This document shows positions 1 through 64,000 of a DNA stretch of 64,000 nucleotides, in pieces. Both the position numbers and the translations under genes were made by a program. How positions within the stretch are numbered: the stretch's first letter is position 1; every line of letters begins with the position of its first letter. The stretch is from a virus (lineage: Duplodnaviria; Caudoviricetes). Under the pieces are notes generated by a model, which searched no databases, had not been told where the DNA came from, and was given only the letters and a program-made list of their open reading frames with translations. The stretch lies in IMG/VR virus record IMGVR_UViG_3300025606_000003, positions 32,001 to 96,000 of that record; one strand, written 5' to 3'.

Positions 1-502
1 GCAAAAACTTAACCACCTCAGTTGCGAGAAACTCGTTTTCTGCGGCGCTGGGCGTCAGACATTGCAACGTGTGGCTGCCAGCCCAAAACCCCGCGTAACT
101 TGACGCACCCGAGTAAATATTGTGCCCGGCCTGATCCCCGATACCAACACGTTGCCACTGCCAGGCGTTTCTTTTGATTAGAATTGCCGGGCGTTTGTCG
201 GCGGTAGCGGGCTGCCAGCGCGTAATACTTTCTATCAAAATGCCGCCCTGGTGCAAACCGTTATCAGACGGTTTCCAGGCACCAAGCGTCTCGAGCTGTC
301 GCCGAATGCGCGGTTCTTCGATATTCTTCGGGTCAGAAAAATGCGTTAAAAGTAGCTGGCGCAGTAAACCCGTCATCACGTGCGGGCGCATGCCGTACGA
401 GCACAGGCTGCTGACGGTGTTTAGTCGGTTCTCTGGCTTGGCGCCGTCTGGAAACAGCGCCTCGACTTCGGGCGGGTTTTGCTGATTGTTACAGTCGCTC
501 AC
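1..502 (-). CDS. Partial gene (runs off window): probable tail completion/terminator-type virion protein
   Basis: Not in the ORF track. Open from GTG at 502 to the edge: MSDCNNQQNPPEVEALF...GILIESITRWQPATADKRPAILIKRNAWQW...GSHTLQCL. Function inferred from position after the neck genes and the RPAILIKR segment. Confidence 0.45.
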   Translation of the reverse strand, partial: MSDCNNQQNPPEVEALFPDGAKPENRLNTVSSLCSYGMRPHVMTGLLRQLLLTHFSDPKNIEEPRIRRQLETLGAWKPSDNGLHQGGILIESITRWQPATADKRPAILIKRNAWQWQRVGIGDQAGHNIYSGASSYAGFWAGSHTLQCLTPSAAENEFLATEVVKFL

Positions 503-528
503 GGCCGGCCTCTTTTCAGATTACCAGG

Positions 529-1809
529 CTAAAAGTTCCAGAAGTCGTCGGGCGGGGAAGCGGGGCCGGGAAACTGCTGCTCGGTTTCCACGCCTTCGCT
601 GCGCTCGGTAAGCACGGCCTCGCTGCTGTCTCCCAGGATTTCCGTTTCCCAGAAGACCGTCAGCTGGCCCGCGGCGACAACCGTGATAAATTGCGTATTC
701 GGGCCGTACTCGCCGGGCTTCTCAAAAAGCACGGCGTAATTGCCAGGATCTAATAACAGCGCGTCTGCCCAGCGCCCGTTCGCGCCAGTTGTAGTACTGG
801 CTACAGCGTTAGCTCTGGCTGGGTAGTCTGGTTGCGCGGCATCGTAGATATCTTTTGGAAACACATACACACGCGCACCCTCGACCGGATAGCCCGTCGC
901 GTCAGCGTACGCTAAATAATCCGGCGCGTTGAAGTTATGGTCTACCGGAACGATGCCGCAGCCAATTTGCGGCGGCACGGGCCCGGGACGCGAGGCTGGT
1001 TCGCCGCCAATCTCGATAGCGTAAATAGAGCTTGAGAACGGAATCAACCCCATTTGAATGTTGTAGACAAGCGGCACGCCACGCATAGCCGCCGCAACCT
1101 GAATGCTGTGTACCAACCAGCGCTCGTCGCTGGTGCCGTTTACCCAGATGTCGTTGCGGTTAATGCTCGGAAACCCAATTACGCGGGCGGTGACTTCGGC
1201 GTTCTCGCGGGTTGTGCCCTTAAGCTGACCGTCTTGCTGCTCTGTAATAGTCTGGGTTGACAAGTCCCAGCATTGCATAGCCAGCGGCGGGTGATAACCA
1301 ACCTCGAAGCTGGTGCCGTTACAGATCGGGCAATTCGAGTCCAGCACCTCGCCAGACAGCTCGTCGCGACAGCGCTTGCACGGCCGCCCGAATCGGTAGG
1401 GCTTGAGCAAAAACCCCGAAACACTAACGTACTTGTGCCGGAGCTGCTCTTTCCGGATAACTTCACGCGATAGCACCCAATCGCGCTCAGCCAGCTCCCC
1501 GAAACAGCTGACAGCTTGGCTGACATAGATATCTTTGTCGGTTGTCAGCGTAACCCGGTAATGCGTTAACAGGTCGCTGGCAGAGTTGCGCCACGCATCG
1601 TCATACGCAACGTAGCCGTCAACAATCGGGTTTCCGACGTTATGCCAGTCAGGAGAATCGCGCAGCCCGGTGTTCCCGAACTGCAGCTGAAAAATGCGCG
1701 GGCCGGGGTCGTTAAACGCTGGCTCTAGCTGCCACCAGACCCGCGTAACGCCGCGGATCATGTTGTCCACAGCGACCTGACGAAACGGAAATAAACGCGG
1801 TTGCGACAT
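529..1809 (-). CDS. Probable neck/head-closure protein with Zn-ribbon insert and C-terminal beta-sandwich
   Basis: 426 aa; CKRC...CPICNGTSFEVGY Cys cluster; DIWV..ERWLVHSI segment; lies downstream of the capsid and adaptor genes. Confidence 0.5.
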   Translation of the reverse strand: MSQPRLFPFRQVAVDNMIRGVTRVWWQLEPAFNDPGPRIFQLQFGNTGLRDSPDWHNVGNPIVDGYVAYDDAWRNSASDLLTHYRVTLTTDKDIYVSQAVSCFGELAERDWVLSREVIRKEQLRHKYVSVSGFLLKPYRFGRPCKRCRDELSGEVLDSNCPICNGTSFEVGYHPPLAMQCWDLSTQTITEQQDGQLKGTTRENAEVTARVIGFPSINRNDIWVNGTSDERWLVHSIQVAAAMRGVPLVYNIQMGLIPFSSSIYAIEIGGEPASRPGPVPPQIGCGIVPVDHNFNAPDYLAYADATGYPVEGARVYVFPKDIYDAAQPDYPARANAVASTTTGANGRWADALLLDPGNYAVLFEKPGEYGPNTQFITVVAAGQLTVFWETEILGDSSEAVLTERSEGVETEQQFPGPASPPDDFWNF

Positions 1810-1815
1810 GTTTTG

Positions 1816-1821
1816 ATTATA
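1816..1821 (-). promoter_or_regulatory. Possible -10 box (TATAAT) for a leaderless transcript
   Basis: Minus strand gcagcTATAATcaaaacATG: TATAAT 6 nt before the ATG at 1809, no SD. Confidence 0.3.
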
Positions 1822-1831
1822 GCTGCAGAGC

Positions 1832-1877
1832 GCTGATAGCTAAGAAAAAGACGCAACGAGCAGTCAGAGACTGCTCG
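1832..1877 (-). terminator. Hairpin + T-rich tract + TTAGCTATCAGC box
   Basis: 9-bp stem cgagcagtc/gactgctcg (1857-1877), then minus-strand ttgcgtctttttc-TTAGCTATCAGC. The same box ends units at 62568 and 63296 and recurs at 63985. Confidence 0.6.
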
Positions 1878-2447
1878 CTCTCGGCGCGCGTCCGCCGCAG
1901 AATGTCGTACTACAGGGCCGCCCGCCGGGGCGACGGTCTCGTATTGACTCAAACCCAATCTGGTGGGTTCCAACCTGCCGCAGACCTTGGCATGAGGTTG
2001 GCTCACGTGTTTGTTGGCACACGCTGAAGCCTGGACTGCGATGTTGCCGCCACGGTCGGGCGCTCCCCGACGCGTCCGTCGGATTGGGTTTGCGACGTGC
2101 TAGCGTTTCGCAAAACCACAACTTTCTGCCGAGGGGTACGCCCCAAGGCGAGGCTGTCGCAACAACCTCCGGTGTGCGGGTGGCAGAGCACTGTATCCCA
2201 CAGTGTTGACTTCGCTGCAGTCTTGCTGCAGCTGGCTTGGACCCTTTTTGGCTTCGACGCACTGACCAAGCAGAAGTGCGTAGGTTCCGCGACGACCTCT
2301 CGGTCGCCGGTACTTCACCGGGCGCCGGAACAGCGCTTTCGGGAAGGCCGATTTATCGGCGTCAGCAGCGACTCGGGTGCTGCCGCAGCAGCGTCGATGG
2401 CGGCGGAGTCGTTGCTATCGCCAGCCATCCAAGATAGCTATTACCCT
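1843..2447 (-). ncRNA. Candidate large structured non-coding RNA (about 600 nt)
   Basis: Intergenic tract without a credible ORF; at least 10 helices, including an 11-bp long-range helix 1950-1960/2082-2092; GAGA tetraloop on the minus strand; bounded by the conserved promoter and the terminator box. Confidence 0.65.
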
Positions 2448-2454
2448 ATCAATC

Positions 2455-2483
2455 TATATGCCCGGTTTTTGCCCAATATTTAG
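2455..2483 (-). promoter_or_regulatory. Bipartite promoter CTAAATA-N14-GGCATATA (copy 1)
   Basis: Identical boxes and 14-nt spacer length at 63253-63281 and 63929-63957. Confidence 0.7.
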
Positions 2484-3499
2484 TACCGGAGCCGGAGGCC
2501 GCTGGCGTAGGCGCTGTACTTGTAATTGCTCGTTACTTCGCCGTAGCAACCCTCAAGATTCAGGCTAGCTTTGGTAGCGCGCACCCACTCGCGGTACGCC
2601 TGCCAGCGCATTTGCCCGGCCTGCTCGTACATGGGCGCCTTGTTCTGGTCGTTGATCTGCATGCCCGCGGCGGCATACTGAAAATCATTCCGGCGGTACT
2701 GCTCGGCCACCATGAAGAACAGGTTGGCCACAATTCCTTCCAGCCAGTGATAGCGGAACGGAAAGTTTTGCGTGTTGTAGACGGCGTCAATCGGCGGCGG
2801 GATCTCGTTCCAGTACATAACCGGCCGCGCGATCGCCAGCGCAATCTCGGCGTCATCAAACATGAGGTTATCGAGCAGGTAGCTTTCGCCGGGACTTGAG
2901 TCGCGCAAATGCAGCCGGATTTCTGCGATGCTGGGCGGCCCACCGTTTTCATTGTCTGGACCGAACAGGCTGCGCGTTATGACCAGCGAGAACGTGTTAG
3001 AGAACACGACGCACGGCAGGTCTTGGCTTTCTGCGACTGTGCTAACCAGCGCCATCTCAGCGTAGTAAATACCTGGCAACTTCGTCATCTCGGCGGTCAA
3101 CTCCGCCTCAACGCGCCCTTCAGCCGCGTTTACGACCGCGGCCTCGACTTCAAATGGCGGGCGTGCATTGCCCCACGACAGTTGCTCTTTCAACCGAAGC
3201 ACGACGCGATAGTCGATTACCGTAGACGAGCTTTCTAAGTCTTCTGGAAAGCCGCACGCTTGCAGACTTACTGGGCGCCCCTCTTTGTCGTGCAGTTGCC
3301 AGGCGACTGTCGCGCACTGGCCCTGGTTCACAGCAATAGACCGCATACGCCCAAGAACAGGCGCGCCGTTTACTGTGCTGACCGAAGCGCTGAGAATGTT
3401 CTGCCCAGCGCACGACACCGGAAAAAGACCGCCGACGGTTGTAATCGGCGCGGGTGTCGGGATTACGGGCTGAGAAGCTGGCGTAGCAATCACAACCAT
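2480..3499 (-). CDS. Probable head-tail adaptor with N-terminal BppU-like Ig domain
   Basis: 339 aa; N-terminal NAAEGRVEAELT...PGIYYAEM; C-terminal EIRLHLRD...FDDAEIALAI...YWNEIPP helical domain; downstream of the capsid gene. Confidence 0.5.
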   Translation of the reverse strand: MVVIATPASQPVIPTPAPITTVGGLFPVSCAGQNILSASVSTVNGAPVLGRMRSIAVNQGQCATVAWQLHDKEGRPVSLQACGFPEDLESSSTVIDYRVVLRLKEQLSWGNARPPFEVEAAVVNAAEGRVEAELTAEMTKLPGIYYAEMALVSTVAESQDLPCVVFSNTFSLVITRSLFGPDNENGGPPSIAEIRLHLRDSSPGESYLLDNLMFDDAEIALAIARPVMYWNEIPPPIDAVYNTQNFPFRYHWLEGIVANLFFMVAEQYRRNDFQYAAAGMQINDQNKAPMYEQAGQMRWQAYREWVRATKASLNLEGCYGEVTSNYKYSAYASGLRLRY

Positions 3500-3578
3500 A
3501 TCGTCACCTCGCGCAGAAGAGCGTAGATATCACGACAACAAAAGTGATAAAGATGGCGCGCATGGCGAATACCTACGA

Positions 3579-3612
3579 GAAAAGGCTGGCCGCTTGCGCA
3601 GCCAGCCTTTTC
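3579..3612 (-). terminator. Intrinsic (bidirectional-type) terminator after the capsid operon
   Basis: Inverted repeat gaaaaggctggc/gccagccttttc with A/T tails. Confidence 0.75.
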
Positions 3613-3639
3613 AGTGGTCACGTTAGCCGGCAACAAAAC

Positions 3640-4005
3640 TCAGTCGTCGTTCTGTACCCAGTCGGACGTGCCGGTCCCAGCCGGATCCCAGCCGGGATCG
3701 ACCGTGCCGAGCACGCGACCGTGCAGCGCCAGGGCCGCCGTCGTGTCGTCTGTCGTGCTCTTGAGGTAGACGGCCGGGGAGCTGACAATCTTGAGGCTGC
3801 CGCCCACCAGCGCGGCCTCGAGGGCCTTGAACTGACGCAAGCTGCGCTTCGCGCCGAGCTTCGTTACAAGGTCGCCCGGGACCGTGTACGTCTCGTTCGC
3901 CTCAAGACGCTTGCCGTGCGTGCCAAGAAAACCGAACACCGCGGTGGCGCCCGACGTGTTCTCAACCGTGGTGTATAAACCTGTGGTAACCGGAACGTAT
4001 GTCAT
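3640..4005 (-). CDS. Hypothetical virion protein
   Basis: 121 aa, SD acggag upstream, in the capsid operon. Confidence 0.6.
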   Translation of the reverse strand: MTYVPVTTGLYTTVENTSGATAVFGFLGTHGKRLEANETYTVPGDLVTKLGAKRSLRQFKALEAALVGGSLKIVSSPAVYLKSTTDDTTAALALHGRVLGTVDPGWDPAGTGTSDWVQNDD

Positions 4006-4021
4006 GAATTTCTCCGTTTCT

Positions 4022-4405
4022 TTACTCGGCGTTGCTCGCGGCGAGCGCGGCAGCCGATTGCAGGGTCAGCACAGCCGACGCGATGTCAGCCTGATTCGCC
4101 GCGGCGCGGGCAACGTCGTCCCACGCGGCAGCCTTTTCTGTTACGGCAGCGCCTGGAACACCTAACAGGGCGTCCAGCTGATTGCTCGCAACAGTTAACG
4201 CCGAAACGTTAGCAGCCGCGGCTTTCTCTTGCTCAACCGCGTAGAGCACGTGGAGCTTTTGCGCCACGGACCACATTTCCGCGGCTTCCTTTTCAGAGCG
4301 CGGCGCGACGCCGTTCGCGGCGAGCTTCTCGAAAAAGTATGGCGCTGCAAGCTTCGCCACAATTGTGTTGTATGCTTGCTCGGCCGCGGCCTTCACATTG
4401 TCCAT
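4022..4405 (-). CDS. Ala-rich head protein with K-x-A motifs
   Basis: 127 aa, SD aaggagg; VKAAA, EKLAA, EKAAA x2. Confidence 0.65.
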   Translation of the reverse strand: MDNVKAAAEQAYNTIVAKLAAPYFFEKLAANGVAPRSEKEAAEMWSVAQKLHVLYAVEQEKAAAANVSALTVASNQLDALLGVPGAAVTEKAAAWDDVARAAANQADIASAVLTLQSAAALAASNAE

Positions 4406-4428
4406 GGTGCCCTCCTTGGCACAGGGTT

Positions 4429-4461
4429 GGGAGGCGGGCGTTTACAACGCGCCCGCCTCCC
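4429..4461 (-). other. Strong stem-loop after the major capsid gene (mRNA stabiliser/attenuator)
   Basis: 12-bp IR gggaggcgggcg/cgcccgcctccc with no U-tract. Confidence 0.55.
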
Positions 4462-4479
4462 GTCCTCAGTTTAGAAACT

Positions 4480-5406
4480 TCACTTGAAGTCCACGCGGGC
4501 CAGACCGTTCGTGTGACCGAACGAGCCACCCTGCGTGTTATAGGCAAAGTACTCGAGCATGTAAGCCTCACGACGGATGTACATCGTGGTGGGCTCGAGC
4601 TCGTAATTCTTGCCAATGAACTTGGGTGACGCAAACATGAACAAGGAATCGTCGGGCACGAGCGAGCGTTTGATTGTCACAATCCAACGGGTGTTGAGAA
4701 AGTTAGTTTCCGCCCAGCCGTTCTTGATGATGTCCTGCGAGAAGTCACCGCCCATTTCGTCGCGACCGAACTTGAGGAGTTCCTTGATGGTGATGTTATT
4801 CACCAAGCAGGTCTCAACCTCGAAGTGCGAGGGCGTACGGGGCATGATCTTCAGGGCATCGACGAGCGTTTCGCGCGTGATACCGCCGTGGATCTCCTCG
4901 TACTGCACCGCGCCAGACGCCACGTTCTCAACACCCGGGGTCGGGAGTACGGCGTTGAACGCCGCGATGAACTTGGAGTCTTCTTCCGCCAACATGTCTT
5001 TGATCATGTTGTCAGAAAGCACCTGCCGGATGTCGATCACGTAAGTCCGAAGCTCGTCGACGTCCTTCTGCGCGCGGGGCGACACGATCCGGTCAAACAT
5101 GACGCGGTAACGCGGGCCACGGATGTAGAAGTTAATCGGGAGCGTCGCAAACGGGAGCGACACAGCCGCCGGAGAATCGGGCTCCTTGTCGACCACCTTC
5201 ACCGGCTTGTCCGTGTCGACCTGGCGGTCGAGCTCGTCATTGGTGATGGTGAGCGGCGGCATAATCCGCCGGTAGAACCCGTCTTCACGCATCTTGGTGC
5301 GCGTGAAGTCGTTAACTGCATCAACGGCCTGCTTCTGCATGCCGGGGGTATCGAGCTGCTCGAAAAGAGTCTCGTTGAGCAGCTGGATTTCTTGCTGAGT
5401 GGGCAT
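4480..5406 (-). CDS. Probable major capsid protein (HK97-type fold)
   Basis: 308 aa; SD ggaggt; strong C/G-ending codon bias; FTRTKMREDGFYRRIMP and DELRTYVIDIRQVL...DMLAEEDSKF pattern; canonical order protease-scaffold-decoration-MCP-adaptor. Confidence 0.7.
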   Translation of the reverse strand: MPTQQEIQLLNETLFEQLDTPGMQKQAVDAVNDFTRTKMREDGFYRRIMPPLTITNDELDRQVDTDKPVKVVDKEPDSPAAVSLPFATLPINFYIRGPRYRVMFDRIVSPRAQKDVDELRTYVIDIRQVLSDNMIKDMLAEEDSKFIAAFNAVLPTPGVENVASGAVQYEEIHGGITRETLVDALKIMPRTPSHFEVETCLVNNITIKELLKFGRDEMGGDFSQDIIKNGWAETNFLNTRWIVTIKRSLVPDDSLFMFASPKFIGKNYELEPTTMYIRREAYMLEYFAYNTQGGSFGHTNGLARVDFK

Positions 5407-5445
5407 TATGGAACCTCCATGTTCCGTGGGTGATTAGGGGTGGAC

Positions 5446-5994
5446 TCAGGCGGCCGCGCCGGGGAGCCACACAGTCCAGAAGGACAGCGCGAAAACCCCA
5501 TTGTGGTTCTTGGCCTTGCCGCTCGACACCACGCCGACCACCGGCGTGACATACTGCGTAACGGACGCATTGGTGATCCGACCGCCGGTCGTGGCATTCG
5601 AATCCGAAGCCACAGCGGTGAGCAGATCGCCCGGGGTGTAAGTCCGACTCGTGTCGAACTCACTCGACGCAATTTCGTAACCGCCCGTCGCCACGAGACC
5701 AGACATCTTGCCGGTCGGGGCGATGGCCCGGTGCATGAAGTTGCCAGAGGCAGTCGTGCCGGGGTTGCTGACGTCGGCGTCGGTCGAGCCGTTCAGCAGG
5801 AAGATCGCTACGCCGGTACGATGCGCGCCGGGACGGAAGTCGCCCGCCGAGTCAACGTACACGACGCGGCCGCGGGGCACGTCAAACGAGACACTGGCCG
5901 ACAGCTTGGCGTCGTAATCGAGCGCCGCCATGTCGAACCAGCCCTTTTTGACATCCAACCCCTTTTCGGTGATCAGATTCGGAGCAGTAGCCAT
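5446..5994 (-). CDS. Probable capsid decoration/cement protein
   Basis: 182 aa, beta-rich (YTPGDLLTA...VVGVVS), SD ggaggt, directly upstream of the MCP gene. Confidence 0.55.
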   Translation of the reverse strand: MATAPNLITEKGLDVKKGWFDMAALDYDAKLSASVSFDVPRGRVVYVDSAGDFRPGAHRTGVAIFLLNGSTDADVSNPGTTASGNFMHRAIAPTGKMSGLVATGGYEIASSEFDTSRTYTPGDLLTAVASDSNATTGGRITNASVTQYVTPVVGVVSSGKAKNHNGVFALSFWTVWLPGAAA

Positions 5995-6058
5995 ATCAAG
6001 ACCTCCATGTCTTTCTTTGGTTTGAGGAACATCCTGTTCCTCGAGGACGAGTTGTAGC

Positions 6059-6487
6059 TCAGGTAGTGGGCGGATTCAGTCCAAGACCCTGGAACAACTT
6101 AATGTCCGAAGCCTTGAGGCGACCGTCGCGGGCACCCACATACCCGCTCGTCAAACTATTCGAAGGGTCGTAACCGGCGGTTTTAACAGCGGCTACCGGC
6201 GTACCTAAACGCGACAGCTCAGCCGCGTTGCGATGAGTCGCGAGCTTGATCACAAGCTCCATTGCCTGTACCGGGTTGCTAAGCGCGCGCGCAAGGGCTT
6301 CTTTCTGTTGCGGTTCAATGCGCTCATTCTCGACGCACGCCTTTACGGCGGCGGGAATCAAGCCGGCGAGCTTTTCAGCCTGCTCGTCGCGCTCTTTGAG
6401 AACAGTCGCTGCCTTGGTCAGCGCGGCGTCAGAGTAACCGATGTAATCGATTACTTTCTGCACGAGCGCGTTGTTGTTATCAGCCAT
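6059..6487 (-). CDS. Head assembly protein, hypothetical
   Basis: 142 aa helical, SD ggaggt; TKAAT, EKLAG, VKTAG. Confidence 0.55.
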   Translation of the reverse strand: MADNNNALVQKVIDYIGYSDAALTKAATVLKERDEQAEKLAGLIPAAVKACVENERIEPQQKEALARALSNPVQAMELVIKLATHRNAAELSRLGTPVAAVKTAGYDPSNSLTSGYVGARDGRLKASDIKLFQGLGLNPPTT

Positions 6488-6508
6488 GGTTAAAAACCTC
6501 CAGTGAAA

Positions 6509-7861
6509 TTATCGGTTGACGAGTTCCAGAACGTGCTGCTTCATGATGTCCCGCAGTTCGCGCGAACGCTTGGTGCGGGCTTCCTTGACCTGGAACTTGC
6601 CGCTCCGCTTGAAGTTGACAACAGCAGCGCCAATGGCGTGCAGATCGTTCGCGGCAGCCATCTTCGGGGCCATTTCGGGGCCGCCCATGCCAGCAGCAGC
6701 ACCGCCGGCCATTTCAGCGCCGCCCATGCCGGCCGCGCCGCCACCGGCCGCAGCGCCCCCATGCGAGTGCAGGGCTTGGAGCAGCGCCTCGGGCGGAATG
6801 CCGAGCTCTTCCAGCGCCATCGCAAGCTCCTGTACAGCCTCGTCAGGCGACGGCGACCCGCCACCCATGCCGCCCATGTCGCCACCCATGCCGCCGCCCA
6901 TGCCGCCGCCCATGGCTTCCGGGCCGGCGCCGGTCGCAGCCAGCTCTTCGCCGCCCGTGCCGCCGTCGGGGCTGGCGCCAGACTCGTCGTCGCCGGGGGC
7001 GCTGTGATCTTCACCCTCGGCCGCCTCATCCGACGGGTCAGACGCCGCGGTCTTGGCCGTCACGAAACCGATGAACAGGTCCGCCATCTCGTCGGCCTCG
7101 CGGAGCGTATTCGCGCAAACGTCGCGAACACCGGCTTCGGCCGCGGCCTTATCCATACCAATCGCAGCCGCAAGCTCGTAGCCGGCGCTAAAAGCTGCTT
7201 TTTTGTCGTTGCGCAGCGCGGCAAGATCAGAGCCTTCAATCTTGCCGTCACCGTCTACATCAAGCTTGTGCTGGCCGCCCTTAAGTTCGCCCTTAGACGA
7301 ATCTTTCTTTTTCGTCAAAAACTCAGGCGGAAGTCCAGCAATTTTTTCACCGTTGGAAACCGCGGCTGCGTTAAGCAGGTCGGCAAGAATCTCGTTACCA
7401 AGATTGTTGCATTTGGCGTGCGCCTGCTTGAACGTCACCGAGCTGTACTTCTCGCCATCGTTGGCCTTGGCGGGATGCGACGTGCCGGGGTCGTCCTTGG
7501 TGCCCTTGTAATCTTTCTCGGCGGCCGGATCCTCGCCAGTAGCGGCCACGTTGGCGCCAATGTTAAGTTGCACCTCGTCTTGCCGACCTTCTTGCGACAT
7601 CTCAGGCGTGTTGTCGACAGCAAGCGCGCCCTGCTGCTTCTTGATGTCGGCTTCATACTCACGCGCACGCTCGCCGGTCTCGGCCGACTGTACGCTGTTA
7701 TCGACATGCGCAGTCGGATGCGAGGAAGCGCCGACATACGTGCCGGGGTCCGCCGGAGTCGGCCCGGCCGACTTGGTCGACGCGGTCTTTACAGAGCCCT
7801 GCGAAATTTCCGCGGCGAGGGCGTTTAACTGCGCAAACAGAGAGCCTTGCATCCGTGCCAT
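6509..7861 (-). CDS. Probable scaffold/internal core protein
   Basis: Start moved to ATG 7861 (SD aaggag). Acidic, Gly/Met-rich, many K-x-A sites, EF-hand-like KLDVDGDGKIEGSD; lies between protease and MCP. Confidence 0.55.
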   Translation of the reverse strand: MARMQGSLFAQLNALAAEISQGSVKTASTKSAGPTPADPGTYVGASSHPTAHVDNSVQSAETGERAREYEADIKKQQGALAVDNTPEMSQEGRQDEVQLNIGANVAATGEDPAAEKDYKGTKDDPGTSHPAKANDGEKYSSVTFKQAHAKCNNLGNEILADLLNAAAVSNGEKIAGLPPEFLTKKKDSSKGELKGGQHKLDVDGDGKIEGSDLAALRNDKKAAFSAGYELAAAIGMDKAAAEAGVRDVCANTLREADEMADLFIGFVTAKTAASDPSDEAAEGEDHSAPGDDESGASPDGGTGGEELAATGAGPEAMGGGMGGGMGGDMGGMGGGSPSPDEAVQELAMALEELGIPPEALLQALHSHGGAAAGGGAAGMGGAEMAGGAAAGMGGPEMAPKMAAANDLHAIGAAVVNFKRSGKFQVKEARTKRSRELRDIMKQHVLELVNR

Positions 7862-7903
7862 GATCGTCTCCTTGAGGCCCGCGCGGCAGCGCGCGGATTT
7901 CAT

Positions 7904-9364
7904 TCACGTGACATAATTTTGCAGAACACAATGGTTTGCTGTCAACAAGCAATTTCCATATTTCTTTGTAAAAGCGGCAAAAGCAGCAAGTTTATACAAA
8001 GCGTACTGTTGCGCAAGGGCCGCAGCCGCAGTATTTGAAGCCGTCTTTTCTTTTACCAATTCGGTGATCGGCGCGTTACGAAGAGCCGCGAGATAAGCTC
8101 GCGTCTCAACATCGTTCGGGCGTGCGCTATGTGTATGTGCTACTTTTTCGGCCCACACGCGCGTTTTAGGCGCGGCCGCAGCGGCCGGAAAATACGCGTT
8201 ACCATCAAGTGTAGCAATTATGTCTGGGTCACTGGAAAGTTTTGTAAAAATTCCGTCCAAATTTGTGGCCACCGCTCGCGTCATTTCGGTGTTAGCGGCT
8301 TTCAGGGTAAGAGCCAAAAATTCACGGACCGGCAAAATGACCCCGGCATCAGCAAGCGCGCAGCACACCTCAGCCAGTTTGACGGTATCGCAGAAGTTGA
8401 AATCAATCGCCGGCTGTACAACTGGTGACGCCGCCAGCGCTGTCTGTGTCCAGCCGGATGAGTTGTGCGCAGCCGCGGCTTCAGCAGTGGCCAGCAATTC
8501 AAGCGCTGCCAGCTGCGCGGCGACTTTACGCGAAATGCCGTCTTCGATATCAAACCCAACCGGCGCTGTGACGCCTAATTGCTCAGCCAGTGCAGCGCCA
8601 GAAAGAAGTCCTGCGGATGCGGCTTTCTCGAGCCGGCCAGAGATATAGGCGATTCTGTCGGCCGGCCGAAATACGTGCGAAATATCGAAAAACGTCGGGT
8701 CTGGATTGTCTGCGTGCAGGATGTGGCCGTCTTCAAGCACGCGACCCAGGTTTCGTTTCAAGCCGCCAGCCTTGCAGTGTCCGCCGTTCTCTGACGCGTC
8801 GCAATACTCAGCGCGAGTTCGGGCTTTGTTGCCGCAAGAGCTGCACTTATCAAACGGGATTTTGCAGGCCATCGATACGCCAATGTCGTCGCCCTTAGCC
8901 AGCTTTTCCATCTCTTTGTCGGCGAGCAGCCCGCCGTTGCGCGCGGCAACTTCTTTGCTGCCGTTCAGCGCGCACACAAGCTCGATACGCTTCATCGGCT
9001 CGTTGTAAGCAGCGACTTTGACGACGCCGTAGCTTTTGGCCGGATTCTTGTTGAGATGGTCGCGGTAGAACTTGGCGAACTTCTCGAACGTGTGGTTGTA
9101 CTTCTGGCAGCACGCGCGGGTAAACCCGTCGGCGTTGCGGTTGGGGCCGTAATCTTCTGTAGCGCCGATAGCAATCAAGTGCACAGGGATTTCGTCCGCT
9201 GCAAATTTTACGCGCGTGAGCTTGTCGGCAAACTCGTGGCCGGCGCGCTTCACGAACGCTTCTTTGTCGGCGCCCAACAGGCCGCGCGAAGAAATCTTGA
9301 TCAGCGCGGCGACAGGCTCGCTGAAATCTTGCGCGTTCGGCTGAATGACTTTGATCATGCTCAT
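7904..9364 (-). CDS. Prohead maturation protease (HK97/assemblin-like) with Zn-ribbon insert
   Basis: 486 aa; NRNADGF, YRDH (His), GVSMAC (Ser), CSSCG..YC..HC insert, FFDISHVFRPAD. Confidence 0.7.
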   Translation of the reverse strand: MSMIKVIQPNAQDFSEPVAALIKISSRGLLGADKEAFVKRAGHEFADKLTRVKFAADEIPVHLIAIGATEDYGPNRNADGFTRACCQKYNHTFEKFAKFYRDHLNKNPAKSYGVVKVAAYNEPMKRIELVCALNGSKEVAARNGGLLADKEMEKLAKGDDIGVSMACKIPFDKCSSCGNKARTRAEYCDASENGGHCKAGGLKRNLGRVLEDGHILHADNPDPTFFDISHVFRPADRIAYISGRLEKAASAGLLSGAALAEQLGVTAPVGFDIEDGISRKVAAQLAALELLATAEAAAAHNSSGWTQTALAASPVVQPAIDFNFCDTVKLAEVCCALADAGVILPVREFLALTLKAANTEMTRAVATNLDGIFTKLSSDPDIIATLDGNAYFPAAAAAPKTRVWAEKVAHTHSARPNDVETRAYLAALRNAPITELVKEKTASNTAAAALAQQYALYKLAAFAAFTKKYGNCLLTANHCVLQNYVT

Positions 9365-9375
9365 GGTATAGGTAC

Positions 9376-10455
9376 TCAGCGGCCCGTCCCGCCCGTAGGC
9401 GGTCGCCAGGTATTGCCGGCCGGCCTTTTTGCCGGAGTTTCGAAAAACGACCCTGCGGCGTTGATCTGATCAGCAAAGCGTGTGCCGATACGGTTGCCGA
9501 GATTGCGCGAGGCTTGAAATACCGGCCGCGTGTATGGCGTGTGCCGGCGCTCAGCGTTCCACGTAGCTTTGGCCGCGTCTGAAATTACACCAGGCGCTTT
9601 TTCAACTGCGCTGTTAAGCGCATCCACACCCGCTAAAGCGCCGTCTGCCGTGTTTTTTGCGACAATGCCGGCGAGCTGCCCCGCAGTGCGGCCGGCGGTA
9701 AGCGTATTTTTTACACCAGTACTTGTAGCGTTAACGTACGGTGCAACTGCTGTGCCCACCGCGTCACCAATTTGTTTTACAGGCTCCGTGCTGTTTCGAT
9801 CAGCATTGATAATCGCTTTCAGCACGTCAGACCGCCCGTCCGGGGTTGAAAGCCCTCGTACCACTTCACCCGCCGGTGTTTTATCAAGCCCCTGCCAAGT
9901 GTAAGGATCTTGCACAGCCTCATACATACGCCGCGCGCTTTCAATCGGGTGATTCATCGCGACCATCACCTTGCGCCCGTAATCTGCGGTGCCCGCCGGG
10001 AGCCAGCCGGACTGGTTGCTATCGGGGTTCTTCGGCATGGACGGCCCAAACGTTTCTACAAATGCCGGATTATCCTCGCCGACCCGTTTTCCAAGACGCG
10101 ATAATTGATCTTGAACCATGCCGAGGACGCCACGGTTGTCGTCACCGGAGTCTTTTTTGTCGTGATTTTCTTGCATCCAATTAATCATTGGCGTCAGGCC
10201 CGCGCCACCGAGACCGCCCACCATGCCGTATGTCAGCGCATTGCGCAGCTTGTTGCGCCGTTGGACTAAACCAACAAGACCGCCGGCACCCGCGCCAATA
10301 AGCGCATTACGCGCGTACGGGTCGGCTAAATACTGCTGCAAGCGAGCGCCCAGTTGCGCTGTATCCAGTGCGCTTTTTTCGCTACCGGGTTGTTGACCGG
10401 TGACAGCGAAAACAGCCAGCGCGTGAGCAACTTTTTCCATTTCTTGCTTAGTCAT
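9376..10455 (-). CDS. Putative internal virion protein with glycine-zipper hairpin
   Basis: 359 aa; MEKVA, EKSA; ALIGAGAGGLVG-RRNKLRNAL-YGMVGGLGG. Confidence 0.55.
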   Translation of the reverse strand: MTKQEMEKVAHALAVFAVTGQQPGSEKSALDTAQLGARLQQYLADPYARNALIGAGAGGLVGLVQRRNKLRNALTYGMVGGLGGAGLTPMINWMQENHDKKDSGDDNRGVLGMVQDQLSRLGKRVGEDNPAFVETFGPSMPKNPDSNQSGWLPAGTADYGRKVMVAMNHPIESARRMYEAVQDPYTWQGLDKTPAGEVVRGLSTPDGRSDVLKAIINADRNSTEPVKQIGDAVGTAVAPYVNATSTGVKNTLTAGRTAGQLAGIVAKNTADGALAGVDALNSAVEKAPGVISDAAKATWNAERRHTPYTRPVFQASRNLGNRIGTRFADQINAAGSFFETPAKRPAGNTWRPPTGGTGR

Positions 10456-10464
10456 GGCGCGCCC

Positions 10465-11901
10465 TTACAGCAAATCTCGTTCGGTCTTCATCGTGTCCAT
10501 GCGGGCTTTCTCAGTCTCAGCTTTGGCCTTTTCCATATCAACGAGCTGTTTGATATCAAAGTCAGCCAGCTGCCCCGACTCAAGCCGCTTGCGCAGAAGT
10601 GCCTGCATTGTACCGGGAGACGAAACAAAATGCGGCGCTACGTCTGACAGATCGTTAAACGCGCTCGCAATTTCGTGCGGGTCGTAACCAGAGATTACCT
10701 GATCATTGAGCATCAGATCGTGCAGCACGCCCTGCGCCCGAATGTTGCGTAGTTCTGTTTCGTGGCTGGGGTCTGTCAGCTTGCCGTACGACTTGTTTAC
10801 CAGTTCTTTTGGCGACTGGCTCTCAGCCATACGTTTTGCAACGTTTGTAGCTGTGCCGAGGCCGCTAAGACCAAAAAGATTACCGGACGGCGGCGGCGGC
10901 GCAGGAGGGCGGTTTTTCCCGCCGCCACCTGAACGCCCGGCGCCGGACGGCGGCGGCGGCGCAGGAGGGCGGTTTTTCCCGCCGCCACCTGAACGCCCGG
11001 CGCCGGCTGGCGCAGCTGTCTTCAATGTCAGCGGCTCGTTAGCGGGGTTATACAGAATGGATTCTGTAAGAATTTCTGGTGCTTCTTTCTTAATCGCCGC
11101 TTGCTTGACGGGCACCTTGGCCTGCGCCTCGTTGTAAGCCTCCAGCGCGTTGAGCACGTTGGCCGCCAGCTTGCAGGGCTCGCAGTCGCCAATAAACACT
11201 TCTTTGGTGGCAGCCTGCTTGGTCAGATGCGGGTACACGTTGGCCAGCTTGTTGAGCACAGCGGCCCCCTCGTCGCCCAGACGGAGCTCCGTCTCGCGTA
11301 CGGCGTCCTTGAAGCTCATGTTGCCCGGGCGGCGGAAATACTCGTGCAGCTCCTCCATCGCGGCAGCAGCCTTCGAGTAGGCCACAGTCGCTTGGCGGCG
11401 CAGCTCCTCGGCAGCCAGTTCAGCCGCGCGCTTTTCGCTGGCAGCCCGCCGGACAGCCGCTTCGGGATCCCGGGGCGGCGGAGTCCAGGTTTTTTCGGGC
11501 AAAGATATCTTTGCGGCCGCGGCTTTGGTCAGCGCTGACTGCCGCCGAGCAATCAGATCACGCACCGGAATGGTGTACTCGGCCGAAACCACGTGCTGCT
11601 GCGAGATCTCAGCCGAAGTTTTTACCGCCTTCGGGTACAACCGGTCCATGACGGTATTGGCGTCAGCAATCGGAAAATCAGCGGCCTTGTCGAGCGTATT
11701 CTCGCCCTGCTCGCGCTGTTTGGTTGTTCGGCCCGTGTTATACGCGTGAACCATGAGATTCACGTGCCCGGCCGGAACATTCGACTCAGAGGCGCTTTTT
11801 ACGATTGCGTCGTCGGGCGCCATGCCGTTATTCACGTAGCCAGCCGCGCGCTCGATGGCAGCGATCAGTTTTTGCTCGGCCTCTTTAGTCAGTGGGCGCA
11901 T
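10465..11901 (-). CDS. Putative virion protein, K-x-A rich
   Basis: 478 aa helical; more than 10 K-x-A motifs; internal 20-aa duplication. Confidence 0.6.
   Translation of the reverse strand: MRPLTKEAEQKLIAAIERAAGYVNNGMAPDDAIVKSASESNVPAGHVNLMVHAYNTGRTTKQREQGENTLDKAADFPIADANTVMDRLYPKAVKTSAEISQQHVVSAEYTIPVRDLIARRQSALTKAAAAKISLPEKTWTPPPRDPEAAVRRAASEKRAAELAAEELRRQATVAYSKAAAAMEELHEYFRRPGNMSFKDAVRETELRLGDEGAAVLNKLANVYPHLTKQAATKEVFIGDCEPCKLAANVLNALEAYNEAQAKVPVKQAAIKKEAPEILTESILYNPANEPLTLKTAAPAGAGRSGGGGKNRPPAPPPPSGAGRSGGGGKNRPPAPPPPSGNLFGLSGLGTATNVAKRMAESQSPKELVNKSYGKLTDPSHETELRNIRAQGVLHDLMLNDQVISGYDPHEIASAFNDLSDVAPHFVSSPGTMQALLRKRLESGQLADFDIKQLVDMEKAKAETEKARMDTMKTERDLL
10883..11006. repeat. Exact 60-bp tandem duplication
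   Basis: ccggacggcggcggcggcgcaggagggcggtttttcccgccgccacctgaacgcccggcg x2; encodes GAGRSGGGGKNRPPAPPPPS x2. Confidence 0.95.
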
Positions 11902-11903
11902 TG

Positions 11904-12833
11904 CTATTCTCCGGGAAAACGCAGCTTTTCAATGTCTTGTTGGTTATCTAGTTTACCGCCGGCGGCGAGCAGCATCAGCTCGGCGCTGCTTAATTCTGCT
12001 GCACTGTCATCGTAAGGTAACATTTTCGCGTCTACGGAATCCAGTTTTGTCCCAACTTTGAACGGGAGCGCGGCCATCATGGCGCCGATATTCTCGACAA
12101 TCGTGGAGTGCGCTTTCCCGGCATTTTCACTGTTCTTCTCGATTTCCACATACTTTACAAAGCTCTCGATCAGCGCAATTTGAGTATGCGTGTTGATCGG
12201 GATCGTGAGCGTGGCGATGGCGGCTTTGTGCTTTACTGTGTTGACGGCAAATTCCTGGAAGAACGTACCAACACCGGACGCGTTGGTCGGCTTGTCGATT
12301 GGCGAAAACTTGGAAATCACGGCGTCGAGGACATGGCTGCCGCCGTGGTAGCCAAACAATTTCCAAAGCAGGTCGTACTGCCGTTCTGTTAACCCGCGTG
12401 TGACCGCGTCGGCCATCACCACGTTGACGATGTAGTCGCGGTTGGCCAGCATTTCCCGAACGTTAAAAAACACAGCTTCGTAGGCCTGAACAATTTCTTC
12501 GTCTACGCCCAAACGAGCAGCGATTTGCTTGTCGCTTTCTCCAGCGAGCACGCGGGCTTCGATGGCCCAGCGTGTCGGCGCCTTGTCTTCTAGCCAAAGC
12601 GAGTGCGCCCAAAACAGCGCGCGGTCTTGCTGCAACAGTCGGTACAAAATGTCTGGTCGGTTGTTGGCCTGCTCGAACCGCCGTTTCAGCCGAGACGCGC
12701 GGCGAATCCACGCAAAACCCTCTTCGCCGTCGCGGGCGCGGGACGGCCTGGGTCCGGCGGCGTCGATCTGCACAGCCCGCAGCCAGCGCCAGTTCGGGGC
12801 ACGGCGGGGGCTATCACGTAATTCGTGGAACAT
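11904..12833 (-). CDS. Hypothetical protein
   Basis: About 309 aa from ATG 12833; globular-looking; no family recognised. Confidence 0.6.
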   Translation of the reverse strand: MFHELRDSPRRAPNWRWLRAVQIDAAGPRPSRARDGEEGFAWIRRASRLKRRFEQANNRPDILYRLLQQDRALFWAHSLWLEDKAPTRWAIEARVLAGESDKQIAARLGVDEEIVQAYEAVFFNVREMLANRDYIVNVVMADAVTRGLTERQYDLLWKLFGYHGGSHVLDAVISKFSPIDKPTNASGVGTFFQEFAVNTVKHKAAIATLTIPINTHTQIALIESFVKYVEIEKNSENAGKAHSTIVENIGAMMAALPFKVGTKLDSVDAKMLPYDDSAAELSSAELMLLAAGGKLDNQQDIEKLRFPGE

Positions 12834-12860
12834 GTTTACAGTTTCATTACAGCACAATTA

Positions 12861-13649
12861 TTACGGCACGTTCTGATCAACAAACCCGAAACAGAGCGTG
12901 CAGTAATACTCGGCGGAACCGTAGTTGAACGTCACACTACTCATTGTGCCGTCGATGCGAATGATGTTAAACCCTTCTTCGCCGACAAATTGCGTGTACT
13001 GCGTAGGGCTTACTTGATTTAGATATGTCGTTTGTGTGCCGGAGACAATGCCGTTTGAAGACCAAATTGGTGTAAACGGTTTTGGCGCGCCAACTTCATC
13101 AAGCACTATTACAGGAACCTGCAAGCCCTGCTGGCCGACACTCGCAAATGCGACCAAAGCATCTGTAACGGGCTGGCTAAACACTGCGGTAAATACCCCG
13201 GTTTGCGTATTTGCAATTTGATTACCTGTAGTCGGCACACCGTATTCTGCGGGAAATAGCGCGGCCCCGACCATGCCGGTATGCAAGAACATACCGCCAC
13301 CGCTTTGAGTAATTGCAACCGTGATGTTGTTCTGGCCGATTCCAGCCGCCGTAGTGGAAGCTACGCTAAGCATTCTCATCCACTTAAAACCAGAATCGCC
13401 AGTGCACGAAAAGTCATCGCAAGTTGCTAGCGGATTGTAATTGTCGGCAATGGGGTTTGTGCAGCCATAAACGCATGAAATACACGAGCCGTCGTCGCAC
13501 GTTGCGTTGGGGTTGTAGTTAAGGGCGGTGTTGTTCGTGCAGCCATAAACGCACGGCCACACCAATGTGCTGCCTAGATAAATTTTGCTCGCAGGCTGTG
13601 CGCCAACGGCGGCCGCAGCTAGGTTGAAAGCGCCCCGATAAATACTCAC
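12861..13649 (-). CDS. Tail-fibre-associated protein with YGCTN..A.NYNP.ATCDD.SC repeats
   Basis: 262 aa; KIYLGSTLVW N-terminus; two Cys-rich repeats; GEEG in a beta-rich C-terminus; more AT-rich than its neighbours. Confidence 0.55.
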   Translation of the reverse strand: MSIYRGAFNLAAAAVGAQPASKIYLGSTLVWPCVYGCTNNTALNYNPNATCDDGSCISCVYGCTNPIADNYNPLATCDDFSCTGDSGFKWMRMLSVASTTAAGIGQNNITVAITQSGGGMFLHTGMVGAALFPAEYGVPTTGNQIANTQTGVFTAVFSQPVTDALVAFASVGQQGLQVPVIVLDEVGAPKPFTPIWSSNGIVSGTQTTYLNQVSPTQYTQFVGEEGFNIIRIDGTMSSVTFNYGSAEYYCTLCFGFVDQNVP

Positions 13650-15415
13650 GTAATCACGTACAGTGTGTTGGGGTCTTTCGACGCGATCGCGTCGTAATCG
13701 GTCTGAGAGATCGCCATGCAGTTCGTAATCCGGGTTGCGCCATTGACGCCATCCACGACGCTTGTGATGCCCGCCGAACGCTGGAACGTTTCATCCGTAA
13801 ACGTCACACCGCCGCCAGATATTGCAGTCGTGTCCGCGCCGTCAGATACATGAAACGGTGAGTCACAGTAGATCGGATACGTAATATTGCCGCGCCACGA
13901 CCGCAGCCGACCGCCCTGCCAGTTGAATTCGTATCCAACAGCGCAAATCAAACTGATACCATTTGCGCCGCCAGTGTCATTACCGAACGACCCCATAACG
14001 AGCTGCGTGAAGTTCGGCAGCATCATGCCAATGCCGCTGATTTGAGCTGTGCCGCCACCCGCGACAACAGCGAACCCGCCGCCGTAGTTGGGCAGAAAAT
14101 CCGCTCCGTTGCTGCCGCTACCTTCGTTGCCGTTTGGGGCTGACGCACTTACCGGCACCCAACCCGTTGTAGGAAATACGTACGGGTTGCTGGAAGGATT
14201 CGTGAAGTATGTTCGCGGCCAATCCGCGCCGGAGCAGAGACGCCAATAATTCACTGGCGGGTCTGTCGCGCCATCGTCGTCCGGGTCAGTGCCCCATCCA
14301 GTGCGATTACCCGGAGCGAGGAAAAAAGCCACGCCGTTCAACAACGCGTCGTTTTGTACTAAATAGTAGTTGTGAGTACCGGGTTCAGGCGTGTGCATTC
14401 CGTCGTTCGCCCAACCGGTTGGCCGGACGGCAACAGCGGTTCGCACATAGGTGCCATTCATGTCTGACCACTGAGTTCCGCCGGGGCCGCCCCACGCCGG
14501 AACTGGACTGATATAACCCTCGCCAGCATTGGTGATGCCGCTTACGACCACTGACGAAGTAAGCGTGACGTTGTTGAATGTCACGTTGTCGTGCGTATTC
14601 AGGTCTTGGTCAAACGGGTTGCCCCCACTACCACCGCCGCCGCTACTGACCTCTACCGCGCTCGTGTCTGCAAGTCCGGCGTACAGTTTGTTTTCTTCTT
14701 CGTCGTACAGCATCTCGCCCGGCTGCACGTTGATCGGCGTCGGGTTTTCGGCGCTGACGATTTCACGGCGGCGGTGCGGGAAGTGCAACGCACGGAAAAC
14801 GCGCGTACCGGTCTCAACCGGGCCTTCGCTGATTTGAAGATATGTGAAATAAGATTTCTCGCCGCCTACAACGTCTGTATCAAGGTCGGCGTGGAAACCA
14901 ATACGGTACGCGCCAGCAGAGAGCCGCTCGTTGGTAAGCGTAAGCGTGTCGACCGGAGAGCCGGTTGCGCTAGCGCCATCAAACAATTCGTGCGTAATGG
15001 TTTCCGCAACCGGGTTATAAGTCACGCGCGCTGTGTACGTATCGCCAGTGGTAAGTTCATATTGCGAATTAACATTGTTTTCTTCTTGCCCGTTAATTTC
15101 TGGGTCGCCGCAATTGTACTGAACTGCAATACGTGAAGTGTTATCGCCCCAACTCCAGTACGGTTCAACGTCGGCTTTGAAAAAACAAATGCCCTGATCG
15201 GGGCAGCCGTCGTCTACGTCAGCGTGCACAAAGGTGTAAATAATTACGACAGTCGTTTCGCCGTCGATGTCGTAGTTAGTGCGTACCGGGTACGGCGCCA
15301 ACGACGCGTTGCCCGAGAACCACATGCCGGTGCTATCAAACCCAAATAATACGTCCGCGTCGGGGAACGTATCGAGCCAGAACGGCTGTGTGCGCAGATT
15401 GCTAGAAACACTCAT
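13646..15415 (-). CDS. Tail fibre/receptor-binding-like protein
   Basis: 589 aa; lectin-like N-domain, GGNPFDQDLNT, C-terminal ISQTDYDAIASKDPNTLYVI motif seen in fibre proteins. Confidence 0.6.
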   Translation of the reverse strand: MSVSSNLRTQPFWLDTFPDADVLFGFDSTGMWFSGNASLAPYPVRTNYDIDGETTVVIIYTFVHADVDDGCPDQGICFFKADVEPYWSWGDNTSRIAVQYNCGDPEINGQEENNVNSQYELTTGDTYTARVTYNPVAETITHELFDGASATGSPVDTLTLTNERLSAGAYRIGFHADLDTDVVGGEKSYFTYLQISEGPVETGTRVFRALHFPHRRREIVSAENPTPINVQPGEMLYDEEENKLYAGLADTSAVEVSSGGGGSGGNPFDQDLNTHDNVTFNNVTLTSSVVVSGITNAGEGYISPVPAWGGPGGTQWSDMNGTYVRTAVAVRPTGWANDGMHTPEPGTHNYYLVQNDALLNGVAFFLAPGNRTGWGTDPDDDGATDPPVNYWRLCSGADWPRTYFTNPSSNPYVFPTTGWVPVSASAPNGNEGSGSNGADFLPNYGGGFAVVAGGGTAQISGIGMMLPNFTQLVMGSFGNDTGGANGISLICAVGYEFNWQGGRLRSWRGNITYPIYCDSPFHVSDGADTTAISGGGVTFTDETFQRSAGITSVVDGVNGATRITNCMAISQTDYDAIASKDPNTLYVIT

Positions 15416-15439
15416 GCCGGTACTCCCTGTGTAAGCGGT

Positions 15440-15859
15440 TCAGCGCAGCATCGGCGTCTCAACGGTCACGGTCAGCGCGAAGTCTTTGCTGCCCGTGCCA
15501 GACGGTTTGATCCACAGGTAAAGATATCTTTGGGGATTCGTCGGCGAGCCGTCACGGTTGATGTACGCCACATTGATATTGCTGTTTTCAGCGATATCTA
15601 CAACGTCCGGGTCTTCTACAACGTCGGCAAAATCAGACAAGCTCAACACGTGAAAAGACTCGGCCGGCAAAGACGCGTTGGGCTCTGTTTCCTGGTTGCT
15701 GGCATACAGATCGGCCTCGAAACCCGCCTTGGCGCCGGTGCGCTGCACGAGCTGATAGCCGCGCAGCACGCCACGGTGCGGCATCGAGATCGGGACGATT
15801 GTCTCCGCACCGCTCGCCGCCGAAAAAGCCTTCGTACCGGACCAGATAGTGCTAGCCAT
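15440..15859 (-). CDS. Hypothetical beta-rich virion protein
   Basis: 139 aa, SD aagggtg. Confidence 0.55.
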   Translation of the reverse strand: MASTIWSGTKAFSAASGAETIVPISMPHRGVLRGYQLVQRTGAKAGFEADLYASNQETEPNASLPAESFHVLSLSDFADVVEDPDVVDIAENSNINVAYINRDGSPTNPQRYLYLWIKPSGTGSKDFALTVTVETPMLR

Positions 15860-15868
15860 TGCTCACCC

Positions 15869-18280
15869 TTAGTTGTTAGCGACACTGGACAGGTCAACGT
15901 CGGAACCAGCCTCTTCCGGATACGGCTCGATGGTTTTCTGCTTGAGAAAGAGGATAACGTCACCGAGCATCTCAAAGGCGTTGCGTAGCGAGTCTTCCAG
16001 TTCCGGCATGTCAGACTTGCCGTAACGCTCGGCAAACTTGTCGCCGTGCCAGTAAAACATGAACAGAATGCGGCCAATCTTATCGAGACCTTTGGTCAAC
16101 TCACCCATGTACCGGTCGACCAGCGAGTCGTCGCGCACGGCGCGCAGCATGCTGCCGATCATCGCCGTATCAAACACTTCTTTCTGCCCGGACTGCGCAG
16201 CCTGCAGCACGTTGTTAATGTCATGCTTGTCAAGCTTGGTGTTGGGGTTGTAGATCTGCCGATCGGTCTTGGCAGCAGACACGCTCGGCACCGGCACGCC
16301 AACATCGATGCCCATCTGCGTAGGAATGTCCGCGCCCATGATGGTCTCGCCACCCATGATCGGGCCTGGGTCGCTCGGCGCGTTGGGCGCGTCGTTGACC
16401 ATCATCGGGGCGCCGTACGGATCGGCGTACTTCACGCGGCACTCAAATTTGCGCTTAGCGGCCGCCGCCTTGAGAATTTCGCGGGCTGCGCCTTCGCGAA
16501 GACCGTGCCGACCTACAAGCGAAATAAGCGCCTGCTTCTCCGACAGTTCTTTTTCAATTAAGCCAATATGTCCTGGCTGGTGCGAGCACATTTCAACTGC
16601 CGTACCGTTGTGATACACAGTCAGCGCCGCGGTCTTCTGCATCAGCGCCAATTGTGCGTCCACGATGTTGCCTGGCATCAGCGGCGGATCTTTGCTCTCA
16701 CCGCAGCCGCACACACCCTGATCGTCAGCGTCAGCCTCCGTTTTGTCGTCCTCGCCGGGCGCGCACTTGAGAGCTTTGAAGCTCTCCGGCACGAAGATGT
16801 CGCCCATCGAGCTGCGAAGGCTAGAGCCCTTCTTGCCGCCCAGATGAACGCGCACACCGTCGCGGTACTTGTCGTAGTTCAGTGGATCCGCGTAGCAGCA
16901 CGCCGAAATATGCCCCTTCGGCGGATACTTGGAGTAATCTTCAAGATGAACCTCGTAGCTAGTCGTACCGAATTCATCTTCGCCGAGCTCGCGCAGTACG
17001 CGCACCGGGCATGTCGCGTCGCCGTTCTTGCCAATCAGCATGGTGCGGGTGCGGCCGGTCGGAAGGCTGGTCGCGTCTTTCAGGCCGTTGAACCAGCTGT
17101 CAAACTCCTCGCCTTCGACCTGCGCAATGGCGAAAACCTGGTCGGCGCGGGTGTTCACCCAATCGGGTGTGCCCTCGGTGCGCACCACGGTGACAAAGTC
17201 CGCGCGCTTGGCGGCGCCCATCGGAAACACGGCGACATAGCAGCGCTCGATGTTGCCCGGCTTGACCAGAATGTCGTACAGACCAGAACAGGCCGGCGTG
17301 AAAAGTTTCTTCTCGACCTGAATCTGGTAGGGAATCGAGACGTTGTCGCGATCCCGCTGGTCGAGAATCAGCACGCCGTCGCGCAACAGCTTTTCCTGGT
17401 CTTCCTCGCTGTAACCGGCCGGCAGCTTTGTCTGCAGCGTGACGTCGAGCGTCACAATCTTGAGGCCGGCAACAGACGCCGGCTCTTTGGGCGCCTCCGA
17501 CAGCACACTGGCAATCTTCAGCTGCGCATCACGGGCCTTCGCCGCCGCAATCGCTTCCTTGATTACGCCCAGGCCGTGAAAGTTATCAAACGCCCTGGCG
17601 AGCGCCGGGGCGTCCTGGAACGTCTTCACGAGCATTTCGACCGTGGTCAGGCGGGCTTCCTTGAGAAACTGCGCCAGGTTGAGTTTCTGGCCCAGCTCAG
17701 CCAGCGTGGCGCCTGTGTTCAGCGTGGCGCACTTGGCCAGGGTCGGCATCACGGCCGTCATCATTTCCCGAAGCGTGGGCTTGGCCGAGCCGAACTTGGC
17801 CGGGCTGCGCGAAAGCTGTGTAAAGTCGGGCTGCCGCTGACCGAGCCCGGACAGATTCCGGTCAACGCTCGAGCCGAGAATATTTGGCTTCCGGTTGATC
17901 AGGTAATTGATCCAGTTTTCCTTGAGCGGCACGAACATGTCCTGGTTTTTGATGTACAGGAGCTCGTGACCTTTGAGGTCGCCGTTCAGGAAGAAAACAG
18001 GCGCGTACAGCCAGTTCGAGCCGACCTTGAAGGCAAAAACACCGACCGCCTTCGTGTTTTCACGGTTCCGGTCCAACAGCTGGAAGCCGACTTCATGATC
18101 CAGCAATTTCGGCGCCGAATCGCGGAGATACGCGTGCGCAAGATTGCTGAAAGCCTGCTCGAACGACGCGGAGTCGCCTTTGCCGCCAAAATCGGCCACC
18201 TTTGTCTGGGTCCGGTCGTGCGAACGGACCACAGTCAGCAGGTTCTTTAAGGACGATTCGGTATTCTTGCGGTTGTACAC
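15869..18280 (-). CDS. Large putative virion protein adjacent to the RNAP genes
   Basis: Start moved to GTG 18280 (SD ggaggt); about 803 aa; TKVAD, KIAS, KTAA, KYAD. Confidence 0.6.
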   Translation of the reverse strand: MYNRKNTESSLKNLLTVVRSHDRTQTKVADFGGKGDSASFEQAFSNLAHAYLRDSAPKLLDHEVGFQLLDRNRENTKAVGVFAFKVGSNWLYAPVFFLNGDLKGHELLYIKNQDMFVPLKENWINYLINRKPNILGSSVDRNLSGLGQRQPDFTQLSRSPAKFGSAKPTLREMMTAVMPTLAKCATLNTGATLAELGQKLNLAQFLKEARLTTVEMLVKTFQDAPALARAFDNFHGLGVIKEAIAAAKARDAQLKIASVLSEAPKEPASVAGLKIVTLDVTLQTKLPAGYSEEDQEKLLRDGVLILDQRDRDNVSIPYQIQVEKKLFTPACSGLYDILVKPGNIERCYVAVFPMGAAKRADFVTVVRTEGTPDWVNTRADQVFAIAQVEGEEFDSWFNGLKDATSLPTGRTRTMLIGKNGDATCPVRVLRELGEDEFGTTSYEVHLEDYSKYPPKGHISACCYADPLNYDKYRDGVRVHLGGKKGSSLRSSMGDIFVPESFKALKCAPGEDDKTEADADDQGVCGCGESKDPPLMPGNIVDAQLALMQKTAALTVYHNGTAVEMCSHQPGHIGLIEKELSEKQALISLVGRHGLREGAAREILKAAAAKRKFECRVKYADPYGAPMMVNDAPNAPSDPGPIMGGETIMGADIPTQMGIDVGVPVPSVSAAKTDRQIYNPNTKLDKHDINNVLQAAQSGQKEVFDTAMIGSMLRAVRDDSLVDRYMGELTKGLDKIGRILFMFYWHGDKFAERYGKSDMPELEDSLRNAFEMLGDVILFLKQKTIEPYPEEAGSDVDLSSVANN

Positions 18281-18367
18281 AGCCACCTCCGTGCGGCGTA
18301 GCGACAAATGACACTGATAACTCAACAATTTACCGTGTCTAAGCTCTTACATCCTACCGAAATGCGA

Positions 18368-20242
18368 TTATGGGCGCCATCCGCTTGTGGCGCCCGTTAC
18401 GCCAAACTGTTCGCCGCGAGCCAGCGCCGGCACAAAACTGCTGCCAGATGTGTCGCTAACTCCGCCGTGGTGTACGCTGTCGAGCAGGCCCTTTTGCTGG
18501 TAAGACCCGAGCATCCGCGTCATCCAGTCCTGGTCGTTTGAAATGTTACTCATGCCGCGAACCATTTCCGGCTGAAACGGCGGCGGCGTCCGGTGCGCTT
18601 CGATGTTATTGATTCCGTACTTCTGCAACGTATCGGTCACATTTTTGCCGATTTTTGTTCCAACAGAATAGTGCAGCACTGGGCGCTCTAAGTAATGCCC
18701 CGCCAGACTTTTTGGCGCGCCGGTCACGCTACCCGGCCGCGGCTGCCAATTTCGTTCAACCATCGAATACGGCACGATATCGTCGGGGTTGTAATCACCG
18801 TACTCGTCGGTCATTCGCACGTGGTTTACAAGCCCGCGCGCCAGCAGCTCGATATTGCGCCGCTGCGGCGTAATTCCTGAGTTCTGCATAACCTGCCGCA
18901 TAGCTGACACAAAATAGCGGCGCCCTTCGCCAACGCCCTTGTGCCGCACTATTTCGGCCGGACTGGGCATACCGTCTGACAGCACGTCGCCGGCTTCCAG
19001 CGAATCGCCTTTCTTCACGATGACTTGCCGGTCGGCCGGCACGTAATGGTCTTGGCTGTTGACCTGCACGTAAAACCCGCCCTGGGGCGCTGGTCGGATT
19101 TCTTGTACGTGCCCGTCAAACTGCGCATGTGTCGCGCCGTCCGGATATGTTTTCGGTACCTGCACAAGCGCATTGATCGCCTTAAAACCGGCGATTGAAC
19201 CGGCGCCGCCGACGCCGCCGGAGTGCTTAGAGCTAATCTGCGCCTGCGTCACGGGCTCACCTAACGCCTGCGCGGCCGCGATACCAACGTAATCGCCGAC
19301 AGGTGGTAATTTTCCTTTTTCCCGATAACCAACGTCACGCGCAAATACGCCGCCATCATCCGGGCCGCCCACCGTCGGACTGCGCACGAGAATATCTTTC
19401 ATGCCCATTTCTTTGATGTCGCGAAGAATCTTCGGCGTCAGCATCGTGTTGCGCTTGTACGGGCCGACCGGGCGCGCTAGCAGCGCGCCCTCGTTGTCAG
19501 AGTCGTCGACATCGGTCGGAAAGCCTCGGTCAACAGCGCCAGCTGCGCGCTCTTCGTCGTCATCGTCATCAGATGTAACTAGCAGCCGGTGCGTCATCTG
19601 TGAAAGCTGCTTGCTGAAAAACCCAGCGTCGGCGGTCGCTGTTTTTAGATCCATGACACCTTTACGCGTGCCGAAGGCGCCGGCGAAATATTCAACGGGC
19701 CGGAGCCCCTGACCGTAGCCGTGCAGCACCGGAATCGGAATCGGGTCGTTCTTGTGGTCGACATACTGCATGTCGGCCCCAATCAGCGAATTCAGGCTGA
19801 ACTTGTTGCCCTTGCCAACGCCGATGACCTGGTGCGCCAACGGGTTATCAAAACCTTTTGCTTCGTCGTAAACTTCGTTGACGAGCGAGCGCTGCGTGTC
19901 GCCGGCCAGCTTTAAAATTTTCAGTGTGCGCGCTTTTTCATCCAAGCTGCTGTCTGACAGAATTCCGCGCAGCTGCTGGTTAACTCTGTGTCGCGCGTTC
20001 TGGACCGCCACGGTGGCTTTGATATCTTTGAGACCGAACGACAAGCCGTTGGTGGTATAGCTGGCTTCGCGCCCCACGTCGTGCAACCGCTTCATCACGT
20101 CGCGGTATTTCTCGGGATATTTTTCAGCCAGCGTTGTCGCGAGCTGGGCCATATCTTTTTTTGTCAGCACGCGCTCGTAGTTGCGTAAGTCTTCTGGCAA
20201 CGCGGCGTTAATGAGTACTTGGCCGAGCGTAGTTTTCAGCAT
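18368..20242 (-). CDS. rpoC: DNA-directed RNA polymerase beta' subunit, C-terminal half
   Basis: TTLGQ start; GLRPVEYF..AFGTRKG...TADAGFFSKQL (bridge helix); GDYVGIAAAQALGEPVTQ..SKHSGG (trigger loop); RNIELLAR. Confidence 0.9.
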   Translation of the reverse strand: MLKTTLGQVLINAALPEDLRNYERVLTKKDMAQLATTLAEKYPEKYRDVMKRLHDVGREASYTTNGLSFGLKDIKATVAVQNARHRVNQQLRGILSDSSLDEKARTLKILKLAGDTQRSLVNEVYDEAKGFDNPLAHQVIGVGKGNKFSLNSLIGADMQYVDHKNDPIPIPVLHGYGQGLRPVEYFAGAFGTRKGVMDLKTATADAGFFSKQLSQMTHRLLVTSDDDDDEERAAGAVDRGFPTDVDDSDNEGALLARPVGPYKRNTMLTPKILRDIKEMGMKDILVRSPTVGGPDDGGVFARDVGYREKGKLPPVGDYVGIAAAQALGEPVTQAQISSKHSGGVGGAGSIAGFKAINALVQVPKTYPDGATHAQFDGHVQEIRPAPQGGFYVQVNSQDHYVPADRQVIVKKGDSLEAGDVLSDGMPSPAEIVRHKGVGEGRRYFVSAMRQVMQNSGITPQRRNIELLARGLVNHVRMTDEYGDYNPDDIVPYSMVERNWQPRPGSVTGAPKSLAGHYLERPVLHYSVGTKIGKNVTDTLQKYGINNIEAHRTPPPFQPEMVRGMSNISNDQDWMTRMLGSYQQKGLLDSVHHGGVSDTSGSSFVPALARGEQFGVTGATSGWRP

Positions 20243-20243
20243 G

Positions 20244-20483
20244 TTACGGCGTCCAAATCAGATTTTGCATCGGCTTTGGCTGTACTTCTGTAACTGCTAC
20301 GGTTTTGTTGACGCCCGCGGCCCGCAACAGCGCATGAAAGTCTTTTTCTCGGGCGTCGGCATACACGATCGATTCGTCAAGCTGCAGCGCTACAAAAATA
20401 GGGTTGCCCAGCGCGTCCTCGATGACGACGCTGTGCGCTGACTGTTCATGCGGCTGTAGGTTGTGCTGCAGTTTAACGCGCAC
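20244..20483 (-). CDS. Small hypothetical protein between the RNAP genes
   Basis: 79 aa, SD aggag, abuts rpoC-C. Confidence 0.55.
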   Translation of the reverse strand: MRVKLQHNLQPHEQSAHSVVIEDALGNPIFVALQLDESIVYADAREKDFHALLRAAGVNKTVAVTEVQPKPMQNLIWTP

Positions 20484-21156
20484 GCCCCAAGCTCCTGCGC
20501 AAAACAGACAACGCCGCAGCCTTCAACTGCAGCTCAGACGGCGCATCAGGATCGGGCAGCTCGGCGGTAACTTGCTCCCACCACGCCTGCTTGCCAGCGT
20601 TCGGGTCCATTGGCATTTGACTCGGATCCTGGGGGCCACCCGGCGGCATTGGGCCGCCCGGCGGCTGCGGACCGCCAGCGGCATTCGGGTCTTGTGGGGG
20701 CGGCGGCGCCATAGGGCCACCAGGCAGCGCCGACTCGGCCGGCGGTGCGCCGTTAGAGCCTGGCGGCAGCACTAACGTAGCAGGGTCTACCTGCACGCCC
20801 ATCGCGTTCATGATCGCCGTGAGTTGCTGTTGCATGTTATACAGCCGGAAATCGATCATCTGCATCATTTGCTCGGGCTTCATCTTCTGCCCTTGCGCGG
20901 CGCCGGGCGGCGCAGCGGGCGCCGGAGCCGGCATCGGAGCGGGAGCCGGCGGCATCGCAGCAGCGCCGGCGCCGGTCGGATCTTGAGCAGCTGGCGGCGG
21001 TGCGGCACCCATAGCAGCTTGCGCCGGATCGACCGGCGGCGCAGCGCCCATTTGGGATGGATCCGGCTGCATGCCCATCATCGCAGCTTCAGACGGCACC
21101 ACAGCCGACTTTTCGAACGTGGCGCGGGCCATCTTCATCAATTCACGATTGACCAT
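20473..21156 (-). CDS. Pro/Met/Gln-rich low-complexity protein
   Basis: 227 aa, SD ggaggt; MKMAR, EKSAV, GKQAW, LKAAA. Confidence 0.6.
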   Translation of the reverse strand: MVNRELMKMARATFEKSAVVPSEAAMMGMQPDPSQMGAAPPVDPAQAAMGAAPPPAAQDPTGAGAAAMPPAPAPMPAPAPAAPPGAAQGQKMKPEQMMQMIDFRLYNMQQQLTAIMNAMGVQVDPATLVLPPGSNGAPPAESALPGGPMAPPPPQDPNAAGGPQPPGGPMPPGGPQDPSQMPMDPNAGKQAWWEQVTAELPDPDAPSELQLKAAALSVLRRSLGRAR

Positions 21157-21174
21157 GGACGTAAACCTCCGTGT

Positions 21175-24100
21175 TTAACTTTCGACGATGTGCACCGGGG
21201 AGTCGACGTCAAGTTCGCCCCGGCGGTAAGCGTTAATTGCGTCCTGCGTGCTGCGATATACCCTGGGCTTAGCTTTTTTATCGATGCGGCTCGAGGCAAG
21301 ATACACACCGGTCTGATAGTCCGCGTTCGGCACGTAATGCGCCTTGAAGTTGGATGTTGCAAAAAGGTTTTTGCTGGGAAGCATCTTTTCGACTGCTTCT
21401 TTTGCAGCGTCTTCTGTGCTGGGAACGTGATATTGCATCGCGTCTCCGTCAAAGTCGGCACCAAAACCTTTTGTAATGACCGGATTAACCTCCATGACCT
21501 TGTTTTTTGTAAGCTTTGGATAGAACGCCATCATACCGTATCGGTGCAGAACCGGCGCACGGTTGATAACGATAGGCCGAGACGACATCTGGGTCTCCAG
21601 CTCTGCCATCGCCTGTTTATTGCGGTCTTCGACAGCCTGCAGCGCCTGCATGCGCGGTAACCCGCGGCGCACTAGCCCGCGCACAACAAACGGCTTGTAA
21701 ACGGCCCAGGCCTTGTCTTCGGGCAGCGCGACCTCGTCCATGTTCAGGTCTGGGTTCGGCGTGATCACCGCCCGGCCCACAAGGTCAACCGTGGTGCTGA
21801 GCAACTTACGCTGCACGGTGCCGTATTTGGGCGAAGAGCCAAAAATATGGGACAAGAAGCCTTTCACGCGGCGTTCCTGGTTTTTTGGCTGCGTCGGATC
21901 GCCGAGCCCGGTCACGGCTTTCATAGTGTCGTACAGCGCCAGCCGTTCGTCGCCATAGCTTTCAAGCGCACCAGATGCCTCTTTCAAAGTGCTGTTGGCG
22001 TCCAGCAGTTCTTTGTAGAGATAGTTCGCATCGGCAACCAGGGGCAGTTTTTTATTACCCATTGTGCTGACCGGCCGGAAGAGCGGCGGCAGGACGGGCA
22101 TTTTTGTCAGCATCCAATCTTTGGGATGCACGCCGGTCTGCTCTGCGTTCTTCAAGTATCCCAACTTGCGCACCGCAGCGTCGCGCAGGGTCTTCCGGCC
22201 GGACTTGATATCTTCGCGCACCTGCTCGAGCATTTTTGGCAGGTTAATCCGAGATAGCGCGTTTTGAATCGCTTTGGGCCCAGTCTCGTCGTGGATCTTG
22301 GCTTCGCCTGCGAGCACGTTCCGGTACTCTTTTTCAGTCAGCCCAAGCACGCGACGAATAGGCTCTTCCATGACCGGATTCGGCATCGGTTCGTGCAAAG
22401 ATATCTTTGCCCACCGGTTGCCGCCGTGGCCGCCCGTAAGTTTTTCGTCGAAGAGGCCGCCAGCAATCGGCTTCAATCGGCCCTTCCAGTCGACGGTTTC
22501 AGAATTCTCGATTTCGCGACCGCCCGCCATGTCATCGACGTCTTTGTCGGTCAACGCCATGATGTGCGTCTGGCTGCCAGTGCGCACGGTGTTAATACCG
22601 GCGCCCTTCAGCTGGTTAACGAACTTTTCGTAGACGTGTGGCACCTTGGGCAACGGCGGAGTGTATCCGGCCATAAATTGCGACCAGTACTCTGGGTTTG
22701 CTTGGCCGCGCACCATCTTGGCGTCCCGGATTACTTTTCCAGCGCCGTGCGACAGTAACGCGCCAAGATCCAACATTCCGACGCGTTTAGCACCTTCGCT
22801 GCCGCCCTTGGCCGGAGTGCCTTCGGCTGTGTAACTACCCATCGCGCGGCCTTGCCCTTTGCCTTCGGCCGTGTGGTGCAGCTTCATAAAGAACCGGGAA
22901 CCGGTCAGCACGCCTTTGATCTTACGACCGGTTTCCGGATCAACTACGTCCTCGGTATCAGAGAGGCCGTGCTTCCCAAGCTCTTTTTGAGCGAAATCAA
23001 CAAGATCAACACTGCCGTCAAAGTCTTTGAGTTTGAACGGCTGACCCGTTTTGGCTGCAACTTTTCCAAGCGCGGCCTCGATCACCTGCGCGGGATTCAC
23101 GCGGCTGATAAGTCCAAGCGGGCTGACCAGCACTTCATACGGACTGCCGTCTTTATCGTGCGGCATCTGATGGTCAGGCACAATATCGGCAACAACGCCT
23201 TTGTCGCCGTATCGCCCGGTCAGCTTATCGCCAACCTGCATTTCCGCCTGTGTTTTTACGACGACCTGCACACCCTTGTTGGTATGCGCAACGTCGGTCA
23301 CGATACCGGGCGAATGATGATCCCAGGTTTCCGACTCGTTTGAGAAGTTGCCGGCACGCCCGCGGTGCACTTTGCCGTACGTTGTTTCTTTGGCCTTGGC
23401 GTGCAGGATTAGCGGATCACCGAACTGCACAACGGCGCCCTTCTTGATCGCGCCTTTGTCGTCAAAGTTATCAAGCTGCTTTTTGTCGTACTCGCCGGGA
23501 AACAACGCAATAAATGCTTTCTTGCCAGCGTGGCTCGAGTCTGTCCATTCGGCGGCATGCTGATACATGTGCTCGCTGGTCAGCTTGCGCGCTGTGCTTT
23601 GACTGATCACAACCGCGTCTTCGTAGTTCTTGCCGTGATACGGCAAATACGCCACGCGCAAATTTTTACCCAGCGCTGCAGAACCGGCCGGATCTGTAAA
23701 GTTTGAGTGCGCCAGCAGCTGCCCCGGTTGAATAACGTCGCCAGGCTGCACCGTCGGTGTTTGATGCCAAAACGTTTTCCGATTGAACGGGTGCTCGTTA
23801 TACAGATCAATATCGTGTTTGTTGCCGTCGCGATCGCGCAGCACCATTTTGCCAGGTTCAGTTGAAACAACTTGCCCGTGAAATTGCGCGCGTACAGCGC
23901 CCAGCTGCTCGCCCATTTCATCTTCGTGCGACGTGCCGTCTTTGCCGATAATAGCTGACTGCACGTGTGGCGCTTCAGGTCCAACCAGCGGCAGCGCTTG
24001 CGTGAACATGCGGCTCGCCATGATCACGCGGTGGCCCTTCATGTAAGACTTCATCGGCACCATGTTAGACAGCGCCGAAAACGTGTTGTCCATGTGCGGC

Positions 24101-26583
24101 AGGCTGTACTGTACTTGCTCGCGCGGCATGTACTTCATCTTGCCGTTGACCATCGCGGCAATCATGGGCAGCGTGCTTTTTTCTTCGCCCGGAAACGCCA
24201 GCGGCAATTCAGCCAGCTCGCCGGGTGTTTTGTACGTTGTCTCGCCTGTGCGCGTGTCAATTACGGGTGTGTAGATTTTGCCATCAGCGCCTTTGCGCGC
24301 GCCACGAGCAAAGCGCATGTCGACACCGACTTTTCCGCTGTTGCCGCACCAAAAACCGCAGCCGCCTTTTCGGCGCACGTAAAGCAGGCCGCCGGGCACG
24401 GTCGCGCAATACACCAGGCCGTCGTACTGTTGCCGGAAATAATGGCATTCGCCCTTGGGCGTATTCGGCAGCACTTGATGGCTAGTCTGTTTGTGTACGT
24501 GCACGACCCAGCAGCCGCCGACCGCTGCGTGAGGGCGCTTGTCGCGCTCGAACACGACTTTGCATGAATAACCCAGCCCAAAAGCCAGCCGCTCAAAATC
24601 AAGCGCGAGCTGGTGGCTGGCAGTGCAAAAACAAGTTCTTTCGCCGCGCTTGTTCTTGCGCCCTTCACTTTTCATCAGCGCGTCAAACAACCGAAAGCGG
24701 GCAGAAACCGGCGCATCCAAGAACTCTTCTGGGATCCAGCGGCCCGGGCTGCCGTGGAATTGCTTGAAATACGCCGCAACTTGTTTTGTCGCGATCGAAA
24801 ACGCCTTGCCGTGATAACCCCACTTAAACGGCAAGCGGCTCAACAACGCGCGGATTTGGTCGCAGTTTTCCGGATTGTGCTTTTGGCACTGCGTGATCTT
24901 AATCTGAAATTGCGACTTCTCCGGGCGATACACGCAGCTGCCCTCGCCCAAATACCAGCCGAGCAGTTCTGCCCAATCGTCCAACAAAACGTTGCCGACG
25001 ACAACCCGGTTATTGCTCTCGTAAACCGGCGCCGGAATGCTAAACACGGCGGCAGAAACGCCGCTGTACGGGTCAAAACCGGCAGAAAGAACACCGCGAA
25101 ACTTCAAGTGTGTCGTTTCGGCGGATTCGATTTTGTACGGCGCGCCTTCGTAAAGCGAGCGCACATACATCCGGTGATTCGGCGTCACAAGATAGTTAAT
25201 CTTGCCGGTAGCAGCGCCGTACATTTCGCCGACGTAGCGCGATTCGTGCAACTTTTCTGCCTTGTGGAACTCGAGCTGCCCGGCGACCAGGCAGGCAAAC
25301 TCGTCTCGCTCGGTGACGTCTGGCCACTTTTTCCAGCCACCGCGCGTCATAACCTCGGTTTGACTGTCGTAGCACTCGGGCGTGCGCAAGAAATCCACAA
25401 AACCAAGATGACTCGGCTGTACGCTGCGCGATTCTTGCGGCACGGCGTCAAGCGACCCGATGCCGCCTTCGCCCATGCGGGTCACGCGGGATTGATGATC
25501 GAAAATCTCGGCCGGATTGATTTCTTCAAGCGAGCTGCCCAACCCAGAGCCAATCAACGCAGCGCTGATGCCCTTGTTGAACACGCCAGTCGGAAGCCGA
25601 TCAAGATTTTTCTTGGCGGTTGCTTTCCAGAGAATCTGCCGCAACGTCTGCCGATCTTTTGTAAACCGCTCGGCGATCAAATCTTCCGGACCCACAACAG
25701 ATTGGTACGCCATGGCGTCGCGATCGTCCGGGTCGGCTTCTTTGCGATTGAGCGCGATGAGCTTCTTAGTGATCGCCAGAATTGCGTCCGGCGTAAGATT
25801 TTTGTATTCAGCGCCGAGCGTGCGCCGCGTGACATCTGGATCCATTTCCATGCGCGCAAATTCGTCGGCGATGGCTTTTTGTTTGCCGGCCGCGTCAATG
25901 CCCGGCACTGGTTTGTACACAAGTCGCTGGTACAGTTTGTCTAACGTGCCCGCGTCGCCTTTCTGCATATTGACGGCTGTAATGTCGTTGCCCCACGCAG
26001 CACGAATATCCTGATCGTGCGCGCCCATGGCTTTCAACAATGGCAACAGCGGAATTTTGGCCTGCCCAATATTGATGTTGAGCACGCCGGTTTTTGGATC
26101 CAAAAAGTAACGGTGCATGCGTCCTTTGCCAGGAAGCACATTGACGTGGGCTTCCAGCTCGCCGTTATCTTTTTCACGGGTGTAGACGCCGGGCTTCAGC
26201 CGCATCTGGTGTGCCAGCGTGTATTCAACACCGCGGTTCACAAACGTGCCAGAATCCGTGAGATACGGCACATGCGCCAGTGTTGTTTGCCGGCGGGCGA
26301 TTGGCTGGCCCGTCACATTGTCGGTAAGCGACCACGTGCCGGTCATACGCCGGTGCATAGAGTTACCGGTCAAAATAGCCGTCTTTTGATCAGCCTTGGT
26401 AAAACGCTCCGGCCCCGTGTACTTCACATCATGAAGCTGGAGCGTATAGAGATCGTTTTTAACCGGCTCAAGCGACGACGCACTGCGGAGCGCGCTGTCA
26501 AAGATGTTGTTACGCAGCGAACTGATGTCGCCAAACGCGCGCATTTGCGGCGCCGGAGAACCTGGAAGCATCGAGTCTGGCAT
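21175..26583 (-). CDS. rpoB: RNA polymerase beta subunit fused to the catalytic beta' N-terminal half, intein-containing
   Basis: Beta motifs GTFVNRGVE, RTPE/SGKVG, GKNYEDA, GDKLTGRYGDKG, MKLHH, PHVYEKFVNQLKGAGIN; then beta' motifs GGLFD, PKDWMLTKMPVLPP, NRAPVLH, GADFDGD (DFDGD at 21442-21456). Confidence 0.92.
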   Translation of the reverse strand: MPDSMLPGSPAPQMRAFGDISSLRNNIFDSALRSASSLEPVKNDLYTLQLHDVKYTGPERFTKADQKTAILTGNSMHRRMTGTWSLTDNVTGQPIARRQTTLAHVPYLTDSGTFVNRGVEYTLAHQMRLKPGVYTREKDNGELEAHVNVLPGKGRMHRYFLDPKTGVLNINIGQAKIPLLPLLKAMGAHDQDIRAAWGNDITAVNMQKGDAGTLDKLYQRLVYKPVPGIDAAGKQKAIADEFARMEMDPDVTRRTLGAEYKNLTPDAILAITKKLIALNRKEADPDDRDAMAYQSVVGPEDLIAERFTKDRQTLRQILWKATAKKNLDRLPTGVFNKGISAALIGSGLGSSLEEINPAEIFDHQSRVTRMGEGGIGSLDAVPQESRSVQPSHLGFVDFLRTPECYDSQTEVMTRGGWKKWPDVTERDEFACLVAGQLEFHKAEKLHESRYVGEMYGAATGKINYLVTPNHRMYVRSLYEGAPYKIESAETTHLKFRGVLSAGFDPYSGVSAAVFSIPAPVYESNNRVVVGNVLLDDWAELLGWYLGEGSCVYRPEKSQFQIKITQCQKHNPENCDQIRALLSRLPFKWGYHGKAFSIATKQVAAYFKQFHGSPGRWIPEEFLDAPVSARFRLFDALMKSEGRKNKRGERTCFCTASHQLALDFERLAFGLGYSCKVVFERDKRPHAAVGGCWVVHVHKQTSHQVLPNTPKGECHYFRQQYDGLVYCATVPGGLLYVRRKGGCGFWCGNSGKVGVDMRFARGARKGADGKIYTPVIDTRTGETTYKTPGELAELPLAFPGEEKSTLPMIAAMVNGKMKYMPREQVQYSLPHMDNTFSALSNMVPMKSYMKGHRVIMASRMFTQALPLVGPEAPHVQSAIIGKDGTSHEDEMGEQLGAVRAQFHGQVVSTEPGKMVLRDRDGNKHDIDLYNEHPFNRKTFWHQTPTVQPGDVIQPGQLLAHSNFTDPAGSAALGKNLRVAYLPYHGKNYEDAVVISQSTARKLTSEHMYQHAAEWTDSSHAGKKAFIALFPGEYDKKQLDNFDDKGAIKKGAVVQFGDPLILHAKAKETTYGKVHRGRAGNFSNESETWDHHSPGIVTDVAHTNKGVQVVVKTQAEMQVGDKLTGRYGDKGVVADIVPDHQMPHDKDGSPYEVLVSPLGLISRVNPAQVIEAALGKVAAKTGQPFKLKDFDGSVDLVDFAQKELGKHGLSDTEDVVDPETGRKIKGVLTGSRFFMKLHHTAEGKGQGRAMGSYTAEGTPAKGGSEGAKRVGMLDLGALLSHGAGKVIRDAKMVRGQANPEYWSQFMAGYTPPLPKVPHVYEKFVNQLKGAGINTVRTGSQTHIMALTDKDVDDMAGGREIENSETVDWKGRLKPIAGGLFDEKLTGGHGGNRWAKISLHEPMPNPVMEEPIRRVLGLTEKEYRNVLAGEAKIHDETGPKAIQNALSRINLPKMLEQVREDIKSGRKTLRDAAVRKLGYLKNAEQTGVHPKDWMLTKMPVLPPLFRPVSTMGNKKLPLVADANYLYKELLDANSTLKEASGALESYGDERLALYDTMKAVTGLGDPTQPKNQERRVKGFLSHIFGSSPKYGTVQRKLLSTTVDLVGRAVITPNPDLNMDEVALPEDKAWAVYKPFVVRGLVRRGLPRMQALQAVEDRNKQAMAELETQMSSRPIVINRAPVLHRYGMMAFYPKLTKNKVMEVNPVITKGFGADFDGDAMQYHVPSTEDAAKEAVEKMLPSKNLFATSNFKAHYVPNADYQTGVYLASSRIDKKAKPRVYRSTQDAINAYRRGELDVDSPVHIVES
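24340..25374 (-). mobile_element. Intein with LAGLIDADG-type homing endonuclease (345 aa)
   Basis: Starts CYDSQTEV after RTPE; TPNHRM block B; LLGWYLGEG and LFDALMKSEG; VYCATVP block F; ends WCGN|S. Removal restores TPESGKVG. Confidence 0.9.
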
Positions 26584-26588
26584 GTCGA

Positions 26589-27422
26589 TTACTCATGTGT
26601 CGGCTGCGTGGCCATCTGCTTAATCTGCGCCAGCTGATCGGGATCAACGTACACGTCAGGCAATCCGCGCATCCGCGCTCGGCTAGCCCGCGCCTTCGCA
26701 ACGTTTTCGCCGCGCGTGCGCTCTGCTGTGCGATCGTACATGTACTTTCCGCCAACACCGGCAGCGGCAAGAGACGCCAGTACTTGCGTCGTCGCGACGC
26801 CGTGCGGCACGGTGTTGGTCAAAAAGTTCCACGGCACGCTGAGCACGTCTGTAATGCTCGGCGCGGCCCACTTTTCATATACGGCGTCAAGCGCGGCCGC
26901 AGACTTGTCTTGTCCGCTGAGAATGGCGTAATAGCGCTGGCGTTCTTTTTCAACCTCATCCTTGGCTTCTTGCTTGTCTTTGTGCTTCACAATGGAATTG
27001 ACCAGCGCCCCACCACCTAAAACGCCGCCGCCCAAAGCGCCAAAATTCATCGCCGTACCGAAAGCGTCCCGATACAGGTTGGGCATATACGAGCCAAGTT
27101 CGTCGCCCGACCGCAACCCAACCGGGCTAAAGATCGTGTCGGAAATACGCCCCGGAACAGAGCCAATCAAACTGGCGATATTGTTGTAAACGTTTTCAGT
27201 AGTTGAGCTAGCCGTCTTGACGTCTGGGGCCGCAAGCGTGGGTGCACCCGGGGCAAAATCCTGATAGCTAGTTTCTTTCTTGTTGGCCGGCTTCAACGCT
27301 CGAATAAGCTGCCACAGCGCCATACCGCCGACGCCGACACCAGCGCCGGTCGCCAGGTTTGTCAAAACCTGTTTGCCTAATGCGGCCTCGTCAAACGCAG
27401 CTGTTTTGTTTGCTGTAGTCAT
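26589..27422 (-). CDS. Putative internal virion protein with glycine-zipper hydrophobic segments
   Basis: About 277 aa from ATG 27422; NKTAA, VKTAS, DKSAA, EKWAA; GAGVGVGG and GALGGGVLGGG. Confidence 0.6.
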   Translation of the reverse strand: MTTANKTAAFDEAALGKQVLTNLATGAGVGVGGMALWQLIRALKPANKKETSYQDFAPGAPTLAAPDVKTASSTTENVYNNIASLIGSVPGRISDTIFSPVGLRSGDELGSYMPNLYRDAFGTAMNFGALGGGVLGGGALVNSIVKHKDKQEAKDEVEKERQRYYAILSGQDKSAAALDAVYEKWAAPSITDVLSVPWNFLTNTVPHGVATTQVLASLAAAGVGGKYMYDRTAERTRGENVAKARASRARMRGLPDVYVDPDQLAQIKQMATQPTHE

Positions 27423-27427
27423 AGTTG

Positions 27428-27775
27428 TCACTTTGGCGGCAGCATTCCGTACACCTGAAACCATTCCAGCCAGGCGCGGTAATGTTTTTTTTCTTCATCC
27501 CAGTTGTCATTACGACGCACAAGCCTGTACCAGCCATTGACTATTTTATCATTCACGTCGTCAAACTCGGCTTTTTGGGCGTCGTCCCAAAGCTCAAACA
27601 TTTTTGACTTAAAGTCCAGCCGAAGATCGAGATTATCAAGCTCGGCCTGCTTGAGATCGGGCTGGGGGCCCGGGCGTTTCAGCACAGGGAAGCCGTCTGG
27701 CGTACCGGGCCAATTCAACTGCGCGCCGCCGTGCGCCGGGCCGCCTAATTCACCGTAGTACTTGTGCATGCTCAT
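27428..27775 (-). CDS. Hypothetical protein
   Basis: 115 aa, globular-looking. Confidence 0.6.
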   Translation of the reverse strand: MSMHKYYGELGGPAHGGAQLNWPGTPDGFPVLKRPGPQPDLKQAELDNLDLRLDFKSKMFELWDDAQKAEFDDVNDKIVNGWYRLVRRNDNWDEEKKHYRAWLEWFQVYGMLPPK

Positions 27776-27785
27776 AATTTACGCC

Positions 27786-28160
27786 TTACATGGCAGATCG
27801 GTACTGCTTCGACTTCCTGTGCGCTTGCAGCCGGTCGGCGTAAACGCGGTACGTGTGCGCCAGCTCTTGAGCTTTCACCTGATCTTCGTCAATTTTTGGC
27901 TCGAGCATCTTTGCCGCACCCCAACCCCCCGCGGCGCCGGCAGTTAAACCTCCAGCGACGGGCAACCAGTACAGCGCGTTCATTGCGGACGGCGCAAATT
28001 TACTGGTAGTACTCATCGCAGCCCGTAGTGTTGCCAACGCCGTAAGCGGATTGACAGCGACTTTTTCAAGCCGGGCTGTTAACTGGTCGCCTGTAAGGCG
28101 CTCTTCCGCACACCGAGTCAAAAAACCTAACTTGAAAGCTTCTTTAGCGGCGTCAGACAT
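27786..28160 (-). CDS. Putative virion protein with hydrophobic Gly-rich segment
   Basis: 124 aa; AFKLGF, LEKVA, GGLTAGAAGGWG. Confidence 0.6.
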   Translation of the reverse strand: MSDAAKEAFKLGFLTRCAEERLTGDQLTARLEKVAVNPLTALATLRAAMSTTSKFAPSAMNALYWLPVAGGLTAGAAGGWGAAKMLEPKIDEDQVKAQELAHTYRVYADRLQAHRKSKQYRSAM

Positions 28161-28648
28161 CAGAAATCTCCCGGCAAAATGAGTTTTTTAGGCTGCGCGC
28201 CCAGCGTGAAATCAGGCATGACGTGTTTGCCGGTATTTTGCCCCAGCGGCAGCGCACCAGGCGCGGCGGTCTTAAAGTTGGCTGCCGCGGCCAAAGACAC
28301 GCGGCTCCGACTGTGCGGGCGGTGTCGCGCAAACCAGGCTGCGACCTCGGGGTCGTCGCGATCGCCTTGTTCTTTAGCCTCTTTGCAGCACGCCACCATG
28401 TTCTCAATTGCCTGCTGTAACTCCAAACGGTCGGAAACAATCCAAGCGCGCCCAGGATTGCTAATTGCCTGCTGCCGCAGCCTTCCCGCTTCGTCGGAAA
28501 TGGCTTTTGCTCGCAAAAGAAACTCTTTTCGCGTCAAAACGAAAAAAGAGCCGTCGTCTTCGTCGTGCAAGCAGACAAAACCGTTGCGGGCGTAAAACTT
28601 CAGGCCGCGAAACGTGTAACATTTTCCCGTGACATCAGCGACAGGCAT
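28160..28648 (-). CDS. Hypothetical protein
   Basis: 162 aa, coupled to the downstream gene. Confidence 0.55.
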   Translation of the reverse strand: MPVADVTGKCYTFRGLKFYARNGFVCLHDEDDGSFFVLTRKEFLLRAKAISDEAGRLRQQAISNPGRAWIVSDRLELQQAIENMVACCKEAKEQGDRDDPEVAAWFARHRPHSRSRVSLAAAANFKTAAPGALPLGQNTGKHVMPDFTLGAQPKKLILPGDF

Positions 28649-28657
28649 AAAACACCT

Positions 28658-29050
28658 TTAGTTGCCAAGTTTTCCGGGCGGGCACTTACCGTCCGGGCAA
28701 TTTGCGGGCAACGTAGTAGCCGGCACGCTTTGCACGGGAGCAGCGCGGAAGAGCGCAGGGGCCGGCGGCATTTCGCGCAGGGGAAGCGTCGTAACTGGCA
28801 GCACGCGCCCAGTCCCTTTACACGGTTTACATGTGTTCATGACAATCCCGTCGCCGACTTTTCCGACTCCGTTGCAGTTGGGGCAGATGTCGCCGGGCTG
28901 CGGGATTGTTTTGTCGGGCGTACTAGGAAGCAGAGTAGCATAAGCAGCCTCTGCAGCGACCACGGCGACATAATCTTTCGCGGGCGCTTGTGCATTGGCT
29001 GTACCCGCGGCAGCTGGCGCTGAAAACAACAAAAAAAGCCATTCAAACAT
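28658..29050 (-). CDS. Exported protein with DnaJ-type zinc-finger repeats
   Basis: Signal-like N-terminus; CPNCNGVG and CKPCKGTG; C-terminal CPDGKCP. Confidence 0.6.
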   Translation of the reverse strand: MFEWLFLLFSAPAAAGTANAQAPAKDYVAVVAAEAAYATLLPSTPDKTIPQPGDICPNCNGVGKVGDGIVMNTCKPCKGTGRVLPVTTLPLREMPPAPALFRAAPVQSVPATTLPANCPDGKCPPGKLGN

Positions 29051-29061
29051 GGGCCTGCTCC

Positions 29062-30087
29062 TTAAATGTTACCAAGTGCGCCATAACTCTTGAGCTTCTT
29101 CCGGGGCCAGCCGTTTACGCCGGAAAACGCAATCATGTCTCGGTTTTTGATGTCCGACCATTTCACCCAAAATGCGCCAGTTGGAATGTCGATAAACGTG
29201 CCAAAAATGCGTTTACCACCCTCGTTCCAATCGCCCCAACTTTGCTGCAACATTACAAGCGGCCCGCCGTACAGCTTGTGAATCTCCGGCCGGTCGTCAC
29301 AGGCCAGGTAGGCCATGGCGTGTCCCCAAGAGCCTTTGCGCGAGCTGACGCCGTTTGCGTCACGCTGGTCAGAAAAGCCCTCGCTGCCACACGAGCTTAC
29401 GGCATAACCGTTCGCCAGCATGTCGCGCAGCTCTTCAAAGCTGTTCAGCACGGTGGCTGTGCGCAGCAGATGGTTCTTGCCAATCTCGAGCCAGCTGGCG
29501 GGCGGAGCACTCCCGCCGTACCTGCCCGCGTTCCGGGAGCTGTACTCTGTGAGATCCAGGCCAATCTCGGGATAGTCCTTGCGCAGCCACAGGCCGGATT
29601 TCTTAATCGCGACCTGCGCCGCGTCAGAACAAAACCAGCCGTCGCCGGAGTGCCCGCGGAAGTTGTAAAACGCCTCGGTACTGAGCACGCCGCTGGCGAT
29701 GCCCCTAGCGCTAACCTCGGGCGCGCCTTCCAGCTTGCCGGTCACTTCGTCGGGCTTGGCGCTGGTGATCTCCGCGCACATGGTGCCTAAGCACGCATTG
29801 CGGGTCGACCAGCTGACGCAGTCGCCGCGACCCTGTGCGCCGCCCGGCAGGCAGCCCGGATAGAGCGCGTAGATCTCTCGAAAGAGCAGCGTGAGCTTGT
29901 TTTTGCCGGTTTCTTCCAGGCCGAACTGCGAGCAGGCTATCGCCCCCTCGGGCACGCCGCCGTCCGCTGCGATCATGGCCTTCAGCGCGGCGATACGCTC
30001 GGGATCGCAAGAAGCACCGATGAAGCCGTCTTCATACGCCTTGCGAATATCGACGACAGAGTTGAAAAACACCGGTTCGTTGGCCAT
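29062..30087 (-). CDS. Papain-like (C1) cysteine peptidase
   Basis: 341 aa; Q-GRGDCVSW (Cys), WGHAM (His), QQSWG (Asn site variant). Confidence 0.7.
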   Translation of the reverse strand: MANEPVFFNSVVDIRKAYEDGFIGASCDPERIAALKAMIAADGGVPEGAIACSQFGLEETGKNKLTLLFREIYALYPGCLPGGAQGRGDCVSWSTRNACLGTMCAEITSAKPDEVTGKLEGAPEVSARGIASGVLSTEAFYNFRGHSGDGWFCSDAAQVAIKKSGLWLRKDYPEIGLDLTEYSSRNAGRYGGSAPPASWLEIGKNHLLRTATVLNSFEELRDMLANGYAVSSCGSEGFSDQRDANGVSSRKGSWGHAMAYLACDDRPEIHKLYGGPLVMLQQSWGDWNEGGKRIFGTFIDIPTGAFWVKWSDIKNRDMIAFSGVNGWPRKKLKSYGALGNI

Positions 30088-30111
30088 GACTCCCTCCGTG
30101 GAGCGGCAGAA

Positions 30112-30142
30112 AGGCCGGCGCAGGGGTTACCTGCGCCGGCCT
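30112..30142 (-). terminator. Hairpin/weak terminator
   Basis: 13-bp IR aggccggcgcagg/cctgcgccggcct. Confidence 0.55.
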
Positions 30143-30152
30143 CTCATAGATA

Positions 30153-30590
30153 TCAAACCTCGTCGGACGGGCGCTCGGACACCAGCGTCACGCTAAACGA
30201 GCCCGGCGTCGAGGGCCGGAGCGTGTCGGACGCCACGAACTCGACCACCGCCGGCTCCGAGTAGTTCCCGGCGTCGTCCACGTCGACCAGCGACAGCACG
30301 ACGTTCGAGTTCTGCGCAACCTCGATCGTGCCCAGATCCGTCGCCGCGCCCTCGTACGACTTCGAGCCCTCGGAAACCCCGTCTACGGTCACCGTCAGCT
30401 GCCGGGAAACCACGTCATGGTCGACCGGAGCGCCCACCGTCACCTGATACGTCAAAACATCAGCCATAGGACTTTTTCCTTTCTGGGAAACCATCAACAA
30501 CACAGGCCGCGAAACAGTTGGTCGTTTGTTGAGCCACGCGAAGCAGATAAGCAACAGCAGCGCGGCAAGAACTGTAAATAACTTAAGCAT
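30153..30590 (-). CDS. Ig/FN3-like domain protein, possibly membrane anchored
   Basis: Hydrophobic N-terminus; VDDAGNYSEP motif; possible internal start MADVL. Confidence 0.5.
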   Translation of the reverse strand: MLKLFTVLAALLLLICFAWLNKRPTVSRPVLLMVSQKGKSPMADVLTYQVTVGAPVDHDVVSRQLTVTVDGVSEGSKSYEGAATDLGTIEVAQNSNVVLSLVDVDDAGNYSEPAVVEFVASDTLRPSTPGSFSVTLVSERPSDEV

Positions 30591-30602
30591 GCTAACATAA
30601 CC

Positions 30603-31085
30603 TCACTGCGCAGAAGCCGCCACAATGTCGCACGCCTCAATGATCAGCGCTTTCGTCTTCTCGTCAGCTGGCACGACTTCTTTGTCTTTACCGAGCTTGG
30701 ACTCAAACACAGCCTCGATCGCTGTGTCCAGATCTTCGTATTTACCCTGAAGCGCCGTGTCGCCGATGGCAAGATTCAGGTGGTTCGCGTGCAACAGCTC
30801 CCACTGCTCGGTGGTCTTGATCAGCTTTTCTTTGTCTCGGCGCACAATGTCCGCGAGCGCCCGGTACAGCCCGTTGATGTGCGCCTTGTCAGCCGCGGGG
30901 GCCTTCGCCAAGATCTCGACGATCTTGGGATCCGCCGGCACAGTTGGCGCTGGCGCGGGCGCGGGGGCCGGCGTCACAGGCTTCGCCGGACGCGCAAACT
31001 GCGGCCCGTGCGGAAACACAATCGATACCGCCAGCAGCAGCCCGGCGAGCCAGACCAGCGGCGCAGCAGAGTTCTTCTTGATCAT
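30603..31085 (-). CDS. Membrane-anchored hypothetical protein
   Basis: 160 aa; N-terminal TM plus Pro-rich linker. Confidence 0.6.
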   Translation of the reverse strand: MIKKNSAAPLVWLAGLLLAVSIVFPHGPQFARPAKPVTPAPAPAPAPTVPADPKIVEILAKAPAADKAHINGLYRALADIVRRDKEKLIKTTEQWELLHANHLNLAIGDTALQGKYEDLDTAIEAVFESKLGKDKEVVPADEKTKALIIEACDIVAASAQ

Positions 31086-31375
31086 ACAACACCCTTCGAC
31101 GGTTGCTGGTACTCCACGATCACGCGCAGCAGCACGGTGCAGGCTTCTACGCCTTCCTTGCAGCCTTCCGCCGACAGGCGGTCTCGCAGGTTCGTCACCG
31201 ACACGATGTCGTTCACCAGATTCACGGCGATCGACGGCTGCACCACCGGCACATCACCGACAGACACGGCAGTCTTGCCAAACAGCGACCGCGCAACGGC
31301 GACAAGCTGCTGGCGGTACACAAGCCCGGCGACGAGCGCAAACAGCCCGGCGCACAGCGATTGAAACTCAGTCAT
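31082..31375 (-). CDS. Small membrane protein
   Basis: Start ATG 31375; N-terminal TM. Confidence 0.55.
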   Translation of the reverse strand: MTEFQSLCAGLFALVAGLVYRQQLVAVARSLFGKTAVSVGDVPVVQPSIAVNLVNDIVSVTNLRDRLSAEGCKEGVEACTVLLRVIVEYQQPSKGVV

Positions 31376-31416
31376 AAAGCACTCCAGTCTTAAAATACAG
31401 GGTTTACACCAGTGTA

Positions 31417-32229
31417 TCACGTTTTAGGAACGAGAATGTACGGCTTGCCATTGATAACGATTGTGCCGCCCAAATGCACTGACGCGTCGCTAGTCATCGG
31501 CAACGGGTTTTTACGCTTGCCATACAGCTCCACGATTTCCCGCACATCGCCAGCCTGCGGCTCAGTGACATTCGGGTCGTAATACGGCGCCATCAGGTTG
31601 CCCTTCGCTAAATGCGGCAGGCCCAACGCGTGACCCAGCTCGTGGCAAATCACAGCCACGGCCATGTTGAAGCTCCAGTCCTCGGCTTCATCAAACATTT
31701 GATCAAGCTGGATGCGCTCGTGCACGTCGCAAGGCAGCTCGCTCCACGCCAGCGTGCCGCCACGGTCATCCAGGCCGGCTTTTCGGCCTTTACCTGACCT
31801 GGCCAGAATATTGGCCTGCTCAGCCACGTCAGCGCGTTTGGGCTCGATGTCGCACACCGCCGCCCACTGCGAGAACGCAATGTCGTAGGCTTGCCGGGCC
31901 TGTTCTACTGAAATGCCCGGCAGCTGGATGTTCGGGAAGTACGTGATGTTCTTGTGCGGCCACCGACACGTCGAGTCGGCCGCCGAAAAATTGAAATCTG
32001 GCAGACCGCAGCGGCGCCTAGCCATCACGCTGGCGGTTGTCACGCCAACGGTACCGTCCGGCTCAATGCCGTGAAAGCGCTGATATTCGCGAATTGCGCG
32101 AGTCAGTTCAGCGCCTTTGATCCCTTTAACCTGGTTCCAGGTCTTTGCGCCGAAATAGCCGAAACCGTAAAGTTTCTGCAGAATTTCGCGGGTGGGGATG
32201 ACGTGTGAATTAGATGGCATCCTTGCCAT
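31417..32229 (-). CDS. Matrixin (M10) metalloprotease with PG-binding-like prodomain and cysteine switch
   Basis: AIREYQRFHGIEPDG; RRCGLPD; HELGHALGLPH; Met-turn LMAPYY. Confidence 0.85.
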   Translation of the reverse strand: MARMPSNSHVIPTREILQKLYGFGYFGAKTWNQVKGIKGAELTRAIREYQRFHGIEPDGTVGVTTASVMARRRCGLPDFNFSAADSTCRWPHKNITYFPNIQLPGISVEQARQAYDIAFSQWAAVCDIEPKRADVAEQANILARSGKGRKAGLDDRGGTLAWSELPCDVHERIQLDQMFDEAEDWSFNMAVAVICHELGHALGLPHLAKGNLMAPYYDPNVTEPQAGDVREIVELYGKRKNPLPMTSDASVHLGGTIVINGKPYILVPKT

Positions 32230-32266
32230 AATTTCGCATCCTTGCGAGTAATGCGGTTGTGAGCAA

Positions 32267-32683
32267 TCAGCCGTCGAGCGGTTTGTTGCGCTCGGCCAGC
32301 CACAGCAGCTCGTCAATTGCAGCGTCGTCCGCGCTGTCACTGAGCTCGTAAACGGCTTCCAGCAGCGGGTTGCGCGCAGCAAAAAGAGTATCGTCCGCGC
32401 ACGTATTGCGCCAGAGGTCTTTCAATTTTCTGCGCAGCCGAATCAGCTTGCGCGCTGGCAGTGCCCGCAGCTCGCGCATGTCTAGCCGCAACTCGTCAGT
32501 GTTGCGGTGCTCGCGGCAGTACGTGAGTACCTGAATCAGCACAGAAATCAACGAGATAATCAGCAGCGGACTGAACTGAATAGATTTGTCCATGCGAAAA
32601 CTCACCTCGGACTGCAGCTGGTTTTGCAGCTGCGCGAGCGCTGGTGAATTCTCGAGCCGCTCTTTCAGTTCTGCTTCAGTCAT
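32267..32683 (-). CDS. Membrane protein, hypothetical
   Basis: Start ATG 32683; single TM FSPLLIISLISVLIQVL. Confidence 0.55.
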   Translation of the reverse strand: MTEAELKERLENSPALAQLQNQLQSEVSFRMDKSIQFSPLLIISLISVLIQVLTYCREHRNTDELRLDMRELRALPARKLIRLRRKLKDLWRNTCADDTLFAARNPLLEAVYELSDSADDAAIDELLWLAERNKPLDG

Positions 32684-33054
32684 GCGCCGCCCCCTTGCTG
32701 CCGCAAACGCTGCAGCTCCATCGCAGCGGTCATGTACTGATACTTCGCCGTAAGCGCGGCTTCTTTCACCTGAGTGCGCGCCGAAATGAACTTCCACACA
32801 AGCGCCGAGTTGAGCAGGATAACCTGCGCGGCTCCAAGCAGCGCCGACAGCGCTTTCGTGAGCGTCGCCGCGTCTGTGCTGCTGAGCCAACCTAACACGA
32901 CGCCGACAGTCACAAGATTTGTCGCGGCAGACACAACCATGGCCCAAAACTCGGGCGTGAACCAGTCATTCGTGTTCACGGCGCCAACAGATTCTTCGGC
33001 AACTTCACCCAAAACGCGCATTTCCTCACGAATCGACGGCGGGTATACAGACAT
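32680..33054 (-). CDS. Holin-like two-TM protein
   Basis: WFTPEFW then two hydrophobic helices; within the envelope cassette. Confidence 0.45.
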   Translation of the reverse strand: MSVYPPSIREEMRVLGEVAEESVGAVNTNDWFTPEFWAMVVSAATNLVTVGVVLGWLSSTDAATLTKALSALLGAAQVILLNSALVWKFISARTQVKEAALTAKYQYMTAAMELQRLRQQGGGA

Positions 33055-33123
33055 AGCGGCAGCTCCTGTAAATACGTGTTTGACTGGTATTATTTTGGCA
33101 GGTTGCGGTAATTCGCGCAACGG

Positions 33124-34164
33124 CTAGCGCCCGCCAAAAAGCGGCGGAACAATGGCGTGCATCATGCCGGCCCACAGCCCCATGTCCTGAAGCTTGTTTT
33201 GCGCTGCAGGCGTCAATCCGGCCAGCGCAGACAAAGTACGCCCGGCCAGATTTGCCGTGGCCAGACCTACTCCAGCAGAGACAAATCCACGCACAACGTC
33301 GATCGGCCTGATAATCGGCGACTGCGTACCGGCACTAATGCCGCTGAGCATGCCCGTTGTCACCGCGGCGTACTGCGGCGGCGTGTGCATGCCGTTAGGG
33401 TTGTAATATTGCTTGTTAACGTCGTTCCAAGCCATTTGATTGAACTGCTGCACGGGAATACTCGGCGCATACAAACCCGTATCATTTGACATCGTGGGAT
33501 CCGGTCCAAAGTCGTAACTCTTTTTTTCGCCGGCTGTTTGCAGGTACGGCGGAATCGCGTTGTTGGGTGTGATCAAACCGTGCAGCGTATCTGTGTTCAT
33601 GGCGCGGCCGGCGGCATAGGCGTTATTCAGCGCCAGGCCGGCGCCTGCGAGCCCGCCGGCGGCGGCTAAAGACCGGCGCAGCTTGCCGCGCTGTAAATAA
33701 CGCTCCGGAAACAGCGTCTCAGCCAGCGCGCCAGTTCCGTACCCCAAGCCGCCGAGCAGCAGCCCGGCTACAACGCCGTTCGTCAGCGGCCTCGAGCCGC
33801 CCAGCATGGCGTTGCCGTAGTGCCACACTTTATCTAAGCCGGGAATCAACGAGCTCGCGCGCTTGATCAGAATTTCGCGGGCCCAGTCCGGCTGGCTTGC
33901 CGGTGCTGGAAAAACAATCCGGTCGGCCGGGCGGATGGCAGCTGACACGTACGCCGCCGCTGTTTTTTCAGAGACAAGCTGCGTCAGGTATACCCGCAAA
34001 GTATCTGTGTCGGGAGACCAGGTGGCGGCGCTGAGCGGCAGAATATGCGACGCCAGCGCGGCCTTTTCGTGCGCAACGCGGGCCTTGGCCGCTTCGGGCA
34101 GCAGCTGAGCTACCCGGACCGGAACTTCCTGCCACACATTGATATCTAAGTCGTTTGTTTTCAT
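33124..34164 (-). CDS. Putative internal virion protein with glycine-zipper hairpins
   Basis: Start ATG 34164; EKAAL, EKTAA, IKRAS; GLLLGGLGYGTG...KLRRSLAAAGGLAG. Confidence 0.6.
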   Translation of the reverse strand: MKTNDLDINVWQEVPVRVAQLLPEAAKARVAHEKAALASHILPLSAATWSPDTDTLRVYLTQLVSEKTAAAYVSAAIRPADRIVFPAPASQPDWAREILIKRASSLIPGLDKVWHYGNAMLGGSRPLTNGVVAGLLLGGLGYGTGALAETLFPERYLQRGKLRRSLAAAGGLAGAGLALNNAYAAGRAMNTDTLHGLITPNNAIPPYLQTAGEKKSYDFGPDPTMSNDTGLYAPSIPVQQFNQMAWNDVNKQYYNPNGMHTPPQYAAVTTGMLSGISAGTQSPIIRPIDVVRGFVSAGVGLATANLAGRTLSALAGLTPAAQNKLQDMGLWAGMMHAIVPPLFGGR

Positions 34165-34216
34165 GGGTTTACGCGATTCGCGAATTACGATTTTCCATTT
34201 TCTAGAAAAAGATAAA

Positions 34217-34483
34217 TCAGCTAAACAACGCACGCGTAAAACGCACAACACCGCGCAAAAACAACCACACCCACAGCACGATACCGCTGACAGCTAAAAA
34301 AACCATCACCGGCACTGTAAACACAGCGGCCCCGAGCTTTTTCTTGTCCAGCTGCCGCAGCAGCAGCCACGCTTTCAACCACGCTGCCCGGGCCGGGTTC
34401 GGCTCGTCGGGGGGCGGGGTTGGTACAGGCACCGGAGTTGGCGCCGGCGGGGCGTCAGGTCGAATCCACGGAAACAGCGGCAT
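34217..34483 (-). CDS. Small membrane protein with Pro-rich N-terminus
   Basis: Start ATG 34483 (SD ggagg); long C-terminal hydrophobic segment. Confidence 0.5.
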   Translation of the reverse strand: MPLFPWIRPDAPPAPTPVPVPTPPPDEPNPARAAWLKAWLLLRQLDKKKLGAAVFTVPVMVFLAVSGIVLWVWLFLRGVVRFTRALFS

Positions 34484-34484
34484 A

Positions 34485-35858
34485 TTAGCGCCTCCATCGT
34501 GGCAACGACGCGAGCGCGCCGTCACCGTAACGTTCGAACAACTGGTCTTGCAAACTCGGCTGCGGTAGCTCTCCGCGGAAAGCTTTCAGCGCCATTTGAT
34601 AACGGTAATTTGGATCCAGCTGCGCGCGCCAAATGTCATGATTGCGGCGTGTTTGCAGCATGAAATCGCCGCGGCGTTTGACCTCAGCCAGCTGGTTTTG
34701 AATATTCTCAAACACAGGCTTAGCGTGATCATACGGAATGATGTTGTTCACAGCCGCCGGGTTGAACATCTGCATCGCCTGATTGAGATAAACGCTGCCA
34801 GCTTTTTTGACGCCGGGCGGAATCGCAGTCGGGTGCACATGAAACCGAAACTTTGTTGGGCTGTGCGTAACGCCCTTGTACTTTGGCGTGTCGTCGTCGA
34901 TCTGCCAATCGTCCGGTTTTTCTGTCATCAACTGCCGCAAAATATTGTTCTTGTGCTCGTAGCGTTTGTTGTCGGAATGCTTTTTAGCCTCGTGCAGTCG
35001 CGACAACGTAGCAGCGGCAGCAAACTTTTCTACGGTTTCGATTTTTTGGTAGTCGCGCGGGTCTTCGGACAGGTGATCCTTGGCAATTTCTTTGGCGATT
35101 TGGTCATTGGCGGTGTGTTCGCACTCATGCTGTTGTCCTTCGGTCGTCGTCTTCGGGGGAAACTTGCTGTCCAATACGTGGTCTGCCGCAACGCCGGGCA
35201 AAATATCTTTGACGGCTGCCGCTTTTAGCTCGCCGCGAGTACTACCTTGCACGGGCATTGCATCTTCTTCTTCGGCGTGCGTCACCCGGCTCACCGAGTT
35301 ATTGCGCAGCACATTGCGGCGGCGGACTGCCACTGTAATGTGAAACTGGTGGTCCTCATTAGGCAGCGGCGACAGGCCGTAACTTTTGCGCAGCGCCGCA
35401 AGCTCAGGACTGGCCGCCTGGATCGCCCAAACGCGGTTCAGACCATTACTGTCAGGCGTGAACTCGCGAACTTGGCCCAGCGCATAATGAAAATGGTGCC
35501 CGCGCTCGCTAATCTTGTCCGGCCCGATTTTTTCAACCTCGTCGCCGGTCATGACCGTAATGTGCGCGTTGAGCACGTCTTTGTCGCCCGGCTCGCCTTG
35601 AAATGCGCTTAACGTTGGCAGCTCTGCGCCAGGCGCTGTCATGGCGTCAAATACGCCGCGCACAAGCGCATTGGGCACGGATAACAACAACCAGCCGCTT
35701 TTTGACAAGTACAGCCGGCCAGACAGATAGTGGTTTACGCCCACGGCAGCCCCGGTTTTGGACAACCAGGCCGCGGCGTTCCCGATCGTATACGCCGGGT
35801 GTAACTTCAGGCTGGCCGGATCCCAAGCCAGCGAATCAAGAATAGAAAGCCCATCCAT
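34485..35858 (-). CDS. Modular protein: 2H phosphoesterase domain + DUF5661-like domain + others
   Basis: Start ATG 35858; two H-x-T motifs (AHITV, FHITV); ECEHT..IAKEIAKDHLSEDPRDY; domains separated by KTGAA, LKAAA, EKFAA, KKAG. Confidence 0.7.
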   Translation of the reverse strand: MDGLSILDSLAWDPASLKLHPAYTIGNAAAWLSKTGAAVGVNHYLSGRLYLSKSGWLLLSVPNALVRGVFDAMTAPGAELPTLSAFQGEPGDKDVLNAHITVMTGDEVEKIGPDKISERGHHFHYALGQVREFTPDSNGLNRVWAIQAASPELAALRKSYGLSPLPNEDHQFHITVAVRRRNVLRNNSVSRVTHAEEEDAMPVQGSTRGELKAAAVKDILPGVAADHVLDSKFPPKTTTEGQQHECEHTANDQIAKEIAKDHLSEDPRDYQKIETVEKFAAAATLSRLHEAKKHSDNKRYEHKNNILRQLMTEKPDDWQIDDDTPKYKGVTHSPTKFRFHVHPTAIPPGVKKAGSVYLNQAMQMFNPAAVNNIIPYDHAKPVFENIQNQLAEVKRRGDFMLQTRRNHDIWRAQLDPNYRYQMALKAFRGELPQPSLQDQLFERYGDGALASLPRWRR

Positions 35859-35875
35859 GCCGTTGCCTTTCTGGC

Positions 35876-36028
35876 TTACGGCGCTTGATGCAGCTCGCCA
35901 GCTGCGGCAGCGTGCACCCGGGCCGAGGTCGCCACCGATGCGGCAGACGAAAAGAGCGCCAAACCGCTCATAAACGCCGCCACCCACGCCACCGCGCTCA
36001 ACGTATAACGAAGTTTACGCTCAATCAT
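35876..36028 (-). CDS. Small TM protein following the holin
   Basis: 50 aa from ATG 36028 (SD aaggag); MIERKLRY plus a hydrophobic helix. Confidence 0.5.
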   Translation of the reverse strand: MIERKLRYTLSAVAWVAAFMSGLALFSSAASVATSARVHAAAAGELHQAP

Positions 36029-36380
36029 GCGTTTTCTCCTTGTCGGCGTCTTCAAATGTCGGGTTGCGCTCATGAGTGATTATGACCTTCACCCCCGCTC
36101 CGCTCAAAATCGACCAAAAAATGTCCGAGAGCGTAGAGCCGCCCATACCAGCCAGCGCGCAAATGCCGATCAGACCGGAAATGTTCTCTTCTTTACAGAA
36201 ATGCCGGTACCAAATCAGCCCGATCGCCAGGCCCATGAAGCCGGCGTTCAGCATCGCACTTAACACTGATAACCAGTTGATTTTACGCGCAAAACGCAAA
36301 AACGTGGCCAGTCCCGCAAAGGCTGCCACGCCGAAAGCGCTCAAAAAAACAAAAAGCGCGTCCAGGTTGTCTGTGTTCAT
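36021..36380 (-). CDS. Phage holin (three TM)
   Basis: 119 aa from ATG 36380; three hydrophobic helices, LAGMGG motif, charged C-terminus. Confidence 0.65.
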   Translation of the reverse strand: MNTDNLDALFVFLSAFGVAAFAGLATFLRFARKINWLSVLSAMLNAGFMGLAIGLIWYRHFCKEENISGLIGICALAGMGGSTLSDIFWSILSGAGVKVIITHERNPTFEDADKEKTHD

Positions 36381-36394
36381 GTGCCGCCCCGCTG

Positions 36395-36645
36395 AACTGG
36401 GATGTCGCAAGGCCCCTGTGATCCCCTCCCACAGGTCCTGCGTCAGCAAGCTGACGCTCCGCGATGACTTACAAGGGTGTTATTACCCCGTGTGGCATTC
36501 ACCGCGCCTCCAACCGTGTTCACGTCGTACTCTGACCACGGATCCTGCTCCCCCTGCGACATCCATGCCGCAAGAAAAGCGCCTAACCGATCGGCCACCA
36601 CGACCAACCTGCGACACTTGCACGGATTAACCGCGCAAGTGTTAA
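36395..36645 (-). ncRNA. Candidate structured RNA/5' leader upstream of the holin
   Basis: 10-bp closing helix 36400-36409/36555-36564 enclosing hairpins 36415-36435 and 36440-36457; extra hairpin 36614-36642. Confidence 0.45.
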
Positions 36646-36705
36646 TTTATCAGTTTTTGCCGGGTCGGCACAAAGCGTGTTGTCAAAGAGCGCGGCGAGC
36701 CAGCC

Positions 36706-37215
36706 TTAGAGATACCGTGAAATCTCATTACTGCATACCCCCGCTGGCTCGCCAGACTCAAGCCAGCCGGGTTCTGCCAGTTCCGGATACACGGCAATCG
36801 CCCGCGGCGGCAGCGCAGTACCGGGCAAACACCACAGATACTGCACGGTTGTTAATGTCACTGCAGCGCCAACCGGCACAACATGCGCCCCCATGTCACA
36901 CAGCGAATTAAGTGTGACCGGGTCAGCCGCCAGAAACCACACCTGCGGATTCGAAAGCATCGCGTACGGCAACCGGCAATATCCGGCTTTTGTCGGCAAC
37001 AGCATCGCGCCGTGTTGCGCCACGACCTCGCAGCACACGCTGTAGCCAATCGCCAGCGCGTTCTGTAAATAGCCCGGTGTGTTTTGCTGATCTTCCTGCA
37101 CGCCAGAGATATTGCCGAGATGCGAAATCAGAATCAAGTTGCCGTGTTTGTGCTTGCGCTGCCCGGTGACCCAGCTGCTGATCAGTTTGCGATTTGAAAC
37201 CTTGTTGCCCTTCAT
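36706..37215 (-). CDS. Degenerate GDPD/PLC-like phosphodiesterase-fold protein
   Basis: ILISHLGN...NTPGYLQNAL.IGYSV..EV resembles the SHRG...EN...GY.VE.DV start of this family, with substitutions. Confidence 0.45.
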   Translation of the reverse strand: MKGNKVSNRKLISSWVTGQRKHKHGNLILISHLGNISGVQEDQQNTPGYLQNALAIGYSVCCEVVAQHGAMLLPTKAGYCRLPYAMLSNPQVWFLAADPVTLNSLCDMGAHVVPVGAAVTLTTVQYLWCLPGTALPPRAIAVYPELAEPGWLESGEPAGVCSNEISRYL

Positions 37216-37229
37216 GGCTGTTTATCCTT

Positions 37230-37865
37230 TTAGCGGCAATATCGCAGGCGCTGCTCGCGCCAATATCTGGCCTGCGACGTGACCGGAATGTTGCTGTCGT
37301 CGTTGCCTTCTTGAAAACAGAGGGCGTATCGTAGCGGCATGCCCAGTGGCTGTCCATTGTGTTTGAGATAGTCGCGAGTCATCAGCACATCACAATGGTT
37401 GTAGCGCGAAATCGCGAGTAAATCCCGGCAGCCGGCTGCAGAAACCAGGTATCCGTGCGCGCCCCAGCCAGCTGAAACAATCCGCACGATGTACTTGGAA
37501 ACCGGCTCCGTGCGGGCGTGCGAACTGTGGAATTGCCAGAAGCGCCACGTTGCCGGTAACTCGGCGGCAGCGCGCGGAAAGATATCTTTGAAGTCAGATG
37601 TGAATACAACGTCATCCTCGAACACGGCAACCGTCTCGTACCCGCGCTCGAGACAGAGTTTCCAGCAATGTCGGTGGCTGTCCAAGGCGCCTGCGTGCTT
37701 GCCATCAATGCCGCCGACTGTTTTAGCCGCGTATGTAATCGCAGACACACGCTCAACTGGCCAGGCCAGCTGCTGAAACCGCGGCAGCACCGATTCCCAG
37801 CGGTCGGCGCGCCGATCCATGTTGACGCAGAGCGCTGGAATGCGCCGATAGTCTACGAGGGCCAT
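37230..37865 (-). CDS. Glycosyltransferase family 25
   Basis: CVNMDRRADRW, SHRHCW, VFEDD, AHGYLVS. Confidence 0.8.
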   Translation of the reverse strand: MALVDYRRIPALCVNMDRRADRWESVLPRFQQLAWPVERVSAITYAAKTVGGIDGKHAGALDSHRHCWKLCLERGYETVAVFEDDVVFTSDFKDIFPRAAAELPATWRFWQFHSSHARTEPVSKYIVRIVSAGWGAHGYLVSAAGCRDLLAISRYNHCDVLMTRDYLKHNGQPLGMPLRYALCFQEGNDDSNIPVTSQARYWREQRLRYCR

Positions 37866-37880
37866 GTTGCTGCCCCGCGA

Positions 37881-38282
37881 TCACAGATTCTTGGCAGCGA
37901 TCAAACAGTCACGCGCTACAGCACGCAGCCAAAACCATGTGCGGCGACAAAAAGAAGCTTTACCAGCAATCACGGCCGAGTAAGCATCGAACATGAGCCG
38001 CCGCCGGGCCTCGACCGAAACGGGATCTTGAAGGCGCGCCACTGCGCGCGCCGCGGACGCAAAAATGTACCGCGCAAACGTAGATTCAAAATCGCGCGCA
38101 GTAATAGTGCCGCCGGCATTGATGCCATCAAAAACGATAGGCACATTTTGAGGGTCAAAATCTTTTTGCCAACCCGCGCCGCGCGGCCAGTGCGTCGAGT
38201 CAGGCCGCCACTCAGCGCGCGAAACCAATCGGGGCGGGATAATCGCGGAGTCATCTCGCCAAAATTTGCTTTCTGTAATCAC
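37881..38282 (-). CDS. Hypothetical protein
   Basis: 133 aa, SD aaggag. Confidence 0.5.
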   Translation of the reverse strand: MITESKFWRDDSAIIPPRLVSRAEWRPDSTHWPRGAGWQKDFDPQNVPIVFDGINAGGTITARDFESTFARYIFASAARAVARLQDPVSVEARRRLMFDAYSAVIAGKASFCRRTWFWLRAVARDCLIAAKNL

Positions 38283-38285
38283 AGT

Positions 38286-38651
38286 TCAGCTCCTTGTTAC
38301 AGAATTTTCGTTGTCCGGTTTTTGTGCTGCTGCTTCTTCTTCGATCAAGCGCCGCAACACAACAACAGCCGCCTGCAAATCCACAGAAACACCGCTTTTG
38401 CCATCTTTGTCGCGTACTTGAATTGACGCGCCGCCGTCCGGTTGCGCAATAATTGCCCAGTTGTAAACGCCATTTTTACACTTGCGACTGCGCGCCGCAA
38501 CATACACTGAATCGTGTTCAAAGCCTACGGTTACGTTCTCAACGGCGTTATCAATGGTGTTATCAACGGCCGGATTGCTAATCCACAAAAACGCCCTGGC
38601 TTTGTCCACCATAGACGCCAACATTGAAAAATGAAACGGGGGCATATTCAT
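38286..38651 (-). CDS. Hypothetical protein
   Basis: 121 aa, SD aaggag. Confidence 0.55.
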   Translation of the reverse strand: MNMPPFHFSMLASMVDKARAFLWISNPAVDNTIDNAVENVTVGFEHDSVYVAARSRKCKNGVYNWAIIAQPDGGASIQVRDKDGKSGVSVDLQAAVVVLRRLIEEEAAAQKPDNENSVTRS

Positions 38652-38676
38652 TGTTTAGCTCCTTGTAGCTTTTTAG

Positions 38677-39708
38677 TTAAAGAATCTTTGCCGCAATCAG
38701 GCACCCGCGGGCAACCGCGTGCAGCGGATCCCGAGCGTGCCGCACTTCTTTGACGGGCAGCGGAAAACCGCTGGCCGCCAATTTCTTCTCAAATACCGGC
38801 ACAAAACCTTTGGCCTGGCTGGTGCCGCCCGCAATCACCACCGGCAGCGGCTGTTTGAACTTCGGCAGCAGCTTGTGCCCGGTCATGGCTGCGGCAAGCT
38901 GTTTGGTGGTGTAGTCAATCAGGCGCACGTAATAGCTTGAAACAGCCGCCAGAATATGATTCTCGTTTGGCTGGCCGATCGTGAATTCGCCTTGTTCTTT
39001 CTCGGCTTGAACTACCGAGTCAGCCTCGGTAGTTGCCACAGCTGTCATCCGGTCGATCCAGTCGCCGGACTTAGTCGTGCTGAACATCACGGTCGGCTCG
39101 CCGTTGAGCATTACGCAGCAATTCACCATGCCCGCCCCGCAAGACAGCGCTACGCCTGTGTAATCATCTTGCTCGAGTTCGGAGTAGCACAGCGCCTCAG
39201 CTTCGTTGATTGCGCGGGCTTCGTAGCCACATTCGGCCAAAATGCCCTTTACAACGTCTTCGTGATACCCCACGTCAAAGTCGTCGTCTTCCTGGTCAAC
39301 AGGCTGCGCTGGAATACAAAACACCAGCTTTTCGTTGGGCTGGCTGGCCTTGCCGCAGACCTGCTGCAGAATGAATGCCAGCACGCGCCGGGCGTCTTTT
39401 TCTTTCACAGACACAACGCCGCGGTGCATCGGCCGTTTCGCAGAGTCATTGCGCTCGATGGCTTTTTCGATGGCGTCTTTGCCCAACAGAATAAAGCTCC
39501 CGTCGGCATCTTTTACGAACACCCGCCCGGCCAGGCCCTTCTCGATCATCTTGGTAGCCACCGGCGTCGCGGGCTTGATCACGTAGAACGCGTCCCGAAA
39601 ATCCGTGTAGTCCACGTTGCCGACGCGCACCTGGCTGGTGGTAGTGTTCGCAGCCGCGTCCTGCGCAAGCACAATAAAACTGGTACCGACGTCGAGTCCC
39701 TTGGCCAT
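38677..39708 (-). CDS. Actin-like ATPase (MreB/MamK superfamily, Mad28-like)
   Basis: GLDVGTS (phosphate 1), INEAEA (connect 1), SCGAGMVN (phosphate 2), IAGGTS (adenosine), DPLHAVARG (connect 2). Confidence 0.85.
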   Translation of the reverse strand: MAKGLDVGTSFIVLAQDAAANTTTSQVRVGNVDYTDFRDAFYVIKPATPVATKMIEKGLAGRVFVKDADGSFILLGKDAIEKAIERNDSAKRPMHRGVVSVKEKDARRVLAFILQQVCGKASQPNEKLVFCIPAQPVDQEDDDFDVGYHEDVVKGILAECGYEARAINEAEALCYSELEQDDYTGVALSCGAGMVNCCVMLNGEPTVMFSTTKSGDWIDRMTAVATTEADSVVQAEKEQGEFTIGQPNENHILAAVSSYYVRLIDYTTKQLAAAMTGHKLLPKFKQPLPVVIAGGTSQAKGFVPVFEKKLAASGFPLPVKEVRHARDPLHAVARGCLIAAKIL

Positions 39709-39711
39709 TTG

Positions 39712-40044
39712 TCAGCTCCTTTTGAGTTGGGCCAACCTGTTGGCGGCCGAATCAATATCATCCTGCACGGTTTGTTTTTCGCCCAGCGCCACGGTCACTG
39801 GTTTTTCGAGGCCGGCTGTATTAACGTCTGTCACGAATTTCCGGTCGTCGATTGTGATCGGCTGCGGCTCGGCTGAACCTTTGACAAGCCACCGGCGCGG
39901 CTTTTCAATGGCGCCGGGCCTGGCCGGGCCGGAGCCTGCCGGTCCGTTTTCCAGGCGGCGCAGTTTCTCGTGCAGAGAATCAACCCGGCCGAGCAGATAG
40001 CCCAGCAGAAACGCGCCCGCCGCCAGTAAGCACCACTGCGTCAT
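39712..40044 (-). CDS. Membrane-anchored protein upstream of the actin gene
   Basis: N-terminal TM (LLAAGAFLLGYLLG); C-terminal helix; ends 3 nt before the actin start, with SD aaggag inside. Confidence 0.6.
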   Translation of the reverse strand: MTQWCLLAAGAFLLGYLLGRVDSLHEKLRRLENGPAGSGPARPGAIEKPRRWLVKGSAEPQPITIDDRKFVTDVNTAGLEKPVTVALGEKQTVQDDIDSAANRLAQLKRS

Positions 40045-40159
40045 GATGTGCGCCCGTTTTTGCCAGTCGGTCATTGATATCTATCCGACGCCAACGGCCG
40101 CCAGATCTACAGCGGTTTTAGCAAAAACAGGTAACGTCTCACAAACTGCGGGAGCATCA

Positions 40160-40417
40160 TTAATTGCCCATGTACCGCACGGCGATGTAGGTGCCGAGAA
40201 ATGCGCCGGCCGCCAGCGGAATCAAATACCACGGGTTGTGAAGGTAGCTCATCGTGCCGTAGGCGCCAAGACTGTACAGCACCGAGCTAATAGCGCTGGC
40301 GGCAAACGCCTGCTTGCGACTGACGCAGAGCACGTACAGCGCATACAACACATCAAAAAACACGTAGACCACAAAAACAAGCAGCGCTGTCAACCAGTTG
40401 AAGTCATTCATGATCAA
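40160..40417 (-). CDS. Small three-TM membrane protein
   Basis: 85 aa hydrophobic; GAFLGTY. Confidence 0.65.
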   Translation of the reverse strand: MIMNDFNWLTALLVFVVYVFFDVLYALYVLCVSRKQAFAASAISSVLYSLGAYGTMSYLHNPWYLIPLAAGAFLGTYIAVRYMGN

Positions 40418-41421
40418 AACTTTGGCTCGTATTCCAAGTGGTCCATGTACCGCTCAATTTGCCGGGCCACGTCATCGACAGTGATCATGCTCATGCAGTA
40501 CGCGATCGCCTGACCGTCTTCCATAAATGTCGGCAGCTCGCACAGGCTGTTGTTTTTTGCGTCGTTGTCAGCAAGCGGGATCACACGGCTTTTCCAACAA
40601 CCGCCCTGTTGGCAACACTTGAGCATGCCGCCAGTGTGCAGAAACTGGTGATCTGGGCCCTGCTCCCAGTGCGATGGCTCGCGGCCGCCCGCGAGCGTAA
40701 TGTTCGCCCGGCTCTTACGGCCAAATCTTGGATGCGCGGGCACGGCGTAGGCCAGGTGCATTGGAAAACTCACGCCGGAGATCACGCCAAACGAGTTGTA
40801 AACCAGGCGGATCATCTGCCGGATATCAGTGCGGCCCACAAAGTTCAGCACATTGTCGCCATGGAGCAGCGGGTGCGTGTGCTCCTTGGCGCCGACTTGG
40901 ACGAACCAAACATTGGGAAACCGCGAGACTAGCTCCTGATAGCGCGTGAAGCTCCAGGCTTTGGCGGTGTAGTCACTCTTGTGCCCGGCGTTGAGAATCC
41001 AGTACGGCACGTCTTTGCCGATCATTTCGTGCACGCCGGAAAACCACGCATGCTCTTCGGGCAGAATCTTGATCGCCCCGGCAAACTTGGCGGCTTTGAT
41101 AGCCACGCCCAGCTTTTCACCGAGATACTCGTTGAAGCTTTCGATGAAGCGCACCGGGTGCGAGTTTGAGCGATGAATGCTGGGATACTCTGCCTGAATG
41201 ACCGTGACGTCCGGGTCAGATTTGTCTAGCCGCGTGATGAGCGGGTTGCCGTGAAAGATCTCTTTGGCCGGGCAGTCCACGTCGGTAATGAACTTGCCCG
41301 GATGACTTTCGTGCAGGCTGGTCACAGCGTAGAGCAACATCACGATGTCGCCCGGGCTTTGCCAGTTCCGGAAGATAATCTTGCGCGGCACGGCGGCAGT
41401 AATCGACATAAAATGGTTCAA
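40414..41421 (-). CDS. GT9-like (heptosyltransferase-like) glycosyltransferase
   Basis: SPGDIVML, KAWS, FVQVG, NFVGRTDIRQ, SFPMHLA. Confidence 0.75.
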   Translation of the reverse strand: MNHFMSITAAVPRKIIFRNWQSPGDIVMLLYAVTSLHESHPGKFITDVDCPAKEIFHGNPLITRLDKSDPDVTVIQAEYPSIHRSNSHPVRFIESFNEYLGEKLGVAIKAAKFAGAIKILPEEHAWFSGVHEMIGKDVPYWILNAGHKSDYTAKAWSFTRYQELVSRFPNVWFVQVGAKEHTHPLLHGDNVLNFVGRTDIRQMIRLVYNSFGVISGVSFPMHLAYAVPAHPRFGRKSRANITLAGGREPSHWEQGPDHQFLHTGGMLKCCQQGGCWKSRVIPLADNDAKNNSLCELPTFMEDGQAIAYCMSMITVDDVARQIERYMDHLEYEPKF

Positions 41422-43343
41422 CCGTTGGCGGCCAGATATTCACGCATCTGCTGCAGCTTGTCGCCGCGGCCGGTGAAATGCACAAAGCGCGGCGGCGAGT
41501 CGAGGCCGACGGCAGCGTGGGAAAAATAGGTCGGCAGATAATTCCAAGTCAGCGGTAACAATTGCGTGCGTGTCGCCAGCTGCGTAACCGTTGTTTGCCT
41601 GACCGGCTCGACGGTGGTGGGCGGGTATCCAAGCTCCACCATCAGCGCCGCCTGCTCCCACCACGGGTGATCAATAAACTCGCGGGCGATCCAGATTTTT
41701 TCCAGCACTGGCAGCAATGCGCGAGTTAGGATCCACACGCCACAATTTGGCACGGGGCCAATATCAATGTCGTGCCGCGTCATGGCTTGCCAACTAGAAC
41801 CGTCAAACTCAGCGAAAATGTCTTTGTCGTCGCGCATGATCAGCACGTCAGCATCGAGCCACAACACGCGCGCGTACTGCTGCAGCGCCTGAAACAGCGC
41901 TGGAATCTTGTACCACGCCGGCGGTCGAGAGCCTACGAGATCGCAGGTCGCAAAATCGTAGCCGTATTTGCGCGCGTACGCGCGCATACGGGGCAATATT
42001 TCTTCGCTCATATTTGTAAAGGCGGGCCCGAAGTATCCGGTGAGCACCAAAGTATCCGACGCTTTGTTCTCACCTGCCGGCGCAGGCAGCACGTTGTGCA
42101 ATCGCGGCTTTCGTAACTCGACCATTTCGGTTTCAAGCTCTGCGGCCTTGTTCGCCGGCAGCATCACGATCGGCATTTTTTCATACATCATCCACTGGCC
42201 GTGCAGCATGCCGTTTTTGTAGGCCAGATCGGCCAAAATCGCGCCGTTGTGCCAGAACGCCACGCGCGGATCAGACTCGGTGCCAATCATCGACCACGTG
42301 TGCTCGACGGCTTTTTCACCGGCAGCAATCCGGCCGTGCTCCAACATCTCAATCCGCCGAAAATCGTGGCCGACGCGACAATACTGGTAATACCGCTGCG
42401 CCACGATTTGATTGGCGATTTCTTGGAATTTCAAGTTTGGCGCAGTCTTGGGCGCTTTTGACCAGATCGAGCGCAAATCCTCGAGATAGACCAGGCACTC
42501 GTTTTCCAGCTCGAAGCCGGGAATATGCTCATTGTGGCCCTGCAGCTGCCACTTACGAAGATTCCGGTGCTGGAACACCCGGCTGCCGTCGAAGTCGTGC
42601 TGACACATGGTTCCCGTGAGTGCATGAATACCCCGCCGCGGCATCGAGTATTCCTGCCCCAGCTTGCGCCACGCCATGTGAAACGTTTCTTTATCGCCGT
42701 GAATGTGCCGGTAGTAAAAACTGCTCCACTCGTTGAAGTGCATCGCGACGTTGAGCGCCTTCCAGCAGCGCCGCTTGTCAACTATGATCTGCCCGGATTC
42801 AAACTCGGGCTCGTCGCGATACGGCACGTTCACAATGCGCCAAATAGCCCGGTCAGCGGCAAGCCGGCCGTAGTCAGGCCAGAAAATCGCGCCGGTGTTT
42901 TGATACTCCTGAGTATCAAACAAGTATTCCGGGTTCCGCACCGCTACGTTGTCGGCGTCCAGAAAGAGCACTTCCTCGAACGGGCAGTGCAGCAGCGCAA
43001 ACGACTTGAGCTCCCAGCCGTGGAGCGTGCGCACCGGATATTGCTTCCGAACTTCATAGCCGTCGACGCATTCCACGTTGTACGGCTTTACAATAGCGCG
43101 CATTTCATCGTCGATCTCGTCGGGGCCGAGATGCCAGAATTGCGCCGGCAAATTGCAGCCGTGCCGACGCAGCATCCGAATCGCCACGTATGCGTTCGTG
43201 AAATACCGCGGACCGCCCGCGCAAATCACAATGCCGCGCCCAGCAAACCGGTCCTGGGGATACTCCTGCGGCGTCGCGACGTACGCCTCGAGCAGCTGCG
43301 TGTAGTCTGCGTCACTTCTGGGCGTGGGTTGTTCAGCTGTCAT
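41418..43343 (-). CDS. Fusion of GT71 (MNN1/MNN2-type) and GT34 (MNN10-type) glycosyltransferase domains
   Basis: Start ATG 43343. N-domain: RGIVICAGG, PFEEVLFLDADN, GAIFWPD, ESGQIIVDK, GDKETF. C-domain: PAWYKI, LWLDAD, NCGVW, WEQAAL. Confidence 0.8.
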   Translation of the reverse strand: MTAEQPTPRSDADYTQLLEAYVATPQEYPQDRFAGRGIVICAGGPRYFTNAYVAIRMLRRHGCNLPAQFWHLGPDEIDDEMRAIVKPYNVECVDGYEVRKQYPVRTLHGWELKSFALLHCPFEEVLFLDADNVAVRNPEYLFDTQEYQNTGAIFWPDYGRLAADRAIWRIVNVPYRDEPEFESGQIIVDKRRCWKALNVAMHFNEWSSFYYRHIHGDKETFHMAWRKLGQEYSMPRRGIHALTGTMCQHDFDGSRVFQHRNLRKWQLQGHNEHIPGFELENECLVYLEDLRSIWSKAPKTAPNLKFQEIANQIVAQRYYQYCRVGHDFRRIEMLEHGRIAAGEKAVEHTWSMIGTESDPRVAFWHNGAILADLAYKNGMLHGQWMMYEKMPIVMLPANKAAELETEMVELRKPRLHNVLPAPAGENKASDTLVLTGYFGPAFTNMSEEILPRMRAYARKYGYDFATCDLVGSRPPAWYKIPALFQALQQYARVLWLDADVLIMRDDKDIFAEFDGSSWQAMTRHDIDIGPVPNCGVWILTRALLPVLEKIWIAREFIDHPWWEQAALMVELGYPPTTVEPVRQTTVTQLATRTQLLPLTWNYLPTYFSHAAVGLDSPPRFVHFTGRGDKLQQMREYLAANG

Positions 43344-43365
43344 GGCTTTCACTGCGGGTGCGGCG

Positions 43366-43884
43366 TTAGTTCTTCCAAAAAAAGCCCACGCCACGGCCGA
43401 GAATGTCGTACGTGACGCTGTAGATCGGCGTGCCAAGGTGCTGCAAAAAGCGCGGAATGTCGAATTCGTTGACGTCGTGCACGATGAGCAGGCCGTCGTC
43501 ATCGAGCTTTTCGCGCCAGTACCGGATCAATTCTGGTACGACTGTCTCGCCGTGAAAAGAGTCGTGAAACACCACTGCGTAACGCCGCGGCAGCTGCAGC
43601 TCCGCCTCGCCTGTAATCAGCGCAAACTCTGCGTCCGGAGCCGCGGCCTGCCGGCGGGGCAGCGAGCCGGGATCTGGATCGCACGATTTCACGCACAGGC
43701 CAGCGCGGCTCAACGCCGCCGTGCCGTGCCCCCAGAACGACCCCACTTCAACTGCTGCGCGGCCGGCGTACGGTTTGACTGTCTGGTAAATCTGCAGAAT
43801 GTGATTTACGTCTGTGACAAACTCGTGCGAGTAGTTCATCGCCCGCAAGGCCGCGATGTTCGCGTGATCTTTGAAATTCGCCAT
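43366..43884 (-). CDS. Class I SAM-dependent methyltransferase (Methyltransf_24-like)
   Basis: VEVGSFWG, FHDSFH, GLLIVHD. Confidence 0.75.
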   Translation of the reverse strand: MANFKDHANIAALRAMNYSHEFVTDVNHILQIYQTVKPYAGRAAVEVGSFWGHGTAALSRAGLCVKSCDPDPGSLPRRQAAAPDAEFALITGEAELQLPRRYAVVFHDSFHGETVVPELIRYWREKLDDDGLLIVHDVNEFDIPRFLQHLGTPIYSVTYDILGRGVGFFWKN

Positions 43885-43912
43885 GGTCGCGCTGGAATCT
43901 CTCGAGACTTGT

Positions 43913-44350
43913 TTACAGGCCCGCCAAAAGCTGGCGAATCCGCTCGCCGTCTTCGTAGCTGTCTTGGAGCTGGGCTTCGTAGAACACTTTCATGTACGCT
44001 GCCGCACTGCGATCACTGTTGGCGTATTCGTCAAGCCACTCCAGCCGCGCGGCGTAATTCTCAACGACCTCGCCCTCGATAGCCGCCGCATACCGCAGAA
44101 TGTCTTCTACATTCTCGAGCCGCTTGAACTCGTTGGCGCCTGGCCAGACGATTCCGCCCAGGCCGTAAATACGGTCCTGGAATGCCAACACATGCTCGAG
44201 CTCGCCCTTGGCCGCCTCGTGCAGAAACTCCCTATACTCGGCGGCGTGCAGCCCGGTTACGGCGCTGGCGTGGTACAGATAAAAATCCAGGTGCATGCGC
44301 TCGTTGCGCAGGTCAGAGTTCAACAAAGATATCAATTCGTCTCGAGTCAT
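43913..44350 (-). CDS. Ferritin-like diiron protein
   Basis: 145 aa; E...Y..H, E..ELEH, IEGEVVENY four-helix-bundle pattern. Confidence 0.7.
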   Translation of the reverse strand: MTRDELISLLNSDLRNERMHLDFYLYHASAVTGLHAAEYREFLHEAAKGELEHVLAFQDRIYGLGGIVWPGANEFKRLENVEDILRYAAAIEGEVVENYAARLEWLDEYANSDRSAAAYMKVFYEAQLQDSYEDGERIRQLLAGL

Positions 44351-44829
44351 GCGGGCAGCTCCTGTAGAGTAACCGGAACATTCGGTGTCATCAATACGTG
44401 CCAGGCGTTTTCGTAGGGCGCGAGCTGGGAGTAGTACAGCCAGTCTTTGGTGAAATCAATTTCGCTAGCCGGCACAATAAAGATCTTGTCGTGTTTCATC
44501 GTGACGCAAATCATAACGTCAATCATATTGGCTGTGTATTGTTTGTCGCGGTTTTCGCGCACGTTCTGGCCCGAAAATTTAGTCTTCCTGCGGCGCATGT
44601 TAAACCGGATTTGCGGCAGCGCCTGGCGGGCTGCAGTGCCGTCCAACATGGCTTTCACCTGGCAGCGCTTGAGTACGCCGCCTGCATCTGTGACAAGGTC
44701 ATAGCCGGTATCTACCGTTGGGTGGGCTGTCGCGATGCCGACTTTGAATAGCGACATCGCCGCGTAATGCGTTCCCGCCTGGCCCACCATCTGCGCTGTA
44801 CGCTGCGGAAGCCTGAAATTAGCATCCAT
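44347..44829 (-). CDS. PD-(D/E)XK endonuclease (homing-like)
   Basis: Start ATG 44829; GYDLV...RCQVKA; Y...IDV; YENAW C-terminus. Confidence 0.65.
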   Translation of the reverse strand: MDANFRLPQRTAQMVGQAGTHYAAMSLFKVGIATAHPTVDTGYDLVTDAGGVLKRCQVKAMLDGTAARQALPQIRFNMRRRKTKFSGQNVRENRDKQYTANMIDVMICVTMKHDKIFIVPASEIDFTKDWLYYSQLAPYENAWHVLMTPNVPVTLQELPA

Positions 44830-44969
44830 GCTTTTAATTCCAGAAGAACAGTAACAGGCTATAAAACGGGCTGGGCGCTGGCAGCAGAACCGCTCGTGTT
44901 CTGTTTGTGCTCGTGTTGCGTAGGGGCGAAGGAGGCGCTCGGATGGCATTGAAAACCCGGCAACCAGCG

Positions 44970-45149
44970 TTAAGCGCGGAAAGATATCTTTCCGCAGCAT
45001 CCCGGCACCTCGGCTGTCCGATGAGGTGCAATCGCGACCCGGTTCGAGAAGTCGCGCACGCAGGTGATTTTCTTACGTTCGCGCAGCGGCTGGTAGCTGG
45101 ACGCTAGCCGCGGCAAACAGCAAGCCGCCTCCCTGCGACTCTCCCGCAT
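44970..45149 (-). CDS. Possible small ORF (59 aa)
   Basis: SD aaggag before the ATG, downstream of a sigma70-like promoter; composition not diagnostic. Confidence 0.3.
   Translation of the reverse strand: MRESRREAACCLPRLASSYQPLRERKKITCVRDFSNRVAIAPHRTAEVPGCCGKISFRA
44976..44995. repeat. Perfect 20-bp palindrome GCGGAAAGATATCTTTCCGC
   Basis: Self-complementary; longest perfect member of the WWGATATCWW family seen. Confidence 0.9.
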
Positions 45150-45199
45150 GTGCGCTCCTTGTGCGACGCGAACCGGACACAAGTTGTTACCGAAACACG

Positions 45200-45227
45200 A
45201 GTGTAGCCAGCCGGGCTATACCGTCAA
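45200..45227 (-). promoter_or_regulatory. Sigma70-like promoter TTGACG-N16-TACACT
   Basis: Intergenic after phoH, near-consensus boxes. Confidence 0.45.
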
Positions 45228-45242
45228 GGCGCGCTGCAGCGG

Positions 45243-45959
45243 TTACAGCCGGTCCAACATCGTGGCGACAACCGGGTGGCGCACGACGTCTTGCGTGTGA
45301 AACTCTACGCTGGCAATGTCTGGCGCTCCCTGCAGACGCCGGATCACTTCAACCAGCGCCGGCGGCGAGATAGGCAGGTCGGACTGCTTGGGGTCACCCG
45401 TCACGATCATGCGGCTGCCCTCGCCAAACCGGGTTAAGAAAAGCTTCAGCTGGGCTGTCGTGGCGTTCTGAGCCTCGTCAAACACGCAGATCGAGTTCGT
45501 GAACGTACGGCCGCGCATGTAGCACAGCGGCGCCAGGACGATGCTCTTGTTAATCAGCTCGCGCCGGCCGGATTGCTTGCCGACCAGCACGTCCATGGCG
45601 TCGTACAGCGGCTGCATGTACGGGTTCACCTTGTCACCAAATGTGCCAGGCAGAAATCCAAGCTTCTCGCCGGCTTCAACAATCGGCCGGGTCAGCACGA
45701 TTTTTTCGGCCTGGCGGTTCAGCACAGCCTGAATCGCGTAGGCCATCGCCAGGAATGTTTTTCCTGAGCCTGCGGCGCCCAGCAGAAACGTGACAAGGTT
45801 CTCGTTCAGCGTGCGCCAGGCGAGCTTTTGAGACTCGTTCTTGAGCTCGATGACGAGCGGCTGGCGGGCCTGCTGGTCCCGATCGGCGGCGCGTGCCTGT
45901 CGGCGGGCAGCTTTTTCAGAAGACTTCTTGGGAACAGACCGCGGTAATTTCTTGCTCAT
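45243..45959 (-). CDS. phoH: PhoH-family ATPase
   Basis: GAAGSGKT, LTRP.VEAGEKLGFLPG, YMRGRT, DEAQN, TGDPKQSD. Confidence 0.95.
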   Translation of the reverse strand: MSKKLPRSVPKKSSEKAARRQARAADRDQQARQPLVIELKNESQKLAWRTLNENLVTFLLGAAGSGKTFLAMAYAIQAVLNRQAEKIVLTRPIVEAGEKLGFLPGTFGDKVNPYMQPLYDAMDVLVGKQSGRRELINKSIVLAPLCYMRGRTFTNSICVFDEAQNATTAQLKLFLTRFGEGSRMIVTGDPKQSDLPISPPALVEVIRRLQGAPDIASVEFHTQDVVRHPVVATMLDRL

Positions 45960-45991
45960 GCGGCGCGGAATCCTTTCCAGGCGAACAGCGT

Positions 45992-46630
45992 TTACTTCAG
46001 CTTGATGAGCAAACCGCAGTCGATGTAGTCAATCCGTTGCCACCATTCGTAGTCAGCCTGCTTTCCGGCCTCTCCGACGGCGTGAGCGACCTCAGCTGAA
46101 TTGTAATCGTCGACCCAGATGTACTGCGGTTTTGCGGTCAACGCTAGCAGGCAGTCTTCATACGCGTTTGTAAAGTCATGTGCGGCGTCGACGACAACAA
46201 AATCAGCGGCCGGCAGCGTTTTCAATTGTCGAAGATCGGTTTGAAAAAGCTCAAACGTGGCGCCGATATCCTGTAGCAGCGCGTGCGCAACTTTCAGCGG
46301 CTGCCACGGCTCGCCGTCGTATTGCGAAATATTTCCGCTTCCAAACACGTCATACCCGCTGTACCGGGCAGCCGGCGCGCCGTGCAGATACGCGTGCGCA
46401 CCAGACGCTGCGTGCGTGCCGAGCTCTAGCACGTGCTCGGGTTGCAGCACGCGAGTCACAGCCGCAAAAATCCGGTACTTGTGCTGAAAATCTTCTCGGC
46501 GCGGCGCGTAGTAGCTCGGCCCGTCGTACTGCGTGAACACGCTGTACTGATGGTGCGGCTGGTATGTGCTGGTTTGCAGCGCCGCGGCAAACCGCGCGTT
46601 GAACTCAGCCTGCGACAAAATTGTGGCCAT
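45992..46630 (-). CDS. Class I SAM-dependent methyltransferase
   Basis: VLELGTHAA, DFVVVDAAH, IWVDDY. Confidence 0.75.
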   Translation of the reverse strand: MATILSQAEFNARFAAALQTSTYQPHHQYSVFTQYDGPSYYAPRREDFQHKYRIFAAVTRVLQPEHVLELGTHAASGAHAYLHGAPAARYSGYDVFGSGNISQYDGEPWQPLKVAHALLQDIGATFELFQTDLRQLKTLPAADFVVVDAAHDFTNAYEDCLLALTAKPQYIWVDDYNSAEVAHAVGEAGKQADYEWWQRIDYIDCGLLIKLK

Positions 46631-46703
46631 GATTTTTCCCAGCTAGCAGTGCAGCACAGCAATCCGAAGCCAAAGATATCAATGTGCGTGGTGCGTGCGC
46701 CGC

Positions 46704-49106
46704 TCAGCCAGCCGCCGTCGGTCCGTCGGTTGGCTGACCGAGACCGCCCGTCACCACGCTGTTGGAATGTTGCGTGCCGGTTTGCTTAGGCCGCACTTGT
46801 TTCGTGGGTTCGCCGGCCTCGTGCACAGGCAGAATGCTGTTCGTCACGCAAGATTCTTCCGACTTCTTCTGAGTGGCGCCCGGAACCAGCTTGCCCATCG
46901 CGCTGTTGCCGGCCTGCACTCGGCTCTTGAAGTTCTGCAACCACGAGTTTGGCATAACAATCCCTGCGGCGGGCTTACCAGCCAAAGGCTGTGGCGCGCC
47001 GGCCGTTTTGAGTGGCGTCGGGCCGCCCGGTCGAAGCCGTTGCCGTGAAATAGGCGCAGCGGCCGGGCTGCGGGCCGGGCCAGCTGCCGGGCGCACAGGA
47101 GGGCGAACTGCCGGCATAGCAGCAACCGGAGCAGGTGCGGGCCCGCCAGGAGCCGGAGCGGCCGAGGGGCCGGCGGCAACCGGCGCCTGCGGCTTTCCGG
47201 CAGGCGCTGCAGCAGCCGTGCCGGCACTAAATTGCGGCGGCAGCCCGTTGTACTTGCTACGAAACGCATCAAACTGCGTTGGATTGAACTTGTTATTCCG
47301 ATACATGTGCATCATGCGGTTATACACCTGCTGCGGCGGAGCGGCCGCGCTCATACCCAGCGTTTGCGCCGCGTGGACCGCGTCAAACGGCGTAGAGCTG
47401 CGCGGGCCTGTGTAGGGCTGCGCAGCTGTTTTCTCTTTCGTGCTCTTCTTGTTTTTCTTGGTGCTCTTCGCGCCGGCCGGGCGGCACGAGTCTTCGCTGT
47501 ACGGCGCTTTGCCCGGCACCGGCTCATAGCCAGCCCAGCAGCGCGCGGCCTTCATCATTTCGTTCTGGAGATAGATCTGCTGCGCAATGTTCATAGATGC
47601 ACCCTTGGTGTTTGATGTTTCCGGCGGGCCGTGCCACCAGTTTTTAAACCGCTGCACGTACGGCGAAGCTTTTTCGATTGCTGCGCCGGTAATACCTGAC
47701 TTGTTTGGATCCGCGTACCAGCCGGCATTCTGGAGTTGCTGACTGAGCGGACTGTTCGGATCTCCGTGTTGCTGAACCAGCGAGTTCATGTTCTGCACGG
47801 CTTGTGCGGCCTCAGCCGGCGAGAAACCCATGCTCTGAAATACGCGTGCTTGCGTCTGCGCGTCGCCGATACGGTGGAACAGCTTGAGCTGCGAAAGTTG
47901 CCGCTGAACATCTTCGAGCTGCGCGGCGGTTTGTTCGCGGGTAAGCCCCTGGCCGCCGGCGCTCATCGCTGCCTGTACTGGGTCTTTTGCCGTCAGAATT
48001 GCTTTCTGTGTTGGAGTTAGTTGTTTCGGAATAAACCCTGCTGTTTGGCCCAAACCCGCCAGCGTGTCGGTCATGGTGTTCTTGGCGCCTTGCCCAAAAA
48101 CACCAGCCCCGGTTAAACCCGCGCCAACTGCGCCCAGGCCCAGCAGCCCCAGCAACATACCGCCCATCCCGCCGCCGCCTTCTTCGCCGCCGGACATCGA
48201 CATCATCATGCCGACGAGCGCAGCGCCACCGCCCAGGCCGACAAGCATCTGCCCGTGCGTGCCTAAATTGTGCCAGAAGTCCTGCGCCTGCGCCAAAAAT
48301 CCGCCGTACTGCTCGGGCGTAGGGTTGGGATTTTCGGCGAGATACTTCTGCAGCTGCTCGTTGGTGACTTCGATCTTGGCTTCTTTCAGCCGGGCCGCAA
48401 ACTGCTGCGCTGCCGGCGAGTTTTTCCCGGCCAGCGTGTCGCGCGCGCCGTTGGCAAACTCCTGGTTCATGTTTTGTTTCATGAACGCGGTAAAGTCCTG
48501 CGTGGCTTTTTGTTTTTGCTCCGGTGTTGCGCCGGGCGCAGCTGCGGCCGCGACGCTTGCGTGCACGGCGTCTTGCGCAGTTTGCTGCTCAGCTGGCTGG
48601 GTAACTGGCTGGGCAGCTGGTTGGGCCGCAGCTTCGGGAGGCGCAGTAGTAGCTGGCGCTGGCGCTGGCGCGGGCGCCGGAACAGCCGGAACAGCCGGAA
48701 CAGCCGGAGCAGCCGGAGCAACAGCGGGCGCCGGCGAGGAGCCGGCCGCGGGAGCCGCGGGCGATGCCGCTGGCGCCGGCGGCACTGGAACTGGAGCCGG
48801 CATTGCCGCAGCCGGCGGGACCGTGGCGGCGGGCGAAACGGCCGGGGCGGCTAAAGGAGTCGGCGCGGGTGCCGGTACAGGATCCGCAGCCGGCGTAGGC
48901 GGCGGTTCCGGCGTCGGCGGCTTTAAAGGCTCGATTTCCGGCGGCTTTGGGCCAGCTAGTGCGTCGTTGGCGCCGGGCCCACCTATCTCACCGAGCGCTG
49001 TCTTGACCAGCATGCACGCCAGCGCGTTTCTGTAAACCGCAGCGGCAATGTCACGTGTCGGCGTCCTCATCGTCATCGGTCTCCGTACCATTGCCGAGAG
49101 CGCCAT
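46704..49106 (-). CDS. Large Pro/Ala-rich modular putative virion protein
   Basis: 800 aa (start uncertain, overlaps the cupin end); VKTAL, MKAAR, EKTAA; Gly-zipper hairpin; RCWAGYEPVPGK...SCRP mini-module. Confidence 0.6.
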   Translation of the reverse strand: MALSAMVRRPMTMRTPTRDIAAAVYRNALACMLVKTALGEIGGPGANDALAGPKPPEIEPLKPPTPEPPPTPAADPVPAPAPTPLAAPAVSPAATVPPAAAMPAPVPVPPAPAASPAAPAAGSSPAPAVAPAAPAVPAVPAVPAPAPAPAPATTAPPEAAAQPAAQPVTQPAEQQTAQDAVHASVAAAAAPGATPEQKQKATQDFTAFMKQNMNQEFANGARDTLAGKNSPAAQQFAARLKEAKIEVTNEQLQKYLAENPNPTPEQYGGFLAQAQDFWHNLGTHGQMLVGLGGGAALVGMMMSMSGGEEGGGGMGGMLLGLLGLGAVGAGLTGAGVFGQGAKNTMTDTLAGLGQTAGFIPKQLTPTQKAILTAKDPVQAAMSAGGQGLTREQTAAQLEDVQRQLSQLKLFHRIGDAQTQARVFQSMGFSPAEAAQAVQNMNSLVQQHGDPNSPLSQQLQNAGWYADPNKSGITGAAIEKASPYVQRFKNWWHGPPETSNTKGASMNIAQQIYLQNEMMKAARCWAGYEPVPGKAPYSEDSCRPAGAKSTKKNKKSTKEKTAAQPYTGPRSSTPFDAVHAAQTLGMSAAAPPQQVYNRMMHMYRNNKFNPTQFDAFRSKYNGLPPQFSAGTAAAAPAGKPQAPVAAGPSAAPAPGGPAPAPVAAMPAVRPPVRPAAGPARSPAAAPISRQRLRPGGPTPLKTAGAPQPLAGKPAAGIVMPNSWLQNFKSRVQAGNSAMGKLVPGATQKKSEESCVTNSILPVHEAGEPTKQVRPKQTGTQHSNSVVTGGLGQPTDGPTAAG

Positions 49107-49479
49107 GCTCGCCCGCCCGCACGACGTCCTTGTCGCTGTGGTGCGTGCTGAACTCCGTCATCACCGAATTTTCGAGGCCGTAAAACTTGTGCCACATGCC
49201 AGGCGGAATATGAAACGCCATGTCGGGTGTTAACGCAATCTGCGCTGCCGCGGTGACATCTTCGTCCCAGCCGTACGTGAGAATAATTTTACCAGATTCG
49301 ACGTACATAACCTCGTCCTTCACCCGATGGTGGTGGAACGAGCACTCTTTTCCCTTGGTTACGCCGAGTTTTTTGCCGCAATACCGGCCGTTGTAGATCC
49401 AGTCCTCGTAGCCCCAGGACTTTTCAACCCAAACGCGCTGCTCGGCGTTCATCAAAAACCGCTTGGCGGGTTCAGCCAT
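49051..49479 (-). CDS. Cupin (sugar isomerase/M6PI-like)
   Basis: VEKSWGYE, SFHHHRVKDE, HIPPGMWHKF, EFST. Confidence 0.8.
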   Translation of the reverse strand: MAEPAKRFLMNAEQRVWVEKSWGYEDWIYNGRYCGKKLGVTKGKECSFHHHRVKDEVMYVESGKIILTYGWDEDVTAAAQIALTPDMAFHIPPGMWHKFYGLENSVMTEFSTHHSDKDVVRAGEHGALGNGTETDDDEDADT

Positions 49480-49765
49480 GCTGTTCCTCCTGTGTGTGAG
49501 TCTTTGTCCGTTCCAGCAGGTCGTCGATAACGGCTGCGAGGGCGGCGAAGCCGCCGGCCTTCAAATCGTTACGCGCCTCACGCAGCACCTCTCGCTCTAA
49601 GAGGGTGAGCGCAGGCACCAATTTCACAACGTGGCACGGCCCGTCGCGCTCGGCGCTCTGTTGTCGGGCTTCGGCGTCATTTTGGCTCAAATAAACGGCA
49701 AACGCGCCCGTGTTGAACTGGTCGTCAACGACCGCCCACGCCACCGGTTCTTGCTGCGCACTCAT
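49472..49765 (-). CDS. EPVAW / TL..ERE module protein
   Basis: EPVAWAV...LTLLEREVL...LLER; paralogous to neighbouring genes. Confidence 0.6.
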   Translation of the reverse strand: MSAQQEPVAWAVVDDQFNTGAFAVYLSQNDAEARQQSAERDGPCHVVKLVPALTLLEREVLREARNDLKAGGFAALAAVIDDLLERTKTHTQEEQHG

Positions 49766-50070
49766 TGCGCCACCTCCGCTTCGGGTTTCTTCGTACACGG
49801 GCAGCTGGGATGGTGCATGAATGGCCGCGAGCCGTCCTGCGTGCGCGAAATGACAAACCAGTGCCCGTCATGCGCGACGGTGAACAAATACCAGCTACCA
49901 TCTTGCGGCGCCGGTACAACAATCTGCGCCGGTACGGCTGCCTGCCCGCCAGCTTGGTTGCCGTTTTTGGCGAAGGCTATTTGAACAGCGGGCGCGAGCA
50001 GGCCAATCAGCGTGCCGATGATCGCAATGATCACGAGCACTTCGACCAATGTAATTCCACGTTTTTTCAT
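49762..50070 (-). CDS. Prepilin-type N-terminal cleavage/methylation protein (DUF1559-like N-terminus)
   Basis: MKKRG|ITLVEVLVIIAIIGTLIGLLAPAVQ; SD ggagg. Confidence 0.75.
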   Translation of the reverse strand: MKKRGITLVEVLVIIAIIGTLIGLLAPAVQIAFAKNGNQAGGQAAVPAQIVVPAPQDGSWYLFTVAHDGHWFVISRTQDGSRPFMHHPSCPCTKKPEAEVAQ

Positions 50071-50624
50071 GTGTCCTCCTGTTTGTTATCTAACCGGGCA
50101 AGCAAATCGCGTAAAATAGCTAGCGCGGTTATCGTATTTTGATACAGAATAGCGTCGGACAGGCACATTGGTGCGCGTTTATACGATTGCTCGCGCAAAA
50201 CTGCGATTGAAAATTGTTCTGCTGCAAAATTGATCGCCAACCGCTCCTCGTCGGTGAGCGTGACCGTTTGTTTGGCCGGTTCCTGTGCGTCGCAAGCGGG
50301 CGTATTTTCAGGCGCAGACTGGCTTTGCCCGCGAGAATCTTGGCCGCTTGTTTGGCCGCTTGCCCGCGCGAGCAGGCCGGTCAGCAAGTCGGCATAGTCA
50401 TGCGAGCCCAGCTGGCGGTTCAGCGCGTCGCGGCCCTCCTGAATAGCCCCCCGCTCCGCGTCGGTGAGCGTGGGCGGTGGCGGGTCGCGGTACAGAGGGA
50501 AGATCAGCCCATTGCAGTCGTTGGCGTCTTCCACCGCAGCGGTTTTGTACCGATGGACACTGAATGGCTCCAGCTTCCCGTCCAAAACAAGCCACGCCAC
50601 AGGCTCCCGCGTTGTGTCGCTCAT
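50067..50624 (-). CDS. EPVAW / TLTDxER module protein
   Basis: EPVAWLV; TLTDAERGAI and TLTDEERLAI; ILRDLLARL. Confidence 0.6.
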   Translation of the reverse strand: MSDTTREPVAWLVLDGKLEPFSVHRYKTAAVEDANDCNGLIFPLYRDPPPPTLTDAERGAIQEGRDALNRQLGSHDYADLLTGLLARASGQTSGQDSRGQSQSAPENTPACDAQEPAKQTVTLTDEERLAINFAAEQFSIAVLREQSYKRAPMCLSDAILYQNTITALAILRDLLARLDNKQEDT

Positions 50625-51178
50625 CGCCCGCCTCCCAGCCGGGCGAGGAGGTCGCGCAGGATGGCGGCGGCGATTCTGGAGCCTCGGGCTTCCGCGTCAA
50701 ACAACGCCCCTTCAATCGCCTCCCGCTCCTCGTCGGTGAGCGTCGCGTCCATCGTCACCGTCACGGCGTCATTACGCACCGATAACGTAGCGTCTTGTTC
50801 TGCGAGGCGCCGAATGGCTTCACGTAGATAAGAGTTCGTGCCGCATTTCACGATCTCTTCCCGGGCTGCGTCCACGTCAAACATCGTCACAGCCGTGTGG
50901 TCGGCCAATTTGTCAACAATATCAACAGCGGACATGGTGTTTCCTTTTTGATGCGTTGGCAATTCTTCAACTGATGTTTCAGGCCCCCGCCCACTCGTCG
51001 CCAAGCCGTTGTCGGGCTGCGTTACGTCTGGGGGCGCGTCAGGGCGGCACGAACTCTTATCTGCGTGTGGCACGCAGGCCGCGCCTGACGGTGTTTGTGT
51101 GCTGGCGTTTTTGTTCAGCGCATCCATACCAAAACTCCCAGATAAATGACCCATGTGGCGAGAATCGGGATCAGCCAC
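50621..51178 (-). CDS. TLTDxER module protein (start may be 50935 or 51127)
   Basis: TLTDEEREAI...ILRDLLARL; SD aaagga before MSAVD at 50935. Confidence 0.55.
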   Translation of the reverse strand: MADPDSRHMGHLSGSFGMDALNKNASTQTPSGAACVPHADKSSCRPDAPPDVTQPDNGLATSGRGPETSVEELPTHQKGNTMSAVDIVDKLADHTAVTMFDVDAAREEIVKCGTNSYLREAIRRLAEQDATLSVRNDAVTVTMDATLTDEEREAIEGALFDAEARGSRIAAAILRDLLARLGGGR

Positions 51179-51300
51179 AGCAGGCGAAAAAGGGGGCCGA
51201 AGTCATATGGGCTGGACGGGCTATACGGTCGCAGCATCATCAGCAGCATGACGACAGTCATGGCCGCCGGAATGACCCACGCCGGAAACGAAATTGTCAT
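51115..51300 (-). CDS. Small two-TM protein
   Basis: 61 aa hydrophobic, SD aagga. Confidence 0.55.
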   Translation of the reverse strand: MTISFPAWVIPAAMTVVMLLMMLRPYSPSSPYDFGPLFRLLWLIPILATWVIYLGVLVWMR

Positions 51301-51485
51301 GGTGCATCCTTACGTGATGGCTCGTTCAAAACCTTCGGGCGCGTCTGCCGCATTCGGAAAAAGCCGTCGAAGCTGCTGGCAGCCAAAACAATGCCGCCAA
51401 CAACAACGCCGCCGATCGCTGCGCCCGCAAGCAACCACGGCCAAAACATGAGCCCGATAAACAACATCATTCCGAGATAATCCAT
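51297..51485 (-). CDS. Small membrane protein
   Basis: 62 aa hydrophobic, coupled to neighbours. Confidence 0.5.
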   Translation of the reverse strand: MDYLGMMLFIGLMFWPWLLAGAAIGGVVVGGIVLAASSFDGFFRMRQTRPKVLNEPSRKDAP

Positions 51486-51988
51486 TATTCTTCGCCTTTC
51501 CCAGTTGGCCCCGGCGACCGCTTTGCCCAGAACAAGTTACTCAGCTGCACCCGTGTATATGACTCTGTGAGATTTCCGGCGCTGTCTACCGGCAGGCGCG
51601 GATCTTCGCGGTGCCCAACAGGCGCCAGCCATTCGCCGCATCCGCAGGGCTCGCCTGACGGCGACAGACAGTCACGCGACGCTTCTTCAAACAGGGCGCC
51701 GCAAGCATCGCACTCAAACACCCGCCAGCCGGGAATCGGTTTACGCATAATTAGGCGTCCTTGCGAAGCTTGCTCGCCGGGCTCTTTGTCGTCCGGCTCA
51801 AAGATATCAGGCGCCTTTTTTCCCGCAAGACTGATCTCGTAGTCTGCTGGGTAGTGGCGCAAGAGCCGCGCAGCGCGTTGCCGGAGCGCGCGAAAACTGC
51901 GAAAGTCGGCAGCTTTACCGGTCAGAATGCTCACCAGAAACTCGCGGGTGTTCTTCACCGCGCGCGTCCGTTCGTGAGGCAGCGTCAT
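51485..51988 (-). CDS. BPSL0761-like protein with C-terminal Zn ribbon
   Basis: MTLPHERTRAV...REFL...LRHYP; then FECDACG...PCGCG. Confidence 0.6.
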   Translation of the reverse strand: MTLPHERTRAVKNTREFLVSILTGKAADFRSFRALRQRAARLLRHYPADYEISLAGKKAPDIFEPDDKEPGEQASQGRLIMRKPIPGWRVFECDACGALFEEASRDCLSPSGEPCGCGEWLAPVGHREDPRLPVDSAGNLTESYTRVQLSNLFWAKRSPGPTGKGEE

Positions 51989-52148
51989 GGTTGAGGCGCG
52001 GCTCCGGAGCGTACTGGCACAACCCGCCTTCGCAGCAAGTTTCCAGAATAAGATGGCAAAACGGGCAGACTTGCTTGCCGCGAATTTCGACCGGCTGAGC
52101 TTCGCAGACTGGGCAGACAAGCATATGCCACCTTTGCTGGTTCTGCAA
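51915..52148 (-). CDS. Small Zn-ribbon protein
   Basis: CPVC...CPFC....TCCEG; overlaps the next gene. Confidence 0.45.
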   Translation of the reverse strand: MQNQQRWHMLVCPVCEAQPVEIRGKQVCPFCHLILETCCEGGLCQYAPEPRLNHDAASRTDARGEEHPRVSGEHSDR

Positions 52149-52173
52149 GTCAGATCAATCCGCCGCCAGTTGG

Positions 52174-52527
52174 CTAGATTCTGTCCGAGTCAGGAATGAA
52201 TTTTTGCTCAAACGCCGCGTATACCTCAGCGTAGGCTACACCCCAGGCAGCATCGTGCGACAGCCGGTTAAACGTGATGGCGTCAGCTGTGTCTAACAGA
52301 TGATTCCAGGCCCGCGCGTGTGCCCATTCGTGCAGCAAGACTTCAATAGCGCGGGCTTCATCTAGATTTTTATCGATCTCGATTACAAACTTTTTGCCTT
52401 CCTTCCAGCAACGGCCGTCAAGTTGCCGGGGCATAACAATTCGTCTGACAGAGATCGGATACGCCGGCGCGCAGTGCTGTCTTAGTATTGTCACAAGCTG
52501 TCTGTACCGGCTGTAGCGCGCAGCCAT
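52174..52527 (-). CDS. Small HExxH metallopeptidase-like protein
   Basis: Start ATG 52527 (SD ggagg); LLHEWAH...HDAAWG. Confidence 0.7.
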   Translation of the reverse strand: MAARYSRYRQLVTILRQHCAPAYPISVRRIVMPRQLDGRCWKEGKKFVIEIDKNLDEARAIEVLLHEWAHARAWNHLLDTADAITFNRLSHDAAWGVAYAEVYAAFEQKFIPDSDRI

Positions 52528-52651
52528 GCGTAATCCTCCGTGACATGTGACAAATACGCCCAGGTTGCCCAGCAAACCCGGCTGCGCGACACCAACGTCC
52601 AGTGTTAGTGCGGCCCTGATTATACAGCAGCTGGAAAACCAAACTGCAGGC

Positions 52652-55600
52652 CTAAATTCGCGATTTGTTAGCGGCTAGATATGCAGCCGCCGCGCCTAAA
52701 CCGCCGCCGCCTAGAACGCTGCTCCAGTACAGCAGCGGATTTGTGTCTTTTTTGTTGCGGGTCAGATAGTGCCCCAAAGCTGCGCCGGCCGCGGTGCCGC
52801 CGGTGGTATATCCGATATGCTTGAGTTTGTCCCGGAAATTGATCAGCGCCTCAGCCTTGGGCAGGTAATTCCCGGTTTGATCTGCGTAACCGGGGCCCGG
52901 ATTCTCCGCCTCGAGCCGGAATTGCTGCTGGTCAGTCGGCAAAGACTTGTAAAAGTCTTCCATGAGCTTGACCTGCTCTTCATGCGGCATGAACCGGGTA
53001 GTAACCTCAAACGGATTGATCCGCTGGCCGGCGCGCTGAGCCACGAAATCCTCTAGCTTGCGGCCCATCCAGTCGCTGTAACGCGTGCCCGGCGGCGCCA
53101 GCGTTTCCGGTACAGCCCTGTCAGAGAGCCGCGCCTTGAGCTGGTGCATGTAAGCTGCTACCGGGCCGCGCGAGAACATTTCGTAATGCGCCATACCGCC
53201 TACGCCCCGCTGCTCGGCAGGCGTTTTCAGCAAATACGGCTCTGTGCCAAGCCGTTTCATCAAAGTCGGCGAGCTGCGCAGCTTGACCAGTAACTCGCCG
53301 ACAGGGATACCAAACGGCTTGAGCTGCGCGCCGGGGCTGAGCGTTTTCTGGTAATAGGTCAAGCCAGTGTAGTTCGGCGGCGGCGTGTTGTTTCGAAACA
53401 CGTTCGGGTCGTAGTTTTTGACAGCGGCGCGCACCCGGGCAACCTGCTCGTCGCTCGCAATACCGTAAGCACCGCCAACGCCAAGTTTGCCGGCCAATCC
53501 CAACGCCGGAATCATCCACGGAAGCTTCGCAGGTAACTTCGCAGGTAACTTCGCCGGGGTTTTCTTGTCGTCTGGCGAAGTCGCGTCGGACTTAGTTTTG
53601 GGCTTATGCTCAGGCTTGTCTGTGATTTTTGCCGTTTTTTGCTGCGTGCCAATCTCGCGCAGCAGCTGCCGAAACTGCTCGTTGAGATGTTCTTTTGTGC
53701 TGGCCAGATGCTGGATTACCTCATCGCCGGTGCGCTGCCGCCGCTGGCCAGTGAGCTTGCCGAGTAGCCCGGGCTCTTCGCTGCGAGATAGATATCTTTG
53801 CACGGCGACGTTCTTGAGCTCTTCCGGTAAACCATCGTGCGAATCAAATCTGAGGCCGCGACCCTGGGCTTGTTGCAGTCTGGCTTCGTTCCAGTACGGG
53901 TCGAGCAGCTGGATCAGGCTTGTACCCTTGGTACTCAAACCCTCGGCGCCAGCCGGGCCGATCAGCAGCGCCCGGAGTTTGCCCGCGTTATAGTCAGCCA
54001 AGGCCTGCTGACGTTGCTTGGTCGAGATACCGCCGTGGAAAATACCGTACGGAATTTTGTTCTCGGCCAGCCCAGCAGCATACGGACTCAAACCGGCGTC
54101 TACGAAGTTCGAGTAAATAATGGCCTTCTTGCGCTCGTCTGAGTTTAACGTCTCGCGCAGCCGCTTGAAGGCCTCCTGCAGCTTCGCAGATTGCTGGAAG
54201 GCCTTTAGCGGGCTCTTGTCGGCCCGGAACGGCTGCGTAGACAGAGATACCTGCCGCATGCCGGTCATGAAGCTGTTCAGCTTGGCCAGTTCTTCGCGGC
54301 TGAGGGGGAACTCTTGATCTAGCTTCCAGAGAAACCCAGGCGGTATCTTGGTCCGGATAGCTTTCTGAATACGCTGTTGCTCGGCGCTCAGCGGCACAGA
54401 CACAGTCTCTTCGTTGATATTCACGCCGGTGGGCGCTTTGCTGGGCTGGTAATCAATATGGCCCTCGAGCAGCTTGCGCAGTTTGGGGCCGTTCTTCATG
54501 ATCGGCGTCACACCGGTGCCGGCGCCGTGCAGAAAGCCCCAGAAGCTCGGCCAAACCTTCTTTTCGCCGATGAAGTCTTTGTCGAACTGCGCAGGGTCAT
54601 ACTTCTCGTTCCGAACAATAGATATCAAACTGGCCAGGTCTTTTGGCTCGTTCGTAATCGGCGTGCCAGTGAGCAGCATCACTCGTTTGGCGAGGCCGGC
54701 GTTTTGCAGGGCGGCTCTGCTCATGGCCGCGTCTGGATTGCGCAGCCGCGCGGCCTCGTCCATGATGAGCGTGTCAGGCTGCTTCTGGAATTTCTTGCCC
54801 ATTCCGAGCCCGGTGTAGCTCATGACTTCCGGATGACTATCAGTGAACTTCTTGATTTCTTTCTGAAAGTTCCCGCGCAGGCTGGCCGGCGCAACAATGC
54901 CGTAGCTGCTGCCGTCGAGCTTTTTGGCGGCTTCTGCTGCAGCAATCGCCGAGAGAGATTTTCCTGAACCTAGACCGTGATACACGATCATCCGGGGATC
55001 TTCGCCAGAAACCCGGTCAGCAATACGTTGCTGGTGTTCTTGTAGCTGGATTTCGGGCAGCAAAGCAGCTTGTTTACCCAGGCCCTGCACGTACTTCTGC
55101 ATGGCTTTGCGCTGGTGCTCGTCCAGCATCTCTACTACACCGTTTTGCGCCTCGTTAGGGACCATTTTTGCAGGGTCGATCGCCCAGTTGCGCAGCGCCC
55201 AGCCCCGCCGTGGCGTTGGGTTCTTGGCAAACGAACTGCCGTGCCGGGCTTTGAAGCTCAGCCAGCGCTTGATCTGCCGCGCGTCTTCATCTGGAATTCT
55301 GCGCCCAGAAGCATAGCGCTTGTACCACTGCGCCCAGCCTTTGGGATCATGCTCAGAGATCCACTCGGGCTTCCACTCGCCTAGACTGGCCAGTCTGGGA
55401 CCCTGCCCTCGGTACAGCGCGTCATACACGCCTAGGTTTTCAAGCTGCTCTGGCGTGTAGTCTGGCGTAAAGTCGGCAGCAAGCTTCGCCCACGCCCGGC
55501 CAGCTGCAACAGCTGCGCTATTTTTTTGCCGCGGCGGGAGGTTGTTGTAATACCCCTCCGATCCCGGCAGCGCTTCACCCGTAAAACCGTGATCATACAC

Positions 55601-57010
55601 GTACCGCTTACTGTGGTTGTACGTGCCTTTGAGCATAGACTGCAAAAAATTATCTTTCGAGCCCGTCTCGGGTTGCGTAGGTCCGATATCATACGCGGGC
55701 GCCGACCAACCGGACCGCCCGGGTCCAAGGCCGCGCCACGATTCGTTCCGTCTAAAAGCATTTTGCGGCCCCCAATGCTGGCCGTCCTCATTGTGGCCGT
55801 AGATGTGCGGGTCAACGGGGCCATCAGTTATAGGCATACCGTCAACAGTGCCTATTACTTCTGCATTGTCTTTTGGAAAAGTTATGCCAGTTGTTTTTGT
55901 GATACGCTTTTGTAACTCCGCCATGGACAGCCCAGCAGTCTGGTCTTGTGTGTCCTGCGGCGGCGCAGCAGCGTAGCTTTTGGGATTCCCGGCGGCGTTG
56001 TATTGCTGCATTTGCATACGCAGCCACGCCTGACCAGCGGGCGCGTTAAGCAGCTGCGTCATGTTCTTATCGCCACCGAGCGGCGCGTACCCATGTTGCT
56101 GTGCTTGTTGCCGCATCCAGTCAATCTTAGGCGCATAACCCGGGGCTAACGACACGCGAGCTTGCACCGGAGCGCCAGTGGCTGTGCGCGCAGCGTCGGC
56201 AGCATTTACAAACTCACCCATGACAGCGCCGGGCTCGTGAAAATGAGCGGAAGGATGTGCCTCGAAAGCGCCCGACATGGGCGTGACTTCCATGCCTGTA
56301 TCTTGAATCTGCTTCAATGCCGGCGGCGCTTGCGGCACATGTTCAAGTTCATGCAACCCAATAAGTGACCGGGGCAACGCTTTGCCCCACGTGTTGGCAT
56401 CTTGAAAGTAGTTTTTATCGCCCTCGTATTTCGTACCCATCCAATTGTTTTGCCCGGCGTACTGCTGTTTTGGATTGTTGGGCAAATTCAACGTAGGCGG
56501 TGCGGCGCCATGTGGCGTAACGTTTGAGCCCATGAGCTTGCCGGCGGGGTCTTCAACAAGCTCAAAAGGTGTCCGTTTCTGGACGTTCGCGATTTGGTCT
56601 TGAAATTTTTTATCTAGAACGCCGGTGTACCGTTGCATGCTATCAGGCTGCGCAACGCCCGATTGCGAAGCTGCCGGCGCATTATGTTGCTGCAAATGAT
56701 CTTGCACGGAGCGATAAAAATTTTGCCTGTTTTGGCCAAAATCGTGGTCATCCCCCGAGTAGTTATTTCTCATCCACGCGGTCGACGCGGCGGCCGTGGC
56801 CTGCGGCGTATTCAAAAACGGCAGTTTTGGCACGACCGTATTTGGCGGTGCAACGGGCGCCGCCGCTGAAGGCGCCGGTTTAGGAGTTGCTGGCGCGGGC
56901 GGCAGCGGCGTGGCAGCCTGCTTTGCCCACGCTTTGCCGGCAGCCTGCGCACCGGTCTCGTCGCCTGGCTCAGCGCCGGTTCTATCCAGACTGGGAGCGT
57001 TCTCGGGCAT
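52652..57010 (-). CDS. Polyvalent protein: HExxH domain + DPxGWxQWY domain + SNF2-like SF2 helicase + C-terminal membrane hairpin
   Basis: LHELEH; DPKGWAQWYKRY..GRR.PDED.RQIKRW; YHGLGSGKS, PASL, DEAA, LTGTP, WN..R..QAQGRGLRFDSH; boundaries WAKQAA, WAKLAA, GKQAA, QKTAK. Confidence 0.8.
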   Translation of the reverse strand: MPENAPSLDRTGAEPGDETGAQAAGKAWAKQAATPLPPAPATPKPAPSAAAPVAPPNTVVPKLPFLNTPQATAAASTAWMRNNYSGDDHDFGQNRQNFYRSVQDHLQQHNAPAASQSGVAQPDSMQRYTGVLDKKFQDQIANVQKRTPFELVEDPAGKLMGSNVTPHGAAPPTLNLPNNPKQQYAGQNNWMGTKYEGDKNYFQDANTWGKALPRSLIGLHELEHVPQAPPALKQIQDTGMEVTPMSGAFEAHPSAHFHEPGAVMGEFVNAADAARTATGAPVQARVSLAPGYAPKIDWMRQQAQQHGYAPLGGDKNMTQLLNAPAGQAWLRMQMQQYNAAGNPKSYAAAPPQDTQDQTAGLSMAELQKRITKTTGITFPKDNAEVIGTVDGMPITDGPVDPHIYGHNEDGQHWGPQNAFRRNESWRGLGPGRSGWSAPAYDIGPTQPETGSKDNFLQSMLKGTYNHSKRYVYDHGFTGEALPGSEGYYNNLPPRQKNSAAVAAGRAWAKLAADFTPDYTPEQLENLGVYDALYRGQGPRLASLGEWKPEWISEHDPKGWAQWYKRYASGRRIPDEDARQIKRWLSFKARHGSSFAKNPTPRRGWALRNWAIDPAKMVPNEAQNGVVEMLDEHQRKAMQKYVQGLGKQAALLPEIQLQEHQQRIADRVSGEDPRMIVYHGLGSGKSLSAIAAAEAAKKLDGSSYGIVAPASLRGNFQKEIKKFTDSHPEVMSYTGLGMGKKFQKQPDTLIMDEAARLRNPDAAMSRAALQNAGLAKRVMLLTGTPITNEPKDLASLISIVRNEKYDPAQFDKDFIGEKKVWPSFWGFLHGAGTGVTPIMKNGPKLRKLLEGHIDYQPSKAPTGVNINEETVSVPLSAEQQRIQKAIRTKIPPGFLWKLDQEFPLSREELAKLNSFMTGMRQVSLSTQPFRADKSPLKAFQQSAKLQEAFKRLRETLNSDERKKAIIYSNFVDAGLSPYAAGLAENKIPYGIFHGGISTKQRQQALADYNAGKLRALLIGPAGAEGLSTKGTSLIQLLDPYWNEARLQQAQGRGLRFDSHDGLPEELKNVAVQRYLSRSEEPGLLGKLTGQRRQRTGDEVIQHLASTKEHLNEQFRQLLREIGTQQKTAKITDKPEHKPKTKSDATSPDDKKTPAKLPAKLPAKLPWMIPALGLAGKLGVGGAYGIASDEQVARVRAAVKNYDPNVFRNNTPPPNYTGLTYYQKTLSPGAQLKPFGIPVGELLVKLRSSPTLMKRLGTEPYLLKTPAEQRGVGGMAHYEMFSRGPVAAYMHQLKARLSDRAVPETLAPPGTRYSDWMGRKLEDFVAQRAGQRINPFEVTTRFMPHEEQVKLMEDFYKSLPTDQQQFRLEAENPGPGYADQTGNYLPKAEALINFRDKLKHIGYTTGGTAAGAALGHYLTRNKKDTNPLLYWSSVLGGGGLGAAAAYLAANKSRI

Positions 57011-57076
57011 ACGGGCATCCTTGCCGAGAGCCAATAGATATCTTTGCGCGCAGCTCAGCGCGCAAGAGCTCTGTTA

Positions 57077-57535
57077 TTACCGCTTCAGCGCACCCATGCC
57101 TGTGCCGCGAGGCGGTGTGGGTGTGGCGGGGCCAGGCCGGCGATCGCCGTACTGCATCGGCTGCCGCGGCGCGCCGGTACTAAACGTGGATCCATATCCG
57201 TCATTGACCCGGTACGCGTGCCCAGGTGTGACAGAGCGCCTGATATCGGTGTTACCCACGCCGCCAATCCCGCTTAGCCGTGGCTCCGTGTAATCAGCCT
57301 GCATCATGTCTTCGCCGGCGTTCGTCGTCTGTATTGAATTCGACACGTCTCCGGGGCCGGATTGTAAGTATTTGTGCCAACTTGGAGCCGTGTCGAGATA
57401 GTTTGGCGGCACTTTTTCGGCGTAACCGGCGTGTTGCTTGGGGTATTGATTGGCGACCGCCGTGGCGATTCCGTTCATGTCGATCGACAACTTGACCATT
57501 CTTCCAAACTGAAACGCGTTCATGTGTGCACTCAC
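57077..57535 (-). CDS. Putative internal virion protein
   Basis: MNAFQFGRMVKLS N-terminal motif, low-complexity remainder. Confidence 0.55.
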   Translation of the reverse strand: MSAHMNAFQFGRMVKLSIDMNGIATAVANQYPKQHAGYAEKVPPNYLDTAPSWHKYLQSGPGDVSNSIQTTNAGEDMMQADYTEPRLSGIGGVGNTDIRRSVTPGHAYRVNDGYGSTFSTGAPRQPMQYGDRRPGPATPTPPRGTGMGALKR

Positions 57536-57593
57536 TTTTGGGTTTACTGCAAGTTTACCGGCACTGTTTTAACTTACGGCGTGATCAGATCTG

Positions 57594-59027
57594 TCACTGT
57601 TGGGGCGCAGGCGGGCGACGGCTCATCACCTCAGCCATGCCAACGTCGCCACCGGCAGACGGATACTTGCGCAACAGCTCGCGCTCACCGCCTAACCGAT
57701 GCTGTTTGATATCAGCTTCGCTAGGCGGCCCAGCCTGCGTGTTCGGCTCGAGACCGATATTGTCCGTCAGCTCCCGAAGACGGCCGGCTTCTTGAAACAG
57801 CGCCCGTTGCTGCGCGCTAGGCGGCCCAGCCTGCGTGTTCGGCTCGAGACCGATGTTGTCCTTCAGCTCTTGCAGCCGACCGGCTTCCTGAAACAGCGCC
57901 CGTTGCTGCGCGAGTTGTTCCGGCAGCACGAGGTTATTCGGGTCATCTCCGGCCGGTTCTTGGTCGCCGGCAGCCAACAGCGCAGCGTGATCTTCAGGGG
58001 CTGCGCCACCGCCCGCCGAAAGCTGCGCCATTTGCCGCTCGTGCGCCTTTAGCGCCTCAGACTTGGGCGCCTCTGGAGTTACAGGCGGCTTGCTCCCGCC
58101 GAGCTGCGGCAACTTGTCCTTGAGCGAACCAAACATTTTCTGCAGCTTGGCGATCTGGTTCGGCGCAAAGCCGCCGACACCAGCGCCAACGCCACCGCCG
58201 ACAAGACCACCACCGAGCGCACCACGCAACGCAGCGCCAAGGCGGCCTTTGCGCTGTTTAACAATATTTCCGGCGTCGTCAACAGTCTCTTCTTCGCCCG
58301 GATTGAACGCGCCGTACAGGCCGCCAGCCAACGCACCCAGACCCGCGCCGCCGAGACCGCCCGCCATCATGGCCGGCGCCCGACTGGGGTTGTGGGGATC
58401 AGGCAGCGTGAGCTCGCCCTCGCCCTCGGCCCGCTTTTCGGCGACGGCCCGTTTGACATAAGCGCCAAACGCGCGCATGTTGGCAGCCTTCTGTTGCTGC
58501 TGTTGGCGCTTGTTTTTCCGTGCCGAGTACTTGAATTCCATGGAAGAATCTCCTTGAAGGAAAGTAATATCCTGAGCCGTGTTTTTTTTCTCGAGATCGC
58601 CGTAAACCAGTTGGCCGCCCGGCAAGTCAGACTGCCGACGCATGCTGTATTCCATAAGCTCGGGTATACGATTGATCTTGCGGGCCATATCTTCGCCCCA
58701 AGTATCTTGCTTACCGGTGATCGCGTTATGAAGGGCATGCCCAATATCTTCGGTTTTGTACTTGAGCCCTAGGCCAACCCCAGGCAGCCCATACTCAGCA
58801 GCGCCACCCAGCGCGCCACCAGCGGCGCCTCCGATGAGCGCTCCGCGCAGCCGTTTACCCTTACCGGCTGCCAGAGCGCCAACGCCGGTGCCAAGTCCGG
58901 CGGCCATCAACGGCGCAATAAACGCCGGGTCAATGGCAGAGCTAGCTCCAGCTTTCACAGCGGAGAGCGCGCCGGCTCGGTATTGAAGCTTCTGTGCCAT
59001 ATACTGCGGCCCACACAACAGCATCAA
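57594..59027 (-). CDS. Putative internal virion protein with two glycine-zipper hairpins and an internal repeat
   Basis: KGKRLRGALIGG; RKGRLGAALRGALGG; KAAN, KRAV, EKRA; internal SD+ATG at 58541. Confidence 0.6.
   Translation of the reverse strand: MMLLCGPQYMAQKLQYRAGALSAVKAGASSAIDPAFIAPLMAAGLGTGVGALAAGKGKRLRGALIGGAAGGALGGAAEYGLPGVGLGLKYKTEDIGHALHNAITGKQDTWGEDMARKINRIPELMEYSMRRQSDLPGGQLVYGDLEKKNTAQDITFLQGDSSMEFKYSARKNKRQQQQQKAANMRAFGAYVKRAVAEKRAEGEGELTLPDPHNPSRAPAMMAGGLGGAGLGALAGGLYGAFNPGEEETVDDAGNIVKQRKGRLGAALRGALGGGLVGGGVGAGVGGFAPNQIAKLQKMFGSLKDKLPQLGGSKPPVTPEAPKSEALKAHERQMAQLSAGGGAAPEDHAALLAAGDQEPAGDDPNNLVLPEQLAQQRALFQEAGRLQELKDNIGLEPNTQAGPPSAQQRALFQEAGRLRELTDNIGLEPNTQAGPPSEADIKQHRLGGERELLRKYPSAGGDVGMAEVMSRRPPAPQQ
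57721..57912. repeat. Diverged 96-bp tandem duplication
   Basis: Encodes AQQRALFQEAGRL.EL.DNIGLEPNTQAGPPS twice. Confidence 0.9.
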
Positions 59028-59081
59028 AACAACACGGAATTACGCAAAACTACGCAAGAATATGGCAGTATACCAACTAAC

Positions 59082-60611
59082 CTACCCGATAGTTAGCAAC
59101 TCGTAGCGGATATGCCTGCCAAACTCACGCGGGGTGATTGCGGCAGCTTTGCGCAGCGGTTTTTTATCTTTTTGCTCAGGTTTTTTTGTGCTTGTGTTTT
59201 TTTTATCGTCACGGTCGGGCATTTTGATCGTAGCGGGCGAAGTATCTTTGTCTTTTTCGCTGTGCGACTTGGCGGGTTTTTGAGGCTCGTTGACGTACTT
59301 TCCGCCACGGCGGCGCGACTCCATCAGGCCAAACCGTTTACCCTGCAGCATGCCGTAAAGCGGCAGCATGGCCGCAAACGGCCCTGCAAACGGCGCTGCG
59401 GCAGCCCCCATGTAGCTGCCATACCCAGCCGGCAGCATTTTTTGCCGGTCGTCTAGAATCTTGTTCAGTTTGGCCGGGTTGTCTTTGTACGTACGCCGCA
59501 GATTCTTTTCGCTCAGTCTGTTGGCTTGCGCTTCTTGATACAGCGCGTGAAACATGCCGACCGTAGGCACCATGCGGCCAGCACCGTAAACATCGTGCAG
59601 TAAACCTTTACCCTGCCGCTTGAGCCATGTTTTTACTTTGTTTTCGTTGTCGGAATATTCCGGAACTTTGTTGCTGTTGAAATCAAGCGCGTGCCCAATT
59701 TCGTGCGTCAGTACCGCCGGCTTGTCGCCCATCAAATACGTGCTATTTGTAGCCGGGTTAAACAATGAGCCACGCAGTAACGCGGCATACAACTGCGTCG
59801 CGGGATGCTGCGCCAAGCCGAGTAGCTTTCCAGCAACCGATGTTCGCGGGTTCTTGAAGATACGCGGAATCTCGCGAAAGAAATCACCGCCGCCCAGGTA
59901 CACACGGTGATCTTTGAGCGCTTCCGGATCCGCGCGCTCCATGTCTTTGGCTAACTGCGTAAGTTTCTGTGCGCGCGCGTCGTCAGGGCTGATCTCTGGC
60001 GTGAGATAACCGCCGTTCGCGCCTTGCCACTGTGTCGGATTCACGTGACTGCGCAGCGACATGATTGTGCCGCCTGGAAATGCGCCAAGATGCCCAACCG
60101 TTGAGGCCAATGCGCGCGCACCCAGACCGCCCCGCATGACCTCGAGCGCCGCAGATTTGTCCTGCAAACTGGTTACGGCGCTGGTTGTTGGGCTGGGTAC
60201 AGCTGCCTGTTTTGGCTGCTGCCCGTAAATTTCATCGTAGGCTGCGTATACGGGCAGTTTACTGTGATCGCTGTACAACTCGCTGATTTTGTGCTTTGGC
60301 GTAATACCCGGAGGCGCCGCCAGCGAAAAAAAGTGCGGAAACACTTCGTCATTGAGTCCGGTTAACGGCCGTTTTTGCAGCAAATCCGCGTATGCCTCGG
60401 CCGGCACAGGATCGCCATACCGCACGTTTGTAAATCCAAGTTTGTAGCCGGCTTTGTTCGCATGCGCAGCGGCTGCGCGCAAGTACTCTGGAAATTTCTT
60501 GTAATCCGTTTTGTCGTCAAACAACCACGGCGTACGGTCAGAGAGCCCGTAATCGTCCGCGGCGCCGTATGCCCGCTTTATGTTGTTAGCAACAGATGTT
60601 TCAGGCGGCAT
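59082..60611 (-). CDS. Modular protein with a zinc metallopeptidase domain
   Basis: LTHEIGHALD...LYQEAQAN; IKRAY, PKQAA, DKSAA, RKAAA. Confidence 0.7.
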   Translation of the reverse strand: MPPETSVANNIKRAYGAADDYGLSDRTPWLFDDKTDYKKFPEYLRAAAAHANKAGYKLGFTNVRYGDPVPAEAYADLLQKRPLTGLNDEVFPHFFSLAAPPGITPKHKISELYSDHSKLPVYAAYDEIYGQQPKQAAVPSPTTSAVTSLQDKSAALEVMRGGLGARALASTVGHLGAFPGGTIMSLRSHVNPTQWQGANGGYLTPEISPDDARAQKLTQLAKDMERADPEALKDHRVYLGGGDFFREIPRIFKNPRTSVAGKLLGLAQHPATQLYAALLRGSLFNPATNSTYLMGDKPAVLTHEIGHALDFNSNKVPEYSDNENKVKTWLKRQGKGLLHDVYGAGRMVPTVGMFHALYQEAQANRLSEKNLRRTYKDNPAKLNKILDDRQKMLPAGYGSYMGAAAAPFAGPFAAMLPLYGMLQGKRFGLMESRRRGGKYVNEPQKPAKSHSEKDKDTSPATIKMPDRDDKKNTSTKKPEQKDKKPLRKAAAITPREFGRHIRYELLTIG

Positions 60612-60636
60612 GCGACAGCTTTTCTAAAAATGGCCT

Positions 60637-60671
60637 GGTTAGATATCCCGGTTAGATATCAATTAGATATC
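60637..60671. repeat. Three tandem TTAGATATC sites
   Basis: ggTTAGATATCccggTTAGATATCaaTTAGATATC in the intergenic gap. Confidence 0.9.
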
Positions 60672-62514
60672 AGTGTTCGATCTCAGCGCCGTGGGCCGTT
60701 GAACCTAACCCGGCGCCAAAGCCGTTACTGTGCGCCATCGCGTGCTCAAGGCCGTGCAACACCGGGTGCGCAACGGTGTGCGCGGCTTCATATGGCAGCG
60801 CGAGACTGTGCGGCAGTAAATTAGTTGGGTTGCCGGTGTTCGCAAAATTAGTCGGGCCGTTCAACGGGTGGCCGATAGCATCTGCGCCAAGATTGCGCGC
60901 CGCCTGCTCAATCGGCGCGCCAATGTTATGCTCATAGGCGCGCCATAGATTCTGCGCAGTTTCTGGGACTGCTCGCTGGATCTGTTTGCCAAGCTGGGTT
61001 TTCATGTCGCCAAACCGAGCAGCCGTGTTAAGCTGCGCGTCGCTAAGCCGCAGCGCTGTTTGATGGCCGAACTGTGACAGGTTTCCTGCATACCGGGAAA
61101 ACGTCGGGAGCATTTGTTGCACGCGCGGGTTTGCAGCTGCCGCGCCCAGTGCGCCGGCAGCCGTTGTGCCGGCTTGCGCAGCTGTGGTGCCGCCAGCAGC
61201 AGCAACAGCCGGAGCAGCCGCAGCTGCGCCGGCCACAGCCGGAATTGCTGCAGCAGCTCCGGCGCCCACACCCAGGGCGCCCTGCCCAATCCGCATGTTT
61301 TGGGCTTCTCGCGGATCTGTTACTTGCTGGCTTGTATTTGGGTTGTACCAGCGACTCAGCGTGTCTTGATAGCCGGCCCGGCCGAACAACCCGCCGATTT
61401 GCTTTGGCATCAGCGCGTCTGTGCCAGCAGCCGAGCGGTTTGGAGTTAGGCCTGTCGGTGCAGCCTGCTGTGGGGCCGCGCCAGTAGTTACCAGCGGCGA
61501 TTGGGCTGGCTGCAAAGCTGGCGGTGAGCTTGGCGGCGAGCTCAGCGGTTGCGGTTTAGGCGGCGCCAGCGACGTGGCCGACGTGACAGGCGTAAACTGC
61601 CCAGGAGCTTTGCCGGCTGCCGGGCCGGGCCTATTCAGCGACAGCGTGCCAGACGTTGAAGTTTGGTTTCCTGGTTGTGAATACGGCGCGAACTCTTGGG
61701 CCAACTTTAACCGCACAAGTTTGCCGAACTGATATGGCTGCATATCGTCAGCTGTCTTTACAGCCCCGGCAATCTTCGAGCTATCCGGCGAGTTCTTTGC
61801 GCCGAATGCAGCGTTGCCGTTGAGCTGGCCCTTGTTGCCCAGGGCGCCGAAAGCCTGAATCGGATTGTGCTGCGGATTGGAGCCCCCACCGACAGGCCCG
61901 GCAGGCTGTGTGTTTGCGGGATGCTGCGCAGCCGGTTGAGCAGCAGCATTTCCAGCGGGGGGCGCCATCCCCATCGGCAGCGGAATCATCGGCGCCGGCA
62001 TGGACATGCGCTTTAAAAGCATGTTTTGCGGCACGAAACGCGGGTCGCGGCCTTCCTGTCCAGCATGATGCGCCTCCATCATTTCGCGCAACGGCTTCGC
62101 AAGAACTACGGCTAATTTACCGAAAATGGCTTCGACAGAGTTGGAGCTGTGATTTTTGCCGTCTGGGCTCGAGTTATGTGTTTCGTCCTGTTTTGGCTGG
62201 ATTTCTGTACTGTCCTGGCCTGCGTAAGTCGGTTTGTCGTTCTGTGGCATCTTGACTTGCACCATCCCAGAGTTGGCTTGCTTTATCTCGTTGCCCAGTA
62301 TAGAGTTACGCTCAGTTTTTTTGGCGTTAGCAAAAACTGATAAAACGTTATCAAGTACGGCCAGCGCGGCGGCCTTCTCTTTGGATTCTGGTTCTTGCTT
62401 ATTTGCGTACATAGGCAGCTTCTTTTGGTTCGGGTATTCGTGCGCCCAGCGTTTGGCAATATCCGGATGTGCCGCCCAAAGAAAACGGCGCTGTTTTTCG
62501 GATTTAAACGGCAT
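60670..62514 (-). CDS. Low-complexity modular putative virion protein with MPFKS..QRR N-domain
   Basis: MPFKSEKQRRFLWAAHPDIAKRW; EKAAA, IKQAN, SKIAG, VKTAD, YQFGKLVRLKLA. Confidence 0.65.
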   Translation of the reverse strand: MPFKSEKQRRFLWAAHPDIAKRWAHEYPNQKKLPMYANKQEPESKEKAAALAVLDNVLSVFANAKKTERNSILGNEIKQANSGMVQVKMPQNDKPTYAGQDSTEIQPKQDETHNSSPDGKNHSSNSVEAIFGKLAVVLAKPLREMMEAHHAGQEGRDPRFVPQNMLLKRMSMPAPMIPLPMGMAPPAGNAAAQPAAQHPANTQPAGPVGGGSNPQHNPIQAFGALGNKGQLNGNAAFGAKNSPDSSKIAGAVKTADDMQPYQFGKLVRLKLAQEFAPYSQPGNQTSTSGTLSLNRPGPAAGKAPGQFTPVTSATSLAPPKPQPLSSPPSSPPALQPAQSPLVTTGAAPQQAAPTGLTPNRSAAGTDALMPKQIGGLFGRAGYQDTLSRWYNPNTSQQVTDPREAQNMRIGQGALGVGAGAAAAIPAVAGAAAAAPAVAAAGGTTAAQAGTTAAGALGAAAANPRVQQMLPTFSRYAGNLSQFGHQTALRLSDAQLNTAARFGDMKTQLGKQIQRAVPETAQNLWRAYEHNIGAPIEQAARNLGADAIGHPLNGPTNFANTGNPTNLLPHSLALPYEAAHTVAHPVLHGLEHAMAHSNGFGAGLGSTAHGAEIEH

Positions 62515-62567
62515 GGCGCGATTCCCTATCAGAATAGCGTTATCTTAGCAAACTGATATGGAAAGCA

Positions 62568-62630
62568 CTGATAGCTAAAAAAAGGCCGCAAAGGCCTTCG
62601 TGGTGAGTTGACGGCGTCGCCAACTCACCA
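62568..62630 (-). terminator. Tandem hairpins, U-tract and TTAGCTATCAG box
   Basis: tggtgagttg/caactcacca stem; aaggcc-tttgc-ggcctt-ttttt merging into the box on the minus strand. Confidence 0.75.
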
Positions 62631-62634
62631 CTAA

Positions 62635-62793
62635 TCAGGTCACGTCCCAGCTGTTCAGCCGGACGTGCCGGCCGTCGAGGCTCTTGGCCACCAGGCGGTT
62701 CAGCCGGTGGTTGTGCCGCTTGAGGGCGCGGCGGATCTTGGCGGCGCCCCGCGTCTTGGGGCAGTGCCGCCAAGCCCGTTGCCAGTCGGTCAT
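62635..62793 (-). CDS. Small basic protein (52 aa)
   Basis: SD ggaggt; MTDWQRAWRHCPKTRGAAKIRRALKRHNHRLNR... Confidence 0.6.
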   Translation of the reverse strand: MTDWQRAWRHCPKTRGAAKIRRALKRHNHRLNRLVAKSLDGRHVRLNSWDVT

Positions 62794-63246
62794 GGTGACC
62801 TCCGGTGTTAGGCTGCAGGATTTACAAACGCATCCTGCTCGCGTTTCGCGGTGGCGGCTCGCTACGCCCAGCTGCACTTCCCAGCTGTATTACACCGGAG
62901 TTATCCGGCTTCACCAGAATTATCTGGGTCAGACTTCGTTGTACACCCGCCAGTCACGGCATGGGGGAGCGCCACTTCCCCTTCGCCAAGAGAGTTGCTA
63001 GCTCTTCTTGGCGCCATCACGAGCCGGGCGCTGGCGACGAGCGCCAACGGGGTTCGTGATGGGGCGGGCGACGACGGCAGCAACCTGCCACGACTTCGTC
63101 ACCAGCCGGCACCGACCACGACGGTAAGCCATAAAGCTATACCTCCGCGGGACGCATCTCGCTGCGTCCTAGCGTTCAGCTCGCGCCTACATAGGGCTTT
63201 ACGGGGGAGCTGAAGTCTCCCCGTACACAGATACGAATATCCGTGT
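62794..63246 (-). ncRNA. Candidate large structured RNA/leader (about 450 nt)
   Basis: At least 12 hairpins in series between promoter copy 2 and the 52-aa gene; no credible ORF. Confidence 0.6.
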
Positions 63247-63252
63247 ACATTT

Positions 63253-63281
63253 TATATGCCGTGTTTTTGGCCTGTATTTAG
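63253..63281 (-). promoter_or_regulatory. Bipartite promoter CTAAATA-N14-GGCATATA (copy 2)
   Basis: Exact boxes and spacer length shared with copies 1 and 3. Confidence 0.7.
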
Positions 63282-63295
63282 CTTGCAGCAAAACA

Positions 63296-63345
63296 GCTGA
63301 TAGCTAAGAGAAACCGAGCACGCGGAGCCCGTAGGCCCCGCTGCT
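63296..63345 (-). terminator. Hairpin + tttctc + TTAGCTATCAGC box
   Basis: gcggggcc-tacg-ggctccgc stem extended by agca/tgct, then the box. Confidence 0.6.
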
Positions 63346-63367
63346 GGTTTCCCCTGGCGCCGGTGGC

Positions 63368-63835
63368 TCAGACTGCCGAGCCGCAGCCGGTTGCGCAGGG
63401 CGCGCCCGGCGCGGCGACCTGCTGGTGGCCGCACCAGGTGCAGTTCACCAGCCGCTCGGTCTGGCTCTTCCGCGCGGCATCCAGCTGCTTGCGCAGCTTG
63501 AGGATCTCCGCGTCCCTTGCTCGAACTGTTCGCCACAGCGCAGCGGTCTCCGTCACCGGCGCGCTGTGATCGAATTGCCGCCACTCGCGGAGCTGGCGGG
63601 CCGCGTAGTCAACCGCTGTGACTACGCTGACAAACATTACGCCGCTGGCGAGCGCGGCCGTCGTCGCCAGGGCGGCGACAACCGGCCAGTGGGGCAGGTC
63701 GAGCACCGTCACTTTGGCGGCGGCCAGCACCGCGTCGAACGCGGTGAACGTGGCGGCGCCGGCGACCACGGTTGTGGCCGCCATGAGGACCAACCCGGCG
63801 GCCAGCCAAAACACGAACTTGACGAAATCGACCAT
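63368..63835 (-). CDS. Membrane protein with coiled coil and C-terminal Zn ribbon
   Basis: 155 aa, SD aaggagg; two hydrophobic segments; CTWCG...CATGC. Confidence 0.65.
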   Translation of the reverse strand: MVDFVKFVFWLAAGLVLMAATTVVAGAATFTAFDAVLAAAKVTVLDLPHWPVVAALATTAALASGVMFVSVVTAVDYAARQLREWRQFDHSAPVTETAALWRTVRARDAEILKLRKQLDAARKSQTERLVNCTWCGHQQVAAPGAPCATGCGSAV

Positions 63836-63928
63836 GATTGCCTCCTTTGGGCAACCCAGGAGTCTGCCTGAGACAGGAGTTCACCGGCGGCCAACGTACA
63901 TACGCCGACACTTACGGATTCCTCAATA

Positions 63929-63957
63929 TATATGCCCGCGAAACACCCGGTATTTAG
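63929..63957 (-). promoter_or_regulatory. Bipartite promoter CTAAATA-N14-GGCATATA (copy 3)
   Basis: Exact boxes and spacer length shared with copies 1 and 2. Confidence 0.7.
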
Positions 63958-63961
63958 CCTT

Positions 63962-64000
63962 CGGGTTTGATATCTAACCCGGGCGCTGATAGCTAAGAGA
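63962..64000. promoter_or_regulatory. Palindrome CGGGTT-t-GATATC-t-AACCCG and TTAGCTATCAGC box just upstream of promoter copy 3
   Basis: Read directly: palindrome 63962-63981, box 63985-64000. Confidence 0.6.

Follow-up and report, generated by a model that had tools for sequence, protein, structure and literature searches.

A GATATC-centred palindrome selected at the DNA level across the genomes of a lake phage family, a candidate array of sites for a dimeric protein

Why would a phage repeat one palindrome throughout its genome, inside genes as well as between them? The question was raised by a 64,000-nucleotide stretch of a Caudoviricetes record in IMG/VR (the window), in which an earlier note had described an excess of WWGATATCWW. 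The window belongs to a phage genome that is half complete (a 107-kb contig), from an uncultured lake phage family with genomes of ~200 kb that carry 30–50 copies of the palindrome each. A single strand holds 95% of the genes, and the phage encodes a multisubunit RNA polymerase whose beta and beta-prime are fused into one subunit, with the C-terminal part of beta-prime encoded separately.

The counts given in the earlier note were exact. The window contained 32 GATATC, compared to 5.24 ± 2.24 (maximum 11) in dinucleotide-preserving shuffles, and 20 WWGATATCWW, compared to 0.24 ± 0.47 (maximum 2); all 20 core starts matched (Table 1). The G+C content, which the note had put at about 59%, was 55–61%. 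The word AAAGATATCTTT occurred five times in the window, as claimed, and eight times in the contig, where it was the top over-represented 12-mer. The enrichment did not vanish under the codon- and amino-acid-preserving null that the note had proposed. Permuting synonymous codons inside each gene, which leaves protein and codon usage unchanged, lowered the contig's coding DNA from the observed 20 W-flanked sites to 1.23 ± 1.14 (maximum 6) and from seven copies of AAAGATATCTTT to 0.07, while a codon-order shuffle gave 0.52 W-flanked sites. The excess over protein- and codon-preserving nulls held in four genomes (G000, G002, G004, and G005).

Copies had also been said to lie in different frames and between genes, and to reflect more than an Asp-Ile codon effect. 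Both statements hold, as the coding sites of the contig fall 9, 4, and 7 to the three frames in addition to the intergenic copies, and the excess of these W-flanked sites survives the codon nulls. Coding GATATC without W flanks was always frame-0 Asp-Ile (19/19 in the contig, with about 16 expected), so the hexamer itself is not enriched. Sites in frames 1 and 2 cost rare codons, as AGA encodes 3% of the arginines and ATA 4% of the isoleucines. The selected unit is the 14-mer S-A-W-A-GATATC-T-W-T-S, 14–18 bp overall, rather than the bare hexamer, and selection acts at the DNA level. At 15519–15532, for example, L004 reaches an identical Q-R-Y-L-Y through a different codon choice (CAACGTTACTTG), which places the constraint on DNA and not on protein.

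Conservation in relatives, a check suggested in the note, gave 10/15, 12/17, 10/16, and 10/14 alignable sites kept in four relatives, about 15 times the neutral expectation of 0.6–0.7 at 72–73% flank identity. About 20 nt around 11500–11513 were identical in the four A-type genomes compared (G031, G001, G003, and G004) against a background identity of about 72%, and the locus encodes a different peptide in G002 and L006. The site at 22396–22409 was found only in this genome, L004, and G031; the others carry AGCAAGATCACGCT (K-I-T-L), indicating that it was gained via substitutions with no indel.

Table 1. Palindrome sites and neighbouring elements in the window.
Feature	Coordinates	Sequence	Context	Remarks
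Palindrome site	843..856	gene-strand AAAAGATATCTACG	CDS 529-1809(-), frame 0	kept in G001, G003, G004; missing at same place in G002
Palindrome site	1524..1537	CAAAGATATCTATG	CDS 529-1809(-), frame 0	kept in G031, G001, G004
Palindrome site	10548..10561	CTTTGATATCAAAC	CDS 10465-11901(-), frame 0	this genome alone; GAC/GTC variants in relatives
Palindrome site	11500..11513	CAAAGATATCTTTG	CDS 10465-11901(-), frame 2	K-I-S-L, rare ATA codon
Palindrome site	15519..15532	CAAAGATATCTTTA	CDS 15440-15859(-), frame 1	Q-R-Y-L, rare AGA codon
Palindrome site	20017..20030	CAAAGATATCAAAG	RNA polymerase beta-prime C-terminal gene 18368-20242(-), frame 0	kept in G001, G003, G004, G002; not in A-type G031; GATATT in G005-G007
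Palindrome site	22203..22216	CGAAGATATCAAGT	fused RNA polymerase beta/beta-prime gene 21175-26583(-), frame 0	
Palindrome site	22396..22409	CAAAGATATCTTTG	fused beta/beta-prime gene 21175-26583(-), frame 2	
Palindrome site	30145..30158	GTTTGATATCTATG	gene 30153-30590(-)	TGA of site is the stop codon
Palindrome site	34137..34150	CTTAGATATCAATG	5' end of gene 33124-34164(-)	
Palindrome site	37577..37590	CAAAGATATCTTTC	CDS 37230-37865(-), frame 0	
Palindrome site	40072..40085	GATAGATATCAATG	intergenic	terminal ATG is start codon of gene 39712-40074(-), which precedes an actin-like gene
Palindrome site	44324..44337	AATTGATATCTTTG	5' end of gene 43913-44350(-)	
Palindrome site	44979..44992	GAAAGATATCTTTC	hairpin tip within conserved non-coding element	
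Palindrome site	46671..46684	CATTGATATCTTTG	intergenic, 45 nt before gene 45992-46630(-)	
Palindrome site	53787..53800	CAAAGATATCTATC	SNF2-helicase gene 52652-57010(-), frame 1	kept in G031, G001, G005
Palindrome site	54617..54630	GTTTGATATCTATT	SNF2-helicase gene 52652-57010(-), frame 2	
Palindrome site	57033..57046	CAAAGATATCTATT	intergenic, 27 nt before SNF2-helicase gene	
Triple GATATCTAA cluster	60642..60674 (-)		between genes 60670-62514(-) and 59082-60611(-)	cores 60642, 60655, 60666; spacing 11 and 13 bp; W flanks on both sides of middle unit only
Palindrome site	63965..63978	GTTAGATATCAAAC	intergenic, 7 nt upstream of promoter-like element	
Promoter-like element CTAAAT-N15/16-GGCATAT	63930..63957 (-)			asymmetric motif separate from palindrome
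Further CTAAAT-N15/16-GGCATAT copies	about 63254-63281 (-) and about 2456-2483 (-)			
Conserved non-coding element, about 190 nt	44848..45058 (-)		one palindrome	predicted hairpins with compensatory changes

The consensus showed dyad symmetry out to ±4 in this genome and ±7 in G002. Mirror positions were complementary in 79 of 139 cases against 69.4 expected, and in another set in 101 against 92.9. This matches independence: each half-site is drawn on its own, as would be expected with two identical subunits, and the two do not pair like the arms of a hairpin. Perfect 12-mers outnumbered one-mismatch forms (14:7, 24:5, and 26:5), and nearly every mismatch was an A/T swap within the flanks. Spacing was under-dispersed in six genomes, with coefficients of variation of 0.58–0.77 compared to about 0.96 for random placement (0.60, P < 0.0002, in the complete genome G031; P = 0.0065 in G002 with its own site set); sites lay about 3.6 kb apart, with a largest gap of 9–13 kb. 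Between 60 and 70% of sites were intragenic and spread uniformly along genes with no gene-end preference, many of them >300 nt from the next start codon. Contact with intergenic DNA was seen for 27–40% of sites, whereas such DNA makes up 7–10% overall, and the intergenic sites of G002 adjoin the upstream stop codon. Clusters like that at 60642–60674 were absent from the five relatives scanned (G001–G005).

Sister lineage G002 uses a different version, CTCAWT-GATATC-AWTGAG, mostly elsewhere in its genome. Its motif is CTCAWTGATATCAWTGAG (TTGATATCAA, n = 21, vs. AWAGATATCTWT, n = 1), and just two of 16 alignable sites are common to it and this genome, although at 82% identity in beta-prime it is no more distant than other relatives. 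At shared positions the flanks were flipped, both at G002 36430 and 194277 compared to G004 and inside a block of about 87% identity, where the ortholog of the 44979–44992 site reads GGTTTGATATCAAATC. The 44979–44992 palindrome was present in all A-type genomes, and G005 carries the same non-coding element without it; an Rfam search with the element gave no match. A changed reader specificity would be expected to leave such a flank switch with relocation. The base beside GATATC changes from A to T and most G002 sites have moved, which suggests that the reader is phage-encoded, and the difference in outer letters between sister lineages makes the landing site of a two-part DNA-binding protein most likely.

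About 200 proteins of a 96%-complete relative and 31 clade-specific genes were scanned against Pfam and PHROG with no convincing DNA-binding domain found, and the ParB family was absent. Methyltransferase families D12, N6_N4, C5, and N6_Mtase, as well as Vsr, were absent from five genomes (one 96% complete), while control genomes matched. Genes that track the motif by presence or divergence were sugar-modifying enzymes, not DNA binders: those specific to the motif-rich clade and those most diverged between motif types are glycosyl- and methyl-transferases resembling sugar/glycan enzymes (GT8, GT25, Methyltransf_24/CmcI-like). Nearly the full set of core genes is also present in motif-poor relatives, which leaves no gene with an obvious tie to the motif.

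The reading we tentatively prefer is an array of selected double-stranded DNA sites for a sequence-specific protein acting as a symmetric dimer, probably encoded by the phage. Each half-site of this lineage, S-A-W-A-G-A-T, would be read by one subunit of a homodimer. The roughly 30–50 copies kept over ~200 kb would most likely be landing pads that organise or punctuate a genome with nearly all genes co-directional, possibly by separating transcription units as roadblocks or insulators, or by anchoring DNA compaction. The dimeric-protein site proposed in the note is thus the best-supported part of its reading, through symmetry, independent halves, conservation, spacing, and the flank switch; nothing was specific to the packaging or segregation it had also named. 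Against a binding array stand the lack of a candidate reader or ParB in the scans and the large intragenic share, which is unusual for operators.

Promoters spaced along the T7 genome offer a model for a different role, in which the palindrome would be a promoter, or promoter core, for the phage's own polymerase, firing along the co-directional genome. Consistent with this, sigma-70-like promoters and intrinsic terminators were not above shuffle level, and the only recurrent motifs upstream of genes were the palindrome, ribosome-binding sites, and the CTAAAT..GGCATAT element (about five copies per genome in the family, conserved in G000–G005, with a palindrome 9–30 nt upstream of three of five in G002). 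The palindrome is also an AT-rich island within GC-rich DNA with operon-like spacing, and its distance to the nearest start codon peaks at −20 to −60. We consider this role rather unlikely, as enrichment near starts was weak compared to AT-rich control words, the dyad is fully symmetric with flanks that hold no directional information despite the one-strand genes, most sites lie uniformly within genes and often far from a start, one site ends within the start codon itself, and a clearly asymmetric promoter-like motif exists separately. A hairpin in single-stranded nucleic acid, serving RNA processing, stability, or termination, or acting as a single-stranded DNA signal in priming or replication, could account for sites that are all on one transcribed strand, sit close behind stop codons when intergenic, have a spacing of Okazaki-fragment order, and in one conserved case form a hairpin tip in a structured element. 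The arms do not covary, mirror positions pair at chance level, the common forms CAATGATATCAATG or AAAGATATCTAT would hold A-A or T-T mismatches, stems would have only 5–7 AT-rich pairs with no U-tract, and the sequence itself is conserved rather than pairing alone, making hairpins very unlikely.

The note had alternatively suggested a selected modification site. The array resembles HIP1 in being an iterated palindrome that genes carry despite their codon preference and that is conserved from genome to genome (PMC5861425), and the word in the sister lineage recalls Elhai's alternate HIPs (PMC4390886). Instead of forming a binding array with a function of its own, such a word would mark where a DNA-modifying enzyme acts or would have arisen through modification-linked biased repair turning near-matches into matches. 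That repair would equally leave perfect sites far outnumbering near-matches, and transferases are among the clade-specific and most-diverged genes. Gene content gave the suggestion no support, since the methyltransferase families and Vsr are absent and the transferases look like glycan enzymes; furthermore, bare GATATC shows no enrichment, the 14–18 bp unit exceeds usual methyltransferase sites, and repair drive would not predict even spacing. A host-encoded or novel enzyme might modify the sites. We regard the HIP1-type explanation as unlikely. A host protein, nucleoid-associated or regulatory, might instead bind the sites and be exploited by the phage, the flank switch then being a host switch, and the lack of a phage-encoded reader in the scans would fit. 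This seems improbable, as a metagenome bin with a contig of the phage family and 15 bin relatives had one WWGATATCWW per 20–190 kb, compared to 3.6 kb in the phage; with the bin's host link being weak, the result bears weakly on a shared bias in the host chromosome, the other refutation that the note had named. In IMG/VR, every record in which the exact 16-mer occurs more than once belongs to this phage family, as does the sole motif-rich record of four checked for the 18-mer; single matches occur on many unrelated contigs. Lastly, a phage endonuclease could cut or nick the sites, with breaks seeding recombination-dependent replication or late transcription. Localized single-strand interruptions occur in T5 and Pseudomonas phage tf, the palindromes are abundant, strict in sequence, and evenly placed, and the family encodes RecA-like, SbcC-like, HNH, and PD-(D/E)XK-type (DUF1016) proteins. 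The known nick motifs are one-stranded and asymmetric, unlike the palindrome; a dimer acting on a symmetric site would break both strands and fragment the genome. Assemblies are continuous through all sites, and the synteny breakpoints that separate the genomes fall elsewhere than the sites. Nicking is accordingly hardly probable.

Arrays of palindromes are familiar from SlmA, Noc, and MatP sites and the KorB operators of IncP plasmids, which are 12–16 bp long, present in tens of copies, mostly intragenic, and read by dimers acting on the whole replicon and not on one promoter. Their distribution is regionally biased, and the proteins that read them (TetR, ParB, and ribbon-helix-helix families) are encoded and known. 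The lake-phage array covers the whole genome evenly, with ParB absent and no reader found.

The closest known systems are the dyad repeats of Cluster O mycobacteriophages, HIP1, and stoperators. The 17-bp Cluster O repeats, TGTTCGG-N3-CCGAACA, are likewise a near-invariant palindrome with >30 copies throughout a phage genome, at intergenic, 5'-proximal, and gene-internal positions with no orientation to transcription, and, in the available parts of these sources, neither they nor the lake-phage sites have an assigned reader or function (PMC4351075, PMC6439249). Sequence, phage, and host are unrelated, and the lake-phage density of 1 per 3.6 kb is about half that of Cluster O (about 1 per 2 kb) (PMC4351075, PMC6439249). 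Over-even spacing and a flank-switched sister version were seen in the lake phages, with no mention of either for Cluster O in those parts. HIP1 and the alternate HIPs of cyanobacteria share with the lake-phage motif selection of a palindrome inside genes, conservation between genomes, substitution of a different palindrome in some lineages, a large-scale distribution that is not random, and the lack of a demonstrated function (PMC5861425, PMC4390886). HIP1 differs as an 8-bp GC-rich word, found about once per gene, that contains an orphan methyltransferase site with the enzymes genome-encoded (PMC5861425, PMC4390886), whereas the lake-phage motif is 14–18 bp, AT-rich, and found about once per four genes in genomes where no DNA methyltransferase was found. 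Stoperators of Cluster A mycobacteriophages are words bound by L5 gp71-type repressors; as in the lake phages, tens of 13–14-bp words lie genome-wide, many at gene junctions, with lineage-specific variants, which in stoperators co-evolve with the reader (PMC9283540, PMC6550527). They are asymmetric, oriented with transcription, and monomer-bound, in temperate phages with an identifiable repressor (PMC9283540, PMC6550527), in contrast to the palindromic, mostly intragenic sites of a phage with its own RNA polymerase and no repressor found. By analogy, stoperators supply a plausible model for the lake-phage array, that of sites blocking an elongating polymerase.

The hexamer GATATC occurred 32 times in the window (G+C 55–61%), compared with 5.24 ± 2.24 in shuffled sequences. 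The earlier note had listed 20 of these as W-flanked palindromes (WWGATATCWW), and our search returned exactly those 20 positions (shuffles, 0.24 ± 0.47). Across the 107,035-bp contig that contains the window (G000), 54 GATATC were found, 29 of them W-flanked; motif-derived words headed the ranking of over-represented 10-mers, and AAAGATATCTTT, present eight times, was the top over-represented 12-mer. The contig had 115 called genes, of which 109 lay on the minus strand; together they took up 92% of its length. Synonymous codons were shuffled gene by gene with the proteins and per-gene codon usage kept. The earlier claim of an excess beyond codon effects was borne out, as coding DNA of the contig held 20 WW sites against 1.23 ± 1.14 under this shuffle and 0.52 when codon order was shuffled. 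Seven copies of AAAGATATCTTT lay in coding DNA, versus 0.07 under the synonymous shuffle. The two shuffles rule out a codon or amino acid artefact as the cause of the motif, and its excess likewise survived codon-aware shuffles in the related phage records G002, G004 and G005 from IMG/VR.

That the sites fall in different reading frames and between genes also proved correct: within contig genes, frames 0, 1 and 2 held nine, four and seven W-flanked sites. Those in frames 1 and 2 need AGA and ATA, which account for 3% of Arg and 4% of Ile codons, respectively. Coding GATATC lacking the W flanks was frame-0 Asp-Ile in 19 of 19 cases in the contig, in a number that fitted the null. Because the bare hexamer appears only at this null rate, as Asp-Ile, the flanked word is the selected unit and the hexamer is not. 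For a Type II restriction-modification target of the EcoRV type, the unit of interest would be the bare hexamer, which stands at its codon-expected frequency.

The extended consensus S-A-W-A-GATATC-T-W-T-S was shared by G000, G001, G003, G004 and G031 (A-type genomes, with 29–52 W-flanked sites each). GCAAAGATATCTTTGC is an A-type duplex, and CTCATTGATATCAATGAG a duplex of the flank-switched version in G002 (T-type). Perfect 12-mers exceeded one-mismatch forms by 14:7, 24:5 and 26:5, and the GATATC core is essentially invariant since nearly all mismatches were A/T swaps within the flanks. Maintenance of the palindrome, which the earlier note described for coding sequence, was supported by aligning G000 sites to four A-type relatives at 72–73% flank identity: 10/15, 12/17, 10/16 and 10/14 sites were intact, where neutral decay expects 0.6–0.7. 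Orthologues with and without a site were equal in length, so sites arise via substitution, and a mobile mini-element or insertion was rejected as the source of the motif.

The T-type genome is as close to G000 as the A-type relatives are (82% identity in beta-prime). It contained AWAGATATCTWT only once and TTGATATCAA 21 times, with an 18-bp consensus of CTCAWTGATATCAWTGAG. This flank difference is not a coding constraint, because it is also seen in intergenic sites. Only two of 16 alignable G000 sites were intact in G002, and most G002 sites lay at other positions. Within a conserved non-coding block of ~87% identity, GGAAAGATATCTTTCC in G000 corresponds to GGTTTGATATCAAATC in G002, and the same flank conversion relative to G004 was found at G002 positions 36430 and 194277. 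The G002 version looks derived, to judge from the few A-type sites that the outgroup G005 has in common. Among distant relatives, G005 and G006 were weakly enriched and G007–G010 were at background; a search for an iterated palindrome in G007 found none. Enriched 8-mers of the distant relatives (AAAGAAGC, GCAATTGC, TTTAAACG) were mostly one-strand or in-frame codon effects, and CGTTTAAACG in L015, DNA of another relative, was partly palindromic. In IMG/VR, the extended 16-mer recurred only within this phage family, as did the 18-mer among the four records checked for it, with single matches in unrelated contigs.

Sites were spaced more evenly than at random in each of the six motif-rich genomes (coefficient of variation 0.58–0.77 vs. 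~0.96); P was below 0.0002 in the complete G031 and 0.0065 in G002, whose site set is its own. Density was one site per 3.6–4.9 kb, or about one per four genes, and the largest gaps between sites were 9–13 kb. Between 27 and 40% of sites touched intergenic DNA, which makes up 7–10% of the sequence (AT-rich control words, 13–32%). Intergenic sites in G002 adjoin the upstream stop codon, and at times the TGA of the site is itself the stop. Synteny breakpoints were not marked by sites; ends of collinear blocks were no nearer to sites than random gene boundaries, and a recombination or mosaic-junction signal was rejected.

An asymmetric element, CTAAAT-N15/16-GGCATAT, was kept family-wide (G000–G005) at about five copies per genome, always on the gene strand and in AT-rich gaps, some copies being preceded by a conserved TTAGCTATCAGC box. 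The element probably represents one class of promoter in the phage family. In G002, the palindrome lies 9–30 nt upstream of three of its five copies. The single cluster of tandem sites, which could be a cooperative operator or iteron-like element, had no counterpart in five relatives (G001–G005). Positions of these and other features are collected in the table.

Features of the window (positions in window coordinates; L004 is DNA of another relative)
Position	Strand	Feature	Observation
2456–2483	−	Promoter-like element	CTAAAT-N15/16-GGCATAT
11500–11513		Palindrome site	~20 nt identical in 4/4 A-type genomes compared (G031, G001, G003, G004); different peptide encoded here by two other relatives
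15519–15532		Palindrome site	L004 keeps the Q-R-Y-L-Y peptide with CAACGTTACTTG
18368–20242	−	RNA polymerase beta-prime C-terminal-domain gene	Separate gene, 624 aa
21175–26583	−	Fused RNA polymerase beta/beta-prime gene	1802 aa; beta and N-terminal beta-prime domains
22396–22409		Palindrome site	Restricted to G000, L004 and G031; substitutions K-I-T-L to K-I-S-L, without indel
38677–39708	−	Actin-like protein	Volactin family, Pfam PF25216, E ~1e-62
39712–40074	−	Small protein	Always upstream of the actin gene; C-terminal ...KLAQLKG conserved
41418–43352	−	Sugar-modifying genes	Family gene set
~44848–45058	−	Conserved non-coding element	~190 nt, between PhoH-like gene and gene 44347–44829
60642–60674		Tandem sites	Three GATATCTAA units, 11- and 13-bp spacing, in a single intergenic gap
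63254–63281	−	Promoter-like element	CTAAAT-N15/16-GGCATAT
63930–63957	−	Promoter-like element	CTAAAT-N15/16-GGCATAT
63930–63978		Palindrome with promoter-like element	Palindrome upstream, same arrangement as in G002

The window corresponds to bases 32001–96000 of a single virus contig that is 52% complete, and its other genes include an SNF2 helicase, a tail-tip protein, glycosyltransferases, a PhoH-like protein and the actin-like protein. The split of its multisubunit RNA polymerase is unusual; the fused gene encodes 1457 aa in G002. By protein search, the closest phage records were Salmonella phage Arash and Vibrio phages D69 and D181, with a polymerase identity of only ~31–33%. IMG/VR contained 21 relatives from freshwater metagenomes (beta-prime identity 64–82%), and the DNA occurred in freshwater metagenome contigs only, and in no listed RNA data set. 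Whole records were compared for G001, G003 and G004 (partial), G006, G007, G002 (197 kb, 96% complete) and G005 (200 kb, 98% complete). G031 is a complete (100%) A-type genome of 203,910 bp with a 73-bp terminal overlap and 237 gene calls, 227 of them on the same strand, and is a better family reference than the half-complete G000 contig.

Several other features of the family were recorded. The Volactin-family actin showed 76–91% identity in every member, motif-poor G007 included. The non-coding element, a candidate phage small RNA, was ~87% identical between genomes otherwise ~70% identical, with two or three predicted hairpins carrying compensatory changes and a T-run at its end; it had no match in Rfam, and searching the whole window for Rfam families and tRNAs also gave no matches. 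The first 100 kb of G002 (L022–L026) encoded CsrA, a MazZ-like dATP/dGTP diphosphohydrolase N-domain without PurZ, thymidine and thymidylate kinases, dCMP deaminase, a UDG-superfamily protein and a T4 endonuclease V-like glycosylase. Sugar-modifying genes were also found at 116–131 kb of G002 (L027–L028). The family's set comprises double Mannosyl_trans3/GT8, GT25, GT9, GT8 fused to Methyltransf_24, sulfotransferases, a nucleotide-sugar epimerase/dehydratase and a heptose kinase/adenylyltransferase. Several of these are limited to the motif-rich clade and are also the most diverged between A-type and T-type; the enzymes may act on the virion, the host envelope or DNA.

Candidates for the protein that would bind the palindrome, the putative reader, were sought in several ways. 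When most G002 proteins were scanned with Pfam and PHROG, neither a convincing DNA-binding domain nor a repressor-like protein comparable to the immunity repressor of stoperators emerged, with orphan proteins remaining among those scanned. Two comparative screens, one for genes of motif-rich genomes missing from G005–G007 and one for genes conserved within A-type and diverged in G002, returned glycosyl-, methyl- and sulfo-transferase-type genes or orphans, none with a DNA-binding domain. An early HTH-like protein (G002 95871–96422, behind a promoter-like element) was set aside because it diverged equally from G002 and within the A-type group, where the two genomes compared share the motif. The small protein upstream of the actin gene probably does not act as a DNA adaptor, because its N-terminal hydrophobic helix looks, by eye, like a membrane anchor. 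As regards a ParB/parS- or KorB-type system, ParB (PF02195) was absent from G000–G004, whereas the named control genomes gave matches.

The best fit to these patterns is an array of binding sites for a protein that recognises DNA sequence-specifically as a homodimer, because the consensus is symmetric, its halves independent, its core strict, its positions conserved and evenly spaced, and its flanks switched in one lineage. The palindrome might otherwise be a hairpin signal in single-stranded nucleic acid, or mark nick sites. Complementarity of mirror flank positions, observed versus expected under independence, was 96 vs. 98.6, 79 vs. 69.4 and 101 vs. 92.9 (n = 139 each), and no hairpin covariation was found between them. 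Mirror positions thus pair no more often than independence predicts, so that the half-sites act as two independent copies, a pattern characteristic of a symmetric dimer on double-stranded DNA rather than a hairpin. A symmetric promoter of the phage polymerase is a further alternative; against it, the motif has no asymmetry and no fixed short upstream distance, and 60–70% of all sites lie inside genes, with a uniform distribution along them.

A HIP1-like modification or repair word would share with the palindrome its strong over-representation against composition and codon-aware nulls and its conservation between genomes above neutral expectation. The DNA methyltransferase families PF02086, PF01555, PF00145 and PF02384, which a HIP1-type methyltransferase system would involve, were absent from five phage genomes, as were Vsr and PurZ, with the named control genomes giving matches. 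The sites could also belong to a host factor. One unclassified metagenome bin held a contig related to the phage family, a weak host link, and this bin and 15 relatives had one W-flanked site per 20–190 kb, a density ~6 to 50 times lower than in the phage.

On the homodimer reading, bound protein may form roadblocks or insulators in a genome with nearly all genes in the same direction or, alternatively, anchors that fold the DNA. The flank switch was accompanied by site relocation, which suggests that the putative reader co-evolves with the phage. A broader proposal, which we consider improbable, is a viral "chromosome code" in which a phage-encoded dimer on even ~3.6-kb pads folds, insulates or positions the replicating genome, perhaps with a Volactin-type filament, under fast reader–pad co-evolution. 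Were it true, this co-evolution would explain why sister lineages no longer share sites, and would also allow a phage to distinguish self DNA from the DNA of the host and of co-infecting relatives. Should organising or insulating a one-directional 200-kb genome with its own polymerase be its role, the array would represent a novel level of genome architecture in phages. G031 and G002 offer an unusually clean natural experiment, carrying different word versions at mostly different positions, and motif-poor relatives have the same gene set as motif-rich genomes; shared small proteins could therefore reveal the reader, which, once found, could show how specificity and sites co-evolve.

Iterated words kept in genes are among the clearest marks of a genome-wide DNA-reading system, and for most of them, including HIP1 and the Cluster O repeats, the function is unknown. 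HIP1 resembles the present array in selection on the word and its replacement by alternate words, and differs in length, density and its tie to encoded methyltransferases (PMC5861425, PMC4390886); HIP1-type density is about one per gene, well above that found here. The closest precedent is the 17-bp dyad repeats of Cluster O mycobacteriophages. Like the sites here, these are more than 30 near-invariant palindromes, intergenic and intragenic and without orientation; of the 34 copies in Corndog, whose function is unknown, 14 lie between genes, 10 close to 5′ ends and 10 inside genes (PMC4351075). Their word, TGTTCGG-N3-CCGAACA, differs from ours, which belongs to an unrelated phage family. Cluster A stoperators are asymmetric, monomer-bound (PMC9283540) and oriented with transcription, unlike the palindromic sites here with their lack of directional flank signal. 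They share with our array tens of copies of one 13–14-bp word per genome, and they offer a working model for it.

Follow-up and report, generated by a model that had tools for sequence, protein, structure and literature searches.

Genomic setting

The DNA considered here (the window) is a stretch of 64,000 nucleotides, taken from a 107-kb phage record of IMG/VR that is ~52% complete and whose relatives are phages of ~200 kb. The phage was found in seven DNA sequencing runs, all of which were metagenomes and six of which were labelled freshwater; none of the runs listed for it was an RNA run. The minus strand carries every gene of the 64-kb window; a fused beta/beta' RNA polymerase gene is among those encoded. 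The initial annotation had described a gap of 670 bp among otherwise tightly packed genes, and this is present at 1810-2479, is the largest intergenic stretch in the window and is without a credible ORF. The flanking genes and the elements lying between them are as follows.

529-1809, minus strand: gene of 426 aa on the downstream flank; its CarboxypepD_reg-like domain is weak and falls below the Pfam threshold
1816-1843, minus strand: box after the terminator, TTAGCTATCAG and then GCTATAAT, lying 7 nt upstream of the start codon (ATG) of the 426-aa gene
1845-1879, minus strand: intrinsic terminator with an 11-pair stem, a 3-nt loop and then a T-run, from a terminator scan and an inverted repeat
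1898-2007, minus strand: block B, 81% identical by blastn to L059:12122-12230
2125-2187, minus strand: domain predicted directly after motif A by the minimum free energy (MFE) fold
2179-2240, minus strand: motif A, the conserved core of 62 nt (79.4 bits, E 2e-21 against the covariance model R1)
2433-2450, minus strand: 5' hairpin GAUAG-N8-CUAUC at the predicted transcript start, common to L055/L056
2455-2481, minus strand: promoter-like box AAATATTGGGCAAAAACCGGGCATATA, which begins one base into the stop codon of the 339-aa gene
2480-3499, minus strand: upstream flanking gene (339 aa), identified by its ORF and codon score and conserved in ~400 database proteins

The two flanking proteins, which the initial annotation had assigned to a virion neck operon, gave no family match in Pfam or PHROG and no sequence match in the PDB, and the AlphaFold model of the 339-aa protein (mean pLDDT 56) was too poor for a structure search. 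The promoter-like box, which has the form AAATAyn-GGnCAAAAACnCGGCATATA, occurs at 2455-2481, ~63253-63290 and ~63930-63960 where 0.01 matches would be expected by chance, and is conserved 5' of the cassettes in L050, L055/56, L031 and L023-26. At the other end a T-run joined to TTAGCTATCAG is found in four copies in the 107-kb record (window positions 1843, 62578, 63307 and 63996), after terminator-like hairpins. Both boxes thus recur in the units at 62.5-64 kb, with which the insert had been said to share its punctuation. A TATAAT-like box follows the terminator ahead of the 426-aa gene, and the TTAGCTATCAG/GCTATAAT box is a family-wide form of punctuation and probably the promoter of that gene. 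When whole genomes of relatives were searched only the TTAGCTATCAG box of the insert recurred, never the insert body. The promoter of the cassette and its transcript ends, at ~2448 and ~1845, are inferred from sequence, the promoter from the repetition of its box.

An accessory cassette in a hotspot

Relatives were gathered by way of the flanking proteins, and the identities given for them are those of the 339-aa protein. The two flanking genes are separated by 15 bp in L036 (87% identity, 200-kb genome), 29 bp in contig P0003 (88%), 30 bp in L041 (81%) and 31 bp in L053 (77%), and by 2-60 bp in many more distant relatives. The insert is identical, with 0 differences, in four contigs of other samples, and contigs from sequencing runs yielded only identical copies, a co-occurring relative without the cassette and a low-depth variant of 2076-2306 (run X7). 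The insert is an accessory, moron-like cassette that is present or absent between conserved flanking genes among close relatives.

The junction in L036 reads TAAATACCGGCCAAAAAC/ATG, and that of the window reads TAAATATTGGGCAAAAAC/CGGGCATATAG ... ATAATCAAAAC/ATG, with the insert bordered by CAAAAAC and TCAAAAC. Of the promoter box L036 retains only AAATACCGGCCAAAAAC, its 5' half. This half box, taken with the short repeats, suggests that L036 lost a cassette through recombination between such repeats, and not that the phage of the window gained one recently.

Between a promoter box and a terminator box of the same kind, the site has accommodated other cargoes. That of L002-L005 is ~840 bp long, can be aligned at 65-75% identity and encodes two translationally coupled small ORFs with three-periodic substitutions. 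Unrelated cargo of 656 bp is found in L024-26 and of 1.4 kb in L031, and a short form of 300 nt occupies the site in L050. Phage morons and hypervariable cassettes, such as the morons of lambdoid phages and the promoter-stem-loop cassettes of T4-type phages, have a promoter and a terminator of their own at their boundaries. The window cassette resembles morons in being a unit between conserved genes with its own promoter-like box and terminator, in its presence or absence among close relatives and in occupying a slot that takes different cargo. It differs in that the cargo is a structured RNA and not a protein gene, and in that its putative regulatory boxes are specific to its own phage family.

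Coding potential of the insert

Coding potential was assessed from codon usage, by means of a log-odds score for which 28 genes of the window served as training set. Across the gap the score was flat or negative in each of the six frames, with no coding signal, compared with 0.15-0.5 per codon in the flanking genes, so that the earlier view of the stretch as non-coding holds. Translations of the three minus-strand frames are rich in arginine, serine and proline and are interrupted by stops. Readthrough of three in-frame TGAs from an ATG at 2428 was considered and rejected, the product being rich in arginine and serine and showing no coding signal. Comparison of the insert by tblastx with every other cargo at the site gave nothing below E 0.01.

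The idea that the insert encodes one or more small proteins, or is a decayed version of the two-gene moron of L002-L005, is favoured by the two real small ORFs which those relatives hold at the same site within the same promoter/terminator frame. The insert does contain long stop-free frames, e.g. a 37-aa ORF at 2428-2315 and a 132-aa GTG ORF at 2262-1864, and the JGI annotation of L037 has a gene of 86 aa on the opposite strand. At 60% G+C, however, stop-free runs of this kind are expected by chance at an estimated ~0.2-0.7 per insert, the codon usage of the genome is missing from all frames and there is no tblastx similarity to the cargo of relatives. Furthermore motif A, which elsewhere is an RNA conserved within arrays devoid of ORFs, overlaps with the 132-, 88- and 72-aa ORFs, whilst the 37-aa ORF is missing from the homologous start of the L056 cassette. 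A coding insert is therefore very improbable.

Folding of the insert

The minus strand from 2447 to 1843 has an MFE of -271.4 kcal/mol, which lies 4.3 standard deviations below the mean of 100 dinucleotide shuffles (z = -4.3; -4.38 on repetition), and the plus strand of the same stretch gave z = -2.5. Among 16 control windows of 605 nt on the minus strand, 15 had values from +1.1 to -2.2 and one reached -4.5. The folding check that had been proposed against such shuffles is consequently borne out with one reservation, since a single control at z -4.5 means that the stability of the insert is unusual, yet not unique, for this genome. The control in question is ordinary coding sequence with an equally stable fold. 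Sub-segments of the insert had z-scores of -1.5 to -2.9 each, with the exception of the 62-nt motif alone (z -0.6).

The helices listed in the initial annotation are indeed present in the sequence, among them the perfect 11-bp pairing of 1950-1960 with 2082-2092, the stem of the terminator (1857-1865/1869-1877) and two hairpins (2189-2205 and 2214-2232). The insert is invariant within its own lineage (0 differences among L037-L040).

Motif A, a conserved core

In the window the core is made up, in order, of GCCA, hairpin 1 (2232-2214, 7 bp, with a CAAGA loop), the linker GAAGUCAAC, hairpin 2 (2205-2189, 5 bp, with a UGGGAUA loop) and GCUCUGC. In the consensus GCCA is followed by a 7-bp stem bearing a CAAGA loop, by GAAGnCAAC as linker, by a second stem of 5 bp whose loop is UGGnAUn, and by GCnCUGC. 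An A usually comes next, and roughly half of the sequences then have a stretch rich in C that ends in CUUU. Motif A is represented by 24 distinct phage and metagenome sequences and has ~25 invariant unpaired nucleotides.

Further copies were sought with IUPAC patterns built from the unpaired letters only, namely GCCA-N7-CAAGA-N7-GAAGNCAAC and CAAGA-N7-GAAGNCAAC-N9-17-GCNCTGC. IMG/VR gave 22 and 9 hits, and metagenome contigs gave 110. The hits were bimodal. One class had 6-7 of the 7 pairs of stem 1 together with the second stem and, although the second pattern had not requested them, the GCCA and the UGG loop; the other had 0-5 pairs and none of these features. The 58 matches found in 185,579 prokaryote species, each represented by one genome, all had 0-5 of the 7 stem-1 pairs and none attained E 1e-4 against R1.

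When 20 distinct sequences were aligned, standard pairs were formed in 99.2% of 240 cells, 10 of the 12 pairs had changed on both sides and there were 63 compensatory cells. None of 500 shuffles reached the observed values, except that 3 of them did so in the number of pairs with changes on both sides, and sliding the partners by 1-3 columns reduced pairing to 20-50%. The same two helices were predicted unaided by RNAalifold. Neither an additional covarying pair of columns nor a CCA/UGG pseudoknot was consistent in the alignment of motif A, and no complement of GCnCUGC was consistent within -600/+400 nt. In 16 cells the pair is G-U or U-G, which on the opposite strand would be A-C, and this indicates that the RNA is read in the direction of the genes, i.e. 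on the minus strand of the window. The orientation of the insert, for which the G-U evidence had been called mixed, is settled in the core by covariation and these wobbles.

With the covariance model R1 true members scored 64-82 bits; for divergent copies the range was 28-37 bits, and chance hits of the patterns did not exceed 25 bits. Copies outside the seed were found at L135:1839-1900 (73 bits), at L128:2031-2092 (64 bits), at L128:1640-1698 with its counterpart L118:441-499 (37 bits, with a UUCG loop and a AAUAGCAAC linker) and at L160:5237-5319 (28.6 bits, where loop 2 contains an extra hairpin). A caveat that must be applied to these figures is that seed instances were chosen partly by their pairing, a circularity that is lessened, but not removed, by the bimodality of the hits, the unselected features, the genome control and the extra copies. 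The structure of motif A is under strong selection as an RNA of the minus strand.

Distribution and genomic company of motif A

Comparison of the 64-kb window with Rfam 15 gave no match at gathering score, and at E<=10 over 1780-2500 there was only a chance hit to Xoo8 (E 3.7). In 18 other loci motif A was likewise unmatched at gathering score, and also with E allowed up to 1-10. The Rfam search that had been suggested for the insert therefore identifies no family, and the RNA is new to Rfam 15. ARAGORN reported no tRNA or tmRNA over motif A in the window or in the 18 loci, in agreement with the earlier statement that tmRNA hallmarks are absent. A tRNA-like or tmRNA-like element was rejected on these grounds and because the 7 nt after hairpin 2, which is T-arm-like, have no consistent acceptor-stem partner within -600/+400 nt. 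A DNA search of 50,697 GenBank phage records with 1500-2800 gave no match, and when the window and L105 copies of the 62-nt motif were compared with the same records by BLAST, partial matches at chance level were all that appeared. The record LR756511 was dismissed as a candidate at 11 bits against R1. Motif A is a widespread phage RNA family that is absent from Rfam, and it recurs in many large phages that are unrelated.

The motif is single-copy in the 107-kb record of the window and in five large phage records, two of which are complete (165 and 200 kb). Four relatives of the window phage, each at least 96% complete, do not have it, and it is thus dispensable. In the distant relatives L160 and L089, in which structural proteins have 36-40% identity, it lies downstream of the same genes and by tRNA genes; in the former a tRNA-Leu precedes it and a 238-aa gene has it on either side, and in the latter it precedes 17 tRNA genes arranged in an array. 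A tmRNA is found ~800 nt downstream of it on the same strand in L103. L128 and L118 contain the motif two or three times in a long ORF-free and hairpin-rich region, where pistol ribozymes (RF02679) lie next to it at L128 1023-1087 and 1699-1763 and at L118 376-440; a pistol abuts the motif in both, the one directly after a motif A copy scoring 53 bits and a second pistol 68 bits. The pistol model had no match in the 64-kb window. The sequence UAUUAAAC after motif A in L056, which by eye appeared pistol-like, was discarded for want of any Rfam score at E<=5.

A T-run begins 1-3 nt after the motif in L059, L081, L146 and L154, and a terminator hairpin follows ~30-170 nt after it in L105, L089, L160 and L057. 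The five motif-bearing phage genomes contain no match to TROVE/Ro60, for which control genomes do match, and no RtcB gene; 2H-SAK had no match in these five nor in control genomes, so that its absence carries no information. An assignment as Y RNA was dropped, there being no TROVE gene in the five genomes and no Rfam match to a Y RNA, although a Ro60 encoded by the host is conceivable. It is clear that motif A keeps characteristic genomic company.

Modular architecture of the cassette

An ORF-poor cassette of 811 nt, in which motif A is present, occupies the same site in L055/L056 (76% identity), and shares with the window the promoter box plus 5' hairpin, an internal block of ~57 nt and the terminator end. 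The ~57-nt block is equally distant from the cassette start in L055/L056 and in the window, and consists of two hairpins; in four of their base pairs both partners differ, yet still pair. Synteny between L059 and the window extends over 10 kb, and the hotspot of L059 is filled by a unit of ~1070 nt that includes motif A. A hairpin of block B, GUCGCCC-CGGC-GGGCGGC, still pairs in L059 by virtue of one compensatory and one wobble change. Block B lies ~330 nt upstream of motif A in L059, whereas in the window it lies downstream. The 11-bp long-range helix 1950-1960/2082-2092 has no counterpart in the L059 alignment. The covariation check that had been proposed is positive for motif A (both-side changes in 10 of 12 pairs). 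Directly after motif A the predicted fold has UCUGCC pairing with GGCAGA (2187-2182 with 2130-2125) so as to enclose two hairpins, and similar downstream complements are readable in L057 and L064.

Only three pieces of the insert have homologues, these being the 5' hairpin, the 62-nt motif and the 110-nt block shared with L059, and cassette length ranges from 300 nt in L050 through ~600 nt in the window and ~810 nt in L056 to ~1070 nt in L059. Variable length together with the swapped order of modules favours a modular RNA around a small core over a conserved 600-nt architecture. The insert had originally been likened to the large ROOL and GOLLD RNAs, and as a non-coding RNA new to Rfam that proposal stands. 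Its further element, a single conserved and ornate RNA of ~600 nt, does not, in that the closest relatives are without the whole stretch, only three pieces are homologous and block order is swapped. Like ROOL and GOLLD the window RNA is phage-borne, is several hundred nt long and in some genomes is near tRNA genes. It differs from them in having no Rfam match and in that a 62-nt core and isolated modules are conserved while length and order vary.

It might still be argued that the whole ~600 nt adopts one conserved tertiary fold of the ROOL/GOLLD type, since the stretch is hairpin-dense throughout, its MFE is 4.3 sd below that of shuffles, its sub-segments other than the 62-nt motif alone (z -0.6) are all moderately more stable than shuffles, and it forms one promoter-to-terminator unit. 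Against such a fold are the lack of any match to ROOL, GOLLD or another Rfam family even at E 10, homologues that share modules only, with block B and motif A reversed in L059, the absence there of a partner for the long-range helix and a total length of 300 to ~1070 nt among cassettes. We consider a single conserved fold improbable. It is highly probable, judging from the sequence comparisons, that 1810-2479 is an accessory minus-strand unit making a ~600-nt modular non-coding RNA around motif A, and that motif A represents a phage family unlisted in Rfam.

Possible functions

Transcription would proceed on the minus strand from ~2448 to ~1845, and motif A would split or mark the transcript, leaving a 5' part of ~270 nt and a 3' part of ~335 nt. 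The reading towards which we lean, tentatively, is that motif A may be an RNA-processing or end-defining module that is either self-cleaving or recognised by a nuclease or another RNA-handling protein. Such a role is suggested by its size, its ~25 invariant unpaired nucleotides and its phage-only distribution, as well as by its pistol, tRNA-array and terminator neighbours and occasional tandem copies. That motif A would itself be self-cleaving is doubtful. A more elaborate proposal, in which it would be a new class of self-cleaving ribozyme or a hitherto unrecognised processing site that is interchangeable with pistol and tRNA and cuts the non-coding RNA islands of phages, the window RNA being two-part, is rather unlikely.

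There is a likeness to the small ribozymes of phages (pistol, hammerhead, twister, hatchet and theta) in that motif A has ~60 nt, short covarying helices and many invariant unpaired nucleotides, is phage-only, lies beside tRNA genes, is sometimes in tandem and abuts pistol in L128/L118. HDV-like theta ribozymes are known to adjoin phage tRNAs (PMC10879173). Motif A differs from all of these in matching none of their covariance models and in having no detected pseudoknot or multi-stem junction. The lack of a GCnCUGC partner and of a pseudoknot makes the fold look simple, which tells against a ribozyme, and in a published screen ten comparable candidate motifs failed to cleave (PMC10085705). A permuted hammerhead was also considered and rejected, core nucleotides being missing and there being no Rfam match (PMC10085705). 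A resemblance to the hairpin ribozyme exists in the 9-mer GAAGUCAAC and loosely in GGUAU..UUCC (PMC5379106), in which GUCA is helix 2 and differs in an engineered variant of the same paper (PMC5379106). Motif A, however, is without loop B (AGAAACA / GUAUAUUAC) and has no strand complementary to UCAAC upstream of GCCA. With no match to RF00173 and both loop B and the substrate strand missing, the resemblance was judged to be chance.

The main alternative is that motif A may serve as the core through which a trans-acting RNA binds, as decoy or regulator, in host takeover or counter-defence, and this is a genuine, if tentative, possibility. A single copy per genome and a stand-alone unit fit such an RNA better, and the single copy in five phage genomes, which weighs against processing, suits a dedicated RNA gene at least as well as punctuation. 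A further explanation invokes cis-acting control of transcription, with motif A acting like nut or put sites to modify the polymerase at the terminator 1879-1845, such that readthrough or stopping would tune the 426-aa gene and those behind it. The layout of promoter, two-hairpin RNA, terminator and next gene speaks for this, at least eight lineages have motif A no more than 170 nt upstream of a T-run or terminator hairpin, and in L160 it is found on both sides of a protein gene. Hairpin 1 is a pentaloop-capped stem, as is lambda boxB, which is a stem with a GAAAA/GAAGA pentaloop; the comparison serves as a lead only. Yet relatives express the same downstream gene without the cassette, the 426-aa gene has its own TATAAT-like box after the terminator, the motif in L128/L118 is in long ORF-free arrays with ribozymes and, to our knowledge, there is no factor of the sort needed. 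Both the polymerase-modifying role and the tuning of the downstream genes are decidedly unlikely. The processing or end-defining module thus remains the reading that we tentatively prefer.

Implications

The structured RNAs of phages are far less explored than phage proteins, and RNA motifs rich in invariant unpaired nucleotides have repeatedly proved to be ribozymes or devices that bind ligands or proteins. What is new here is a motif family with a 62-nt consensus and strong covariation that occurs in phages only, and a single slot, surrounded by conserved genes in a family of freshwater jumbo phages of ~200 kb, that is traded among protein morons, tRNA genes and RNA cassettes. Trading of this kind makes the slot a natural place in which to look for functions in host takeover or counter-defence. 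About ten classes of natural self-cleaving ribozyme are known, and if motif A self-cleaves it would add one more.

Cassettes and spacer in the slot of the insert

Among relatives whose contigs were found through the flanking proteins, the slot of the 670-bp insert is occupied by a different arrangement in four (L002:5018-5865, and also L003, L004 and L005). This cassette begins with a conserved 5' UTR of ~190 nt with hairpins, continues with two small ORFs whose stop and start codons overlap (TAATG/TGATG), and ends in a terminator followed by TTAGCTATCAG. A search of Pfam and PHROGs gave no match for either small ORF. The closest relative that has no cassette (L036) retains a 15-bp spacer, ATACCGGCCAAAAAC (L036:5021-5035), which is the 5' half of the family promoter box and looks like the scar left by a deletion between CAAAAAC-type repeats.

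A second punctuated unit and hairpin-rich surroundings

The punctuation of the insert recurs on the minus strand of the window at 62634-63290, in a second unit with these features:

~63253-63290, minus strand, promoter-like box
62792-62634, minus strand, 52-aa ORF with a GGAGG ribosome site

Between the promoter-like box and the 52-aa ORF, no credible ORF was seen over ~460 nt; downstream of the 52-aa ORF come a terminator and again TTAGCTATCAG. Motif A, the 62-nt two-hairpin core of the insert, was not found in this unit by a search with its covariance model (R1). The unit is possibly a further ncRNA or a long leader.

Pistol ribozymes were found on two contigs carrying motif A:

L128:1023-1087 and 1699-1763, and L118:376-440, minus strand, pistol ribozymes (68 and 53 bits)

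Their surroundings are ORF-free and dense in hairpins over at least 1.4 kb of a metagenome contig, which also carries three copies of motif A.

A folding z of -4.5, equally low as that of the insert, was also observed at 4396-5000 of the window (minus strand), which comprises the 3' part of a 308-aa gene and the 74-nt spacer behind it. Of the genes nearby, this one has the most pronounced codon bias.

Other proteins encoded in the window

34485-35987, minus strand, 500-aa protein in which a 2H-SAK phosphoesterase domain and DUF5661 were identified
41418-43502, minus strand, 694-aa protein with two glycosyltransferase regions
21175-26583, minus strand, 1802-aa ORF with Rpb2 domain 6 (E 4e-50), then Rpb1 domains 1-2

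The 2H-SAK phosphoesterase domain is linked to RNA repair; a search for it was uninformative, with 0 matches in five unrelated motif-A phages and equally 0 in all control genomes. The 694-aa protein matched Mannosyl_trans3 (E 5e-39) and, weakly, the GT8/GT34 families, all of which are mostly eukaryotic. The product of the 1802-aa ORF is a multisubunit RNA polymerase, fused beta/beta'-like, in a phage of ~200 kb.

Follow-up and report, generated by a model that had tools for sequence, protein, structure and literature searches.

The phages SPO1 (gp28, gp33/34) and T4 (gp55) encode sigma-70-family proteins that set a promoter class unlike that of the host; they have no polymerase of their own and re-program the host core, and the late promoters of T4 are single-box. 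The phiKZ and AR9 enzymes read short single elements close to the start site. These beta/beta'-like phage enzymes are made of 4-5 pieces, come in two sets with a virion-borne copy for early genes, and have no sigma homolog (PMC7598289, PMC5449584, PMC13282480). Two reviews of jumbo phages describe a split between phages with their own multisubunit polymerase but no sigma factor, and phages with a sigma factor but no polymerase, which borrow the host enzyme (PMC7824862, PMC13282480). In virions of the Salmonella phage Arash (OQ632216), polymerase beta and beta', the sigma factor gp10 and the DNA helicase gp217 were detected, with the authors' caveat that virion mass spectrometry also detects abundant non-structural proteins (PMC10585845). 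The sigma gene of Arash is embedded among virion genes, and the word "promoter" does not occur in the text of the Arash paper (PMC10585845).

We analyzed a window of 64,000 nucleotides, part of a 107-kb fragment from a ~205-kb uncultured freshwater (lake) phage. The sequencing runs listed as containing this DNA are freshwater DNA metagenomes, with no RNA run among them. Like SPO1 and T4, the lake phage has a sigma-70-family protein that would set a promoter class of its own, but it also encodes beta and beta', and its putative promoter has two boxes where T4 late promoters have one. It shares a beta/beta'-like enzyme with phiKZ and AR9, and differs from them in having a single fused set whose beta-beta' is far closer to the bacterial enzyme, together with a true sigma-70-family factor and a candidate two-box promoter.

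Occurrence of a two-box motif in the window and the clade

An exact search with the pattern CTAAATA-N14-GGCATATA gave three matches in the window, at 2455-2483 (copy 1), 63253-63281 (copy 2) and 63929-63957 (copy 3), all on the coding (minus) strand, with PWM scores of 43.6, 46.2 and 38.5 bits respectively; 100 dinucleotide shuffles of the window gave none, and none is expected by chance. This agrees with an earlier note on this DNA, which had reported three coding-strand copies with 14-nt spacers. The same note had called the spacers divergent, which holds only in part, as the A-tract gcCAAAAAc is found in two of the three window copies and in most family members. A TG is conserved 4-5 nt downstream of the 8-mer GGCATATA, at 2451-2450 (the predicted start region of copy 1), 63249-63248 and 63925-63924, and the family consensus can be written as AGCTAAAT(A/T), a 14-nt spacer with an A-tract, GGCATAT, 4 bases and TG. 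The TAA inside copy 1 doubles as the stop codon of gene 2480-3499.

The 107,035-bp contig holds no exact copies beyond these three, and scanning it with 13-15 nt spacers allowed gave no further ones. Two degenerate copies lie on the contig past the high end of the window (CTAAATC..GGCATATT at contig 96808-96835 and CTAAACT..GGCATATT at contig 103782-103809), and further copies were found in the relatives. Across five genomes of the clade (773 kb), the pattern with a fixed 14-nt spacer yielded 39 sites, every one on the coding strand and intergenic although intergenic DNA makes up ~9%; the 14-nt spacer of all 39 follows from the pattern itself being fixed at 14 nt. The motif is discrete: a PWM scan of these genomes found 5, 9, 7, 9 and 9 sites of at least 30 bits, with the 10-30 bit range empty and the opposite strand free of sites. 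The sites come after terminators, and most lie ~20-100 nt upstream of the next start codon (21 sites, three genomes). Away from the paired motif, the coding and opposite strands hold 34 and 30 copies of box 1 and 40 and 34 copies of box 2; neither box is enriched alone, so the two appear to be read as one unit.

Besides the five genomes, we pattern-scanned 19 further sigma-bearing relatives. The motif was present in 11/11 further sigma-bearing contigs, with 60 matches, on one strand per genome, compared with 3 for a reversed-pattern control. It is conserved in all 13 relatives whose sigma factor is at least ~61% identical and fades below this value, being retained at 61-66% sigma identity, changed to CTAAAA(A/C) at 53%, marginal at 44% and without a match at 37%. 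Such a loss with sigma divergence is equally expected from plain phylogenetic divergence. The motif is retained over phages of 52-58% GC.

Phage sigma factor and RNA polymerase

The only sigma-70-family factor of the phage is encoded at contig 16480-17328 (minus strand), ~15 kb beyond the low end of the window. The protein scores above the cut-off for Pfam Sigma70_r3 and weakly for r4 (E 1e-3), matches NCBIfam RpoD_Cterm (E 9e-10) and FliA_WhiG only at E 1.6e-3, aligns with solved SigA over regions 2-4 (E 2e-9) and falls in phrog_351 among ordinary sigma factors rather than in a T4 late sigma family. Its identity among the best 120 homologs is 66-83%, that of a neighbouring protein 31-45%. In the SigA alignment, with residue correspondence judged by eye, the aromatic residues that melt the -10 box in primary sigmas are not kept, which fits a non-TATAAT -10 element. 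A search of bacterial genome contigs with the sigma profile had an unclassified MAG contig as its sole match, and one sigma homolog is labelled as a betaproteobacterial MAG, a weak host clue.

The polymerase genes lie on the minus strand of the window. An 1802-aa protein (21175-26583) fuses beta to the N-terminal half of beta' (Pfam Rpb2_6, E 3.6e-50; Rpb1_2, E 6e-24) and has an intact ADFDGD motif and a probable intein at ~24340-25374. The C-terminal half of beta' is a separate 624-aa protein (18368-20242; Rpb1_5, E 4e-23) belonging to phrog_25354, as does the fused gene. We found no alpha or omega homolog in the phage. A 1460-aa SNF2-family helicase is encoded at 52652-57034, also on the minus strand, and its Arash homolog adjoins a gene annotated as RNA polymerase beta in the Arash record.

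Arash has counterparts of the fused polymerase (33% identity), the sigma factor (25%) and the helicase. As in the lake phage, a sigma homolog accompanies a fused beta-beta' polymerase (31-33% identity) in all four of Arash and the Vibrio phages D69, D181 and D148, among which only Arash has a match to the SNF2 helicase. Searching Arash with the lake phage motif gave one weak match, and the same motif is absent. De novo discovery in Arash returned a motif of its own, ttccAnaa-N12-cTGGTATAAGtAAAGTGTAAA, in 25-35 copies, with a weak upstream ttccAnaa. Its sequence (cTGGTATAAGtAAAGTGTAAA) is unlike that of the lake phage promoter candidate, its geometry is identical and its -10-like GGTATAAG is close to GG(C/T)ATAT. 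The apparent link to Arash depends on 25-33% identity. The 'moraphage' lineage (PMC12619734) was rejected as this clade, being a different one without a polymerase.

Taken together, the comparative sequence evidence strongly supports the two-part motif as a promoter. The earlier note had read it as a promoter serving either the RNA polymerase of the phage or a sigma-like factor encoded by it, a reading favored by the position of all 39 sites, intergenic and on the coding strand, and by the existence of the sigma-70-family gene. We consider it probable that the motif belongs to a phage-private system and is read by the phage sigma factor, most likely on the phage beta-beta' polymerase. Box 1 (AGCTAAAT(A/T)) would be the -35-like and box 2 (GGCATAT) the -10-like element, the phage's single sigma-70-family protein would act as specificity factor, and the predicted transcription start is the conserved TG or just past it, ~5-7 nt downstream of box 2. 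By analogy with Arash, the polymerase may be carried in the virion and fire the motif promoters early. The reader of the motif, the core used, the timing and the start site are what we infer from these comparisons.

Alternatively, the phage sigma factor could read the promoter on the host core RNA polymerase, an appropriation comparable to that by T4 gp55 or SPO1 gp28, while the phage beta-beta' uses other signals. Characterised phage sigmas so far work on host core, known phage multisubunit polymerases lack sigma according to the reviews (PMC7824862, PMC13282480), the phage lacks homologs of alpha and omega, and other promoter-like boxes are present. We nevertheless judge this arrangement unlikely, given that Arash virions hold the sigma factor along with the phage polymerase subunits and that each complete genome searched for both (G001, G005, G013) has one sigma and one polymerase beta. 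It is also disfavored by a complex model of the sigma factor with residues 1300-1802 of the fused polymerase, which scored 0.74 compared with 0.01 for the best of 3 controls (the mark for this score is attained by 58/80 solved complexes and 2/110 mismatched pairs), with runs sharing at least 43% of contacts and a partner pLDDT of at least 64. The modelled interface places sigma region 2 against the predicted beta' clamp helices, although such sigma-polymerase complexes have already been solved, so the pass may reflect likeness only.

With only ~9 sites per ~205-kb genome, the motif cannot be the general promoter of the phage, and its single sigma factor would then serve a small regulon or read something else as well. 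A second promoter-like class, in which a T-run is followed by TATACT or TATAAT, occurs for instance before the sheath gene, where the TATACT box is conserved in four genomes, and this class could instead be the target of the phage sigma factor. The motif would in that case be read by the phage polymerase alone or with a non-sigma factor, leaving the sigma factor to, for example, the late genes. Non-sigma specificity subunits are employed by the phiKZ and AR9 polymerases, and the location of the phage sigma gene among virion genes would suit such a role, as would the box before the sheath gene. A layout of two boxes and a fixed spacer is, however, the signature of a sigma that has both region 2 and region 4, and the phage factor has not kept the aromatic residues with which primary sigmas act on -10 boxes of the TATAAT type; we give this division of labor only a slim chance.

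Comparison with known promoter classes

The motif covers 29 bp from box 1 to box 2, as does the -35/-10 pair of a sigma-70-family promoter. The sites have the generic features of promoters of this family, with two boxes spanning ~29 bp in gene direction, intergenic and shortly upstream of a start, and with a cognate sigma holding regions 2 and 4 available, as judged from the SigA alignment. They are not housekeeping sigma-70 promoters (TTGACA-N17-TATAAT, needing ~9/12 matches, A at -11 and T at -7): CTAAAT matches TTGACA at 2/6 positions and CATATA matches TATAAT at 3/6, the -7 position is variable in the family, and a sigma-70 consensus scan did not call the motif sites. Sigma-70-type promoters are not enriched in the region (3 found vs 5.2 expected; 1 vs 2.8). 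Neither a T4-type late promoter (TATAAATA or CTAAATA as a single box) nor a phiKZ/AR9-type promoter (a short single element read by a sigma-less polymerase) describes the sites, with box 1 not enriched alone and with two boxes and a sigma homolog present here.

The consensus of sigma-28 promoters (FliA/SigD, group 3) is TAAA-N15-GCCGATAA. Its upstream half is seen in all three window copies as TAAA-N15-(g/c)GGCATAT, so that, with the box read as nGGCATAT, TAAA lies at the equal distance of 15 nt from an 8-bp box and ATA is similarly placed. The downstream box differs, being GG(C/T)ATAT with CGA in 0/39 sites, and the probable phage reader best matches primary sigmas, not FliA. The loose likeness to sigma28 and the lack of a match to sigma70 that had been described for the window copies are thus borne out.

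It is on this TAAA-N15-8-mer geometry that reading by a host sigma alone would draw, either by a sigma-28 of the flagellar type or by a different alternative sigma. We find this highly improbable, since the -10 element GGCATAT lacks the CGA that forms the core of GCCGATAA, the motif persists over the whole GC range of these phages and changes as the phage sigma diverges, and the Salmonella-infecting Arash has a related layout with neither a sigma-28 nor a sigma-70 consensus. Least probable is that the sites are no promoters, but a regulator operator, a cassette-moving recombination site or a T4-type late box (CTAAATA alone) next to an unrelated downstream element: they do mark cassette borders, but box 1 alone is no more than evenly spread over the strands (34 vs 30), the only sigma found groups with the ordinary sigmas of phrog_351 and not with the T4 late sigma family, and strict strand polarity and placement before genes suit a promoter better than a symmetric operator.

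Downstream units, cassettes and the biology of the clade

All three window copies stand at the head of a unit whose end is formed by a hairpin, a T-run and the tail TTAGCTATCAG, much as had been claimed, and we located these tails on the minus strand at 1833-1843, 62568-62578 and 63297-63307 for copies 1, 2 and 3. The cargo of copy 1 (1846-2450, minus strand) is ~600 nt without a convincing gene and with a terminal hairpin at ~1853-1878 before the T-run; its tail is followed by a TATAAT box and the start of gene 529-1809. The cargo of copy 2 (62580-63248, minus strand) consists of ~450 nt of structured leader or RNA, a small ORF rich in Arg with a Shine-Dalgarno sequence (ATG at 62793) and terminator hairpins at 62581-62599. 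Both stretches fold better than their shuffles (z -4.8 and -5.9), in line with the claim that large structured RNAs follow two of the three copies, and they are candidate structured RNAs. Copy 3 lies ~95 nt upstream of a 155-aa ORF with hydrophobic segments (63368-63835, minus strand) that has no Pfam or PHROG match; the terminator of this unit (63297-63352, minus strand) lies 15 nt upstream of copy 2. A further TTAGCTATCAG tail (63986-63996, minus strand), whose hairpin is past the window end, closes the unit upstream of copy 3. We rejected TTAGCTATCAG as a -35 box, as no downstream element lies at a constant distance from it.

Rfam searches at gathering and permissive thresholds gave no family for the RNA stretches downstream of the motif, and a tRNA search of the window found none. 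The cargo units have no nucleotide homolog among the relatives, which were reached via protein searches, tblastx was empty too, and the exact composite of tail and promoter had 0 matches in viral contigs. Pfam and PHROGs searches on the genes adjoining or downstream of the motif gave an AAT/NAAA-like hydrolase domain as the sole informative match.

At the locus after gene 2480-3499, the motif with cargo is present in 16 of 29 relatives, and the other 13 have a short gap of 6-65 nt and no cassette; motif and cargo always co-occur, and the cargo is unrelated from genome to genome. The terminator-promoter junctions behave as movable cassette borders, and each promoter would start a short autonomous unit, which carries a small gene or a structured RNA and terminates in a hairpin, a T-run and TT(A/T)GCTAT(C/T)AG. 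Promoter and terminator modules around variable cargo, with a presence that varies among close relatives, are also features of the PeSL (promoter-early stem-loop) cassettes of the T4-type phages RB49 and phi1, in which short conserved modules flank non-essential cargo in variable regions and the patchy distribution among relatives is consistent with modular shuffling (PMC2839356). The PeSL promoters are sigma-70-like and host-read (PMC2839356), whereas the lake phage promoter appears to be private and its terminator has a fixed 11-nt tail.

As a broader and more tentative picture, which we hold to be possible but somewhat short of an even chance, the widespread lake clade, and at a greater distance the Arash-like phages, would have self-contained bacterial-type transcription, with a fused beta-beta' without alpha or omega and a true sigma, delivered in the virion, a private two-box promoter, hairpin terminators with a fixed tail, and mobile cassettes including large structured RNAs. 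Set against the split drawn by the reviews, the clade combines a sigma factor, its own polymerase and a sharply defined promoter suited to a sigma-type reader, which makes the combination directly testable. The motif provides an exactly defined DNA target for reconstitution of the enzyme, with Arash, and the motif reported here for it, as a cultured stand-in. It also offers a way to annotate transcription units in the uncultured freshwater phage genomes of ~200 kb, of which there are hundreds, and the cassettes point to unexplored candidate structured RNAs under dedicated promoters.

Copies of the two-box motif in the window and in related genomes

We searched the window for the two-box pattern CTAAATA-N14-GGCATATA (box 1, CTAAATA; box 2, which holds GGCATAT). 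This yielded three exact matches, all on the minus strand, at 2455-2483 (copy 1), 63253-63281 (copy 2) and 63929-63957 (copy 3), the same three that an earlier note made from the sequence alone had claimed, and none in shuffled window sequence. Since the minus strand carries nearly all long ORFs of the window, the three copies lie on the coding strand, again as the note had it. The window corresponds to positions 32001-96000 of one viral contig of 107,035 bp from freshwater metagenomes (estimated completeness 52%), in which these are the only exact copies; two degenerate copies are found just past the high end of the window.

Relatives were reached via the neighbouring 614-aa protein, the sigma factor and the 339-aa protein beside copy 1, and five genomes were fully analyzed: the contig, two complete genomes of ~204 kb, a 205-kb genome and a 53-kb fragment, together 773 kb. 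With at most 2 mismatches allowed, the five genomes held 39 motif sites, all 39 on the coding strand. Intergenic DNA makes up only ~9% of these genomes, and the 21 sites in three of them that were checked one by one were intergenic. Scanning the five genomes with a PWM gave 5, 9, 7, 9 and 9 sites scoring at least 30 bits, none between 10 and 30 bits and none on the other strand, which shows that the sites form a discrete class. All 11 further sigma-bearing contigs carried the motif (60 hits, on one strand per genome, versus 3 for a reversed-pattern control). The family consensus reads AGCTAAAT(A/T), a 14-nt spacer tending to gcCAAAAAc, GGCATAT, and a TG 4-5 nt past the 8-mer.

Other features of the contig were recorded alongside. 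The contig has far more copies than expected of a near-palindrome, CAAAGATATCT(T/A)T (AAAGATATCT: 13 versus 0.19 expected; for example at window 60642-60673, 57037, 40076, 15523, 22400, 53791 and 54621). Its copies fall mostly within long ORFs, and it may be a dimeric-protein binding site, a place of nicking or modification, or a further class of signal. Three tandem copies of GATATCTAA lie directly upstream of gene 59082-60611. A 343-aa ORF (window 38677-39708, minus strand) matches Pfam Volactin, an actin-like protein, over the full profile (E 2e-62), which makes it a large-phage homolog of actin. Genes for five tRNAs (Thr-TGT, Lys-TTT, Leu-TAA, Val-TAC and Glu-TTC) lie on the coding strand past the end of the window, at 3271-5424 of the contig stretch L003 (contig ~98271-100424).

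Motif-headed units, their tail and their cargo

Reading the minus strand confirmed that each copy heads a unit ending in a hairpin and a tail, as the earlier note had described. Each unit closes with a hairpin (hairpins in the unit of copy 2), a T-run and the tail TTAGCTATCAG. Between motif and hairpin, the unit of copy 3 has ~95 nt and then a 155-aa ORF. The motif of copy 2, which begins 15 nt past the tail of the copy 3 unit, leads into ~450 nt without a convincing gene and then into a small Arg-rich ORF that has a Shine-Dalgarno sequence. The motif of copy 1 overlaps the stop codon at the end of gene 2480-3499 and leads into ~600 nt. The tail has four exact copies, versus 0.36 expected with one mismatch allowed, and in the form TT(A/T)GCTAT(C/T)AG it follows terminator T-runs in all three genomes examined; it may belong to a termination signal that the phage enzyme uses, mark a site of processing or form a border for recombination. 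A further word, TGATAGGG(T/A)A, is common to window 2440-2450, shortly downstream of copy 1, and 62528-62538 (minus strand), which precedes the start of gene 60670-62514, and may be a chance occurrence.

The note had also placed large structured RNAs after two of the copies. The segments after copies 1 and 2 (window 1846-2450 and 62800-63248, both minus strand) fold better than their shuffles, with z of -4.8 and -5.9, and to that extent the claim stands; as to their identity, the segments match no Rfam family and no homologs were found in the relatives. They may be structured RNAs and count as candidates for novel RNAs of phages.

The contig is syntenic with the 205-kb relative, yet where the contig has copy 1 the relative shows a 57-nt gap without the motif. 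A survey of 29 orthologous loci gave 13 with a gap of 6-65 nt and no motif; in the other 16 the motif stands at or just past the stop codon and is accompanied by 650-1400 nt of cargo, which at several loci ends in the tail. Cargo sequences of different genomes are unrelated. Of the 9 sites in the complete genomes, 6-7 are grouped in a region of 8-16 kb made of short units with their own terminators. The nearest analogue is found in the PeSL promoter-stem-loop cassettes of T4-type phages, whose cassette picture fits (PMC2839356), apart from their promoters, which are of the host type.

Promoter class and candidate reader

The motif spans 29 bp with fixed spacing, and its position, polarity, spacing and span are those of a sigma-70-family promoter; we are confident that it is a promoter. 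A T4-type single-box late promoter CTAAATA is ruled out by the strand counts outside the pair (34 versus 30 for box 1; 40 versus 34 for box 2): because each box alone is equally common on either strand, the boxes function only together. A housekeeping sigma-70 promoter was rejected, as the note had judged, with 2/6 and 3/6 consensus matches and a variable -7 position, and sigma-70-type sites were not enriched in the region searched. Sigma-28 promoters consist of TAAA-N15-8-mer with a CGA core in the downstream box GCCGATAA. Their geometry equals that of the phage motif, but the CGA core is absent from all 39 phage sites; the note had seen only a loose likeness. A second promoter-like class has a TATACT/TATAAT box without a conserved upstream box, often after a T-run or terminator (contig 31734, that is ~13734 of the contig stretch L002; window 1815-1820, 52619-52624 and 59067-59072), and its box is conserved upstream of the sheath gene in four genomes.

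By its domain matches, a bacterial-type RNA polymerase is encoded on the contig: a fused protein of 1802 aa (21175-26583, minus strand) with beta domains followed by N-terminal beta' domains and an intact ADFDGD, and an ORF with the beta' C-terminal domain (18368-20242). The beta part of the fused protein bears an insertion of ~345 aa (window ~24340-25374, minus strand) missing from three orthologs, which starts with Cys directly after the conserved ...RTPE, ends in ...CGN|S and has a LAGLIDADG-like motif. The insertion probably represents an intein carrying a homing endonuclease; the ortholog at 14964-19379 of relative G001 is free of it. A sigma-70-family gene is found on the minus strand at contig 16480-17328, ~15 kb beyond the window's low end, within a block that includes a sheath-like gene. 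It matches Pfam Sigma70_r3 (27.7 bits, over the cut-off), Sigma70 r4 (E 1e-3), NCBIfam RpoD_Cterm (E 9e-10, residues 97-270) and a PHROG named 'RNA polymerase sigma factor', and a profile of 17 homologs aligned with solved SigA chains over regions 2 to 4.2 (E 2e-9). Each of three complete relatives has one beta and one sigma; searches of the three for alpha and omega homologs found none.

Primary sigmas melt TATAAT with aromatic residues, which are not kept in the phage sigma (SigA alignment, read by eye); this apparent loss fits a non-canonical -10. Over its best 120 homologs the sigma keeps 66-83% identity, and between the contig and one relative it is 69% identical versus only 45% for the neighbouring protein, a constraint consistent with a conserved DNA target. 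Among more distant relatives, the motif is kept at 61-66% sigma identity (10-12 sites), its box 1 turns into CTAAAA(A/C) at 53%, two or three marginal sites are left at 44%, and the scan gave no hit in a relative at 37%. This fading agrees with co-evolution of sigma and promoter, and plain phylogenetic divergence predicts the same picture. Taken as a claim of its own, that the phage sigma reads the motif is likely.

We modelled the sigma in complex with residues 1300-1802 of the fused polymerase and obtained a score of 0.74 (best of 3 controls, 0.01), a mark that 58 of 80 solved complexes reached, as did 2 of 110 mismatched pairs; runs shared at least 43% of contacts and partner pLDDT was at least 64. 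Sigma residues 45-53 and 71-85 face polymerase residues 1513-1553, an interface that in the model is sigma region 2 on the beta' clamp helices, the textbook contact. Because such complexes are already solved, passing shows likeness, not proof, and the model is also compatible with a phage sigma that uses the host core; we lean only slightly towards the phage enzyme as the core used.

Comparison with cultured relatives

The fused polymerase (33% identity over ~80%), the sigma (25%) and the helicase (33%) all have counterparts in Salmonella phage Arash; for the polymerase (31%) and the sigma (29%), counterparts also exist in Vibrio phages D69, D181 and D148. The Arash sigma gene, gp10, lies among virion genes. 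In purified Arash virions, polymerase beta is the top protein by spectral count, and beta', sigma gp10 (100% coverage) and a DNA helicase, gp217, are also detected; the authors propose that early transcription may involve them and acknowledge possible carry-over (PMC10585845).

Arash does not carry the CTAAATA motif in our scan. De novo k-mer analysis found cTGGTATAAGtAAAGTGTAAA instead (GGTATAAGTA occurs 16 times versus 0.18 expected), with 25-35 sites, nearly all of which fall on the minus strand within 20-172 kb; that strand bears the nucleotide-metabolism genes annotated at the start of the record. A weak ttccAnaa lies ~12 nt upstream, and when the downstream boxes are aligned, the upstream boxes of Arash and the lake phages coincide in position. 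Arash GGTATAAG resembles the lake-phage GG(C/T)ATAT, and Arash terminators end in TTTTTAG(C), which we liken to the lake-phage tail. Separately, a ~100-bp repeat with GGGGTTACAA...ACAACGTTTG occurs in Arash at five places (26.7, 66.5, 100.2, 138.6 and 173.4 kb).

Between Arash, a phage of Salmonella, and the lake-water phages, layout and machinery are thus common and the exact words differ, which favours a phage-encoded reader. With ~9 sites per genome, the motif marks a small regulon and is not the general promoter of the phage.
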